From Trichoplax adhaerens (lineage: Eukaryota; Animalia; Placozoa), in contig NW_002060947.1 of the NCBI RefSeq assembly GCF_000150275.1, positions 5,371,229 to 5,435,228 on the forward strand: a stretch of DNA of 64,000 bases, in the 5' to 3' direction. Each line of letters opens with the position of its first letter. Position 1 is the first letter of the stretch. Position numbers and translations under genes: made by a program. This document shows positions 1-64,000 of the stretch, piece after piece. Below the pieces are notes generated by a model. That model did not search any database and was not told the origin of the DNA. It saw only the letters and a list, made by a program, of their open reading frames with translations.

Positions 1-2744
1 CGAAGAATGTGCAAAATATAAAATCAGAGGTATATAAGCTCTTCCCGGTGTGATATTTATTGGATAGCTAGTACTCATAGTTTAGTGCCGATGTATTAGG
101 TAGTATACTGTATGTAATTGGCATTAAACAATGTTACGTTATTTAATTAAATCATTTTTGACCCTTTTACTACAATTACATAAAAGGCAGGGCATATACT
201 AGAATTATTTGATGAAGTCAAAGATAAAGCGAAAATTTTAATTTAAAGAATTATTAAGATAATATGAGATGAATCGTATTAACTGAAAATGTCACTTATA
301 CACATCTTCCTATGAACACGGTTAAAAATTCATTAGTCGTGTTATTATAATTTTGCAAACAAGTAATCCGCCAATTACAGACAGTTTCGATATATATTAG
401 TGAATAATTAATACGTGCATCTATTAATAAGCTATGGCAAAACAGGCGAAATCCAACTTATAATTTCCATCTTGCAGCCAAAAATAACTTAAGCTGTATG
501 TAGTAGCGTCCATACACACTCTGTAATTGTAAGACCAGTACAGTTATTTCATAAATCCCTGAAAGAAAAGTTAACTAGTAAGCCAACTCGACTATCGATG
601 CATTATAATATTAGCATACTGATAGATAAATGTTAGCCTTATATAGCGATTATGACGAAGCCAGAAAGTATCATTAAGTTGAGCCAAAGCCAATAGTTCG
701 AACTTCATTTGAATCATAGCAATATAGCTAACCAGAATGTCCGGATATTATAAATAGATATTGTTGCTCTTTCGGACCTCTGTAAACACTAAAATTTCTT
801 CCTGCAGATATTAGTATAGCTGTTCAAAATAATCTTTCAATTGTCGATCTGCATTCTGCCAATGATATGATATACAGTAAGAATTAAATTACAATCCAGT
901 ATTACTAGCTCTGTAAATTCATAAGTCAAGAGCAGATCAAATAAGCTTCTATATCTTGTAATTTCGAAGCACATTACGTAACTGTCGTAATAAACAGCTT
1001 TCACTACGTACAAACATTATTACCGTACGTATTCTTAAATATTGATATCAGAAATTACAACTATGAAAGAAAATGAGCCAAACCCACGCAGAATATCCTT
1101 AAATGAGGTGTAATGTGTAGTTGGTAACGCACATCGACATGAAATTCAGCACAAAATAAATTAACCGCTATAATGGATCTCCATTTTATTAAAATTGATT
1201 TTTAAACAAAGAAAATAGATATAAGGTGAGCTGGCGGATAATTATTAATCATATAATTATTTATTTCAATTACAAATAATAATAGCTAACATAAATTTAA
1301 GCAACTACTATAAACCTATTAAGAATCTATGAGACACGTTAAATTAAAAACTAAGCATAAGTTGCTTGCAAGATACAGAAAAATTAATATTTTGAATGGT
1401 ACTCATAAATTCAGCTGTGAAATAATTAAGCTAGGACAAATTAAACTTGAAATCTCAAATTTAAATAGAATGTATAAGACTTGAAATCAATTAATTTCCA
1501 GAACGAGATACGATATTTAGCGGCAAGACTTTTAGGTCAAACTCTCAATAAATTAAAGCCTTTAGCAGCTAATCAACTACTCCTTATCATCTTGAAAAGG
1601 TTGCAGCTATACGTATTGCAAATAAAATTTGACAGATTTATATTTACTTTGGTGATTATTCAGCGTAAATCTCCTATTCAGTATTTATCCAATGCATTTC
1701 TACTATTGTTAGGCAGTGTAGAACTATTATTGTACGATTATTGACCTCAAGATCATTATTGCGCGTTTATTAAAAAAAAATGAAGATACTACTACCTGCC
1801 TCTGCTTGAATTCTGCAATCTTTAACAATACCCGATGCTGTGAAACAATGATTGCTAAACAATAAGAAATATAGGTAAATTTAGTTATTAAAATTGCTAA
1901 CTTCGCCAATATTAATTTTTGCAGAAGCCTTCAGCCTCCATTTGTATTCATCAATGTTATATGTAGTACAAGAAAGAAATCTCAAATTCTAATGAGAAGA
2001 AGCTAAGCTTGATTAACCTGTTCTTGATTGAGACGTAGTGTTCGAAGGCAATTTTAGGACCTAACACACAATAACTTAAAATACTTCAATACCAAATGAA
2101 GTACTTTCATGATCTTCATTTGGTTGAGGCATTTACATAGCTGGGAAAAATTAGACTTTCTAATATCTAATAATAGTATTTTTACCTGTATCTCCCATCG
2201 ATATCTATCCAAATCATGTCTGCCATTATTAGGCAGTAATGAAATCTTCTTATTAGAATATTGACAATAAGAGCGTCATTATAGATTCCTTGCATTAAAT
2301 ATAAATGCAAAAAGGTGACTGCTTATGCTGAAATTATCTGGTTACTATGTCGATTACATTCTGTTGACGACGGGAATAGTCATAGTCAGACACATAAAGC
2401 CTTCAAAACAATTGATTGTAAAATAATGCATGGTCATCCAACTGTCACAACAAATTATCAACTTGCATTTATCTATTAATAACTCGTTCATTATCTATTC
2501 TTATCTAAAGGTTTATTGTTTACATTATCAAATGAGGTGATAGGTCGAATTGATATGTAAGCAAGCGCAGACAATTTTCCACGTGATGGCTAGATTATCA
2601 GGTAAGGCATAAAAAAGTTGGACATAATAAGTCTGGTGATAATGATTATTCATGATTAGGCAAAGCGTGAAACCATCAATAACCTCTTTCATACTATATA
2701 ATAGTCTGATAATCGATCATTGAGTTTACAGGCCAGCAATCAGG

Positions 2745-5700
2745 ATGGTAAGAATTCTTATCAAAGCCTAGTTATCATGTTAATGATTTTAAGCCATGTT
2801 CTATTTCTTATTTTATTGATGTCTCACTGTAATCGATCTAATAAATAGTAATCATCACCTTCACATTTCAAAGTTTATAAACATCAGACAGCTTTCTTTC
2901 TTTCTCACAGTTTTATCAAGCGTAGCAAAAAATTCGATCTCGATATGTTGAACTAAGTCAATGTTTAGAAAATTGTCTATCGATTCCACTCAGTCTAGAA
3001 TACAATGTCTACGAAGACTATTTGTTGCCTATCACCGCCCTATAAAATGATTAGACAATAATGTGAAGTACGGTGGTTATTTCAATCAACCATGAAAGAT
3101 TAAACCTTAATCGATTTAACAATTTTTTTCTAATTTTGCTACTTTTAATACCACTACAATGTTTCAATCGATTCAAAGTTTAACATTATTACATGCGAAT
3201 TTGCAAATGTTGCATACTTTTCATAATGGCTGCATGAGGGAACAATGCAGTTCGTTTAAAGATTTCCTTCCTTCGTTAGCCAATTATTGTTTTTGCCATT
3301 CCCTTTTCTACTTAAATGTGACAACAATCACTTAGAAGTTGTTATCCTAACTAATACACTTGAGCCTTGTCAGAGATTGAAATCTAAAACGGAGTTCATT
3401 TGCTTACAATTCAATCTTCTAGTATGGTTTTATACATCGTGCTTTACAAGATTTAATTGTACGCCAATATGGAGAAAAAGAATGGAAACGCATCATGTAA
3501 GTAAGAAAGGTTTTGTTTTCATTAAGATAATAATCAAGCTCTAGGTCATATCTACAGTAGAAATGGATTATCATCATAAAATACTACACCATCAATTCTT
3601 TTTGAATAAAATTCATCCATTCTCTCGAAAACTTTATGAAGTGATGATAGGCTACTATTTTGTAGTGACTAAAATATTGACTAGCAGCGGAATATTTTCC
3701 ATTTTTTTTATACTTAAGGCCTTGTACTACGATGGCACATGATAGCAAAGAGCTTATTGAAGTCTTTGCAATGCCTGATTATTCATGCGCCCCTGTTTAT
3801 TAAGGATACATCTACCGCTACACCTACATGGCTAAAGTAGTTTACTAGTCAAATATTTTCGCGCTTTTAGATAACTGGCTGATACTATTTATGTAATTAA
3901 TCCTTAGCAAGGTTTACCTCCACCCTTGTGGAGAATGCTTATTTGTGAGTTGAAGAATTAGTAATATCTCATCATTTTCTCAACTCGTCATTAGCCTGTA
4001 GAATAGCTACAACGATAAGGCCATCATTAGCATATATAGTCGCAATTCAAAGACAGCCATTTCGTGTTCTATTTCGTTTGAAGTGGTTGTTCTTACGCAA
4101 ACATCTTATCGATCATCATAATGTATTACAATCTATGTGTTCATACAGCTTGCATTTGACTAATATTATTAAGACTTGAACAAATTATCTTAGGAAATGA
4201 ACAATATGATCTCATCTGGTTGAAGAGATAACTTGATTATTCTAATAATTAGCAAGATTATGGATAATGCAACTTTACAATACATATTGCTGTACATAGT
4301 ATCTGACATTTCCTTATCGATTTAGAAAATTGAATAGCCAGAGTAGATATAGTTCTAAATCGGTATAACGAATTAATTCTGAAGCATTCATGAAATCTTT
4401 CACATGTTATTCATTAAAATAATCATCGATATGATGTTATTTTTGTAATTTTACAGTATTGACAACAATTCACTATCACGATCAGTATGATTTGTTTATA
4501 AAGTGCTAGACTATTCGGCTATTTCTCTTCATCAGACTTTCAGTCTTTTTGCAACAGTTTTAATTCTCCATCTAAATAATCATGCTCAAAAATAGTCATT
4601 CTTTGGTGATAGTCGAAGTTTAAATACCATGTAGTTAAAGAAAGTTTCCTAACCTTTTCAGGTTAATAATATAATCACATCAATTTCTATCATATAGGCT
4701 TTATGTTTTATAGATTTTATAGGTTTACAAGACCGTCTAAAATCGATAATTTAGATAATTCTATATTGTTTTCCATGATTTACACGCATTTTTATGATTC
4801 TAATGATAATATTTAAAGTAGTTGCGTTACCAGCTACTCATACGTGGCAGAACTATCTTAACAGTGTTATTGTAACTAGATTCTGTTACGTTGAATTCAA
4901 AAATTAATAAATAAATATTGTTATTGATAATTGATGATTATAGTGATAAAGCTGGTATACAAGAAGAAAGCCGAGCTTTCTTACTACATCAAAGCTACGA
5001 TGATGCATTAACTGTTAAGTTGGTAGCGACCGCTTGCGAAGTTTTAGGTAAATTAATTGTCATAATTGATTAGTAATTCACCGTAATCGATCAAGTAGAA
5101 CCTAATGCTAGTCGCTTTTATCGTTCTTAATGATATTAATTTCATTCAATTGTGTAACAATTTATACTGGCCCATTCAGTCATGATTAATACCTACGTAT
5201 ATTAAAATGGAATCGTAATACTATGATAACAGAAGCTGTATTGGCAAACCTACATTCGTATACATATACTTATTTTCTAGTCAATCGAAGAATGGTAATA
5301 TCATTCATTAAGCTTTAATTTACATATATAGTTTAGTTTATAACCTTTAGTCATAAAGTTTGAATTTAATTCTCCTCAACTTACATTTACAGCTGTTTTC
5401 GTCATCGTTGTCCAATCATCTACATGTACCGATTAAATTAGATTGATAATTAATTAATAAGGGTCGATGCCTAGTCATCAACGTTATGATAACCCAAACT
5501 CAACATGATAAAGATCCAATAGGCGATTGCAATTATTTCTGATAAATCTATAATAAAATCGTCATACAAAGTACTAATTGTCCCCAATATATCAAATTCG
5601 ACTAGAAATAAACACTAAGTATTCATTTCGACTTTTATACTAACCGTTATCGCAATCTAAACCGGCTAGTTCATTTTCGTTCCTATGAATATACTCTCAA

Positions 5701-8700
5701 GAACTTTATAATTAACCATTCATTTAGCTAGGTCATAATACATCTGTATTAAGCACTTAAGAGGGGATAAAAACTAGTATAGCTTTGCGGGGTATACCCA
5801 TGTCTTAGACAATCGACCTGGCGGAACGGAAATAAGTACCAGTACTTGCTAAATCGCTCAGCTCTACTCCTTAACTTTATTTATACCATATTTTATATTG
5901 TCTATCTAACTAATTACATCTATTTGCATATGTTCACCTTGAAGTACTGGTATTGCTATTATTTATGGATTTCTACTTTTAAATAATGTATTGGTTGTAA
6001 TCAAAAATGACTTTATATAAAATTTTTATATTAGCAAGTATCATTAAGGTTAGTAAACCAGGTTCAATATGAATGCATCTATACCGACTATCACAACCTA
6101 GTTAAACAATATTATATTTACAGTAAGTTATTAGGAAAATAGTCTTAGTTTAATTCTGTTAAAACCTAATTAATTTGGAAAATGTCTAATTTGGTGTATA
6201 ATTTATGACGTCAGAAATGAATGATTAATTAATTAATGGAAAGGCAAGCAAAAGCAATTATCCCTCGCATTAGTATGTGGGTAACAGTTTATGATTAATA
6301 ATTAATGTCAAGCAGCAATGCTAGAAGATTATATTTTTGTATTTCATAAGTGCAATCTATTCCAAATTTAGTATTTTGACGGCGATTGCATAGGCTGATG
6401 CTTCTCAAATCTACTGTGCTGAGTAATAAAGCAGGAATAATACCAAAATCCATCATTTATATTTTGAGTTATTTAAAATGTATTAAAATCATAGCCGACT
6501 AGATCTAGGGTACTCATTTTATAATAAATACTCATGAAATCCCTAGATTTTTAGTTTTAAATTGTAAAATTGTAACCTAAAGTCTACAGAAATCAGAACA
6601 CTACTCCCACGGCAAACTGATAAACAACATAAAATACTCGAAGTTCGCGTATGATAAAGATACGTTGATAGGATCGAGATAAGTTCAGAAAGAAAACGTT
6701 AAATTCTTGTTGTGGTTGTACGTCAGTGTTTGCATTTCTGTAGTTTACTACAATAAATATTATAACGAGACACATCACCATCGACAAAAAATTAATAAAA
6801 TATAAACTTTTATATTTTCATTGACACATCGATGAGTGTCTCGTCGGACCAGGATTTGAAGGTTTTGATCAGAACACAAACAAGAAATACTCGAAGTACT
6901 CGTCTGCATTGATCGTATAAACGAACCTTAAGAAAAATCTCTCACTCTTTATCATCATTAGTACATTTATAGCAAGAAAACATTAACTTCTCTCAGTTGA
7001 TGAAATTGATTCATTTTCATACATTAACTACATATTTTAGATATTTACTGGACATATGTGTAATAAATCATTTATCAGATAGTGCGTATAGATTGTTTTC
7101 CACGTACCTGCAGTTGTATTAATTACCATTGAATAGTTAAAAATTTTAGCTGTTATGTTTGCTATTATAAATGTTGAGGAAGAATAAATTTATAAATTTA
7201 ATTACATATTGTGTATAGTATCGTTTACTTCAATGATAATATCGGTATAGGCTCAGCGATAATTAATATATAGTTAGTAACATCGATTTTCTAGAATCTA
7301 GCGAACACGTTATAATTATAAGCTATTGAAAGTATTATTTGATAAAAAAATTCTATAATTTAAAAATACTATACATATTGCAATATGTTTCATAGGCAGC
7401 AGAATGGAAGATATGTTGGAGAAATTCGGAGAACATTTCTTCCAATATTGTGTAGATAATGGTTATGATCGCATCTTACGGGTATTAGGCAGTACACTAT
7501 ATGACTTCTTATTTAATTTAGACGCTCTACATGATCATTTAGGGTCTAGCTATCATGGTATGAATGCACCATCATTTCGTTGTACTTCATCACTCGATGG
7601 CAATATCATTTTGCATTATTATTCTCTACGACATGGTCTATATCCAATTGTCACTGGTATAGTTAAAACCGCAGCAAAACAAATTCATAATGCTGAAGTT
7701 AAAATTCAAGTGATATCAGTTTCAACAACCAGTAAAGGTAAATGCCATGTTCAAATGTTAATATCCCAAGCCAATAGTTCCAGTTCTAATGCTAGTTTTA
7801 TCCAAACAACCGCACCTCAATCACCTGTACGATTTAATCGATCATTATCATCACCACCAGCATTTAATTCCAATACCGCCATCACAACGAATAATAAAGT
7901 ACGCATTAAAGTTGGAACGTTTTGTCAAGCATTCCCTTTTCATATTGTGTTTAATCGTGATTTAAAAATAACCCAAGCTGGCAATTCAATCCGTCGTGTA
8001 CTCAAATTACCAGCAGATTTACCTACTGCTAATATTCATTTCAATACTTTATTTCAATTGGATCGTCCACAAATGAGATTTAACTTTAAAAATGTTATCA
8101 GCCATATAAATATTGTTTTCATTATCTCTACAATCAATGAATTATCAGACTCAGCAGCATACCAACATCAACCACAATATACTAATCATAGCCAACAACT
8201 CCATCGACAACAAAGTTGCGAAAATTTTGATAATTCTGCAACAGATGATACGAGTAATGGTAGACATCGTCACAATAGTCAGAGTGGAAACTGTGTTTCT
8301 AATACTATCAAATTAAAAGGTCAAATGGTTTATGTTCATGAATCTGATAGCATGTTATTTCTGTGCTCGCCAAGGTTTAGTAATCTGGAAGAATTAACAC
8401 AGCAAGGATTCTTTCTAAGCGATTTTCCTATCCATGATACAACTCGTGATGTTGTGCTAATGTCTCATATCCAGCGTAATCGTCGTGATTTAGTTCAATT
8501 ACGTGAACAAGCTACTAATGAATTACAAATATTGGAAATAAAATTAAGGGCAGATAAAAAACGTACCGACGATTTACTCCATTCTATTTTACCAATTCGT
8601 ATTGTCAATCAACTACGTTTAGCTCCTCGAGATCCCATTCATGAACGTTATGCCATGGTTACGGTACTTTTTAGCGATATCGTGGGTTTTACAGCATTAT

Positions 8701-11700
8701 GTTCATCATCAGATATTGATCCATTGCAAGTTGTACGTATGTTAGATGAATTATACCTGAGCTTTGACGAATTGTGCAATTTTAACGATGTCTACAAGGT
8801 AAGCTGAACCAAGTTATATATGTATCATAAAATGAGAATCGCTGCGTAAATTTGTATATTTTGGAATATCAAAATTATTACCTACGCTAAAATATTCATG
8901 TACTTCTCTAGTTGTGATAGAGAATCCGATAGCGTAGTAAGAATTGATTTAGTAGCTATAGAGATGGAAACAAATATAATTTAGTAGGACAGCGAATTTA
9001 TTATTGTGTGTTGTGATCGTGTAAGATTGAAAGTAGTTACTGTAGGTAAGTTGCTAGCTGTTGTAAAATAACATGAAACATGAGTAAAAATCATTAACAA
9101 TCATCACAGAATAATGGGTAACTGTAACAATAATAGAAATATGAACTAGATATCACTAATACTTATACCTATGAAATAGAGCACATATGGAGAATAGTAA
9201 CGTAGAATATGCATACTGTAACAGTCAATATTAGATCATTGAAAGCAGTGATGGTAAGGTAATGGGAACCATGCGTAACTAAATGCGGTAATTTGTATTC
9301 GTATAAAAGTGTGGAAAAACTGCAATTGACCTTTATCTTGAAGAGTAATTAGCCAAAATAATGGTACTGTATAATCTGCATTAGTGTAATTTTTCCTTTA
9401 AGTCTGTGATCTTTAATGATTAAGTGGCAGTTTATATAGCTGCAGCTTATTGGGATAGCGAAATATCTGCCTTGCTAATATATTTAAAGTAAGATAGTTA
9501 TTAGTTTCGTAGCAAATTTTACAGCTGTGTTTTTATATTTGTTGTAAGATATTTCTTCAACCTCACGAGCTTAAGATATGAAAGTTAAAGTTATCCTTGC
9601 CTCAATAGCAATTTTTTTATAGCTATAATTTATCACTAACTGAATAGGTGGAAACGATTGGCGATGCGTATATGATAGTTAGTGGTGTGCCTGATCCATG
9701 TTTCAATCATGCTAATAAGGTAATAAGTATGGCATTCGATATGATGGATGTGACCAAAGGAGTCCTATCGCCGGTAGATAAATCGCCTATTAAGGTAAAA
9801 GTTATAATATTTAGATATCATTAAGCGAATTAGTGTAACCATATCGCTTAAATTTTCTATTATCAAATGAGTATTAACTACCAGTACCGATAACGATAAA
9901 CTATTATCTTAACCATAACTATCCACAGGAGCAATATTTTAATTATAAGATAGCTACTAAATTGCGGTAAAATGGATTTAATTTCAGATTCTACTAGTAT
10001 CATCCGCAGCTCTATACACGAATTTTATTAAATGCTCCAATCATTGATTATATAATTACTAACAAATGTGATTAATTAATGGGAAAGTATGACAATTAAA
10101 AGTCGTTGAAAGAAATAGAAAACATTAACAAGTATAACAAAAACATCTTAATAGAGCAGCAAGTTTCGATACAGTACAATGATGAGTTAATTCAGAATTT
10201 AGTAATTCAGTATCAGAGATTATTTTAATCATTTAAAATAATTACACCTAGAGTAGAGACTTTATAATGACACTTGACATAATTTACACATGTTTGTAGA
10301 CCGTAATTGCATCTTAAGCTTCAGTGGCTTACTAGGAGTGAAATATTTCTTTATTAATAGTGAATAGGAGAATAGCACTAGCAGTTAAATAAATAATATT
10401 TTTATTCTAGCCATAAGGTTTAAGGCAATTCGTAAATCTCTGTCTACTAATTAATCCTATTTACACTTACATTTTCGCACTTTAAATACCACTCAGCATT
10501 ATCGACCTCTATTCTAAGGTTGTACGGTACTAAATAAAATAAATAATTTCAATTAGTATGGTAGAGGCTTTATAACGATGCTTGATGTGATTAACTCATA
10601 CTCGTAAACTATAATTACATTTTTAAGTTTTGGCAACATACTAGAAAAGAAATTTTACGATAATAACGGTGAACAAAAGCATTACATTAAAGTTAATAAA
10701 ATGAAATCCTATTTTTACCCCGAGGTTTAAAGGCAATTAGAAAATCCTGGCTATTTATCAAACCTATTTGTACTTGAATTTTCGTACTTTAGAAGCCTCT
10801 CAGTATTATCTGTTTTTTATTATAAGACCGTAAGATATCTAATAAAATAAGTAATTTTCAATTAAGAATAAAAGCTACGTAACGTTAGCTTTCTACTGAT
10901 GAGCTGATATAGTATGTTATCGATTTTTCTACATCCTAATATACTAAATCAATGAAAAAATTTCAATTACTATTGCAAGCTAAAGCGTAATTAGAAAACG
11001 CTAGCCGTTGATCAATCAAGCGATCTAGGGTGTTATCTAAATCTTTATGTACAGCTATAACTTACTAAATAAGTCAAATAAGTTTCCATCAGTATTTTAA
11101 ACTGCTAATCAAATCGGCCAATCAGAAATTGAATTTTTAATCCTTTTCTATCGAAATCCACATTTAGATCAGAATAGGTATCCATTCCGGTCCTGCTATA
11201 GCTGGCGTGGTTGGACAGAAAATGCCTCGATATTGCTTATTCGGTAGTACGGTAACTAATGCAAGTAAAGTTGAATCTGGCAGTCAAGAGGGAAGAATTA
11301 ATATCAGTGAAACAACTAAAATGTAAGAAATGTTATAATCATCATCAATACAACTTTAACAATAAGTCTTAGTACAGTAGAGTAAATGATATCGCTTGAC
11401 TTTGAGTTATTGAGATAGCGTACCTTTGATATCTGATATTTTTGACCTTTCAACAATAATTCAATCTAGGTCGATTGCAGATACAACTCCCTACCTTTTT
11501 GAACAAAATTATAATCAAAGCCTCAATATGCCTTGCTACTTCATTGATCTTGACCCAAATAACCTATCCCACGATAGCCAAAAACGAACTATGACGCGTA
11601 ATCTATCGATTGATCCTGCACTAAAACAGGGCATTTTCCGATCTCCTAGGCCTAGCCCACCACAAACGCCAGGCGAATCACCAGTAATTACGCCCCCAAT

Positions 11701-11776
11701 GTCACCAACATCTCCACATTTAACTAAAATCTTGTTAGATATTTCCAATTTGCCCGCTATTAATTCTCAACCGTGA
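2745..11776 (+). CDS. Soluble guanylate cyclase subunit (gene 1): alpha-type catalytic domain with intact heme-binding H-NOX; about 730 aa, 7 coding exons
   Basis: Spliced model: ATG 2745-2747 (ATG|gtaaga, tentative); 3423-3496 ([24 protein letters not shown]); 4944-5047 ([34 protein letters not shown]); 7396-8798 ([45 protein letters not shown]); 9648-9794 (VETIGDAY); 11168-11322 ([24 protein letters not shown]); 11470-11776. All introns GT-AG, phases consistent, total 2193 nt = 731 codons. Confidence 0.93.
10400..10891 (+). repeat. Diverged direct duplication of about 180 bp in a gene 1 intron (copies about 10400-10583 and 10710-10891)
   Basis: Collinear shared blocks: aggttt(a)aaggcaatt, cctattt, ttttcg.acttta, ctcag.attatc, aataaaataa.taattt(t)caatta, taacg.t(a)gctt. 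Confidence 0.75.
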
Positions 11777-13879
11777 GATTGAGGTCGTTTGCATATGTTC
11801 GACAACATCACGGATTGATGTAAATAATTGCTACCTTAATGGGATTCGATGAAGTCTAATTATAACCTCAATCCAGCCACGTTAATCAAGATGTAGAATA
11901 CTTTATAATTATACACTTATTCAGATGGAACTAATTCTTAACTCTTTTAGACGATAGCTAACCATTGAGAAGCGAATCTTATAATTTTATAAACAGTATT
12001 TTTGATTACCAGAAATACTAATATGTTAATTGCATATTGCCTGTATTATTTACTTGATTACTTTTAATTTGTTTAATTGATGGATTGATTATATAGTGAC
12101 AAAGAAAACAATTTTAATTCTGTCTTTACAAATTAGCCATAATAAGTGTGGCAAAATCGATTTGACTGATCTAATAACTAGATTCATACATTCATTGGAT
12201 TGAATATTTCTTCCTATTTCTATCAACTTCTTTAACTGTTTCGAAGACTCTTAACAGATATCAAAGCAATTTCAAATTGTTTAAAAAATACTAAACGTAA
12301 ATTGAATGAATACTTAGCACTATCTTTACGTCCGTAAAAATAATTAAGGTTGGGATGATATCCAACAATCTGTAAGAAAATTTTAGTGATATTATAAATA
12401 TAGCTCAAAATAGTATTATTTTCATTGAGTAGAAGATTTAATCTTAAATTTAACTGAATTTAACAAGTTTCCAATCATCTTGACAAGCATCTTAATGCTA
12501 TTACTTAATATTTAATCTTATTATCTTAGGTTAATCAATAAGGGATTTCTAAGATTCTCTCAACTAGCTTCCAACTATGACTATAAAAGTAGAAAATAAA
12601 TAGAAATGATAGAATTGTATTAAATTATTAAACTATTTCAACTGTCTCAATATATTCTTAATCGATTACACCAAAGCTGCAACAAATTCAGCAATCATCA
12701 TTGTAATTTATTTTGTACCACTTTTGCATTATAATAGTGGTAACTAATACAATCAACTTCTGGCAGTAATTTCAGGTCATAATTTATAATCTGCTCTTGT
12801 TCAGAATATTTATCCATGCAATGATGCTTGAATCTATTTTAAGCAATTTGGATCGAAATCTTAAATTAGTAATTGATATGCTTTCAATCTCCATCCATAA
12901 CAAGAATATCGTAGATGATATTTGAATCCTTTTTTAATAATTGATTATTTTAATTTAACACATCATAAGTTTAATCACTTTTGATAACATTTAATATAAT
13001 ACACTTCAACCTAAAACACTTTTAAAGCGCTTTAAACTTCAAAGGTAGCTATAGTTTCCATCACTAGACATAGCGTTCAATATATGGACTTGTGTGATAT
13101 AATTGATCACTAAATTTCAAAATTTATAGAAAATTAGAACTTTGCTAGATCTTTATACGAAGATAATCTGTACAAAGCCCACTCTAGCAGAATAAAACTT
13201 CTAGAAAGATTTCTGAACAGAACACAGAATAACCTAAAGTTGCCCGCTTAAGTTCTTTTCGTAACATTTGCAGCTACAACCGGCATAACTACACTCTACC
13301 TTATTTTACAACTATTTATACAACAACAAATACTGCTAGGCTAAACAATTGTTAGCTCTAGCAAGGTAGTAGTTAATGAGCTACTTATTAGTAACAACAT
13401 TTTATAGCAGTCCATCTATAATCTAATATGGTAAAAGCTACAGTATTTATACTGACATTATTTATGCTAGCAAAAAGTATGATGAACTAACCATATCTAA
13501 AGGTATGAGTTAAGTACCTATTTTACCACTGGTACTTATAGTGATTCAACGCTCTACTGCGTATGGCCATGCATACTATAACATAGAATTTCAATTACAG
13601 TCCATGGTTTTGTGCTAATAAATATGCCTTGAAATAAATATTTAGAGAAATCTACACTGCTGTACATCATGCTAGACATAGCTTATATTCTATAATCTAC
13701 TGTTTACTTAGTTATGTTACAACTTTAAATTTTCTTGAAATATGACTAGCTAACATCAATCTTCTAATATACTATTGTAATTTTTCATATAAGACGTTTA
13801 TAGCCGGATTTTAAAATATTTTTAATATAATTAGGGGTATTAATATAGCTATATTTTCAATTCATATTTGTAGTATTCA

Positions 13880-14455
13880 ATTGTTAGATTGTTATACACT
13901 GTAATATCGAGATTATAGTAGAAACATGTTCGGATAATTTTGTTGATTTACCCTTATATGGAGAGTTTCTAATTTAGATTTGTAATATTTAAATATAGCA
14001 CTAGCTTTTATAGTGATACATACAGCCTACTGAAATTAGTAGTTTAATTAGGGAATCGAAAATAATCTTCTTACTATTCAAATCACTGTGATTGTAATTT
14101 GCTTATGGTAGATTTTAGATTATCGTAGAAATGTTACGTGATAGGGCATATTGTAATCTGACAATTTTGCATTAGTCATTCGATGTCTATGTTCGTAAAT
14201 ACTGTTGTTTTCATTAGGTAGCAGTAGATAAAATTAGTTTTTGATTGATTATCAGGTTTCAAAGTTAATACTACTAACTAGGATGCCTTTGCTATTATAA
14301 AAGAGTGTATAAATGCGATGAATCGTATAATAAAGTTAATTTTTATGATTAGTTTTTAACGTAAGATACGAGGCGTCTAAGTCTTTTTGTAGTCTACTAG
14401 TATAGGAAAAGTATTCCTGAAAGAGTAGATCTTGTTGCAAAGCTGTTTTGTAACA
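13880..14455 (+). repeat. Copy 1 of a diverged duplication of about 600 bp (partner at 17212-17845)
   Basis: Long shared blocks, e.g. tgtgattgtaattt.cttatggtagatt, atgtctatgttcgtaaatactgttgt, atacgaggcgt.taagtcttt, atcttgttgcaaagctgttttgt. Confidence 0.9.
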
Positions 14456-17211
14456 TCGATATACAGTAATTAATTTCTTATTTCACCTCTAAGAAGCCTA
14501 TCTTTAAATTAAAGCTAATTAAAGCTAATTTGAATTCGAGATCGTGAGGAATAACTCAAATGAAAATTTATAAATAATAGACGTAACTACTAATCTGCTA
14601 TTTATGAGGTTAACAAAGCAACGTAGATTAATTTTAGACTAGAATTGGTATTATTATGTAACTACTTTATCTACATCTTTCTAATGTTGTCCTCAACATT
14701 CAAAAAAGCAATGCAGTATTATAGCTGTATCAACGCTCAAATGGTATTAGCTTGTATTTAATTTTGTCTAAAATGAAGCTGTCTTCTTCTAAATCTGCCA
14801 TGCAGTAAATTGGTAGTATTTTAAGGCAACAGTTAAACTCTTTCTGAAGCTTATTGCCGAACTAGTCGACTCGCCTCTTTAATCAATTCAGATAGATATC
14901 GATCCGTCAATTGAAGAAATTTCGAATGAAATTACCGTATAATCAATCTTTGATTTTTAATGATACTTTTCTAAGGTGAATCATATTTTAGAAAATATTT
15001 CTATATCTGGTTAATAATTTTATGCGATAGCACCATTAATTGAAAGTCATTACCTCACCATCGGCCTATTTAAATATTATTTATGAACTTGATTCTAGAG
15101 AAAGATTGTCTATAATAGACTTGGAAAACTATTACATTGCATGTATCTAATTTTGTCTCTCATTGCCCTTTTTTGTATCTCATCAATAAATTAATTAAGA
15201 ATAATTAATTTATGATCTCTTTGCCAATCCAACCCTTTATTACCAGCTACTATTACATCATCAAGACTTAATAAGAATATCATATAAGGTTTCGCCTATT
15301 TTTGACCGATGTCATAATCAATTTCATGACGACGTTTTAATAAAAAAATAGAAAATACCGCGAATACTAGCTTTGTGGCGAAAACTTTTTACTGCTGTAT
15401 CGCTTTTAGCATTGACCATCTCCTACGAATAGCCCAGTGGCCACGGTAATGCTGTACTGTACTTAGACTAAATATGGAACATCAAATTTTATTATATTCT
15501 AAATAGAACGTGGTTTAACACCAATTGGTATTACTTGTATGATATTATAAAGACATATTATCTACAAAGATACATATTAAATAATTATATCGAATCGAAT
15601 TCTATGCCTAAGCCATTAGTAAACGTAAATTACAATTGATCTATCAAAAAATTACTGCAGTATATCATTCAGGCTTTAAGTATTATAGAGCAAATAAATA
15701 TCAAAAATTCTATTGGAGAGTAAGATTAATGTTCTTGTGATGATTAGCTAAATTTTAATTAATGCCATGCTAAAATATGTCTATAAATTTTCTATTAATT
15801 TTATTTGTATATCATTCCACGTTACGGTGTAAAGAAACAATGACACATAAAGTTTAAAAGCAACGAAACTTCAATACTAAATGAAGATATGTCGACTTTT
15901 AATTTCATATTTGGCCTATCATGTTGCATTAATGTTACTAAACACTGGAGATTCATTTTATGTACTTTATAAGTATATCAGTAAAGAATTAAATTGTGGT
16001 GGATCTTGAGGTTGATTGGTGATACTTTTCATGAAATGCAGCTCACCCTTTGCTACTAATTAATTGACTTATTGAAAGTAGAACAGTACATATATTAGCA
16101 GAGTAATTGAATGATCTTGTGAAGCAATGCCGAAAAAGTCTTACGACTTTCCATTTTATAAGATTCTAGCTGTAACAGTAACGGATCCTTTTGTAACTTA
16201 GCAGCATCGTACTATACAGATATTTAAGTTTCTAAATTCCTAGACACGACACAGACAAGCATTTTGATAACATAACATGTTGATAATTCGTAATATATGA
16301 TTATCATAACTTATAAGTTATCTATTGTAATTATAATTATCAGACATGGCATTACGCTACGGTTCGGATTTAGTGTATTAGTGTGACGATACACATATTT
16401 TAATGATTATTCGCGACATAATAATCATTCATTTGTAGAAACTAGATTAATCTGAAAATAGGTGATCATTTAATAATATTGACGAGATGTAGTTTACAAA
16501 TCTTATTAAATGTGAAGTAATACAACAAATATTTGTTAACGTTTGTGATAACATCATCCGCCCTATATCAAGAACAATGGATATCTTAACAACATTGAGC
16601 GGATTTACCAATAAAAAACACCGCTATGATATTAATACAGCAATCGTATCTATATGCCTCTAATTTCAATCATTTATGTTAGAGATGAAATGAAATAGAA
16701 CACGATCTTATACACCATAAATAATTATCAGATTTCGTTTGATAGCTAAAATTAAATTATGCGTCAAGTATTTGTCAGTAAGTTAAAATCAGTTTAATTA
16801 CGAATTTAGAAGTTACAAATAAAATTATGAATAATTTCAATTTATTTTATTTTCCATCGAATTATGAATAATATCTCCTCCTTTCCCATAATTATGCTTA
16901 GTAGATGCATTATATTATGATTCTGAGCTGTTAATTAATCGAGCTTATATAATCTAGGAAAGTAACCGCAATTTTTTATCTGGATTCCAAAGTAACTCGA
17001 AAAATCTTATTCAGAACCCTTATGATATTTTATATTTTAACGTTCAGAGATATAAGCATTAATAAATATAAACTCCAAAAGCTTAGGAACATCAGCTTTT
17101 ATTGTATGCATATTCGCCATTTTATTCTTAAGATTTCTAAATTTATTAGCATCTATTCCAATTTACAGTAGGCAAGATTCAATTATTGTATGTCATGATT
17201 ATCCTAAGTAT

Positions 17212-17845
17212 GTGTTACAGTGTTATATACTGTATTACAGTAGAAATAACTATGTTAGGATAATTCTGTGAGACTATCCTTATTTAGTTAACTTATAATT
17301 TGGATATACTGTGTTTTAATACAGCACTGACTTTTTATGACAGTGACACTTATACACATACTGAAATTAATAGTTATAATAGGGAATGCAAATCATCTAC
17401 TTACAGTTCGAATCATTGTGATTGTAATTTACTTATGGTAGATTGTAAATTATCATGGAAATGTTCCGTGATAGGACATATCGTAATCTGACTATTCTGT
17501 ATTAGTCATTACATGTCTATGTTCGTAAATACTGTTGTCTGCATTAAGGGAGCAGTAGCTAAAATTAATATCTAATTCAGTAAATGATTCCAAAGTTAAT
17601 TGTATTAACTATGACTCATGAACTATTGAGGAGTAGTATATAAATGCAGTATATCGTGAAATAAAGTGAATTCTCCAACTTAGTGTTTAACGTAAAATAC
17701 GAGGCGTTTAAGTCTTTGTGTAGTCTGTTAGTAGAGCAAAAGTGTTTGTGATAGTGCAGATATCGTTCCTTGATACGTGGTTCAAGGAATTGACTTATTG
17801 ATCGTATATTGCGTTTATCTTGTTGCAAAGCTGTTTTGTGACATA
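17212..17845 (+). repeat. Copy 2 of the duplication of about 600 bp, carrying an extra segment of about 57 bp
   Basis: Collinear with 13880-14455. The segment at about 17761-17819 is absent from copy 1. Confidence 0.9.
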
Positions 17846-17879
17846 CACTTAAATTTGTGATATTATTTGATGGAAAACG

Positions 17880-19400
17880 ACATCAACTATCCATCAATTA
17901 ACCATCATACAGTAGTAAGGACCCATCATTCAAACCTAACCTAACTTGGAAAATCTCCTACCATTCTGGAAACGTCATTCCATCGATGTTGATCATACTG
18001 CGTTCAATTTGTTAACGTAGCTCAACCTTGAATATGCATCCATCTCACTTTAACCGAGAAAATGTCCATACTTTAGAACGAGCATTTTCTATCTACACAG
18101 CTCAAAAATATCGTGGATGTTACGGATAACTGCTCAAATTGTTGACATAATTTGATAAAAAAACTCTATTGACTATCTATCAATCAACTTGGAGAATTGA
18201 AGAATCAAAGAAATGCCGAGATGATGGTTGCAATTTGCATTCCTCTCCTATAATGGATCATGTACCTACTCTACGTTATCCGATCAATCGATTGTCCAAA
18301 CAAATATCAAGCTAGATCAATAACATCAACATGAAAGATTGTCAACAGATATTCAATCCATCCCCTTGTAGCTCGAAGATTGATTGAAATTGGAGCCTAG
18401 CAGTATTCTAATGAGGGCATACTAACATGCAAGGTCCCATTTCTACTTAACACACAACTCATCATGTTTGCTAGAATGATGCCATGTCATAACAATAAGC
18501 TTAGCCAATGGAATTGTCTCTTTGGTTATCACGTGGTAAGATGGAAATCTAAAAAGCAAGATCAAAAAAGAACGATGGCCGACAAAGGCATGTTGTAAGA
18601 AGAAGGCAATTGATCAATTGCAGGAATACTATTTGGATAAGGGATTCATTACCTCTCAACTTGATCATCCTACACCTCTATACAAAGATTGTAATTAGCG
18701 AGAGAGAGAGAGAGCTTGATCATCAAGTTGATCAAGTTGAAGTTGAAAGTAGAACTTGAAAGAGTACCGTATCTAATTTTTATCTAGCGTTCATCATTAC
18801 TACAGCAAGTAGGGATTGATAAATCCAGTTGATTAAAGAAAGAAACATCGGATATCGTCCAATTCTTTTCTAGTTAAAGCTATCTTGACATGAAGAATAG
18901 AATATAGTTTGGTTATGACCTTTAGCCTTTACCCAAGTTGAAATTTTCATCCAATTATTGGCTTCGTAAGACGTTGCAATTTAACAACCATCATTGCTTC
19001 AATTGGATACCGACATCGTTTGACTTAATAATTGATTTGCTTGTTGGTTGGTTACCAGCAAGTCGGAAAGTGTTCATTTTCATTGATCAGTCCATTCCCA
19101 AAGGTAAGTCATGAATAAAGTTAAATTGAATTCATTTCGTGACACCATCGAATCATCTTGGCCTTGATTATGGATGTCATTCCAGTAGTAAGGGACAATG
19201 ATGATGATGGCCACAGTAAAAATAGAGTCCTCCCATTCAGCCCACATCTTTCTACTGCATTCTATCATACTCTTCTTTTACACTTATTGATCTATTGAAT
19301 TGAAGATTATTTTATTTCGATTATGAAAACTCCGGTGTGCAATTGAAATACTGGGCAATTTCCTGATCAAAAACGATAGAATCGACGCGTATCGATCGAC
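17880..19400 (-). mobile_element. Probable highly decayed Ty3/Gypsy-like LTR retrotransposon relic
   Basis: Composition differs from the flanks. Broken minus-strand fragments appear in gag-pol order: GLYFYCGHHHHCP (degenerate GLCFYCG..GH..CP knuckle, about 19190-19230), LQRLTKPI (protease-adjacent), RPSFFFDLA and KWDLAC*YAL (RT connection region, cf. RSFLGLA and KW..CQ.AF). No LTRs or RT core seen. Confidence 0.35.
18700..18714 (+). repeat. (GA)n microsatellite
   Basis: gagagagagagagag. Confidence 0.85.
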
Positions 19401-19485
19401 AATGTAGTGTGTTGTTCGTCTGCTTTTACTTTACCATCACGTTGAGTGGTGCCTAATCCGTTTAAATGAATAAAAATAATCTCTA

Positions 19486-20330
19486 AGCAAACTATCCAAT
19501 TTCACTAACTCATTATGTCACCATTCTAGTCAACTAATTCTGTCATTTCTTGCTCCTTTACTGTCAATAGGGCAAACTGAATTTTATCATACCTTGACTT
19601 ACTGTTAAAGCTAAAAATGATGATGCAATTGTCAACGTATCTTTGCCTTCTTATTACAGGCCAAATTTCTACATCACTGTGACTAATTAATCTACATTAA
19701 TAGATAAAATGACCTCCAAGCAAACTATTCACCATCTTGCAGTCCTAGTTAACTAATTCTGCCATTTCTTGCTCCTTCAAAGTCGATAGGATAAACTGAA
19801 TTTTATTATACATTGACTTATTAGTGAAAGCCAAAAATGCTGATTCAATTGTCAACATATCTTTACCTTTTTAGTACAGGCCATATTTTACATCACTTTG
19901 ATTATATAATCTATTTAAATAGATAAAGCGATCGTCTTGCAAACTATTTAATTTTATGAATACACCATAACGTAGTTCCAGTCGATTAATTCTGCCTTTT
20001 CCTACCCCTTCAAAGTCGATAGTAAAAACTGAACTTGATAAGCCAAATTAAATCATGCTATGACTTTTGAAAAGCTAAAAATGATGAGTGATATCTAATT
20101 TATTTTAAAGGGATAAAATAACCTCCAATTAAACTATCCAATTTTTCTAATGCACCATCTTACAGTTCTATCCAACTAATTCTGCCTTTTCTTGCCCCTT
20201 CAAAGTCAATAGTACAAATCGAACTTTATAAATTAAATTTTATCATACTCAGACTCAGTATTAAAGCCAAAAATGATCCAATTGTCGATATAATTTTACG
20301 TTTTTGTTACAGGTCAAATTTTAGACCATA
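19486..20330 (+). repeat. Diverged tandem repeat, 4 copies of about 190-230 bp (starts about 19486, 19719, 19939, 20131)
   Basis: Recurring aaactat, taattctg.c.ttt, cttcaaagtc.atag, aaag(c/t)..aaaaatg and tacagg.ca.att blocks. Confidence 0.9.
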
Positions 20331-21259
20331 CTAGAAATTAGCGCTTAGAGAAGTCATGAAATTGCCAAACCTTATCCAGCACAGAGATAAAATTAAGCGT
20401 ACGGTCTGAATGCACTTTCTTGCAAATTGTTGACCGAAATAGTATTTTAAATAGAGTAATTATAGACTAATCCTCATTTATAGTTCATAAACGTATCAAG
20501 AATAACTATACCTACGGATAGAATTCAAATGTTGCTTGCATAGGGGCAGTTATTGGCATTGAAAACAAATAATTAGTAGTTTATACCTAGAAAGGCTATC
20601 TAAATTTTCATTGAGTGATATTAAAAATTCATTAGCATAGGTGAGTTTCTATGACAGTCAGTTTTATCATAGTAATCTAGTCCTATTTAAATAGAATTAA
20701 TTTTATTCCTTTTCACCCCAGAATTAGCAATGGTGATCTTTAATAATTATCTTAAGTTAAAATCCATGACCAAAGAGAGTAGCTCTAACGACTTTATGTA
20801 TTCTCCAAGCTGTATCTACATAGCTACCTAGTTATAACATTCAATTCTTTCATATCTTGTTGACAACACTCTTACAATACTACATCCATTTCATATGACA
20901 TGATCTTGCTATTTAATTATTGATATTATCCAAACTGCTAGAAATTTGAAAGTATTTTTGCTCGCGGTAACCTTACTCCTTACGAAAATAAGATGCTATA
21001 GATGGAGAATGATCAATACCTTTCATGGTCGAAGTTGCCCACTCATGTTTATCATCATGGCGACAACAATTACTGCAATCTCTTAATTATTATTTTAAAG
21101 TTGGCATCAATGCCTAAGATTTCCACTTTTAACTACTAACCGCACTTTTTAACTGTTGAGGTATATTGACTTTTTCGCATTTTCTTACTCCTGTAATCGA
21201 TTGTACAAGTAAGCATCTCAAGTAAAATGACGGGATCTTAGCAGCATCTAATCATAATT

Positions 21260-21598
21260 TAAAGTAATATTAATATCCAATTTAAAATTAGTATGATTTA
21301 TAGCCTTCAATCGTTATGCCTATTCTAGTACTGTAAGTTGGCAGCAGCAATCAACAGTAAAAATCTTCAAATCCATGTATTTCTACGCCATAAAATTGTT
21401 GTTTGGATACTGCAATATAAGTAAATTGAACTCCATGCCAAGATACGGGTACAACCTAAAGTAGTATTTATATCCCAATTTGAAATTAATATCATTTATA
21501 GCCTCCAATCATTATGCCTAATCCTATGCTATCAGTAGGCAACAGCAATGAATAATTAAAAATCTTCAAGTTTACGTATTTCTACGACATCAAATTGG
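21260..21598 (+). repeat. Two diverged copies of about 140 bp, period about 197 bp
   Basis: atttatagcct.caatc.ttatgccta, ggca.cagcaat, aaaaatcttcaa and gtatttctacg.cat.aaattg occur in both copies. Confidence 0.85.
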
Positions 21599-21609
21599 TA
21601 CGACTCTGT

Positions 21610-22090
21610 AATGACAAGATAGGCCTTAAATTAGATAGTCACTTTCCACTGAACACGAGCTATTAATAATTACCTTGGAATAGTACAACATAATATTATA
21701 AATTCTGTCCAAAATTCTATTCTTTATAACTTTAAGCCCTTCTCTTAAGACAAATGATGGTTTGATCACGATCGTAAATAACATGGTAGCCCATTCTGCT
21801 GGCAATGTAACAGATTGCTCTGGGATAAATATTGTTCTATTTTACTGAGTTTACTGATTGTCAATGCAGTATCGTAGCAAACTCTTGTTTCAGATTTAAT
21901 TATTTTTAATTCAAATCTTTTCGAATTAAGGGCATGGTTACAACCTATTCAGCAAGTTGTAAATCATTCCATGTTAAAATAGTGCACCGTCAAATAATTT
22001 ATAGATGCACCTCCTGAAAAATGATGACGGTCATGGCGATATACGGTATAGCAAGTAATTTCCTAATGTTCTGGCGCCATGTATGTTATT
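21610..22090 (-). pseudogene. Possible decayed trypsin-like (S1) serine protease pseudogene
   Basis: Frameshifted minus-strand fragments in S1 order: HHFSGGASIN (HFCGGSLI), LTVHYF (LTAAHCF), YDTAL..KLSK (DIALLKL), NIYPRAIC/LP, PSFVLREG, SSCSVESD (DSCQGDSG). Many stops. Confidence 0.4.
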
Positions 22091-22303
22091 GTAAACAATT
22101 TTTTCGCCTTCTAGTTTATTTTAAAATAAATCTGTGATATGCAGCCTGTGACAAAGACACTCGAAAGTACATCACTAGCTGTTTTATGAAATTCCTTTCA
22201 GTGCAATGATTATCGTTCGGCTTTTACAGTTCCTTTATTTCGGTTTAATGAAGATGGTGGTGAAAACTAATAGCAAGCAGTCTTTAATTGATAACTATTA
22301 GAA

Positions 22304-22990
22304 TTCTTCCTATATCCAAATAGAATGCCAGCAATAGAGTTTGAGAATTTAATAGAGAATACTCATAAATCTACAGTTTGATTTCTGGAAAATGTCTTAT
22401 TTGAATACAGGAATTGTTGACGAAATAACGGCTCAAGAAAGTATCGAAAATTTATGGTATAGCTACAGGAGTCAGCAATAAATATTCTTCCATATATTCA
22501 AATGGAGAATCAGCAAGAGAGCTAGAGCATTTACAGATAATACTGATAAAAATACTGTTTTAATCTCTGCAAAATATCTTACTTAATGTTGGAGTTGTCA
22601 ACAAAAGAACATCTGACGGAAATATCTAACATTTGTGGTATAAGAGTAAGCTATAGATATTCTTCATGTTAGGTTGAGTTACAGTAAGATTGACAGGACA
22701 TTTATGGTTAAGGCAGACAAAAATACTGTTAAACTTTGCGAAACTCCTGACTTTAGCTCCAGAACTATTCAAAATACAACGATATGAGAAAAGATCTGAA
22801 GTTCATGTAACCATAAACAGAAGTTAGCGATAGATATTATTCCATATATCGAAATAGAGAGCCAATTAGATAGATTAAACACGTACGAGGAAAGCTAATG
22901 AAATACGATTAAACTTGGAAAAGTCTAGCTCTCGAGTTAACCACAAAATAACATCTCGAGAGAATATCTAAAAAATTGATCTAATAGTTA
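22304..22990 (+). repeat. Diverged tandem repeat, 4 copies of about 180 bp (starts about 22304, 22485, 22660, 22837)
   Basis: Recurring tt.ttcc.tatat, aaaaatactgtt, aa.atc.aa and atagatatt blocks at regular spacing. Confidence 0.75.
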
Positions 22991-25900
22991 TAGAACTAAA
23001 CACTGTATTGACTTTACACTTGGATAAATTGATATCTACACGATCTATTTCCACAAATAGAAATATAAGTTTTAATCAAGCCTATATCAATTTATGCCTG
23101 TATTAGAAATCCGATTGATATCCTGTTCAACTGTTACCATTGCAATTGCTCTCCAACTTTAAATCTGTACAACTGGCTATCATTTCTTTATCCATGACCG
23201 CAAAATGTGCACGTAAAACTTCAATTCAGCCAACAGATCCACTTTATATCGCAATAAAATGAAAATGATTAGCGTCTCTCTAGTAAAACATCCATTAATA
23301 TCTTGACTTACCATTACACTGACAAATCTGCTGTACCTGATCCAATATGATAAAGGATTTCAAAATAATAAAACAAGAACTGGCATCTTGTATACTTCTA
23401 TTGCATATAAATCAGGTTAGTCTTACAACGACCAATTTTTAATATTAAGCTAATTTGGGCCTACTTTAATTATCTTTATATAAAGACATTAAGTAGCTTC
23501 TTACTCGATTGTGATGGCAGCATTGGTCGCTGTAGTCAAATATGTATACAACTAGCTATCGATTCTCATATCTAATTCTTCAGATAATAACATCAAATTG
23601 TCATCAAGTAAATAGGAGTGTTTTATATCGTAGTACTATGATTTATTATCTGTACTTGAAAATAAATTAACATCTTAAGCAACCATAATAATAGTAAATA
23701 TTTCTATAGTCACATAACTTGCGATCAATTTTCATACATCATTCCATTAATATCAATATCCATCTCCTCCAATATACCAGCATTTAATTTACCTATTTCT
23801 TATTATATCGATGAATCATCTCTTCTATAACAAAATTAACATCTTACCTAATAATTCTAGTATTACTTAATATAACATTCTAGCAAACTTGAGTATCAGA
23901 TTTCATCAATGTCGGCCCCAATTCCATACAAGCCAATATCATATAACTGGGCTATGTCTGAATGTACTTTAACGATTGATCGTCTCTACTAGAATAAAAA
24001 TTGATTTCTTGCCCAGTAGCTACAACAGTAAATATTTTCTGCACTTGTATGTATACTCTTAAATTTGTTATTAAGTTTAACAATTTACTCTGCCTATGTC
24101 AACTAAGGTTTATTAAAATCGCATAGTCGTTTATTATCGATATTAGGATATAAATCGATATCCGATCCTACAGCTCTAGTAGTCAATGTTGTTGCAGTTC
24201 TATGATCATAATATCCTATTAGTACTGACAATTATCCCCAAATGGTAATTTAATTTATAATCAAGGCAGAAAATTACACTCTACTTTATCCTACCCGGAT
24301 AGAACCAGTAATCGAGACAGTCACTATGATATAATTTGTAATAAGTTATTCCAAGCTTCAAATTCAATTCTTGGAACATTGAGTTTAAACGATTATGATG
24401 AGTCATGATCATGTTCATGATCTCCAATAGTTTAACGTCTAGATGGATGCTGTTAGAATCATTATTGAAGATATGAAATGAATCTTTTTGCATTATGAAT
24501 TTCAGTAGTATTGATAAATAATACCCAAATCTAATATTGATATCAATTGCCTCTAGAGAAAAATCTTCCTCTATTTTTTCCTCTTATGGCAAACTTGTAA
24601 AAAAAGAGTAGCTTTTTCACAGCTCTTAGCCAAGTGAGCTGACCTCGAAAAAACACTATAGTACGTCATTGAGTAAGCGATATCACGATAGTCTATAATA
24701 AGTTTAGCGGCAGAATCAATTTAATTAACTGGGTAATCAAGTCCTTTAAGGTATGAAATTTATGTAGAATAGCGTGAAGAACGATCAATTCTATTTAATA
24801 TTACCACTAATTGGGGATTAATAGACAAATTGCAAATTCACGCGATGAAATTTTGGCGTAATAAACTGCAATCCCATTCAATAGATTAATCACGCTATTA
24901 AAATCACACGATGTTCAGTATATTGATTGTATCATCTTAAAATAGCATTAAATATTAAGGTAAATTGTTGATTACCAGATAAAAATATTCTTGATATAAA
25001 TATAAAAGATTATTATAGAGGATAGCAAAGGCTCTTTGTTACCAATCAGCTTTACCCTAATTCTTTATCGTGATATCATTTGCAAAACTCCATCATAAAA
25101 TTATATCTAATTAATCCATTGACCCAAGATCAATTTCCTTCCAATATCCAGATGATAATAGACGAAATATTTACAACTTTCGGTTGTGCAATGGTAATCA
25201 AGAGCATATTAGATGTTTCTTTATAAGATTGATCGACATCCATTGAATTATGGTTTGGGAGTAAACATGTTGTATCAAAAATGTTTTTTTATTGTTAATT
25301 CAATTACATACTTTTCTATTCTGTTTGCGACCAAGTTTTTTGTCGTTATTTCACGATGTATAGAACATTACTTTTGTCCTCTGAACATCATCATTCCTTT
25401 TCATTAACTTAATTTTTAGACAGCTACTAGCATACTCATGTTTACTATTTTAAATTGCTGTTTACATTTAAGCGCACTGTCACCCAATTTATTCTTTTCC
25501 CTAAACTTGTCAAACACCTCTACACTTTGCTTTCTGTTCCCCTCATATTGCTGCTCCTAATTATATCATTACTATTTTACTCATATAGCTAAGTAATAAT
25601 TTCACCTAATTGTATTAGTTATGCATTATGGAATACAGTGATAATATGTTGTATATGACTGTATGTATGTATGGTCTTAATAAAGTAAGGTTAAAAATTC
25701 ATCTACTAAAAGCTATAATAAAGTAGTTTAGGGAGTAATTAAACGATCGCAAACATCGATAATCACATGAAGTGGTCAATTTTGTGATATGAGATGAATT
25801 TTTATTGCTTTAAAATACACCAAAATGGACCTACTATCATAATAACAAAATCACTCAATGTTCTCGTATAGAAGAGTGTAATGGTGGGCAAATATAAGGC

Positions 25901-26148
25901 TTAAATATGACGAAAACAAAATTGCTAGTTGAAAATATCCAATTTTCATCACTGTGTGCAATGCATACCATAAAGCTGATGGTAAATACAAACTTTGCTG
26001 TTTTAACACTTAAATTCTCTTATTTGAGTAGGTTACAGAATAATGAAATAAAATATTATAATAACTCAAATAGAATTCATAACGAAAATTGTCCATTATC
26101 CCCTCTATGAGAGAACGTTTCGACTAACATCAAATGAGAAAATAATTT

Positions 26149-26668
26149 AATTCAATTTCACTGTTTAAAATGTTCGTTTCTTCTTATTTACATGAGTCAA
26201 TTTATGTCGATATAAGATTTGATGGCGTTTTAAACAATTCTTTTAAATATTCATTTTCTTTCTTCAAGTAATTCAATTCAATTCAATTCAATTTCATGGG
26301 TTGAAATGTTTAATTTCTCTTACTTAAGGCAGGTTATATCACTTTAAGGGTTCATGATGATTAAAACGATTGCTTTGAATATCTATTTTCTCTTCTTGGA
26401 GTAATTAAATTCTACGCAATTCAGTTTCATGGTTTAAAATATCTATTTTCTCTTACTTAAGTGAGATTATATCAATATAAGGTTTAATAGTGATTGGAAC
26501 GATCCATTTAATTGAAACATCCATTTTCTCTTCTTTGGAGTAATTAAATTGGATTCATTTCAATTTTATAGTTTAAAATGCACAATTTCCCTGATTTAAG
26601 TCACGTTATATCAATTTAAGGTTGTACGATAGTTGAAACCATTTTTTAAATATCGCTTTCCTCTTCTT
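26149..26668 (+). repeat. Tandem repeat, 4 copies of about 135 bp, upstream of gene 2
   Basis: caatttca..gttt.aaat, tcttacttaa, ttatatca...taagg and ttttctcttcttggagtaattaaatt recur. Includes an (aattc)4 run near 26270. Confidence 0.88.
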
Positions 26669-27487
26669 CTACCGCTACACCCTATGATAACTGTAGCAAA
26701 ATTTACAGCACCGAGGCTAAATTTGTCTTTCAAGAGCTATTTTTACTACGCCAATATTATCCTGTTGTTCAAGAATATTCTGCGGCACCAACATCGAAGC
26801 TCTGCAATAATAAATACTGATTTTCCGCTCTAGAATGCATAAAAGATATTTATTGCGTCAATGACTATTTCCTACTCTTAACGAATATTATGGGATATCA
26901 TGACTCAGGCAATACTGATTGCTTTAATGCCTTAGTTTCTGTTATATGAGCGTGTTCTGAAATACTAATATTGCAGCTGTAGAATAATCATAATCAAACA
27001 ATTAATATCAGTATCCATTTTTTGTTCTACAAGCTTCTTACTGTATGCTCGTATTCCATCATTATCCTACTTTTATGAGTAAGCTTAAGAAGGTCGGATA
27101 TCGAATAGAACGATGTAAAATTGCCAATATCAACAAAAAATATCATTATATTGGGATAAATGGAAAATTATAGCTATCCATCTTTCATTTTCTGTTTTAT
27201 TAACTAGAAATTTAACATGTCGAGTCATAAAGCTAATTTTATTAGAATACGTTGTTTCTTTCTTAAATTATGGCAAAGCAGTTAAGCCAGGGTGTATTAC
27301 TGTTCTATTGATAGTTTCTGCACCTTTTGGCCATTTAGTTAAGCTCTACACAGAGCAAAAAAGGTAGCACATTATTGATATCATTAAACGAAACTAGGTT
27401 ACAGAAAATTATTTCGAAAGTTTAGTGTTGCTAAACTTCACCAATAACATGATAAATTAAACATGATTTTAATTCTGCTTTATTTAG

Positions 27488-30400
27488 ATGTCGATATTAG
27501 ATCAAGCTTTACAAGCTGTTATTGAAAAGCATTGCGCTGAAACATGGAATGAAATACAGTAAGTTTAAAAGTGATTTATTGCTTCGATATAGTTCGTAAA
27601 GTTTCTCTCTATGCTACCAATCCGATAGATCAATTTAAATTATTGACGAAATTGATTTCATCATTTAGGCAAAATATCACTAACCATCAAGAGGGTGAGA
27701 ATCCCAATTCTGAAGCAGATAACGAAAAAGAATTCTTATTTATTGAAAATTTAATCAAAATAGCTAACCAGCAACTAGGTAAATCCAAATGACTGCTTTA
27801 TTGTACGTAATATACTTATTATAGAAGAATGAGTCAAATTAGCGAGCTAACCACTAGGTAAATCAAAATGACTGCCTTACTTTATTCAATATCTTAATTA
27901 ATTATTATGTTTTACCTTAATTGATATTATATTTTTTAAGTGTAACCTATGTGGTTTTAAGATGTAGGATAGATCAGTTATTTAAATTATATCTTTCTAC
28001 GATAACTGTCTCAAGCCGATTTTGTAGTAATTCATTACCGAACAGTTTCCTTTTGCAATGATAAAGTAACCATTTGAAACTCTATCCTTTGAGGCACAAT
28101 GATTATGTTCAAAATAGTTTATTCATTAGTTATGGTTCATTTCTACTTTATCTTGTTGTATGGATCTCTACCTGTTGGTATTACTATCGAAAAAAGATCT
28201 AGAATGGGATAAATTAATGGAAGAATTTGGATATCATTTTATCCAAGAATGTCATAACGATGTCAAGTATCAACGTGTATTACACTCAATTGGCTTTACC
28301 TTATCCGACTTTTTAATCAATTTTGATTGTTTGCATGATCATTTAAATTGCTCTAAAAAGTTTACCAATATTTTACCACCATCATTTATTTGTAACGTTG
28401 AAAATCCAGACAGTATCTTGTTAGAAAGTTATCATCAACGCCATGGTTGGTCTTACTTTACCGTTGGTATCGTGAAAGCTGTTGCCGAAGTCGTTTTCGG
28501 CCAACCCGTCAGTATTGATGTTTTAGAAGCGACTACTCCCCATGAAGACTATAAGTGTCAGTACTATCGCATCCATTATAAAAATAATTCTTTAAGGAGA
28601 GCATCACAAGCTCCAAGTTCATCAACATCACCTAAAGATTTAAAAATATTACCTGCTACATTTTGTAAAGCATTTCCTTTCCATTTTATCATTAATCGTG
28701 ACATGGTATTAATTCAAGTTGGTGCAGGTTTAGTCCGATTTTTACCTAGTGAATTACCCGATATCGATATCTTTTTAGGTAGTACTATTAGCTATGAAAC
28801 ACGTTATTTTTCCGACTGCTTAAAAATGGTTAGCCCTAAAGTTGAGCCAACATTCGATCATATTTTATCCTATTGCAACTCGCGCTTTACCTTAGAAACA
28901 GTTAGCCAATTGCGCGGTAAAGCGATCCAACTACGCGGACAAATGATTTATGCCTCGGAATCGGACTGTATACTCTATGTTGGCTCACCATGTGTTAGTG
29001 CATTAGAAGAATTAAAAGGTAGAGGCTTATATTTAAGTGATATACCCGTTCATGATGCTACACGCGATGTTATTCTTGTTGGTGAACAAGCTAAAGTACA
29101 AGAAGATTTAGTTACGCGAATGCAAAAAGTAAAAGCCAAGTTAGAGCAAGCCAGTAAAGAGCTACGCCAAGAAAAAACTAAAAATGTCGATTTACTGAAT
29201 ACTATCTTTCCCAAAGATATTGCAATGAAATTATGGAAAAGAAAATATCCATTAGAACAGCTATGTCGTCGTGTTGATAATGTCACCGTTTTATTTAGTG
29301 ACATTGTTGGTTTTACAGCAATTTGTTCCACATGTGAGCCCTTTGTCGTGGTAGAAATGTTAAATCGGCTATATACAAAATTTGATGATCTTAGTGCCAA
29401 ATTAAACGTTTACAAGGTAAGATGGTTTTACCTATATGCTCATTCAAGGAATCAGTCGTGCCGATTATAGTTCCAAACGGTTAACGATATATTTAGATAG
29501 CTATCTGTGTATAACTCTAGCTTACAAATATGCCTTAAGAAAATTTCAACTACGTTGATATTTATGGATTTAGGCATGCTGATTATAGTTGGAAAGATGC
29601 TAGTTTATAAATATGCCTTTAAGATACTTTTATCTACGTTGATATTTATGGAATCGGGTATCCTGTTTATAGTTAGCATGGGTTAATAATTGACAACTGA
29701 CTGTAGATAACGCTAGATTACTAGTTTGCCTTAAGATGATTTTACCTATATTGATATTTATGAAATTAGGCGTATCGATTATACTTAGAAAGAATCAGTA
29801 AATGTAGATTGTAATTAAACAACTGACTCTTGGTAACGCTAGTTTACCGATTTGCTTCTGTTTGCCTTTAGTCGTTCCAAAATGCCAAAATTAGTAAGAT
29901 TAGTTCTATAGCGGCAATAAGAATGTCGCTCACTTAAATTATTCTTTACATCTCATAATCTTAACCATATTGATTCGAATCAGGTAGCCCTATTTACTTT
30001 ATATTTGCTTACTAATTGCGTGTGTCTACAATCGGTAACGCTTCTATACATAATCCGCATACCACAGGATTGATAACAACTTAGGTATTCGATTTTTTAA
30101 CCGTATTGCCTTGATTTATACGGAATTAATTATAAAGGCTTTACTTGGGCAGATTACATAGTTAACTTAATCCAAATTAAGCTTTATTTTCGCATAACTT
30201 GCATCCTTACAGATGGTCACAATACTTTACACCTGCTATATAATTATGAAGTAATCTAAAGGAAAATTGATGAAATCTGACATACTTATTTTTCTGCCTA
30301 ATAGACCTTATTGATTTATCCGAATTCATTAAGGTTCCATAGACAACATAAGAGTATATGCTACTGGAGGGATAATAATTTAAATTACCCTAAAAGACTA

Positions 30401-31418
30401 ATTTACAATCCCGATAGTACGTATGTATTCGCAATTTCGTACATCGAATATTACTAAAATGAATTGCGTAGTCAAATCGGTCAGTAGAAGAAAACTGATT
30501 AGCTTTTTATCTATACCAAAGCTGATTAACCTCCATAATTAACAGTATTATAAGCAACCTTGGATAAATTGGAATTCGTTTTTAATGCAGTCCGTTAAAC
30601 TACAAAACTAGCAATGTTATTAGGGTATCCAATTTCGTACTTAAAATTTTTTTCAAAACCTATCGGTAAATATGCAGTCGCTCTTACCGTATCCTTTGCA
30701 ATTTGCTTACCGCTCATTTTAGGTGGAAACTATCGGAGATGCTTATGTCGTTGCTGGAGGTCTAGAACAAAAAAGTAATCGCCATGCTCATGATGTTTGC
30801 TACATGTCCATTGGTATGCTTCTTGTTTCACAAACTGAAAAATCCCATGATGGTCAAATTATTAAAGTATGCGTTATTTGAGTGCTGTAATTTGCATGCA
30901 TTGATTGCTATTTAACGCTCCGCTTTAATACATTTTAGATGAGAATCGGAATTCATACTGGCAGTGTTGTGGCCGGTATTGTTGGATACAAAATGCCACG
31001 CTACTGCTTATTTGGTAATAACGTAAGATTGGCTAATAAAATGGAAGCATGTAGTCTGGCTGGAAGGATCAATGTTAGTCCAACTACATACAAGTAAGTT
31101 TACTAACTTCTAATCTTTTGGTAGTTAATGAAAGAATATCATTGCTATAGTTTCCTCTGCTTTAATTAATGAATGAACTAAATAATCATCGTTTGACTGT
31201 TGGATCACCCATACTGCTACATTAGGACATATTAATTATATAATTATTATTCACTTTGATATCTATCCAACAGGCTTGTACATAGCAGTAATGAATTTAC
31301 CTTCGAAAAGCGAACACCTGATTGCTTACCGAAAGATTTCCCAACTCAACCTGGTGATACTTGCTACTTTTTAAATGTTGGTAATCAAAATAATATGTTA
31401 GAAGATCGTCAGTCTTAG
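27488..31418 (+). CDS. GUCY1A: Soluble guanylate cyclase alpha subunit (gene 2); about 614 aa, 6 coding exons identified, N-terminus may extend upstream
   Basis: Exons 27488-27558 ([16 protein letters not shown]); 27669-27778; 28197-29416 ([40 protein letters not shown]); 30723-30866 ([14 protein letters not shown]); 30939-31093 ([37 protein letters not shown]); 31274-31418 (LPKDFP..CYFL, TAG). Catalytic and C-terminal segments closely match vertebrate alpha1 ([28 protein letters not shown]). Total 1845 nt = 615 codons. Confidence 0.93.
29417..29858 (+). repeat. Tandem repeat, 4 copies of about 85-125 bp, starting at the donor of the intron after the large exon of gene 2
   Basis: taagat..tttt.ccta, ttgatatttatg.aat, gattatagtt, gctag.tta and tgcctt recur. 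Confidence 0.85.
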
Positions 31419-34400
31419 TTTATATTTCAACCTAATCAAATTTTCCTATCGTCGATATTATCGTCATCTACCTAGAAGATATACATGGATCAGGTTATTA
31501 TAGTTTATATTAGCAATTTTTTTCATTTATAACAATATGAAGAAAAATGTTGTATCTAAATGATTTATTAATAATAATAGTTAACATTAGCTGAAGCCTG
31601 TATAGCTCAAAATTAATGCTAAAGTAAACAGCCTTACTAATCAATGCTCACATAGAATCTAAATCCGCTATTCTGTCATAGGTAGTGCCGCATCGATGTT
31701 AAAATTGAAGCTAAAATTAACCTTGCCATTATTATACTTTGATATAGCGGTCTATTAATGTAATTTAAATCGTTCCTATATCATCAAGAATTTAAGTAAA
31801 TCTAATTTATAAACTGACAAAACCGATTTGTTATGTATTATTTTAAATTCGGAAAACCAACTTAGAATAGGAGCATTTAAACGCTATTGCAATTTTTTAT
31901 GTAACACTACACATATTTTAAATTTTGACTGATAAGCATTTTGATCAAACATTATCCTATCTCTATTAAATTCTCAACACTTCAAGACATTGCCTATATC
32001 TATAATAATTTTAGCTTTATTGTATAAGGTAAAATCGATTTAAATTGCTGTCCGTAATATAGGTCTATTAATACATAAGATACTATTTTAATTCTTCTAT
32101 TTACTTAATTCTATAACAATTTTTCTCCTAATCACAATTAGATCCTGGAATCGAACTTATAGCGATGAGTTAATATTTCTATCGCTGGTAACAATTGATC
32201 TAATTGTAAAAATTTTACCAACTTTCGAAATAGTATAATACTCACGGAATCGTACGACGTTTTCGTGGAATATCATTTAAATGCACTCATAATACCCAGT
32301 AAAACTCAATAGGACAGCTTTAGTCCTTTACTTACGCGATATAGGACCTTATTTTGATATTAAAAATCTGCATAACAGACTACAGCTTATGGTAGCTATA
32401 TATAGTAATAGATGTCATACCCTTTCAGCACATACTCAAATATTCCTAATTGTGGCGCTACTGGCATTATTATAAAGTCAGCTCTCATGACTTCAAATCA
32501 ATGACAAAAAAACCTAAATTATGTGCATTAAACTGATAAAACTACATGAACTTTACGGCATACAGCAATTAATGCCGCTTGATATGATATGATACCCTTG
32601 ATCTAGCGTATATGTGCCTTGCTATTGATTTTTTGATACAGTGTAATCACTTTCCATCATTAATATTATGGGCATTCGTAATCTTTGTATAAAAGGGATC
32701 AAACGTAGACTTAAACTAAATGCCTGTATAGTGCATTAAAGTTAATAGTGATTAGTGCTAGAGATAGCCTACGAGTAAGAATGGTTTCTTTGGAATATTT
32801 TAAAGAATCTATTACTGATAGGGTTCTAATAAGACATAATTTTTTACACCAGTTTGCAATATTCATCACATTGAGTTCCACTGCCATAGAAACTTACTTT
32901 TTCCCTATTCCTTACAATAAAAGTAAAGTAAACTTCTAGTTAGCAAAGAGTCAATATAAATAGGCATGTTTATTTACAACATCTCACGATTGTATTGTTG
33001 ATCTGATTTTTGATAAATCATATTTCTAATCTACAATAAAGTATAGTCGTGCGGACAAAATTTTATAATAAACAACTTTAGTGTCATTTCTGCAAGCATC
33101 TTTTGCATAGAAGCTATTACCTAATATTAATATCATTACTATCATAGCTAATAAGGAGCAGAATTATGAATTACCTGCATTTACTACTCGTTACAAATCG
33201 AGATTTGAAGCAAGGAAATTGAAATTACGAACGCAGCATACCAATTAATTGTCATTATTTAGAAGATATTATTATAAATGTTTTTTTTTTCCTGCACAAA
33301 CATTCAAGTATCATAGATAAGATATTCATCAATGATTCAAAGTAAGCCATCTAATATGTATGAGCATGCTAGGATTATGACGTGAAAATTACTCCGGGAC
33401 ACAGCAATGCCAATTCTATGATACCCAAAGAGTAAAAGTACCAGGAATAGCTACTATTTGCAGCTTTTATAGCGTAACACAAATATGATACATTAAATTA
33501 TTATTTTCCAGCAAGATGACGACTAGTTAACATTTCAGTACTATTTAATATTAGGATAAAATTGAATTACCTAACAATTAAGATAATTTAACATGAGCGT
33601 CACTAATTTACACCGCTATAAATTTATGACTTTCTATTATAAAATCTATACGAAATATTACTTTAAGGCATCTGCATATGAATAAGTAACGAATTGATTA
33701 CACTTTGAAACGATATAGATTATACGGCTATTTTGTAAATATTATAGTAATAAAAGTATCAAGTATTATTAATTTTCTTCATAATGATGATTAAATAGTA
33801 ATTATGTCTAGGCGTCTATAGTTCGTAGTACATGCTGATAATGTCCTACGATTTTTGGCGATTTATTGTATAAAATGCATCCATGACATTCTAATTGATT
33901 ACAACATTATCTATGCCACTTTCAAATACTTTCTGAAATATTTACTGTAGCCGTAGAATAATGATATTCTGACCCTTTCCCTGGGTTACTTATTATATTA
34001 ATTAGAATGCTTTAAAAAACGTTTCTTACTTTCTCTATTGTTTAAAAAAGATCGCAAAATCTAGACAAAAAATCATTATATTAAGCGGACAAAAGGCTAA
34101 AATATAACTTAAAAATCGATAATTATTAGCTCAGACTATTTCCTATTTTAAATTTATCTAGTTTATAAGATGTATAAAAGTTGCAAATAGCGAATGAGAG
34201 TAACTGCCAAGAAAGGATAATCTACAAAACCTCATATCTAGGAAAATTACTGGACACATATCTAATCTATACTGCAGAGCAACACGTATGAAATAGACAT
34301 CCTATCGGTATTTTTATTACGCAAACAAGCAGTTTTCATATAAGTTACATAACCAAAAGAAAATTACGAATCACGTACATTAATTATGAGTAGATTGTAG

Positions 34401-37400
34401 TAGTCCTTTAATTTTTATAGGTGTCACAATCAAACTTAACGAAAAGAGGACTTTGCAATACAGTTCAGTAATTGCCTTGAAGCTTAGGCATAAAATTAAT
34501 CTAGAATTATTTTCATCAGCCACAATAGTAAATTTATTACAAGAATAGATCCTGGTTATATAGGAAATCTTCCATACATAAATAAGTTATTTTGGTTGTG
34601 ATTGTCTCATATCCTTATTTAAGAGTTCATTAGTTCATATTTAAACAGTTCCTAATACATCATCCTATTTTTTATAAATCTCTCGTCCAAAGTAGTATTC
34701 CAGAGTCATAGCATAATACATATCTTACCGTATATTATAATATCGAAATATATCAATAATAGTTCTGTTTATGTTTAGCAATAATAATCAATATCACCAT
34801 ATGCATATGCAGCCTTCAAGTATTAAAATACACTATGCTAGAACATAACTGTAATTAAATGCATATCAGAAACTAATCTAAGTTATAATTTTTATAATTA
34901 GCGATACTAAAAGTATCATACAGAATGTTACAATTACACTGGTAGGCATAGTATCGACAAAAATCATAGAGTTTAGATAATAATAGCTTAGATTGAGGAA
35001 AGAAAGAACTTTGTAACTAATAACCATAGTAACGTTACTTAAATATCAGTTTTGTCTCGATACAATTTCTCAGATAAAATTCGAAATTTGATTATTGGCC
35101 TGAATTTTCTTGCCGCAACAGTATATTGCGAGTTTAATTGCCTTTCATTTCAATGTAAGCGAGCTCTAGAACATAGGAGTCAAGGAAAAAACATAGACTG
35201 CTATTGTCTGAACAGTTTTATAAACTTTATGCAATGATCAATTGTTATCGTTGCCCTGAATTCAATCACTAACGTTAATCTCGCATTACGTTCTGTATAT
35301 ATATATGTATATGTTATATACTGAAAGATTTAATGCTAGGCATTTTATTATAGAAATATCTGATGGAACGAGATCATTTCCTGACAAGACATATAATTTA
35401 TAGGATACATAGATAAGTAACGGTAGATTGTATTGTATGTCCAAAAAAATTTTAGATTATTTGCTCAATTAAAGATCAAAAAAGTTTCTGCAAAAACTGT
35501 AGTGGATCTCACCAAGGATTTTAAAGATATATTATAGGTAAGGCAAATGCTTTCTTCAGAAGCGAACTTCAGTATTTGATCAATTAACGCCAACGATCGC
35601 CTTTAAATATGCTAAATGATCGATTTATAATTTATGTAATGAATTTGATTTGAAATTCAACTTGCATAACTAATAGAAAATGTAATAGAACATTTTGCTA
35701 TTGCTTTTTATTATTAAATGAAAATGAACTGAAAAAATCTATTTTCTTCACCGTAACTCAATTGTAAGTAGACTGTAATGTCAATTTTATAACATAACGA
35801 GTGTAAGTATTCCGAAGAATTGATCAGGCCAAATTAAAATGACAGGAGTAACATCAACAGACTACTAGACAACATATTAACTAGTGATAATTGTTAAATA
35901 CTACATCCTGGTTTAGCTTTCTGTCTCCAGAAATCTACGTTAGCTAGCCTGAAAATGAAGATATTTGTGCACTGTAACTGCTATCATTTCATTATCGTAT
36001 TGATACTAACTACTACAAGATCAAATCAATCCAGAGTTTATCGAGTTAGCACTTAGTTTCATCTTAATCATACAACCCATTTATGTAGTGACACAGCAAA
36101 ATCTCGCAATTGTATTCTTAAGCGTGCACACGGCATTATAGCTTATTTTGCTTTCTCAGGGCTACAATAAGCTAAATATTGCACAAACGGCACTTAGAAA
36201 AGTCTATGTAGACGTAAATGCTACTTTTATGATGATATTATGCTTGAATAGTAAAAATCAGATCCCAAAAATACAGCACTAAAAGTTAAAATTTTTCCTG
36301 AATTCATATACATGACCATAATTTTATTTCCATAATTTTAATTATTTCTACTTTTGAAATTTTCATTGTTTCAATTTTGTATACTTATTCATCGTTCTTA
36401 TCTTAGTTTAGATGAATCCAAAAAAGTAGAAGCTAACAATGTTAATTACATAAAGGAAATACTATAGGACTGCCACATAAACTTTGTTCTTTTCCGACAA
36501 TAGACAAATTCGTTACGGCACGGTATAATTTTTAAATCATAACAGTTCTGCTGATGCTATAACACGTGATTCATTCAGTTTTGAGTATTTTATAAAATTA
36601 TAAAGCACATGTATAGATATTAGAATAGAATTAATCACTATTCATTAATTTAGCCGCTTACTTACTCTCGTCTGTTGAGATATATAATATAGCCTTCTAT
36701 TGGTCACAATATTTAATCTGAATTTCTTTTCATATTCTATTTAAAATTTATTACATAAAAAATCGATTTTTGCAGCTGATGATTTCAGCTTTTGAAAATA
36801 TATACGGGACAATACGCAAATTAAAAAATAGGTATGCATAACTAGCAGAAACTCTTTAATTATTCACTTATGAAGCTTACCGATCCTGCTGCTATGCTAA
36901 TAGGCTATTTTGAACGACAAACCATCATGCGAGATAAATTGACGCCTATTAGACTACCCAATATTAAAACAATATGCTTCCGGACAATAATTTTATTATC
37001 TGACATTATTGTAAGTAACACTAACATCAGCTTTACAGAAAATTTTTTATGGCGTTTTATGAAGTAATAGCGGACTACTTTGTCTCTATCATCCACCGAT
37101 CGAACTAAATAGCAGTCTCTGATAAGCCTTTACTCTTTGATAACTGTTCAATGGTACCTTGCAATATCGTGGTATCTAATACTAAATCGAAATCGAAACC
37201 AACTGTCTCGTACCTTAACAGTTTGTCACAAACCAGCTTTGTGACAAGGATAACGTAAAACAAATCTCTAAACTACTAAAGTCTCCGGGATTCAGTATCC
37301 CTTAACCGTCTCACAAGAATTTAAGCGTCTTTGCTTCTACGTTAAACGACTAAAGAATTCCGATATTATTCAGCTATCTGCCGAGTTTAAATACCCTTAG

Positions 37401-40400
37401 GTAGCAGCCAGCATGAATAAGTCATCTTAAGATTATGAAAATTAATCCCTACTGGATAGATATATTAATGCAGAGATATTCATAATCGCTGACATGTACT
37501 TAATGATTCTAGATAACTAGACATAGCATGCCCATTCACAAAATTATTTATGGTATCACCTAAAATTGAGTATCTTCAAGATATTAATCACAAGCGTCAC
37601 TAGACATAGTACCATAATCAATTAAAATCAATTAATTATAAGAACTCTTACTACAGTGCAGCATAATCTACCGTAACTAATAATAACTACCATGGTTCTT
37701 ACTGTAAGCCATTAACAGTTACCACCATATATAAATGTTAATTCACTAGATATAGTCATTTAATTGCATACGATCATTCGCACCGTGACGCAATTCTAGG
37801 AAAGCGATTCTATAATCTCTATGATTATAGACGTATTTAAAATCTTTAACTTTCACGATTATTCCTATGAAAGTAGATCTTGAATTGCTATTATGAACCG
37901 TGTTGTGATCGGAATTGTTTTCTTAAAATACTTCATCATTGATGTCATTTCTAGTCAAAACAGAAATCCGTGGACTATCGTATTATTATCTTCCTTAATT
38001 TTGATAATTTATCATACGGCAATTTACATATCATTATAATGAACTGACTGATCACGAATCGATTATTAAGTACCATATAAAGAAATATGCAGTTTTTTTA
38101 ACGTTATCCAAGTGTTAGTCTACTCGATTTTCGTTTTTAATTTCTTATCATAACTATCAATTCTTAAAAGCGCTAATTCTAGTTGCGATTCAGCTAAAAT
38201 TAATCTATAAACATTTCATTTCAGTGGTAATCACATTATCATTTTCCTTTAGAATCAAAATTTATAGGCAATGTACAAATTTATAATAAATTTAGTACTG
38301 CGGTTACTTTATGAACTAATGATATGTCGATGTTTATAAATAAGATGATATCTACACTTTTACGAACTTTGAAACAACACCTATAAAATTACATATAAAG
38401 TATGGTAATAATTTATTCTATATGGCATGGTAGATTCGATTAACCAGCATTGTGGCTTAGCCTGTTAAATATTATTTTGAAGTATTCACATTTAATGATC
38501 GCGATAAAGTATTTTCGTAGTCCACGAAAATTCAGCATGATTATAGAGGTCAACGTTCAATGCAGCCTTCGCTTGGAGTCTAAACATCTAGTGTGTATAC
38601 ATTTTCGATATAAGTATCTCAGATTAGAGGAAGATCCCTTGAGTATTGGTATTTTTACTAGTGAACTTTTAGCGTATCGTTTAATTTAATCAAGTATTAA
38701 ATTCAAAATAATTTAAAAACTGAAAAGATAAATTTTTCAGTACTCTAGCTAGCTAACACTTTATTTAAGCATGTAGAAAAATTTACTTATTAGAAAACTG
38801 TAGATATACTGCAAATAGCTATCAATAAATACCTAAGTCTTGCTTGATGATTAAACTAATTCTATCTGGTCATAATTTTACTTATCAGAACCAACATTAA
38901 GGTAACGATACCCAATATTAAGCTTACGAATTTTCTATAAGCATTAAATTCATGCTTAAGATATGACCTAACAAAACCAAAAGAACACAAACTGTTGGAT
39001 TTAGTACCCCGACACTTGCTTTTACTTAGGTACAATAAATTATATTGCCAATACTTTCAAAACAACATTTTGTATGATATAACAATCTATCACCACCAAA
39101 TTTTAAGCTTTCATTCTTTTTTGACTATAAACTATTACCAGCTTTACGAGTTAAGGCATAAATTTAAACAAAACTGGTATAAAACTTAAGATTTAGCTAT
39201 TTTAGTTCATAAATAACTATCTGTCTATCTAGGCATGACAAATTATATTGTTAAATATTGCTCATTTTTACATTCTGATTGATGTGGTCTAACGAACTGA
39301 TATTCACTGTTAGATGGTTAAACTGCATATTCTATTTCAGTAAGAAACGTGCTAATTACGATCTAAACAGAATATTTTTGAAATTAAAATTTCCAAGGTA
39401 AAAATTCCAACACTCCCATATGGACTTCAGTAGATATGAAAGATTAAATTATTGATTAGCGTAACAATTATTTTGTCCCAGCTTGATACTTTAGTGCTAT
39501 AACACTCAGATGAAAATCAAGTTGCGAAACATAGGCATTTAGCAAGTTGTATGGAACATAAAATTGCTGACAATGCAAGATTATTAATATCAAAATTTCA
39601 TTTCGGCTATGGCATTTAAGAATATGATATATCATAAACCATTAAAGTCATTTTTAAACAAAAGCTGATAGCTACATTACCTCATCGTATAATAATAGAA
39701 AGGAACTTACAATAGGCAATTTGCTACTTTATAAATCTAATGATGTCATTTCAGCTAAGAGTAATTATATAAGCTTAAATATTATAACAATCTAACATTA
39801 TAAAGCCTCTACCGTAACTCTTTTAAATTTAATTAATGACCTGTAATAAATTAATCTATGACTAATAATCTAGTGATGATAACGAATTTTGAACTATTAT
39901 TCTATGTTTTCCAAAAATATCAAAGAAATTTTATCATTAAATACTTTATCACAGAAATTATATATAACTTTTACAGAAGTTATAAACCAAAGAAATAACA
40001 AAAGTAAAAATCAATAATTTATGTTAAAATGGGGGCTACTAGAGACTCTAAAGAAAGTATAAATTTAATTACCCATACTTCTTTAAGGAATACCGTCGTT
40101 AATTCTAATAAAACGTTACATTAGGTTATTGTGGTCCAATTCTAATATAAGTACTTCCTAGCGCCTAGCTTCAAATAGTTGGTCATATTCAATAGTTCCT
40201 TAGCTTCAATAAATATTGCATTCGATTCTGTTCAGTAGTTCGTGTCTTATGAAGTATGTTATAGTTGTATTAAATAAAAGACCATCTTCTATTTACAATA
40301 AATATATCTAATAAATCTTCGATCAGCATTTACGTAATAAAATGGCTTGCATTCCAATAAACCTAACACTCATAATAAATGAGGCTGATCATCGTCAAAT

Positions 40401-41144
40401 AGACAATTCTAATCCTATAAATACGTCACTTAAGTGATGACACAGATTGCATTACAAATAATATCAAAGTTGAAATCGATGTAAGGATAATCAAGACTTA
40501 TGTTGCCATGGAAATCAATTTTTAGTATAACAATATCTATTATTTTTAGTAGAATTGAGCCTTAACGATGAGAATAAGGAAGTTTATCAGTTTCAATTCG
40601 AGAGCTTATATCAACAATAGGACAGGCACTCGCAGAGATGATCACCATATTAAATATTTATTATAATAATATAGATAAATTCCTTTATCCATTATCTCTT
40701 TAGTCATTCCTATTATTATTATTTTTGACCTTCTTTATCGTAAAGAAGACTAATTGATCTAATTAAAAGCATTAGAATACTATTCATCTTGAAGCTATTC
40801 TTTCTGCTAAATATTCCATAAGGTTACTAATTCTAAAAGCTACCTTTAGCATTGCACCATAAATCATTAAAAATAACAATAAGGATTCAGGCTGCTGTTT
40901 ATCTATTTTCATTATTGTTTCTTTCTGCTACTGACAAAAAGTTCTTGTATATTATTTTTTATTCTATTTCTAATGATTATTTTAAAGAAACCCATATCTA
41001 TATAAGTTTACTAGAGTTCTCCTCTTCCATTTCCATGTTTTCTTCCTTTTTCAAGCTTAATTAAACTTATGCGAACATAAATTTTGAACGTAGAAATTTT
41101 GGCTGTTGATATTTCCAAGCAGTTCGAATCGTCCTGTAGTCATT

Positions 41145-44100
41145 ATGGTAAGTTAAAACGGAGAAACTAATTCTAGTAGACGGAATCCACTCTAACTACT
41201 ATCTTAATCACGATTTAAGCATATTCTAAAATATTTAAAACGATTACGTTATAGCATAATTGATTTCACAACTCCTATTACTTTTGAAGTATCATGAAGC
41301 TCAGACTTTCAATTTTTGTACCTGTATTATCACTCTGTAGCCAATAAATAGAATTATATAAAAACAAAATAACTACCAGTAGAAATTAGTAAATTCTAAG
41401 TATAGAAGAATTGATAAATAGAAAATAATATTACAATTTTCATCTACTTTTATCTCGTAATAAAGAAATAATAAGCTGCCGAGTATTTGTTAGATTATTA
41501 GTATCAAAAGATTGCAGTTTTCGTAGTCATATCTTGCTACATTGAATTTTCCATTTTTCTACGCTAGATATTTTTTAGTTCAAAAGGGACATGCAAGCTC
41601 TAGTTTCCTTCTAGTTTGAGGAAAACACAGTTCTTAATCGATACTCTTATCATAACATTTAATTATGCACTTCTCAATAGTATAGAAAAGTAAAAGGTAC
41701 AATATTAGATTAAACAGAAATCAACTGCTGTCAGATACTTACACATAAGAAGATCTTTTACAGCAGGAAAGTTTACCTTGAGTTTAAATTTCAAAATTTC
41801 AGTTATATAACAAAAGTCATTCTCTAATTAATTATTAAGTCAGTAAATTTTTATAATTTGAATTTCACCATTACTTGGTGGTATCGGAGCAAGATTTAGG
41901 AGAGAAGCAAGGAAAGGCTAATTTAATTTAGCCATATTCACCTTTTATTTGTATATGGGTTATACTAGTTTGAACATATAGCCTAGAAAGATAGTTTATA
42001 GCTGAGGATTTGTCTTCTAATATAATTTCCTATGGATTTATTTAATAAAAGCGATACAAAAGTACAAATTCGAACACCTATTATCAAATTACCATGCCCC
42101 ATAAACTTTAACTTACTGTAATAAAGGTCATCCTACCAGGAGATAAATTAGCAAATTTTGCAGTCAATCACTATAGTTTATTCAGCTATATAGTTAATTA
42201 AATCGCAAATACGTCCACGTAGAAATTTATCTAGTAATTTCCATCCCTTGCGGACTAAGCGCTAACTTCAAAATAAAAATTTTAGCTATTAAGATACATT
42301 TATTTTATCGTTGGTGTAATAACATTTAAATTTATATTAATAATTATGTCTGCTTTAAAGCGTGACATATTTCTTGATCTATTCCTATTCCATCCTGTAA
42401 TTAAAATTACATTTATTAACTCATATACATACAACTTCGAAATGATTATTTAACTTGAGAAATTAGTGTTAAAGAATCCCTTCTTATTGCTGTCATATAT
42501 AGTATACGATGTATCGGTACATGTTGTATATGAATCCTGAGCGGTAAATTTATCGTTAGTCGTCAAATCAAACGAGGAATCTCACCATTAAAACTACTAT
42601 TTCCGCTATCCTTTTCCATGCACAATAGTCTTATAAGGAAAAATTAGAAGTACTAGCTTGCAATAAAAAAATTATTACATATTAAGTAAATTGATTTAAA
42701 TTGCATGATTTTTGGTCTGAATATTTCTTATACATCCAGTGATAATAAATCTGAATCAATTCAATAGCACTTACGTAATAATAGGAAGTAGGCCACTTTC
42801 TAATAGTAATTGATACAATATATCTCAAACTGCCTAAATATTTGAAAAATAGAGATATTCGTTGTAAAGCACAAGGTAGCACCGATAGGTAGTTTTCAAT
42901 TGCTACCGTAAAAGAATGATAAATTTCAGTTTAATTAAATAATTGAATACAGTCCTTATATAACTGTGTCGAGAAAATCATATTTCTTAACTATAATTAT
43001 TCAGATTTTCATATGCAACGTGCCATATCTTCATTCAGTTGGTTTATATTAGCCAATCGACAAGTACCATATTATATTCGTATTTGTGAGGTCCTTTTGC
43101 TTAGCTTGTCTATTTAGCAATACCCTTATTTCTAAAGACTTCAAGATGTACAATATTTGATGTAACCTAAATAAATTGAGGTTATTTTACCTAAAGTTTT
43201 CAATCATCAACACTTTATAATCAAACATTAAAATACTGACTACAAATCGTCACCATGTACCATTTACTATCGGTATAAATCATTACATTAATTTTTTAGA
43301 TTAGCAATTGCAAAATTGCTTCAAAAATTTGGAACTTTTACTTTAAAGATATTTACAATCTTTCAACCTTCGTACCTATTCCATAGATATCAAACAGCTA
43401 GCATCATTAATTAAGTCTTTATGATATTCAATTGGAATGGTTTTATCTCCAACTATTGCACTAGTAAGAATGACGAATGATAAGAAAACCTTAACATTAA
43501 AATTAATTAGTAGATAGGGCGAATTATTTTTCTTCATACAAAATGTCACTTTTACTCAATGTGATGCCTGACATCATGGAAATAATTAAGTTAAAGTGTT
43601 ATCCCGTTATTAACACTTTCATATCAGTCCTTTTTATTCTAGTAAACATGCAAAGGTTTGCACTGAGAGTAAAATTATGACATCCTTTTTATTATTTAAT
43701 ACGATCCTTTATGAGTTTTCAAATTCTTACACTCTTGATAACATACTTGAAATGTAAACTGAATAAAAAACAATGTATGATATGCTACTGTCTTTACCCT
43801 TTCTAGCGTAATATTTGAATTAAAATAGATAAAACTGTAATAAAATAATTGATTCTATTTCCATACACTTGATTGGATATATATTTATTAATGGATGAAT
43901 CTTTCTTTTTTCAACAGCATGGCTTAATTAATCATGCCTTATCATTACTTGTAAAACGTAATTTTGGTGATGAAGCTTGGGATTCAATCAGGTAATAAAT
44001 AACTGTACTTAAAACATTGCTTAAGCTGATTTGCGGTCATTTATATCTTCTTGTTTATGAATTTTGATTCTTATTATCTTCCCTATGACTAGAGAGAAGA

Positions 44101-47100
44101 TAGGAATGTCAAATAGCAGTTATTTTATACAACGTAAAGTCTACGCTGACGATGTTACGTTCGAATTGGTCAAGACTGCATCTGAAGTTTTAGGTTAAAC
44201 TTATTAAGCTTTGCTGTAAATTTAAATACATTAGTAGCTCGTAGCTTTAGTCTGTATTAGCCGTCACAATTTCTTTACACTAATCGGATTACTTACTAGC
44301 GACTGCACTTGTAAATAATAATTTATCTTGTGCGTTCTAAAAATTATAATTTATCGATATGAAGTTGTGAATACTATAAACGTTCTTCTATCTCTTTGCC
44401 CTTAGTCAAACAATTATTTTTATTAATTAATAAAATAAGCATCAGTAAGGAGGATGATAAAAATCTATTTTTTATATCAATTTAATACTTTCATGAAGTA
44501 TAGTATTCATCATTTCCATGTATGAGAAATTGCTATTATTGCATAAATTTTTACTAGGTTGGATAACGTTAAAAACTTAATTTACCCTTTAAATTTTCGT
44601 TAAAGCAGTAAAATGCAAATTTAATTAAACCTTCAAAATCAAAAGTATCTAAATTTGTAAAACATGAAAACTATTTGACAGGCTTACGTAGAACTACTCT
44701 ACTTTAGACTTGTTAAAGTACTATACTTACGCGCTATTCAGTACTATAAAAACAACTTTAAATGTACATTCTGATATAAAAATTGAAAACTTTATGGTTC
44801 ATCAGATGACGACTATCGGACTAAATCAGCTCTAGACTACCTAAATTATAGCTTCATCTACTGGTCGATAGATGACCTTGCACAGTAGCAGATGTGATTA
44901 ATAATTATAATTTATAACGGAAGATTTCATTCCACATTAGCAAAAGTTTGATATGTATGCAGTTTGAGTAATGTACAAATTAAAATCTATTTTAAAATAA
45001 TGATACTATCAAACCTTGCTTGTTTAATAACATAAAATTACTTTAATTGATATAAAAAGTGAAACGTCCTTACTTTAGTACAGTATACAAATTTAGTTGC
45101 TTGTATTTTGCTTGATTAGTACCATAATGCCATATAAAAATTGTTGGACTGAGAAAGTATTAATTCAATCTTTTCGATATCTGATTCCTCTTGGATATTC
45201 ACACTAACCATTTCACAATTACACGACATCGCAAGATTGAAGGATCAATAATCTCTTTAATAAATTTACATAATGAGCATAGATTTTATCGTATGGTACA
45301 AATTAAAATGTTTCTCTTTTCTTAATGACCAAATCATGGCGCAGGTATCCAAGTTAATGACTTACTGGAAACGTTTGGCCGATTTTTTGTTAGTTTTTGC
45401 GAAGAACTAGGATATAAAAGAATTCTTGAAGTAATGGGAAGTAATCTATTCGAATTTATCAACAATTTAGACAGTTTACACGATCATTTAGCCACAATCT
45501 ATTCAGGAATGAAGGCTCCATCATTCCGATGCAAATACAACAGCGATAATGATACCATAACACTTCATTACTACTCTACTCGACCCAACTTAGAATATAT
45601 TGTTGTAGGAATCATTAAAGAAGTTGCTGAAAAAATTCACTTAATTGATATTAACATGGAAGTAGTTAAAACAAGACAAAATCAATTAGACGATATCCAA
45701 TTTTTAATCTATTCCAAAAATCCAGCAAAAGCAAGAATCAAATGCCATGATCGATTGCGGCGGTCTATTGCTAGTAGCACCAGTAATGGTATTGCTGCCG
45801 ATAATACTTCTACAACATCGACTAAAGCTGTTAGCTCAACTACTATATCATCCATCCCTATCTATCAACAACGTCAAGGAAAGCAAACGAAGAATTCTGA
45901 GACATGCAATTTTATTGCGCCGACCACTTTTTGTCGAGCTTTTCCTTTTCATGTCTTATTCGATCGAGATTTATCTATACAACAGTTGGGCCATGTTATT
46001 GAACGAATGATACCAGGCTTTTATTTAGGAGACTTGAAAATGGATAAAATATTTAAAATTGTGAGACCAGTTATTCAATTCGACTTTCATTCTATTCTAT
46101 CTCATATTAATACCGTATTTGTTTTAACCATGAAGCCACTATGCCCAAGTTTTCTAGAGCAATATCTGCAATGGTCTGACGTACGATTTAAAGGCCAAAT
46201 GATATATTTAGAGGAAAATGAAATGATGCTCTTTCATTGTTCAGTTAGTATATCGAGCTTAGAAGAATTGCGAAGCCACGGGTTATATTTATGCGATATA
46301 CCACGTTATGATGCTAGCCGGAATGTTATTTTAAGATCTGACCATTTTCGCCATGATTATCAAATGATGTTGCAACTAGAAACATTAAATGATCGCTTAG
46401 CTGATACTTACCAGCAATTACAAAAGGAGAAAGATTTAACGGGGGAATTACTATATTCAGTCATGCCTCCTTCTGTAGCGAAACAGCTTCGACTTGGCCA
46501 CAAAGCTGTTCCAAGTAAACATAGTATGGCATCTGTAATGTTTTGTAAAGTGTCAACATTTCAAGATATAACAACAAATATTGAGCCAACGAAACTAATA
46601 GCGTTGCTGAATGATATATATATTACATTTGATCAGATTATTGATCGCCAAGGTGATGAATTCTATAAGGTAAATTAAAATTTTAGACTCGAATGCACTT
46701 AATGGTGTAGTTTTATATCGTTACAAGCTAAGTACCATTGAAAATAAGATCTTTGCTATATTCTCAGTCCATATAGGACTATAGATATTTCATAAACTAT
46801 GTTAATGGTCGAAAAATTTGTTATAATTGTACCACGATCAGGTAGAAACACTGGGCGATAAGTATATGGTAGCTAGTGGAATACCGCAATATCAATCAAC
46901 ACACGCTAAAAGTATAGTTAAAGTAGCTATTGAAATGATGAATACGTCGCAAAAGCGAGGAAATAAGAAGTTATCCACTATGGTAATTCTGATAAATGTT
47001 GTTATCTAAAGGCATAATGTTCATGAGAACGTTTGTAAATTTGCTAATTTTTTGTTCCTATAATTTGAAAATAATCTCTNNNNNNNNNNNNNNNNNNNNN

Positions 47101-48073
47101 NNNNNNNNNNNNNNNNNNNNNNNNNNNNNTTCAGATGTAGATGAAACTGCAGTTTATGGGATTAGAGACCTTTACTTCATACCTACAGCAATATACCTGA
47201 GTTGCCTTATTGACATGAACTACTACGACTATCACTTTTGATTACTGTACGCCAGAGTTTGGATTCTATTAATCTTAGTAGATGATATGAAAGAACAATG
47301 GTTGAAAATTTCATAGTAAATATAGCTACAATAGTCGCTATTTATCTTATTCAAGTATTGAGAGTGATTGAACCAGACTGCATCGTAAACTGTCACCAAA
47401 CTCGACAATTTATACAATCTGTTACCATATAATTTGATACTGAAATCAGTTTATAAGCCTTAAAGCTTATTAAGCAATAAACGATATTAGTAGACCATAG
47501 CGATTTTGTAGAAATAAATATCTAATTTTTAATTTCCTTGTCGAAAATATTTTATTAGTTGTCGATAGGTATCCATAGTGGTGAGATCGTAGCTGGAGTA
47601 ATAGGTGAAAAATTGCCTAGATTTAGCATATTTGGAGATACAGTGAACATTGCAAGTAGGACACTGACCACAGGAGTACCGGGTGTTATCAATATCACTG
47701 AAGATACTTTTAGGTAAATTTCTGTCGGAACTAACATTCTATGTAGACCTAATATTGTGCCATTCGATGTATAAATGTTTATTTTAGGAGTATTTTGGTT
47801 GATCTATAAACGATAACTTTTTTGTTTAATTTAAATAATGCCTAAATTCATATTTTTTATCATTCTAACACTCTGCAACGTCATATCTTCCAATGTAGGT
47901 GCCTAGATAGCCCTAAATACTTTGAAAATAAGTATTTATTATCATGCTTAGGCCCTGTAAATATGAAAGGGCGCTCTACTCCGTTAACTTGTTATATTGT
48001 ATCACATCAAGCTAAATCTCCAGCATCAACTGCTAATGGCCAAACAAATTCTTGCCCATCTACTATTAATTAG
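41145..48073 (+). CDS. GUCY1B: Soluble guanylate cyclase beta-type subunit, divergent paralog (gene 3); about 657 aa, 7 coding exons
   Basis: ATG|gtaagt 41145-41147 (tentative); 43918-43991 (HGLINHALSLLVKRNFGDEAWDSI); 44093-44193; 45345-46669 (NLDSLHDHLATIYSGMKAPSFRC, HYYSTR, FCRAFPFH); 46842-46982 (VETLGDKY); 47559-47713 (LSIGIHSG..LPRFSIFGDTVNIASR); 47899-48073 (CLDSP..GPVNMKGR). Total 1974 nt = 658 codons. An assembly gap lies inside one intron. Confidence 0.92.
47080..47129. other. Assembly gap (50 N) inside an intron of gene 3
   Basis: Run of N visible in the sequence. Confidence 0.99.
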
Positions 48074-50289
48074 CAACCCCTAGTATATATTTTGAAAAAA
48101 ATAAACAGATTTATTGATTATGTAAGATGATATACCCTATAATTCAATAATTTTACAATTTTTCTCTTATTTAGGCCAAATGCAAAATTAATAATTTAAC
48201 ACTTCCCTCATTTTTTCATATACTTTTACGTTATGTATTGCATTTCCTACTAAATTATTGCAGTAGTCATATAATACGAATATAGAAATGATTGCTACCC
48301 CTTGTATGAAGGATTGCTCTATGTAAATGCTGTAAAGAAGATACGAAAACTTTTTTTGACCACGACTAACATACCTGACTTAACTGGTTGAGTTCTATGC
48401 CAATTTGTATTTCTTAAAAGTACTGTACTGCATGTCGAACAACTCAATCTAATATCGTTATTCAGCATAAACATGCAGTATTGTAAGTGGTTGTTATAAA
48501 ATATCACATCAACTTCATTTGGATAATTTTTATAAATTGCTCATGCATAAAGTTCTGGTTGAATACAAAATTGAATACTCTTTACTTTAATTAAAATCAT
48601 CATTTGATCTAATTTCATGCGTGGCTACAGCTACTTTTATTTTTTATGTCATATACGTACAGACTTAATAGTTAATTATCATTATGTATTTAATAATTTG
48701 GCATCCTGTAGTATAATATTATATGCAATGTTTAGTCGTATATAATATTAGATACAGAAACTAGGGATGTTCTCCTACATTTTTGCCTGATTGAGTAATT
48801 ATCAGGACCCATGAACGGATCTCGACTTCAGTTTACTTAGTATACTGCTACAGCAAGATCTTGTAGCTTAGTATTGGTACACTAAGATCATTTTTAGGCA
48901 TTTCATTTAACAAATAAAAAACAGATTATCGAATTTTTGCGTTCCCATATTGAAATACTAAGGAAGGGAGTAATAAAAGATACTCATATCTAATTGGACA
49001 ATATTCAACTGATGCTTTCCTGCCTAATTTTAACTACCAACTAGGGTAAAAAAACGTCAAGTTGGTCTATCATAATAGATGAAGCATGACAAGCTAGCGA
49101 GTAATTGGTCCTGTTCTAGGTCCAATATAAGATACAGTATTACAGGTTTCAGTTTTGTTACCATTACTACTAAATCTGCTAAGAGTCCAAATAGTGATGC
49201 GCAATATGTCACCGAGCCAAACCGCAATAAGCCCGTAAACTGTATTCTAAGGATGGCTATCTATGTAAATAGGCATTTATCGTAGTCTGATGACTAATTT
49301 CCCATATTAATATTTTACGCTTTCAAATGGCTGGTATTTACTAAAGTCCTAACATGGTTGCCAAAAAGTTAATATCTCATTCCATATATTATGTTATTCT
49401 CATTTATATGTACCTGTTATGAAGCAATATTTACTTCCTTGAAATTGACGACAGTAATTTTACAGATTTCTATAGATAACTGCCTATTCTGATCAATAAT
49501 GGCAATTGATGTTGAAGCCGCGGTGGCACGCTATAAATTGTTCAACTTTTCAATTGCATTTTGTTTTGAATTCGACAACATAGTCTAAGTAGTTGCTCTG
49601 ACTTACTGAAATTTGAAGATGGTTAATACTTGAATGGAAATGCAATCGAATGCCAGGTAAGTAGGGTATCAAACTTATAGTCTTCATTTCTGTCTGTAAA
49701 CTATTACAAACATCAGTTTGTAAATACTACAGTACAAGCACGGTATTCCTAACATTTGAAAGTTTAAAGCTATCGATTGATGCTTATAACGTACCAGATG
49801 CAATGATGGCAGGATATTATGATAGTGAAAGTAAGGTTTGTAGATAGTCATTTATGTGATTGCTGTTTACAAAAATAAGAAATACAGGTTGATTCAATTT
49901 TTCTTGCTATCTCAGCTTAGTGATATGACTAGCTATTGCATAAATGGCCTGGTTGTAAGGTAGACTACTTGTATACATTGCATCTACGTTGAATGAAATG
50001 CTATTTCCTTTAGTCGCTGTACAGTAGTCTGGGCCATGTCAGTTTGCTAGAATGATTTAATGGCATGCCGCTGATAAAAGGATTAAAAGTATTGCTTCAA
50101 CTACGGTAGTCTAGACTATAGTCATGGCTTAATTAATTAATTATTAACTCAGAGATGAATGAAAGACAGCAGTTGTAAACTATATAACAAATTATTAGGA
50201 GCCAAACATGTAATCGATATAACGATCATATACGGCACGCTATGAATTTGAAAGTGACTTTACATATTTCATGACGCACGAAACCATCG

Positions 50290-51740
50290 AGAACTTCAGG
50301 ATTTTATCTCGATGTTCTATATATCAGTCTGCAAAGTTGCCGCAATGGAAGAATTCAATATAAATTTTGCGATTTCTGTCTTGGCCTGCTTCTAAAAGTA
50401 GTAAACATTTCATATTTATCCTATATTTACTATTATTAACATTGCTTATTTATGCAATCTTCTGCTGCAGAGGTTAAGTCAAGAAGCTTGCATGTTGTAA
50501 TGTATTCCTTCAGTCCGCTTCAGCCGATCTTGCTGATGCACATTACTACTATTTACAACGTTGCATGGCGCACTGTTTAGTATTACCGTGCTATATTCTG
50601 TATGGCTAACGCATTAACTGCAAAGTTGTCCAAATGGAAAAATTTAATATGAATTTTGTGACTTCTGTGTTGGCCTGATCCTAAAAGTCAAAACTTCTCA
50701 TCTTGAATCATTAATTATTAACCTTGATTATGTATATTATGTTCTACTGCAGAAGTCTATTGCAATGGGTTAGTTCGATTTGGTTAAACGATGATACTGA
50801 TGCGTTATGACTACTACTGTACTACGTTGCATGACGGCGCACAGTCTAGTACTTTAAAATCGTACTGTATGCTGTCTTTTCTACCTACAGAGAAATGTAC
50901 AGTATAAAAAAAAATATCTCAAAAACCGTTCAGATTAATCGGAATAAAACCTTCTAGGGAGAGGATTTTATCGCTATGATCAACACATCAGTTTGCAAAC
51001 TCAGTAAAATAGAAGAATTTGATATAATTGGGTGATTTCTGCGTTGGCCTAACTGTAAAAGTGACCAATATTTCATCTTGAATTATAAAATTACTCATTA
51101 TTAACGTTGCTTATGTATGTTATACTCTACTTCAGAAGTCGAATAGAGAAACTTGTCCATTGCAATGAGTTCGTTCAGTTTGCTTAGACGATCTTGCTGA
51201 TATACATGACAATACTGGACTACGTTGCATCAACTTGCATAGCGGTGCACCGTCTAGTGCTTTTAACATCATACACACCGTATGCTTTCTTTCCTACCTA
51301 CTGTACAGAGTAGTGGACAGTATAAACAAAACAGTCTAAAAAGCATTGAGATGAAAGGAGATGAAAAGTTGAAGGAGAGAATTTGATTTCGATGGTCAAC
51401 ACATCAGTTTGTCAAGTTGCTAAAATGGAAGAATTTAATATCAACTTTGTGATTTCTGTGTTGGTTTATGTGTTGGCCTACTTTTAAAAGTAATGAACAT
51501 TTCATATTGCATTATTCTAGTTATATTACTGACATTGCTTATGTATATTCTACTCTGCTGCCAAGGTCAAGTCGAGAAACTTGTCCATGTAAAATGTGTT
51601 TAGTCTAATTGGGCGATCTTGCTGCTCCACATGACTGCTACTGTACTACGTCGCATGTCGCCCAGTCGAGTAATACTGTATTATGCTTTCTTTTCTACCA
51701 ACATGGGAGCATACTCTAAAGTGGATAGTATAAACAAAAC
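50290..51740 (+). repeat. Tandem array, 4 diverged copies of about 330-420 bp, immediately upstream of gene 4
   Basis: Each unit contains aaatggaagaattt.atat, gatttctg.gttggcct, aaaagt, atttcat.tt, attaac.ttg.ttat and (g)ctgat...catgact..tact.tactacgttgcatg, with small variations. Confidence 0.92.
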
Positions 51741-52441
51741 AACGTAATTATAGTGCCTAGTCATAGTGGATGAGGTACGGATGGACGGTACGCACCGATG
51801 TCGAAACCATCTCCATATCACCTTATCTAATCACTACATAATTTTCTATACAACTAGACTAGACAGAGAGATAATAACATGTAGTATATATAATTGCATT
51901 CCAGCAATTCACATTGGTCGGGGCCGCCGTATCCAGCTAAAGCGACAAATAAGTAGTTTGAAACTAATTGAAGTGCAAACTGCAGACCAATCAAGCAGAA
52001 AAAAGTCGCCCTAGCACAAGAAGAAGCACTTTTTGACGTTCCAATTTGATAGAGGTAGAGTTTTGATGGGTTACTATCTCATCTTGTATTGACATGAGTT
52101 TGCCGGTTAGGTCATGCATAGTTATCAATGATAGCCTACGTTGATCGTGATCGAAGATCAAAGAATCATTACGAGCCTACCGTATAAAGGGATTATTGTG
52201 TGCTTTAACAGAAATATCTTCCTTTTCAAGTAGTACCGAAACTAAAATTATATCCAATTTACTTCAGTTATCTTAAGTAAGCTAGATCGTTAACTTCAAT
52301 GTATTAATTGATTTAGTGTCGAGATTTATCCAGATCAATTCAACTTTCCTGCGTGGTTGACGGTATCAAGAATTCCCATTTTTCAGAAGGCGGGACGGGA
52401 CCCACTAATCAAAACGTAGCAATTGCTGCCTCTTCTTCGTG

Positions 52442-55400
52442 ATGGTAAATGATCCTTGTAGAGCTAGTACAACTAATTTTTTTGCCTTTCTTGCTTGCTT
52501 TGTAGATAAGATTGATGCTAACTTAAAGCTATAACTTAAGCGGACTAGTAGAGACAGTAAAATGCTGCCTTTCATTTGACTAAAGAATGATAAAATATCT
52601 CTGCTGACGCTTTCAAGTTATAAAGTCATCACGAGTCAAGTGTATGCTTGTAACGGAGCACTTAACTTCTTGACAGTAGTGATCCTGTAGTGTACATTTT
52701 TTCTTTTTATCATACTCAAGAGATGATTTTCAATTTTTATTTCTGTCGTGAGAATCACTAGTTAGCAGAACTTTTAGCCTTATGATCAATCATCAATAGC
52801 ATGGAAAAGTAAGGGCTATTTGATGCACTTTTGTTATTCAATTATAGTACGGATTTATTAATTATGCACTGGAGTTACTGGTTGTCCGAAAATATGGACA
52901 AGAAACATGGAACGAAATCAAGTAAGTTCTCTTTCTATCGACACTTATATAGCATTATGAATAATTGTAATTTTAATCTTGCAAAATATATGCAAGGTCG
53001 TTATCATCTTGAATGTGCCATCTCATGTTTACTAGTTAGTCAATCAAGACACAACAAAATTATTTTGCTGTATACAGCATACCCTACTTGAGTTTGCCTA
53101 TGTTGACAGTGAGATGAAATTAAAGTGTTCTTGGAAAAATGACAAATCATTCAATCGCTTTACTAATTTGTCATCAAAAGCAGCTATGATACAATATTGG
53201 TTGATTCTGTGCATTCGGCTCTCTATAAAGTGTTAGTTATTTCATTTGCTACATACTTACGTTTGATCAATCCATTGCTATGCAGTGAAAGTTTAATAAG
53301 TTTTTGAACGTCGTTCAATATCCAAAAAACATGGCACAGCAATAAATTATTCACCTAAAATTACTCTAGTAATATCATAATCAATCCATCATCATTGCTA
53401 ATACTTTACATATCTGCCTTAAAGTTACGATATCAACAATTTTTCTCCGAAGCTCAATTTCGGATCGACGCTAGATCGCTAAGATGACTATACTTTTCGA
53501 ATTGTTATACGAGTGCAGCATAATGTAAAATAGACAATACTGTTATAATTTGCTTTTTTAATCTAATTTTACTATACTATTGTGCTTTAGCTTCAGAATT
53601 AATTTACTTGTCTTAGTGAAATTGTCTATTGGACCATTAAAATGATCTTTACCTAATCATCGATTCTTTTTTTATTATTATTTGTTAGGAAAAAGGCCGA
53701 AGTGGATATTGAAAAGCATTTTCTACTACGAATGATTTATGATGACCAAGTTACCTTCGATCTGGTTAATGTCGCTTGTGATGTTCTAGGTTAGCTTTCT
53801 ACAGATATAAACTATGAAGGGAAAATTAAATGCATATCTGATTGTTTTTTTCTGACAACGACGTTCAATTTTTTGTGGTTCAGGCAATTTTTTTCTTTTC
53901 TATCAGTTATTCGATGTTCATCAATACTTCTTAGTTTAATAATTAATTATTTTCCCTATTGAATAGAAAATATAGCTTACATTCAGCTGCATTTATTTGA
54001 GTTTTTGCCATTGCAAGTTTCTATTTTGTTATGGTATCTTTGACAGTCAATCAACATTATTGCTGAGAAATACCAACGCCGGCAGTAGTTGACTTGCTAA
54101 TTTGATATACAGTAGTTCTATAAGCTATAATATGTTGACTAAGTTGCATCGAACTAGCATACAAGACTTTATTCATAATACATCAAACAATCTTAGCATG
54201 TGAGTTAGTTGTAGAGGAAAATCATTTATAAATATCGATGTATTCTTATCGTTTTATTTCAGAAAATTGTATTCAAATATTCGTTCTTTTATTTATTCGG
54301 CATACAATATGCCAAAAGTTTAACATATTAACAAAAATAATTGATCCCACTATTCCAATTACGTTAGCTTTCATATTACCAGTAACTCTGAAAACATCTT
54401 TTCGAATCGCATTCAAAAGTGAAAAGAGATTCCAAGAGAGTATTTAAACCATTGATATTATCTTTTGACCACATTCAGTCTTTCAGCTACAATTTTCATC
54501 AACATCAGAGAAAGGCATACAATTAGCACAGGATACTGATATCAAAAGTTTAAAGAATAAACGGAAAGAATTTATTTTTTAAGTTATTTTACGTTTAGAT
54601 CACTGATTGCTTGGTAGCCGGCTGTCTTGACTTGATAAAAAAATTCTAACTACTGTATTACAATATAGACGATAAGCGTATTTGTTTTAAGTATATCTTT
54701 CCGCGGCTAATAATTCTAAATCGGATTATCAAACTTTACTCACCGTAATAATTATCAGACAAAACCTTGTAACCAACACTACAAATGCCGTTATTCAACG
54801 ATTGTCAAATAATAAGTTAGTTAAATATTAATTCTTGATAAGTGGAGTTTTTTGTTGAATACATCATCGTATATTTAGGCTGCGTAGGTATGCATGCAGT
54901 CCACTAGAGCAAGTAGTTAATGTTCGTAAATTCCAGGTTGATCTGACAGACATATTAATTAAAATTTAATGCTAGTCGGCAAGAACTATTCTATAAGCCT
55001 TGATATAAATGCCGCACAAGTTATCAAAGAAGCCGCAAGCATCATCTTGTTTTGTTCATTTATTAATAAACACTAGTGTACTTTTCGGGTATCGTTAAAA
55101 AGTTGTAATTTACACATCCACCCCTCTTATCCCAAATATTTCCTTTATTTTCTTATCACGAAAAGCTGGGCTAGTTATTATCATCTAGATGGTAACTTTA
55201 CATACACAAATATATGAGTACAATATATATTAACTTTTAATTGACCCTCCAATTCATTGATATTCATGCCAATTTTAAATGGCATAAGCTCAGCAATTAG
55301 AACATCCAATACCATTTCTAGCTTAGATTTTAAAGCCGACGAGATTCAGGCTAAATTAACAATGCTATTATGACGACAAAGGAAAGATCTTTGGGTAATT

Positions 55401-58400
55401 ACTGAATGTTATTGGATAGCATTATTCATGGCAAAAGGCAATTAAAACCTAAATACTTGCTGACGCTGTATGACTTGGTGCTAAAATGCAGTGAAATGAA
55501 TGATATTATCTGCCAGCTTTACTACATTCGATCCCTGCTGCGAAAAACTTGACTTATTTAATTTTTATATTACAGCTTTTATATCATTGTAGATACCCCT
55601 GTAGTGCCTATTAGAAAATTAAGTTAATATGAAAATGTCCATCACTGACATTATTTATTTATCTTATCGTAGCTAATACGAATACTGTACAATTATATAT
55701 TTGCAATTCTACTCTTTCGTGTAGTCGCACATTATATACGAAAATAGTATAAAGAACAATTATTACGAATTCATGCTATAAGCTAGCTAGTAACGAAGTA
55801 CAGTTAGTAGAGATGGCAGGCGCCACTATTATTTATTTATCGCTCCAAGTCAAAATTTGGATAAATTGGATGTCTTAAATTATTCCTGTTAACTCACGTA
55901 GGACTACTCGTGACTGATACTATCGTACGGTGACTAGGCACGGAAAATTTTGACAGTGATTGACATCTAAGTAGATAGACATCAAAAATATAATTTACAG
56001 ACATTCGAACACGATGAATAACTGCTCAAAATGCTATGTAATTTCTCAGTCGCAGATCTAGCATTGCTTAATTCTGGAATCAATTACGCATAATCATCAT
56101 GTAAAATGCCCTTAATCATAAGTATTATAAAGATATGCATATGTAAATACATCCTATAAGTTCATTAGCATATGATGCCTCTCATCATTCACCTAACATA
56201 ATTCGTAAATGAAGAAAATCAATAAATAATACTATGAGTACGAGTATAATACTATATATATACCAATACTTTCACTAGGCTAAATTATACTCACTTTTGC
56301 ATAATTGATCCAGTATAACTTTATTTTAGCCCTTGTTTACGTCTTATATAAAGGTAACTTTTGTGAAATCGACTATATTACATTATTGTTTCTCATGATG
56401 CTTTATTTTTGTCAATTTAGGCCTATCACAAAATGAAATCTTGGAACAGTTTGGAGCAATGTTTTTTAAATTTTGTCAAGAATCCAATTATGACAAAATT
56501 TTACAGGTTTTAGGGGGTAGCTTAAAAGATTTCTTGTGTAACCTTGATGCTTTACACGATCATCTTGGAACTATTTATCCCGGAATGAGAGCTCCATCAT
56601 TCCGCTGTGTAGAACGATCTTCTGATGGTGCACTAGTGTTATACTATTACTCTTATCGTATTGGCCTGGAACATATCGTTATTGGGATAGTTAAAGCGGT
56701 TGCTAAAAAGCTGCACAACTGTCAAGTTGATGTAGTCATCGAGAAAACTCGAAACGAAACCGGAGATCATGTTGAATTTGCAATTCATATGAAGCCAACG
56801 GAAATTTCAAAATTGGATAAGAGGAAATCCATAATGTCTTTAATTGGCACACCTAACGACCTTGATGCTGCTGCCATGTCCGAAGATATGTTGATTGGTT
56901 CAAGCACCTTTTGTAAAGCTTTCCCTTTTCATATAATGTTTGATCGCGACTTAAATATCCAACAGGCAGGAACATCAGTGGCTCGTGTCATTCCTCATAT
57001 GTTAAATCAACAATTTAAATTTTCCCATCTCTTTGACCTGGTTAGACCACAAATGGAATTTAATTTCGATAGTGTTCTGTCACATATTAATACTGTCTTT
57101 GTGTTAAAAACTCACGATGGATTTTTAGATGTTAGCCAGTTAAAAAGTAGTAGTGAAATATTTCGAGCAAATAATCAATCCGTACTTCGACTTAAAGGTC
57201 AAATGTTATACATTAAGGAGTCTGATGTCATGTTATTCCTTTGCTCACCAAGCGTTGGCAATTTAGATGATTTGCAAGGTCGTGGTTTATATCTTAGTGA
57301 CATTCCAATTCATGATGCAACACGAGATTTAATTTTATTATCAGAGCAATTCAAGGCTGAGTACGAGCTAACTCAAAAATTAGAAGTTTTAACCGATGAA
57401 TTGCAAAATACGTATCGCAAGTTGGAAGAAGAAAAACGTCGCACTGATCAGCTACTCTATTCCATTTTACCGCCATCTGTTGCTAAAGAGCTACGACAAG
57501 GTGGTACTGTCGAAGCCAAAAAGTTTGATGCAGTTACTATCCTATTCAGTGGGATAGTTGGATTTCAGAAGATTTGCCAAGATTCAGAGCCCATGGTTAT
57601 TGTTAAGTTATTGAACGACATTTATACTGCCTTTGACGATAATATACGTAACGATGTATACAAGGTAATCGAGCAAGATATCCTGTAGTTGTAGATTACT
57701 TTCTGTAACATTAAAATGGTACTATTTCTTGTTAAAGTGTATTAATACAACCGTTGCTTTATTATACACGTATTTAATAGGTAGAAACCGTCGGTGACAT
57801 GTATATGATTGTCGGTGGTTTACCGAAACGTAGCAATACCCATGCTAAAAGCGTTGCTCTTATGGCATTAGACATGATACAACTTACTCAAAGGATTAAA
57901 GTCAACGATCAACCTGTTAAGGTACATTATAACCGTTCCTATCATTTTCTGATATGTTTTTATTACAGAGAAGGTATAAAATAGTTAATTATTCCACGTC
58001 TGTACATGTCTACTCATGCAGATTACTATAGGAATTCACTCGGGCGAAATTGTTGCTGGCGTAGTTGGCAAAAAATTACCTCGTTACTGCCTCTTTGGCA
58101 ATACTGTCAATATTACAAGTAGAACACAAACAACGGGCGCCGAAGGCAAAATCAATTTAACGGAAGTAACGCACAAGTAAGTATATATCAGTAGATAAAG
58201 CTTATACTGTTATAATTTTAAAAAATTCCTTGCTTGTTACTGAGGGCTAAACTTGCAACTTTTTTTTATAGATTGTTGTTGCAACCGCAATGTCAAGATA
58301 GTAGCTTCTGTTTTACCCAAAGAGAAGATTTGGTAAGAATGAAAGGTCGAAAAGAGCCGATGAAATGCTACTTTCTAGAACGGCATAATAAAAATAAAGC

Positions 58401-58581
58401 AGTCCATTTAATCATGAGAAATAGCTCAGCAAATAGAAGTTTCCTTTTCAAACCGAGAGAATCGGAATCGTCGCCTCAATTTACTCCTCCTTCACACGGT
58501 ACACCACCGCTTACTCTTCCAATGGAATGCCCATTCAAAACTGAAAAGCTATTGCAATCAGTGGTAAATAAACTAATATAA
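52442..58581 (+). CDS. GUCY1B: Soluble guanylate cyclase beta1-type subunit, canonical NO receptor (gene 4); about 675 aa, 7 coding exons
   Basis: ATG|gtaaat 52442-52444; 52848-52921 ([25 protein letters not shown]); 53689-53789 (FLLRMIYDD); 56421-57664 ([42 protein letters not shown]); 57781-57921 (VETVGD); 58022-58176 ([24 protein letters not shown]); 58272-58581 (MKGRKEPM). Motifs nearly identical to vertebrate beta1. Total 2028 nt = 676 codons. Confidence 0.96.
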
Positions 58582-59702
58582 AAACCATTATAGTTTTATA
58601 TTTTGCTAATAAACTACGGAAATACCGCAATTATTCAGTCTACAGCATCAAGTAGTGCTCGCGTGTCTTATGCAATTGCACCCTTTGAACAAATTTATAG
58701 AATATTCGTATATATCATAGAATGATGACAATTGTAACACGAGATTAGACACCTACCGTAATAGGTTGGTAATTGGTACGGCACTATACTTGCTTTATGC
58801 TAATACTTACATTACTTACTAATCTGTTTGAACTGATAGTATAGTATGCCTGTTCATTATGACTACTAATTATAATGATTGCGTATACATTTGTATAGTC
58901 GTGTTTCTATTCTACACGCTAAAAAATTGGACCTTAACGTCCCATATGAACTACGATGTATTAACTTTTTGAACGATATGTAATTATATAACTTGAAAAC
59001 TATCTTAATGTGAGTAGATTGGTAATAATTTGGGAGATAATAGCTATAAATATTGGAATTATGCATCAAAGTTAAAATTTATGACCTAACTTATCAAATA
59101 GCGAATCCATTACTATCGCAAACTATTTGTAAATTTAAAATGCTATACCGTTACAATATGACTCACGCAATTTCAAATAGCGAACGTACGGATAATAGGA
59201 ATGATCTACATCAAATTGATTGCATATACATTATACTGCGATTAGCAGTTTTTTATTAAGATTGATTCTATCTAATCGTAGATAAGTTTTATTTCGATTA
59301 CATCTAATCAATAGCAAAACAGATTAGTTTTTTACGGTACACTGTTGTACATCAAATCCATATAAATAATAGCCTTCAAAATACTTCTGTATCTCGTAAA
59401 GCACATGATGTACGTATAACATCATATATCAAATAGAGAAATGAACTATTTTGATCTTTGCCTACCTACAATGAATTGTACACAATAAAAACGGTGATGA
59501 AAAATTTTTTTCTATTTTTTAATTAATTGCGTAGCAATAGCGTAAATTAACAATGGTAGAAATAAAAAAAAGCAACATCGGCTTCAGTGATACCCTGTAA
59601 GAATTCTGATGTAAATTTTCGTAGAATAAAATGAATATGTTACATTTTTAACACGCAATAATAGCGTTTTCATATTGCTTCAACTATTTCAGTATCAGTA
59701 AA

Positions 59703-62394
59703 TCAGATTGAAAATTTTGCAATTGTACTTAATAATCCACTCAAGTTTGATCTCATACTATCACAATTATTTTGTGATGCGGTAGCAACTTGCATTGGGA
59801 GCACTTGCTGCATTTGCACTGTTGGTTGATTTATACCATCTAAATCCCGGTAATTATTGCATACATCTGTAAGTCTATAATTTGGTGATACCGGTACCAC
59901 AGTGTCTTGATTACTTGCCACTATCTGAACGGGAGTGTACATGTTGTGACCAACATGGGCTGGAGCATCGATTGGGTAAGCTGAAATGATAGAGCCATGG
60001 TGTTGGGAGAAAGGTGAATAATATGGAGACGAGGGATACTGTCCACTCCCCGGAAAGTTTGAATTTACTTTGACAGGAGTTTGAATACCACTCATGTACG
60101 ATTGCTGACTACCATTAAGATTGTCGCAGTTGACTTGTTGAGTAGATTGTGTGATTTGCTCTTTAGAATCAGCATGTGGTGTAGATAGTAATGATGGCTT
60201 TCCAGTCATCATATAAAATAATTCAATGGCATACTTTTTCATAGACCCAACCCTAAGTTAGCCAATCATTGAAATCATCATGTTAGAAAATGATGCGTAT
60301 GTTCATCCAGTCTAAAATACTACTGAACATCCCAGGAAAACACTATAAGAAGGCTATCTATCATTACGTTGTATACCTATTGTGAATATTATGTTGAATC
60401 AACCAAGGCTTGAAATAGGCATAAAATCGTAAAACGATCATTATCTTGATGGCATTTCGCAGCCTATAAAGGAGGAAAGAAAAGTCAATAAAGAAAACTT
60501 ACAAATATCAAAACTTAATCACGTAAACTAATATAATAAAGATTCATCAAAAAATGCTCGTCTACCATATCCTTGTTTTCCTTGCATTGATAACAGACAG
60601 GGCAACATTTAGGGGAAAGTCGACAAAAAAGGAATTAACTAAGAAAATTGCGGATGCCGTCAAACTATAAAGACAATAATTACCGCAAATTTAGTGATAA
60701 CAGTTCAATATTTCTGCAAGGATGGCGATAGCCGCAACAAAGTTAGTATACTCGTATTTAGCACAAACCTTCCATCTACCATGAAATCCTGTCGTATTTT
60801 TTTCTGTAGTAATTCCTATTAACAAGTATAATATAGTAACGCGGTTCATCAAAATAAATAAGCAAACTAAACTAATTTGTTACCTTTTCTAATTTTTGTT
60901 GCTTTGCAACCAGGATTTTATGTTCATGTAGTTCCTTCTGTATCTATAGTGCAAACATTACAATATGGTCAGTAAGAAATTCTAGTCACTGATCAATATC
61001 AATGCTAATATACTCGTATAGGGTGATAGTACCTTATTTACAGTATTCTTTAAGGTTTGTTCTTGAGCAGCAATTGCTTGCCTCATCTCTTGAGATACTT
61101 TGTTATGATTTTGAACCTCGCAGTCAATTCTATTGATATCTTGATTTATGTAAGCTAGGAAATTACATCAAAGAATTGATATCGATCCTAATGTTGCTGA
61201 TACTGTGAAATCTATTTCTATTTAGGGCTTACATATAGAGCTAGCTTGTTGTGAAATTTTTGATTGCATTGTGGACAAGGCTTTATAACCTTGACGTAGC
61301 GATTCCTACTCATAAGAAAGGAATGGAGAGTGATTCGACTGGTGCTAACAATAATTATAGTGTCAAAATTTATATTGATATTTTTACTATATTGATTAAT
61401 ACCTCAACGTTTTGATTCTTGGATAAGTTTGCTAAATTCACCAGATAATTTAGTCGTGACAAAGTTGCGGTTGCCTACGACATTATAGAATGGTATAGCT
61501 AATTCAAGAAGACTTTTGTATTTTCTAGTAAAAATGAATTTTAATGAATAATAAATTTGTTGTGCAAACCTTGTTAACCTCATCCTGATAGTTGAGGGTT
61601 GATGAAGAATCGTTAATTCTGGCAATTTGTCCCTCATTATCAATAGCTTTTTGACTATCATCGGCATCTGATATGAGAAATTGAAAGAATTTGTCAACGG
61701 TATCAAATATTTAAATGCAAGGTAGCAAGACAATTTCTAAGGATTTGCAATCACCAACGCGAAACAATATAAAGCATATCAACATACAAAAAAACTTTAC
61801 TGTGAACTGAATTGAAATATTAGTCAGTTTTTACATTTTCTATAGAGATAAAAATGGCAGTTTGATATCTGATAATTTATATATTTATAACTTCATTTTA
61901 ATCTACAGTAGTATAAGAAATCTGTCCTACAACATCATCAATGTATTACATGGACTTGATGTGAGTCTTTCTCTGTTTAGAACGACATTCAACTTTACAC
62001 AGCCTATTGCTAGACGACTGAGAGTACTCGCTATTCATTTACAGTAGTATTAATTAATGCTTTGAACGATTGTGAAAGTGACTAGAAAGTGCACCGCTTA
62101 GGTATTTACAATATTGTAGATGAAAGGAAACAAGAAATTGATAGTTTATCTTATATTTTCCGAGTCAACAGCGCTGTCGTTGATTAGTAGATATGGATAG
62201 CTGATTGAATTTAAAATACTACAGTATATTACCTTTATCGCGATCCTGTAGAAGATATTTTAATTTATCCGATGCGATTTTTCCTTGTTGTAATAAAGTT
62301 TGTAGTATGTTTGCTGAGGTTTCAGGGATTCTAGTATCGGAGTAGTCTGTTTCCCCCATGATCACATCATTATCTATTTCCATCAGGTCGGTTT
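59703..62394 (-). CDS. Uncharacterised multi-exon protein: N-terminal coiled coil, two hydrophobic segments, low-complexity P/S/Q/Y-rich C-terminus; about 450 aa, 5' end uncertain
   Basis: Phase-consistent GT-AG chain on the minus strand: 62394-62233 (possible start ATG 62383); 61667-61570; 61474-61403; 61305-61233; 61154-61033; 60943-60884 (IQKELHEHKILVAKQQKLEK); 60815-60769; 60664-60566 (LTASAIFLVNSFFVDFPLNVALSVI); 60463-60377 (AIKIMIVLRFYAYF); 60252-59703 (contains the 179-aa ORF). Ten exons join without an in-frame stop. No family recognised. Confidence 0.72.
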
Positions 62395-63013
62395 CTATTA
62401 CAAGCCATTATAAAATAAAGATTACATCATGTAAAACGAGTAAAATGGAAATTAAGTAATTCATTTATTAACTCTTCATTCCCGAAAAGAAGTCGAAACA
62501 GAAAGATTGATGCATTGCAGTTAGAAGTGCATATAGAAATGATTTTTTATTTCCGTGAAAGTGGATAATGTCCTTCGTGCTCTGACATTATGCATCTACA
62601 CTAGAGTACAATATATTCATCTATCGTATGATATAACCATAAGCCATTTTAAGATTTAGATGATATCGTAAGACGCTAGTCACCTTGTTTATCCATCATG
62701 ATTGGATGATGATAATTATACGCATTATTTGCCATCTTTTACTTTATTATTATGAATGAAAATATCACTCCGTTTACAAATTACACAGTCCAAGCGTTAA
62801 TAACATGTCGGAAGCTGCAATCTTCGCCTTTTGCTTTCAACAAATTCCTGCAGCCGTCCGTTCTGATAGTGCGTTATACAGTAAGTGAACGTACTGTGCT
62901 GCATCATATGGCATTGTACGGTACTGTACCAAGCGTAACACTTACTGTCCATACTCATGAAAGCCTAGTCATTTTCCCAAACATCCTTGCCCAATCATGC
63001 TCCTAGTGTATGC

Positions 63014-63070
63014 ATCACGTGACAATCACAGCCTCGTAGTGGACGTGGCCATGACGTAGCATCACCTGAC
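63014..63070 (-). promoter_or_regulatory. Cluster of E-box/CLEAR-like and CRE-like motifs upstream of the minus-strand gene
   Basis: ATCACGTGAC (63014-63023), TGACGT and ATCACCTGAC within a locally GC-richer patch about 0.6 kb 5' of the first identified exon. Confidence 0.3.
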
Positions 63071-63087
63071 ACTGGATCGCTAGACCT

Positions 63088-64000
63088 GACAGTACAATGC
63101 AGTACAGTACTGTACATACTGTACTGTACATTACAGTACGATATACAGTACAGTACAGTACTGTACTGTAGTTTACTGTGCAATGTACAGTACTGTACTC
63201 TACACTGTACACTGTACTGTACAGCGTCTTTTTGGTAAGGGTAGACAGTACTGTACAGTACAGTACAGTACAGTAGAGCACAGTACCTTGCAGTACTGTA
63301 CATTACAGTACGATAGTACTGTAGTTTACTGTGCAATGTACTGTACTCTACACTGTACTGTACTGTACACTGTACAGCGTCTTTTTGGTAAGGGTATGGT
63401 CATAACAGCTATTACCATGAAAAATGACAAGCTTTACAGTACTTTATACGATTACGACAAAAATGTGTGGAAAATCATTGGAAAATACCCTGATATTACA
63501 CCTAGAATCTCAAATGACTTTCCACACACTCTGTACAGCTCAGTACTGTAGTACTGTACGGTACTACAGTAGTAGTCACTGGACCGTGCCCAAGCCTAAC
63601 TAGTACTGGACGCCATGAACTGCAAAACAAAATCTTGGCTGATTCGCCATTTTAGCAAGATACTGTTGATTCAGCAGCATTCTGCTTCTTCTGGTGAACT
63701 CCACTGTTGGTTCTTACGCTCTTACTTGGTAATGTGACTACAAGTACCGTACAGTACCTTGTAGTATACAGTACAGTACTGTAATACGGTACGGTACTAC
63801 AGTAGTAGTCACTGGACCGTGCCCATGCCTAACTACTTAACTAGTGCTGGATGCCATGAACTGCAAAACAAAATCTTGGCTGATTCGCCATTTTAGCAAG
63901 ATACTGTTGATTCAGCATTCTGCTTCTTCTGGTGAATTCCATTGTTAGTTCTGACTTCTGACACTCGTACTTTGTCATTACAGTCTACTGTACTGTAAGA
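63088..64000. repeat. CAGTA/TACTG pentamer-based satellite with two higher-order duplications (period about 155-170 bp at 63120-63396; about 236 bp at 63553-63955)
   Basis: Dense (cagta)n/(tactg)n runs with palindromic tacagtactgta junctions. tgtacagcgtctttttggtaagggta occurs twice. gtacggtactacagtagtagtcactggaccgtgccca...ttctgcttcttctggtgaa occurs twice. Confidence 0.92.

What the first reader, a model, noticed from the sequence alone, without database searches (positions are those of the whole stretch)
3423..11322. Gene 1: alpha-type catalytic subunit with an intact heme-binding H-NOX (possible two-heme sGC)
Seen: beta-like start (MYGFIH..), proximal His in NLDALHDHL (CAT 7530-7532, beta1 H105 equivalent), P118-equivalent APSFRC and complete YxSxR (HYYSLR, 7617-7631). 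These are joined to an alpha-type cyclase ([28 protein letters not shown], no MKG). Established: vertebrate alpha subunits have a heme-less pseudo-H-NOX and the heterodimer carries one heme, on beta. Inference: a gene 1/beta dimer could hold two sensor hemes and may reflect the state before alpha lost heme binding, or a domain-swap chimera.
Basis: partly seen in the sequence, partly recalled or inferred. Interest (0 to 1): 0.88.

Follow-up and report, generated by a model that had tools for sequence, protein, structure and literature searches.

The report
Heme-type sensor on alpha-type cyclase subunit
[quoted passage not shown] It belongs to an old, unstudied animal clade that may form two-heme enzymes, which remains untested.

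Summary
Gene 1 is TRIADDRAFT_25423 of Trichoplax adhaerens, a seven-exon, 730-codon soluble guanylate cyclase (sGC) gene.

- **Transcript:** RNA contigs join the exon holding the heme residues to the last three exons, which hold the rest of the cyclase domain.
- **Heme signature:** His106, Pro119 and Tyr135/Ser137/Arg139 are all intact.
- **Catalytic site:** the subunit has both metal-binding Asp and the beta4 Arg. It has Thr for the ribose Asn, Lys for the transition-state Arg, and no RG..KGKG hairpin. It can therefore supply only the alpha-side half-site and should need a beta-type partner.

The interpretation needs correcting in four ways.
- Gene 1 is not the alpha orthologue; that is Gene 2, next door.
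- It is not a placozoan oddity. It belongs to a conserved clade found in cnidarians, an annelid, amphioxus, a centipede, ticks and mites.
- Its likeness to beta1 in the H-NOX domain is all ancestral retention, and no domain conflict is significant, so a chimera is not needed.
- Its sister link to alpha rests on one 20-column functional motif and could be convergent.

Some true alpha subunits of invertebrates also keep the full heme signature. Heterodimers of two heme-type subunits already have precedent: genetic evidence for nematode GCY-35/GCY-36, plus, from my recollection only, Drosophila Gyc-88E/89D. Heme binding, the partner and two-heme stoichiometry are untested.

The parts
2745..2747 (+). 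Inferred start codon at the 3' end of a first exon (ATG|GTAAGA). It would supply the Met of M-Y-G-F-I-H.
   Evidence: Only two ATGGT[AG] sites lie upstream of 3423, and this one has a consensus donor. The H4 orthologue starts MYGFIH. It was not seen directly in RNA; an RNA contig extends 255 nt 5' of 7396, which fits.
3423..3496 (+). Exon encoding H-NOX residues 2-26 (YGFIHRALQ...). It is preceded by the acceptor ..tctag and followed by the donor GTAAGT.
   Evidence: (HNOB profile positions 1-25)
4944..5047 (+). Exon encoding H-NOX residues about 26-61 (DKAGIQ...ACEVLG).
   Evidence: Its 3' end is the loose end found before 7396 in RNA contigs of X10 and X7.
7396..8798 (+). Large exon holding the H-NOX core with all heme residues, the PAS/HNOBA domain, the coiled coil and the start of the cyclase domain with the first metal Asp. 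It also contains two low-complexity inserts.
   Evidence: RNA contigs cover it without any internal splice, so the internal 'introns' of the public model are wrong.
7530..7532 (+). His106 codon, equivalent to the proximal heme ligand beta1 His105.
   Evidence: (alignment to human beta1)
7617..7631 (+). Tyr135-x-Ser137-x-Arg139, the heme-propionate-binding YxSxR motif.
7641..7643 (+). Tyr143 in G-L-Y-P-I-V. This Tyr sits where the nematode-specific (GCY-35-type) sGC clade has one.
   Evidence: PMC1435932. Its functional meaning is untested.
8676..8678 (+). Asp488 (FSDIVGFT), the first metal-binding Asp. Beta1 subunits have Gly here.
9648..9794 (+). Cyclase exon with Glu530 and the second metal Asp534 (VETIGDAY).
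   Evidence: (joint 8798>9648)
11168..11322 (+). Cyclase exon with Arg579 (IRIG), Cys600, Thr607 at the ribose-Asn position and Lys611 at the transition-state Arg position.
   Evidence: (joints 9794>11168 and 11322>11470)
11470..11776 (+). Last exon with the end of the cyclase fold. It has no RG..KGKG hairpin (the sequence ends ...MPCYFID), then a Pro/Ser-rich tail and the stop codon.

Best explanation
Gene 1 (TRIADDRAFT_25423) is an intact, expressed subunit of soluble guanylate cyclase. It belongs to an ancient animal clade separate from alpha, beta1 and beta2.

**Shown from sequence**
- Its N-terminal H-NOX keeps every residue known to hold heme.
- Its cyclase domain carries only the metal/triphosphate side of the active site: two Asp and the beta4 Arg.
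- It lacks the ribose Asn, the transition-state Arg and the hairpin Lys.

**Inferred**
- The subunit binds heme.
- It cannot make a working active site with itself, so it acts as the alpha-like half of a heterodimer.
- The other half is a beta-type subunit. Candidates in the same tandem cluster are Gene 4 (beta1) and Gene 3. The homodimer-competent paralogues elsewhere in the genome are also possible.
- Because those partners also have the heme signature, the enzyme would carry two gas-sensing hemes, with cGMP output set by both sensors.

The combination is best read as retention of the ancestral heme domain in a subunit whose catalytic face specialised. It does not look like a recent fusion.
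For: **Gene and transcript**
- Spliced RNA contigs from two studies are.
- The ORF is a complete 730 codons and is 80.5% identical to the H4 transcript protein.

**Heme residues**
- They align residue for residue with human beta1 in the solved-structure search, and the HPYSR code appears.

**Catalytic half-site**
- The motif alignment is and the alignment to the homodimeric CYG12 cyclase is.
- Residue roles come from PMC2576301.

**Clade**
- It holds 14 rows, from placozoans, Nematostella, Montipora, Sanderia, Capitella, Branchiostoma, Strigamia, ticks and mites. One further cnidarian-grouping row (P0029, from a Logan assembly) has no species name.
- It is monophyletic in the N-terminal tree (98, then 97) and in the cyclase trees (93; 99/91 in the careful tree).
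- Thirteen rows have the full heme code; the Rhipicephalus row is gapped at the Arg column. None has the ribose Asn.

**Partners**
- The window holds four tandem sGC genes: two alpha-side types (G1, G2) and two beta-side types (G3, G4).
- Three more loci elsewhere in the genome have the full homodimer set.

**Not a chimera**
Against: - No biochemical datum exists for this protein or any clade member: no heme content, partner or activity.
- Lys at the Arg position might keep some activity. Three clade members (Sanderia, Varroa, Tropilaelaps) do have Arg there.
- By overall similarity the cyclase domain is nearest to homodimer-type cyclases.
- The link to alpha depends on one motif, so 'alpha-like' is a statement about sites, not about descent.
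- The partner is not identified. I did not examine co-expression.
Confidence: 0.6

Rival explanations
1. Gene 1 works as a homodimer (or with a close copy of itself) like beta2 or atypical sGCs. On this reading Lys611 and Thr607 give weak but real catalysis, so no beta-type partner is needed.
For: After its own clade, the closest cyclase-domain relatives are beta2-type proteins (169-182 bits, 54-61% identity). Among solved structures the closest is the homodimeric Chlamydomonas CYG12. The AYM[IV]V-[SG]-GVP motif matches beta2 rather than alpha.
Against: All three beta-side catalytic residues are missing or changed, and the ribose Asn is missing in every clade member. The same three losses define alpha subunits, which are inactive alone (established for mammalian sGC; PMC2576301).
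Confidence: 0.13
2. Gene 1's lineage began as a domain-swap chimera. Unequal crossing-over between neighbouring beta and alpha genes joined a beta N-terminus to an alpha cyclase domain.
For: The N-terminal trees lean towards G1+beta1 (SH-aLRT 91; best in the AU test). The cyclase tree gives G1+alpha (99/92). Alpha-type and beta-type genes lie in tandem in this window with matching exon structure.
Against: No topology is rejected in any domain: G1+alpha has p-AU 0.29 on N-terminal data, and G1+beta1 has 0.18 on cyclase data. G1 shares no derived H-NOX state with beta1 alone. Outside the catalytic motif the cyclase domain does not group with alpha and looks ancestral. The alpha N-terminus sits on a long branch, which can mimic this pattern.
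Confidence: 0.08
3. The alpha-like half-site arose by convergence. On this reading the clade is an independent offshoot of a homodimeric ancestor that lost its beta-side residues on its own, so it says nothing about how alpha lost heme.
For: The G1+alpha grouping vanishes when the first-Asp column and the 20 motif columns are removed. The same Arg-to-Lys change occurs independently in nematode sGCs and in another distant clade. AU tests cannot separate the three topologies.
Against: Four identical derived states (T, N, K and S in V-T-x-A-N-K-x-E-S-x-S), plus loss of the RG..KGKG hairpin, are shared with alpha. The concatenated data prefer G1+alpha (p-AU 0.76 against 0.36 and 0.13).
Confidence: 0.3
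4. Despite the intact signature, the H-NOX does not hold heme in vivo, so it is a pseudo-sensor as in vertebrate alpha. The enzyme would then have one heme.
For: Placozoan Gene 2 (alpha) shows that the His can persist while Tyr and Ser of YxSxR are lost (HPSHR code). Single residues therefore outlast function.
Against: All five signature residues are kept in nearly every row of a clade spanning placozoans to chordates and arthropods; the one exception is an alignment gap. 27 further H-NOX columns stay in the ancestral, beta1-like state while alpha varies. This is the pattern of purifying selection on a working heme pocket.
Confidence: 0.1

Closest known systems
Canonical sGC alpha subunit (GUCY1A1/A2; here Gene 2 of the same window, whose H4 orthologue is P0233)
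   Same: The catalytic half-site is the same. Both have two metal Asp, the beta4 Arg, Thr at the ribose-Asn position, Lys at the Arg position (V-T-x-A-N/S-K) and no RG..KGKG hairpin. An obligate partner role is expected.
   Different: Gene 1 is a separate clade: the alpha clade has 100% support without it. Gene 1 keeps the His, Pro and YxSxR residues and a beta1-like H-NOX (314 bits to human beta1 against 171 to alpha1). Vertebrate alpha lacks these residues (LAYFK and LPYHH codes). Outside the motif its cyclase core is not alpha-like.
sGC beta1 subunit (GUCY1B1; here Gene 4, TRIADDRAFT_56641)
   Same: The heme signature is complete and the H-NOX/PAS/coiled-coil region is highly similar.
   Different: Beta1 has Gly at the first metal Asp, Thr at the beta4 Arg, and keeps Asn, Arg and the MKGK hairpin. 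That is the complementary half-site. The beta1 clade excludes Gene 1 (97-100% support).
Atypical sGC pairs in which both subunits are heme-type: C. elegans GCY-35/GCY-36 and Drosophila Gyc-88E with Gyc-89Da/Db
   Same: They set the precedent for alpha/beta-like heterodimers built from two subunits that both keep the heme His (PMC1435932). Some carry Lys at the Arg position, as the nematode rows do. Gene 1 also shares the G-L-Y-P Tyr of the nematode-specific clade.
   Different: These proteins fall in other clades, in the beta2/atypical part of the tree. The nematode proteins keep the ribose Asn and the KGKG hairpin. The Drosophila pairing is from my own knowledge; the paper (PMC1307573) was not held.
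Beta2 (GUCY1B2) and homodimeric sGCs such as Chlamydomonas CYG12
   Same: They are the best overall match to the cyclase domain. They also have a heme-type H-NOX and both metal Asp.
   Different: They carry the full residue set for a symmetric homodimer (D, D, R, N, R, K). Gene 1 lacks N, R and K.

Membership tests
Soluble guanylate cyclase (H-NOX / PAS-HNOBA / coiled coil / class III cyclase) | All three Pfam domains in order on one polypeptide | tested here: met
   HNOB 7e-33, HNOBA 6e-65 and Guanylate_cyc 2.6e-13 on the large exon, and up to 2.8e-20 on the later exons. One mRNA joins them.
Heme-binding (beta-type) H-NOX | Proximal His (beta1 His105), Pro118 and the Tyr135-x-Ser137-x-Arg139 motif | tested here: met
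   His106, Pro119, Tyr135, Ser137 and Arg139 are present. They are conserved in 13 of 14 clade rows; the exception is a gap.
Heme-binding (beta-type) H-NOX | Heme actually bound (Soret band, stoichiometry) | not testable with these tools
   This needs expressed protein.
Alpha-side (AC C1-like) catalytic subunit, defined by sites | Two metal-binding Asp and the beta4 triphosphate Arg are present | tested here: met
   Asp488, Asp534 and Arg579 are present. Residue roles are from PMC2576301.
Alpha-side (AC C1-like) catalytic subunit, defined by sites | Ribose Asn, transition-state Arg and beta7-beta8 Lys are absent | tested here: met
   Thr607 and Lys611 replace the Asn and Arg, and there is no RG..KGKG hairpin.
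GUCY1A (alpha) orthologue group | Falls inside the alpha clade in trees of both halves of the protein | tested here: not met
   The alpha clade (100%) excludes it. Gene 2 is the alpha orthologue. A sister position to alpha is inconclusive.
GUCY1B1 (beta1) orthologue group | Falls inside the beta1 clade; Gly at the first Asp; Asn/Arg/Lys kept | tested here: not met
   The beta1 clade (97-100%) excludes it, and the site pattern is the opposite.
Beta2 / atypical homodimeric sGC | Full symmetric catalytic set (D, D, R, N, R, K) on one chain | tested here: not met
   N, R and K are lacking. In the N-terminal trees it does not group with beta2 or the nematode proteins.

The most novel reading that the evidence does not exclude
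The Gene 1 clade is the surviving 'proto-alpha': a subunit caught after the catalytic faces of alpha and beta had specialised but before alpha gave up its heme. Its heterodimer would then be a two-sensor enzyme. With Tyr143 placed as in O2-binding nematode GCY-35, the Gene 1 heme could prefer O2 while the beta1 heme reads NO. One cyclase would thus integrate two gases in an animal without neurons.
Probability: 0.12. Interest if true: 0.85.

Novelty: new variant of a known kind. Interest (0 to 1): 0.6.

Why it matters
Textbook sGC has one heme, on beta, and a heme-less alpha whose H-NOX has no agreed role. This clade is conserved from placozoans and cnidarians to amphioxus and arthropods, and it pairs an alpha-type catalytic face with a fully conserved heme pocket. 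Canonical alpha proteins of some invertebrates also keep the signature. Together these suggest that two-heme heterodimers may be the older and commoner state, and the one-heme enzyme of vertebrates and insects a derived one.

That makes an old question testable with a handful of recombinant proteins: why sGC is asymmetric, and what the alpha H-NOX once did. It also matters for annotation, because databases file these genes as 'beta-1-like' and the Trichoplax model is partial and mis-spliced.

Tried and rejected
1. **'MYGFIH starts at 3423'.** Rejected: a TAG at 3420-3422, the end of the intron, directly precedes the Tyr codon.
2. **The public model's two internal introns in the large exon.** Rejected by RNA contigs.
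3. **My own first assignment of the ribose Asn to the residue after F-G (Ser604).** This was wrong. The alignment to CYG12 and the four-residue spacing to the Arg put it at Thr607. The fifth letter of the site codes is therefore beta1 position 545, not the catalytic Asn.
4. **Gene 1 as an alpha orthologue, a beta1 orthologue or a beta2-type homodimer.** Each failed a membership test.
5. **Single-domain trees for PAS and the coiled coil.** These were too weakly resolved to use.
6. **AU test with the site-heterogeneous model.** It did not finish in two 300-second runs. I used LG+F+G4 on 49 taxa instead.
7. **First custom IQ-TREE runs.** One failed on thread count and the next timed out.
8. **Placement of the clade in the motif-free cyclase tree.** I could not read it out because the script machine was lost.
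9. **Papers.** Searches for the locus tags and for two-heme sGC found nothing specific. Morton et al. 2005 (PMC1307573) was not held.
10. **Complex prediction and structure prediction were not used.** Any two sGC cyclase domains would dock, so a pass would not single out a partner.
11. **The joined spliced model was not sent to any search tool.** Searches used exon references or the public proteins P0001 and P0003. The joined CDS was built only inside one script, to count its length and stops and to compare it pairwise with P0003.


Full report
**What the window is.** The window is from Trichoplax adhaerens. Gene 4 translates to TRIADDRAFT_56641 at 100% identity, and earlier notes on this genome agree. 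The + strand carries four sGC genes in tandem:
- Gene 1 at 2745/3423-11776.
- Gene 2 at about 28205-31094.
- Gene 3 at about 43915-48070.
- Gene 4 at 52848-58578.

The genome holds seven H-NOX loci in all. That matches the 'seven sGCs' counted by Moroz et al. 2020 (PMC7400543), who gave no residue-level analysis. Gene 1 is TRIADDRAFT_25423 (XP_002112523.1, 'partial', 571 aa).

**Gene structure.** The exons are:
- ATG 2745-2747 (inferred)
- 3423-3496
- 4944-5047
- 7396-8798
- 9648-9794
- 11168-11322
- 11470-11776

All introns are GT..AG. A TAG, which ends the intron, sits directly before the Tyr codon, so the Met lies on an upstream exon.

RNA-seq contigs from two studies give the transcript evidence (X13, 2505 nt; X7, 2986 nt).
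- They cover the large exon without any internal splice.
- They join it to the three following exons.
- The contig sequence that runs on 5' of 7396 is the end of exon 4944-5047.

The public model is therefore wrong in four ways. It lacks the start, removes two low-complexity stretches as introns, ends with a Met read from the intron donor after 11322, and misses the last exon.

The joined CDS is 2193 nt, or 730 codons, with one terminal stop. It is 80.5% identical over its whole length to the transcript-derived protein of placozoan H4, P0003. The heme residues and the first catalytic Asp lie in one exon, and RNA joins the rest.

I sent no joined model to a search tool. Searches used exon references or the public proteins P0001 and P0003.

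**The H-NOX.** Pfam HNOB matches all three N-terminal exon translations. The large exon aligns to human beta1 at 314 bits, against 171 for alpha1. In that alignment [14 protein letters not shown] and H-Y-Y-S-x-R match residue for residue. The key residues are His106 (7530-7532), Pro119 and Tyr135/Ser137/Arg139 (7617-7631). These are the residues listed as universal for heme-binding H-NOX domains in PMC1435932.

**The catalytic face.** Winger et al. (PMC2576301) assign the roles in a homodimeric sGC.
- Monomer A supplies two metal Asp and a beta4 Arg.
- Monomer B supplies the ribose Asn, the transition-state Arg four residues later, and a Lys in the beta7-beta8 loop.

Gene 1 has the whole A set: Asp488, Asp534 and Arg579. 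It has none of the B set.
- Thr607 replaces the Asn.
- Lys611 replaces the Arg.
- The RG..KGKG hairpin is replaced by ...N-M-P-C-Y-F-I-D.

Canonical alpha shows the same pattern (V-T-L-A-N-K, no hairpin). Beta1 shows the mirror image: Gly for the first Asp, Thr for the beta4 Arg, and the B set kept.

I first mis-assigned the Asn to Ser604. The CYG12 alignment corrected this.

Gene 1 is therefore an alpha-side half-site by residues and should be inactive with itself. That last step is inference from what is established for mammalian sGC and adenylate cyclase.

**Relatives.** The large exon's best hits outside placozoans (about 44% identity, up to 393 bits) score above both Trichoplax beta1 (326 bits) and vertebrate beta1 (about 313 bits). 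The full-length hits share M-Y-G-F-[IV]-[20 protein letters not shown] and a Lys or Arg in x-A-[NS]-[KR].

I built trees of 108 (quick) or 104 (careful) non-redundant sGCs from profile alignments.
- These proteins form one clade with Gene 1 (14 rows).
- Named members are Trichoplax, H4, Nematostella, Montipora, Sanderia, Capitella, Branchiostoma floridae, Strigamia, three ticks and two mites. One further row, P0029, has no species name.
- Support is 98 (N-terminal half), 97, 93 (cyclase) and 99/91 (careful cyclase tree).
- Thirteen of the 14 rows carry the heme code H-P-Y-S-R; one is gapped at the Arg. None has the ribose Asn. Three have Arg instead of Lys.
- I saw no vertebrate, insect or nematode member among the hits. 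That is not proof of absence.
- Databases call these proteins 'beta-1-like'.

**Alpha sister, chimera or convergence?**
- The careful cyclase tree joins this clade to alpha at 99/92.
- The N-terminal trees lean instead to G1+beta1 (SH-aLRT 91).
- AU tests on 49 taxa reject nothing in any domain. On N-terminal data, G1+beta1 is best and G1+alpha has p 0.29. On cyclase data, G1+alpha is best and G1+beta1 has p 0.18. On concatenated data the values are G1+alpha 0.76, G1+beta1 0.36 and alpha+beta1 0.13.
- A column count explains the N-terminal lean. In 27 H-NOX columns G1 equals beta1 and the outgroup while alpha differs. In no column does G1 share a derived state with beta1 alone. So the likeness to beta1 is retained ancestry.
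- In the cyclase domain, four derived states are shared with alpha. All four lie in the Asn/Arg motif.
- When I removed the first-Asp column and 20 motif columns, the G1+alpha grouping vanished. The machine was then lost, so I could not read where the clade went.
- By plain similarity the cyclase domain is nearest to beta2-type and homodimeric cyclases.

My reading is a distinct old lineage with an ancestral-looking body and an alpha-type catalytic face. Common descent of that face with alpha is somewhat more likely than convergence. A chimera is unnecessary but not excluded.

**How unusual is it?**
- Gene 2, the true alpha (best hits alpha-2 and alpha-1), keeps the His but has lost the Tyr and Ser of YxSxR.
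- Among relatives of Gene 2, several proteins keep the full signature: P0285 (placed in the alpha clade) and a Littorina 'alpha-2-like' protein, P0342. Several shorter unnamed proteins recovered by the Gene 2 search, including P0272, do so as well; the Littorina and short proteins were not placed in my trees.
- Amphioxus alpha-2-like reads H-P-Y-S-S. Vertebrate alphas read L-A-Y-F-K or L-P-Y-H-H.
- Heme-signature loss in alpha is thus patchy and lineage-specific.
- Heterodimers of two heme-type subunits are already proposed for GCY-35/GCY-36 (PMC1435932). From my own knowledge they are also proposed for Gyc-88E with Gyc-89D.

The two-heme idea is therefore a variant of a known theme, not a new category. 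However, no paper I could search describes this clade or its site pattern.

**Likely mechanism.**
- Shown: an intact, spliced and expressed gene, a conserved heme signature, and a half-site pattern.
- Inferred:
  - The H-NOX binds heme.
  - The subunit pairs, through its PAS, coiled-coil and cyclase domains, with a subunit that supplies Asn, Arg and Lys.
  - Gene 4 and Gene 3 lie in the same cluster and have that set. Gene 3 reads G-D-K-Y-M, A-S-R and M-K-G-R, with Cys replaced by Ser.
  - The loci on C1414 and C1411 have the full set.
  - The result would be a dimer with one active site and two hemes.

Tyr143 in G-L-Y-P-I-V matches the Tyr of the nematode-specific clade that includes O2-binding GCY-35. 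This leaves open a different gas preference for the second heme. That Tyr is present in only four of the 14 clade rows (both placozoan rows, Capitella and amphioxus).

**Verdict.** It is a new variant of a known kind, and its interest is moderate to high for sGC evolution and mechanism.

Noticed in passing
window 2745-58578: Four sGC genes lie head to tail on the + strand with the same large-central-exon structure. Two are alpha-side types (G1, G2) and two are beta-side types (G3, G4). Alpha and beta1 genes are also neighbours in vertebrates (my knowledge), so the tandem arrangement may be very old.
   Followed up: partly
window 28130-31094 (Gene 2): Gene 2 is the true alpha orthologue ([15 protein letters not shown]). 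It keeps the proximal His (C-L-H-D-H-L) but reads E-S-Y-H-Q-R where YxSxR should be, an intermediate stage of heme-site decay.
   Followed up: partly
window 45329-48070 (Gene 3): This beta-type gene has Lys where beta1 has Gly (M-F-C-K-V-S-T-F). It has Ser for the guanine-side Cys (P-R-F-S-I-F-G-D), as another first-reader note says. A run of unknown bases (translated as X) falls inside its intron near 47080-47130.
   Followed up: partly
window 7404-8798 versus public model P0001 / XP_002112523.1: The public Trichoplax model starts at M-G-F-I-H and splices out two low-complexity stretches that RNA shows to be exonic. It ends with a Met read from the intron donor after 11322 and lacks the last exon.
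   Followed up: yes
window 6799-6916 joined to 7396: One low-depth RNA contig (X9, record 16) joins 6916 to 7396 with AT..AG ends. It may be an alternative 5' exon, an unprocessed form or an assembly artefact.
   Followed up: no
window 7641-7643: Tyr143 in G-L-Y-P-I-V is the same Tyr as in the nematode-specific sGC clade. It is shared with Capitella and amphioxus clade members. Nematostella has a Tyr one residue later.
   Followed up: partly
proteins P0285, P0342, P0272, P0382 (relatives of Gene 2): Some canonical alpha-clade or alpha-named proteins keep the full heme signature: an unnamed Logan-derived protein, a Littorina saxatilis alpha-2-like protein and several short unnamed ones. Amphioxus alpha-2-like keeps all but the Arg. 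'Heme-less alpha' is therefore not universal.
   Followed up: partly
L008/L011 (G000 C1414), L009/L012 (C1411), L010/L013 (C1401): The other three Trichoplax sGC genes are of the beta2/atypical type. Two of them carry the full homodimer catalytic set (F-S-D, G-D-A-Y, I-R-I-G, T-V-N-T-A-S-R). The third is divergent (P-R-Y-S-V-F-G-N-A-V-K-F-A-G-R).
   Followed up: partly
window 2745-2747: The first coding exon appears to contribute only the ATG at its very end. The second codon starts a new exon 675 bases downstream.
   Followed up: partly

Follow-up and report, generated by a model that had tools for sequence, protein, structure and literature searches.

A linked array of four sGC subunit genes with complementary half-sites in Trichoplax adhaerens

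What can be built from four genes for subunits of soluble guanylate cyclase (sGC), the nitric-oxide sensor, that lie one after another on a single strand, and how did they come to be neighbours? The window analysed here, a 64,000-nucleotide stretch of Trichoplax adhaerens DNA, carries four + strand sGC genes at 2745-11776 (G1), 27488-31418 (G2), 41145-48073 (G3) and 52442-58581 (G4), all of them intact: the frames are open, the splice sites are canonical and each coding length is a multiple of three. The original prediction had placed four same-strand genes here in the order alpha, alpha, beta, beta. That observation is confirmed: its ends are exactly the G1 start codon and the G4 stop codon, and every motif string that it quoted is present, including the pocket strings GLYPI, GWSYF, NLEYI and GLEHI. 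Its interpretation as a whole, a two-by-two kit of differently tuned gas sensors, is partly supported. We regard a linked locus of sGC subunit genes as the probable and best explanation of the window as a whole, with the protein-level steps argued by homology.

In a Pfam search each of the four shows the order H-NOX / HNOBA / coiled coil / class III cyclase. The big exons match HNOB, HNOBA and the first part of Guanylate_cyc (PF07700, PF07701 and PF00211; E 6e-65 to 8e-07) and the rest of the cyclase domain is in the downstream exons, giving all four the architecture of an sGC subunit. Intron positions and phases are identical across the genes, with common exon lengths of 74, 101-110, 141-147 and 155 nt besides the big exon. 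For G1, G2 and G4, splice sites were deduced from GT/AG, phase and homologues (P0001 and P0003 in the case of G1); the RNA check covered G3. Genome-wide there are seven sGC genes, a family published in 2020 (PMC7400543); the prediction had allowed that expanded sGC families in basal animals are known in outline. Four of the seven lie inside 56 kb of a 105-Mb assembly, for which a rough estimate gives a chance of ~5e-9; the order alpha, alpha, beta, beta is by itself not significant, since one third of orderings are sorted in this way.

Residues were aligned to beta-1 numbering, using P0082 as the reference (H105, Y135, S137, R139, E473, C541, N548, R552 and K593). The catalytic site comprises eight residues, alpha Asp486, Asp530 and Arg574 and beta Glu473, Cys541, Asn548, Arg552 and Lys593 (PMC6005667, Table 1). 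G1 and G2 are alpha-type: both metal Asp and the Arg are present, and the beta half-site's Asn, Arg and Lys are absent. G3 and G4 are beta-type, with the beta half-site present (Ser for Cys541 in G3) and the equivalents of the first metal Asp and Arg574 absent. None of the four is of the atypical or beta-2-like, homodimer-capable kind, with the complete site in one chain. The proposed complementarity of half-sites is real at these eight positions, and the expectation that no cluster subunit has a complete site alone holds by the same scheme. Judged by these residues, any alpha-type subunit with any beta-type subunit of the cluster would rebuild one site.

The same domain order, and an active site split between alpha and beta, are found in the NO-sensitive guanylyl cyclase of mammals (GUCY1A1 or GUCY1A2 with GUCY1B1; structures 6jt0 and 6pas). 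G2 and G4 agree with it in these residues and group with the alpha and beta-1 clades, respectively. G2, by clade and residues a canonical alpha-type subunit of about 614 aa, has coding exons at 27488-27558, 27669-27778, 28197-29416, 30723-30866, 30939-31093 and 31274-31418 (1845 nt = 3 x 615). It is 39-41% identical to vertebrate alpha-2, lies within the alpha clade (support 99-100), contains FSD, ETIGD, MRIG and NNVRLANK, reads D, D, R / R, K at the catalytic positions with no Lys593 equivalent, and ends in an alpha-type tail (of the form LPxxFP...CxFL). The YxSxR position reads SYHQR (SxHxR), with two of the three motif residues lost, and G2 is probably heme-free like canonical alpha subunits.

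Identity, clade and residues make G4, of about 675 aa, the beta-1 orthologue; it is encoded by exons at 52442-52444 (ATG only), 52848-52921, 53689-53789, 56421-57664, 57781-57921, 58022-58176 and 58272-58581 (2028 nt = 3 x 676). Its big exon is 100% identical to TRIADDRAFT_56641 (P0061) and 54-57% identical to bird and Nematostella beta-1, and G4 matches Manduca beta-1 (6pas_B) at E 7.6e-136 and the beta-1 of 6jt0_B at 3.7e-135. It falls in the beta-1 clade (99-100) with the heme motif present (His105 and YYSYR), and its catalytic positions (G, D, T, E, C, N, R, K) are exactly those of beta-1.

Beyond the counterparts of the mammalian enzyme, Trichoplax has an alpha-type subunit whose heme motif is intact (G1) and a second, divergent beta with Ser541 (G3). 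G1, about 747 aa and identified by its HNOB, HNOBA and cyclase matches and its residues, has coding exons at 2745-2747 (ATG only), 3423-3496, 4944-5047, 7396-8798, 9648-9794, 11168-11322 and 11419-11776 (2244 nt = 3 x 748). It carries the full heme motif (His105 and YYSLR) and the strings FSD, ETIGD, IRIG and VTNASK; its catalytic positions are D, D and R, with T and K at the sites of beta Asn548 and Arg552 and the MKG Lys absent. Catalytic exon 5 (IRIG ...; 11168-11322), which holds the equivalent of alpha Arg574 as well as the T and K, is 72% identical to a vertebrate alpha over 40 residues as against 54-55% to beta-1.

G1 lies outside the canonical alpha clade, in a separate one (98-99) with Montipora P0021, Nematostella P0025, Capitella P0052, Strigamia P0075 and proteins of ticks, a mite and a sea spider, which have His105 and YxSxR, T/K (or similar) for Asn548/Arg552 and no Lys593; the placozoan protein differs from them in its long linker, rich in Ser, Asn and Gln, and its tail, rich in Pro and Ser. 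As far as sequence goes, G1 is a member of an old clade that combines a full heme motif with alpha-type catalytic residues and has representatives among cnidarians and chelicerates as well as in an annelid and a centipede. The literature searched yielded no functional study of any member of the clade. In databases its proteins are mostly named "beta-1-like", and some are unnamed or generically named.

G3 is a divergent beta-type subunit of 657 aa, verified by spliced RNA contigs and residues, that spans 41117-48073. Its 5' exon ends in the ATG (41145-41147) and extends back to 41117 at least, as placed via the loose end of contigs; the other coding exons are 43918-43991, 44093-44193, 45345-46669, 46842-46982, 47559-47713 and 47899-48073 (1974 nt = 3 x 658). 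An assembly gap at 47080-47129 falls inside the intron 46983-47558, flanked by a donor (gt at 46983) and an acceptor (ag at 47558). All junctions after 43918 were found as GT..AG joints in X5, X7 and/or X11 contigs, and the in-frame GT..AG joint 46982>47559, over the gap, is present in RNA-derived contigs of all three of these runs, which come from three studies; the RNA check that the prediction had proposed thus shows G3 to be transcribed and correctly spliced. Catalytic exon 5 (LSIG ... PRFSIFGDTVNIASR; 47559-47713), directly after the gap-bearing intron, carries the Ser at beta Cys541, retains N548 and R552 and is joined in these contigs, and no G3 residue is missing relative to beta-1 in an alignment across that intron. 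A DNA-like X1 contig has 98 extra letters before 47133, and the true gap is therefore longer than the 50 N written. G3 carries His105 and YYSTR and the strings FCKV, LSIG, DTVNIASR and NMKG, and reads K (for Asp1), D, S (for Arg), E, S (for Cys541), N, R and K at the catalytic positions. The public model P0240 is 92-100% identical to the window exons, and this match, like that of P0061, identifies the species and the genes.

The description of the genes as four paralogs obscures their history. They do not form one recent expansion: they represent three old clades (canonical alpha, heme-motif alpha-type and beta-1, the last containing both G4 and G3) plus what is likely a placozoan duplicate of beta-1. 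The three clades were recovered at 98-100, whilst their order varies among trees. Alpha and heme-alpha are grouped at 92 SH-aLRT only, in a quick LG+G4 tree; heme-alpha joined beta-1 (84) or fell into a polytomy when smaller trees were built, and heme-alpha with beta-1 was not rejected by an AU test (p 0.36). G3 has a long branch (1.05-2.5; as an end branch in whole-length trees, 1.05-1.5 against 0.38-0.46 for G4). It was grouped in one tree with a nemertean beta paralogue (96) and is in a polytomy with anthozoan beta', and the highest-likelihood tree was the one with G3 and G4 forced as sisters. On these comparisons, G3 is most likely a fast-evolving placozoan tandem duplicate of beta-1. The three non-cluster genes (G5-G7) form a separate, basal-type clade; two were called complete-site and one degenerate. 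G7, on another contig, has all eight catalytic residues, and G6 has all seven that are readable, the tail with the Lys593 position not having been found. Drosophila atypical sGCs and GCY-31/GCY-33 also belong to a basal clade (PMC1435932), and the Trichoplax basal-type genes, unlike G1-G4, are outside the window.

By homology with alpha-1/beta-1, alpha-type and beta-type chains would dimerise through PAS and coiled-coil segments, and the dimer would form one active site and one pseudo-site. On the sequence, the two Asp that bind metal and the Arg for phosphate come from G1 or G2, and G3 or G4 bring the Glu and Cys (Ser) for guanine, the Asn for ribose and the Arg and Lys for phosphate. NO binding to the heme (His105 and YxSxR of H-NOX) would then switch the dimer on. 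G2 with G4 would make up the conserved, canonical NO receptor, in which G4 alone carries heme, and a G1-containing dimer would have two heme-competent H-NOX domains. Heme-binding-type H-NOX domains are likewise found on both partners of atypical pairs (GCY-35/GCY-36; Drosophila Gyc-88E with Gyc-89Da/Db).

The prediction had also read the four pocket strings as signatures of distinct ligand tuning, which the alignment does not bear out. In O2 binders a distal-pocket Tyr occupies the position of beta-1 Ile145 (bioRxiv 10.1101/2022.02.14.480389), and this Tyr is present in several atypical sGCs of the same alignment and in many of its complete-site sGCs (e.g. the Ptychodera '88E-like' P0396). All three heme-competent subunits of the cluster (G1, G3 and G4) have Ile, and G2 has Phe, so the cluster sequences read as NO-selective and G1, G3 and G4 give no sign at position 145 of differing gas selectivity. 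G1, unlike the O2-binding atypical sGCs, has no distal Tyr, and O2 sensing is therefore not predicted for it. The pocket string of G2 is unlikely to tune a ligand, given the degenerate YxSxR.

Which dimers form? Possibly, though we hold this tentatively, G1 and G2 both pair with G4, and G3 titrates alpha subunits as a weakly active or regulatory partner. Mammals have such an arrangement, with two alpha isoforms and one beta (alpha-1/beta-1 and alpha-2/beta-1). The slow evolution of G4 is consistent with this, as are the Ser at Cys541 in G3 and the alteration there of the conserved PRYCLFGN to PRFSIFGD. The same Cys541Ser change in human beta-1 lowers Mg-dependent activity and retains the NO response with Mn (PMC6005667), and predicts lower Mg-dependent activity for G3. 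Against this, Glu-Cys/Ser is the usual guanine-selecting pair of guanylyl cyclases according to the same review (PMC6005667). G3 also keeps E473, N548, R552, K593, His105 and YxSxR, is expressed and spliced in three studies, and has mostly synonymous coding variation (8/12 listed variants), which together argue for a working enzyme subunit.

It is doubtful that the genes instead work as two dedicated pairs, in which G2/G4 would be the canonical NO receptor with one heme, and G1/G3 a further receptor with two hemes and properties of its own. The presence of exactly two alpha-type and two beta-type genes would suit such pairs; in Nematostella too, alpha and beta-1 are accompanied by a heme-motif alpha-type gene (P0025) and a second beta (beta'), and, as a parallel, genetic evidence points to a dedicated alpha/beta-like heterodimer of the heme-bearing GCY-35 and GCY-36 in C. 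elegans (cited in PMC1435932). However, the polytomy of G3 and anthozoan beta' leaves their orthology without tree support, and G1 is not next to G3, with G2 lying between them.

The original proposal, that all four alpha x beta dimers arise in vivo, with differences between them in ligand tuning, heme count and activity, we consider unlikely. Each combination restores the eight residues, except for Ser541 in G3 dimers, and heme-competent H-NOX domains would number two in G1 dimers and one in G2 dimers; yet position 145, the sole established selectivity position, is Ile in G1, G3 and G4, and the pocket string of G2 is in an H-NOX domain that has lost YxSxR. Haplotype mis-assembly or pseudogene decay, suggested by the gap in G3 and by public models that differ from the open big exons (P0001, 87% for G1; P0240, 92% for G3), is highly improbable, as the big exons are only 34-47% identical to one another and hence not haplotype copies, the frames, splice sites and coding lengths are sound throughout, G3 is spliced over the gap in RNA-derived contigs, and orthologues of G1 (P0003) and G2 (P0121) exist in Placozoa sp. 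H4.

We return to the preferred reading, a linked locus of sGC subunit genes. The genes themselves are already catalogued; their linked, complementary layout appears to keep an alpha-beta neighbourhood that a sea anemone and a water flea also have, as do humans. Human GUCY1A1 and GUCY1B1 are both at 4q32.1 (PMC7946990), which places the genes for the two chains of one enzyme together as in Trichoplax, Nematostella and Daphnia, and we infer that this linkage is of shared ancestry; unlike the two human genes, the Trichoplax genes are four, all in one 56-kb array. In Nematostella, alpha-type, beta' and beta-1 genes form a same-strand tandem; in Dendronephthya, beta' is followed by beta-1; and in Daphnia an alpha-type gene is head-to-head with beta-1, an orientation unlike that in Trichoplax. 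The medaka alpha-1 and beta-1 genes are presumably also in tandem. No sGC gene was found within 10 kb downstream of the Nematostella heme-alpha gene, and the case for ancestral linkage therefore covers alpha-beta and not the four-gene array. Most likely, on the few genomes compared, the array descends from an alpha-beta neighbourhood that predates the placozoan, cnidarian and bilaterian lineages and grew by tandem duplication.

A more speculative version takes the array for the remnant of an sGC locus that, before these lineages split, already held a heme-free and a heme-retaining alpha beside beta, and proposes that the heme-retaining alpha forms two-heme NO receptors with a response unlike that of the one-heme enzyme. 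If so, a heme-retaining alpha-type subunit is hidden in the databases of cnidarians, annelids, myriapods and chelicerates, mostly as 'beta-1-like'.

The four soluble guanylate cyclase (sGC) genes G1 to G4 lie on the forward strand at 2745-11776, 27488-31418, 41145-48073 and 52442-58581 of the window, an AT-rich part (G+C ~30%) of the 105.6-Mb assembly (contig C1410:5371229-5435228). Its four largest forward-strand ORFs each span the whole of an HNOBA/PAS domain, together with the C-terminal portion of H-NOX and the beginning of a class III cyclase domain. Exons were placed by tblastn with public sGC proteins, and their boundaries were set by GT/AG sites and intron phases. The searches used single exons; whole chains were represented by the public proteins P0001, P0003, P0121, P0240 and P0061, and several of the database proteins compared are automatic models. 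The big exon of G4 is 100% identical to TRIADDRAFT_56641 (P0061) of Trichoplax adhaerens, and TRIADDRAFT_25317 (P0240) is the counterpart of G3. The public model of G1, P0001, lacks part of the big exon (87% identity).

All four genes follow one exon plan (71-74, 101-110, 1220-1403 [the big exon], 141-147 and 155 nt, then a tail exon) with intron phases 2, 1, 0, 0, 2, and the coding lengths of G1 to G4 (2244, 1845, 1974 and 2028 nt) are each divisible by three. In G1, G3 and G4 a separate 5' exon ends in the start codon (2745-2747; 41145-41147; 52442-52444, ATG/gtaag), and an intron of 0.4-2.8 kb splits the ATG from the residue-2 codon, as RNA-derived contigs confirm for G3. Unlike these three, G2 has its start ATG inside the first coding exon. 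G1 also has a long Ser/Asn/Gln/His-rich linker from H-NOX to PAS (7800-8330) and a Pro/Ser-rich C-terminal tail (11500-11776), both mostly common to its orthologue in Placozoa sp. H4. None of the 10 ORFs between the sGC genes scored above the curated Pfam cut-off.

Each exon was added as a fragment to an alignment of reference sequences that includes the bird beta-1 protein P0082 (619 aa), in which H105, Y135, S137, R139, I145, E473, C541, N548, R552 and K593 stand at these numbers. Of the catalytic residues, Asp486, Asp530 and Arg574 belong to alpha, and Glu473, Cys541, Asn548, Arg552 and Lys593 to beta (PMC6005667, Table 1). At these eight positions, in that order, G1 carries D, D, R, E, C, T, K, none; G2 carries D, D, R, E, C, R, K, none; G3 carries K, D, S, E, S, N, R, K; and G4 carries G, D, T, E, C, N, R, K. 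The motif strings quoted in the original prediction were all found in the four genes, and its rule is correct as sequence logic: no gene product has a complete site alone, and any alpha-type with any beta-type subunit would complete one. The usual guanylyl cyclase pair is Glu-Cys/Ser, and human beta-1 with Cys541Ser is less active with Mg, yet retains low, NO-responsive activity with Mn (PMC6005667). By analogy, Ser541 in G3 is expected to matter.

A full HNOBA domain is matched at seven places in the genome, namely the four window genes and one site each on contigs C1401, C1411 and C1414, in agreement with the seven sGCs already reported in Trichoplax and in Hoilungia (PMC7400543). The three outside genes, G5 to G7, form their own clade in our trees with vertebrate beta-2 and '88E-like' proteins. 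G7 has 8/8 catalytic residues and G6 all seven readable ones, and with such sites both look homodimer-capable. The degenerate G5 (C1401, ~1.219 Mb; L013:7627-8886, L016:1949-2528) is altered in both half-sites: it lacks the first metal Asp and has Ser at 541, Lys at Asn548 and Tyr in place of the proximal His105, whilst retaining Arg574 and Arg552. It may be an inactive or regulatory subunit. With the outside genes set apart, the cluster consists of exactly those members of the family that are predicted to need a partner.

The proximal His motif (LHDHL) is kept in G1 to G4. The YxSxR motif is intact in G1 (YYSLR), G3 (YYSTR) and G4 (YYSYR), and reads SYHQR in G2, which looks like a canonical alpha without heme. 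G1 combines an alpha-type catalytic domain with a sensor predicted to be heme-competent. The pocket strings that had been read as signs of distinct ligand tuning are residues 141-145, and position 145 is the distal Tyr site of O2-binding H-NOX proteins (bioRxiv 10.1101/2022.02.14.480389). In the same alignment residue 145 is Tyr in many complete-site sGCs and Ile in G1, G3 and G4, so on sequence these would be NO-type sensors, not O2-type ones, with no sign of divergent selectivity. The reading of G1 as an O2 sensor was likewise rejected for want of the distal Tyr at 145.

sGC, itself a drug target, is the principal NO receptor of animals, and it is textbook knowledge that a single beta pairs with two alphas. 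We consider G2/G4 to be the predicted canonical NO receptor, with G1 as an additional alpha-type and G3 as an additional beta-type candidate partner. Of three pairing models, one possible arrangement is the complete 2 x 2 combinatorial kit of the original prediction.

To place the four genes, we built trees, all by quick search. In three trees, G2 and its Placozoa sp. H4 orthologue fell within the alpha clade (support 99-100), G3 and G4 within the beta-1 clade (99-100), and G1 in a third clade (98-99) together with proteins from Montipora, Nematostella, Capitella, Strigamia, Medioppia, two ticks, a mite and a sea spider. With broader sampling this G1-type clade was sister to alpha (SH-aLRT 92), and the alternative of a beta-1 affinity was unrejected (AU p 0.36). 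The branch of G3 is long. The likelihood with G3 and G4 held together exceeds that of the free search, and the simplest reading is thus a placozoan tandem duplication of beta-1. For orthology of G3 with the anthozoan beta' genes, which form one group within the beta-1 clade, exon-wise trees gave a polytomy, and one join came with a long-branch warning. A sister relationship of G3 to a Tubulanus beta paralogue (96) likely reflects long-branch attraction, given the higher score of the G3 plus G4 tree. Recent paralogy of G1 and G2 is ruled out by their separate clades, and haplotype copies or mis-assembly of G1 to G4 by 34-47% identity and the RNA joints.

The RNA check that had been proposed for the gene models covered G3, with contigs from public runs compared against 43800-48150. 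A 1937-nt contig from run X5 has joints 43991>44093, 44193>45345, 46669>46842 and 46982>47559, all GT..AG. Joint 46982>47559 was also found in runs X7 and X11, from other studies, and joint 47713>47899 in X5 and X7; the G3 model is thus borne out by RNA. An assembly gap of 50 N occupies 47080-47129, with the splice donor after 46982 upstream of it and the acceptor before 47559 downstream, and the spliced joint across it places the gap within a removed intron and keeps the G3 frame continuous. The exon junction (KKLSTM/LSIGIHSG) falls at the same point as that of G4 (NDQPVK/ITIGIHSG), and no residue is lost at the gap in the beta-1 alignment. A gap that breaks G3 is ruled out by that alignment, the RNA joints and the coding length. 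Run X1 acts as genomic DNA of another strain, and one of its contigs adds 98 letters before 47133, so the true gap exceeds 50 bases.

The same contigs revise P0240. The first 179 letters of the RNA-derived contigs match 41117-41146, which makes the protein start MHGLINHALS rather than MDESFFFQQ; the latter is intronic (43891-43917), and the start ATG of P0240 is wrong. The big exon (45345-46669) is unbroken in RNA-derived contigs, including X5, and the internal intron of P0240 is therefore also wrong. Low-depth X7 contigs drop 81 and 76 letters within this exon (46032-46114, 46375-46452); these skips have CT..AC ends, lie partly in the Ser/Thr-rich linker and are absent from X5, and could be minor isoforms or assembly noise.

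Linked sGC genes occur in other animals. On Nematostella OW051994.1, the 3' end of an alpha-type gene (tail LPDGF...CHFL), a second beta-type gene and then beta-1 (P0060) lie on one strand. The annotation fuses the first two into a 1319-aa product with two HNOB-HNOBA-cyclase sets (L019:1-8458); the exons resolve this product into two genes, and MYGFVNRALQ at 3269 begins the second. Dendronephthya has beta' then beta-1 on the same strand, Daphnia pulex has beta-1 and an alpha-type gene head-to-head, and human GUCY1A1 and GUCY1B1 are both at 4q32.1 (PMC7946990). No sGC gene was found within 10 kb downstream of the Nematostella G1-type gene, nor any neighbour within 10 kb of the Capitella one; the Lottia alpha gene was too long for neighbours to show. 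The most economical account is a linked sGC locus, enlarged in placozoans around an alpha-beta core that may be very old.

The sGC family is already published and its genes catalogued, and the locus represents no novel type of system. In the library searched, we found no paper on the tandem arrangement, either TRIADDRAFT identifier or sGC synteny with Nematostella, and no report of half-site complementarity or of the G1-type clade. The locus suggests a possibly ancient alpha-beta linkage and, in a very simple animal, bears on the origin of the sGC alpha/beta division of labour, since it brings together a predicted canonical pair, an alpha-type subunit that has kept the motif for heme binding, and a divergent beta of young age.

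Every fully read member of the G1-type clade has His105/YxSxR and alpha-type catalytic residues. This conserved, unstudied subunit class could reveal the alpha subunit before heme loss. Public labels of the tick, mite, sea spider and coral members (P0332, P0334, P0340, P0358, P0021) are mostly 'beta-1-like', and Strigamia P0075 has a generic database name only; given such labels, name-based alpha/beta subunit counts for invertebrates may be off. The Capitella member P0052 (662 aa) spans 2406 bases (L022:10001-12406; Capitella teleta KB298688.1), which implies few or no introns compared with the placozoan and cnidarian genes.
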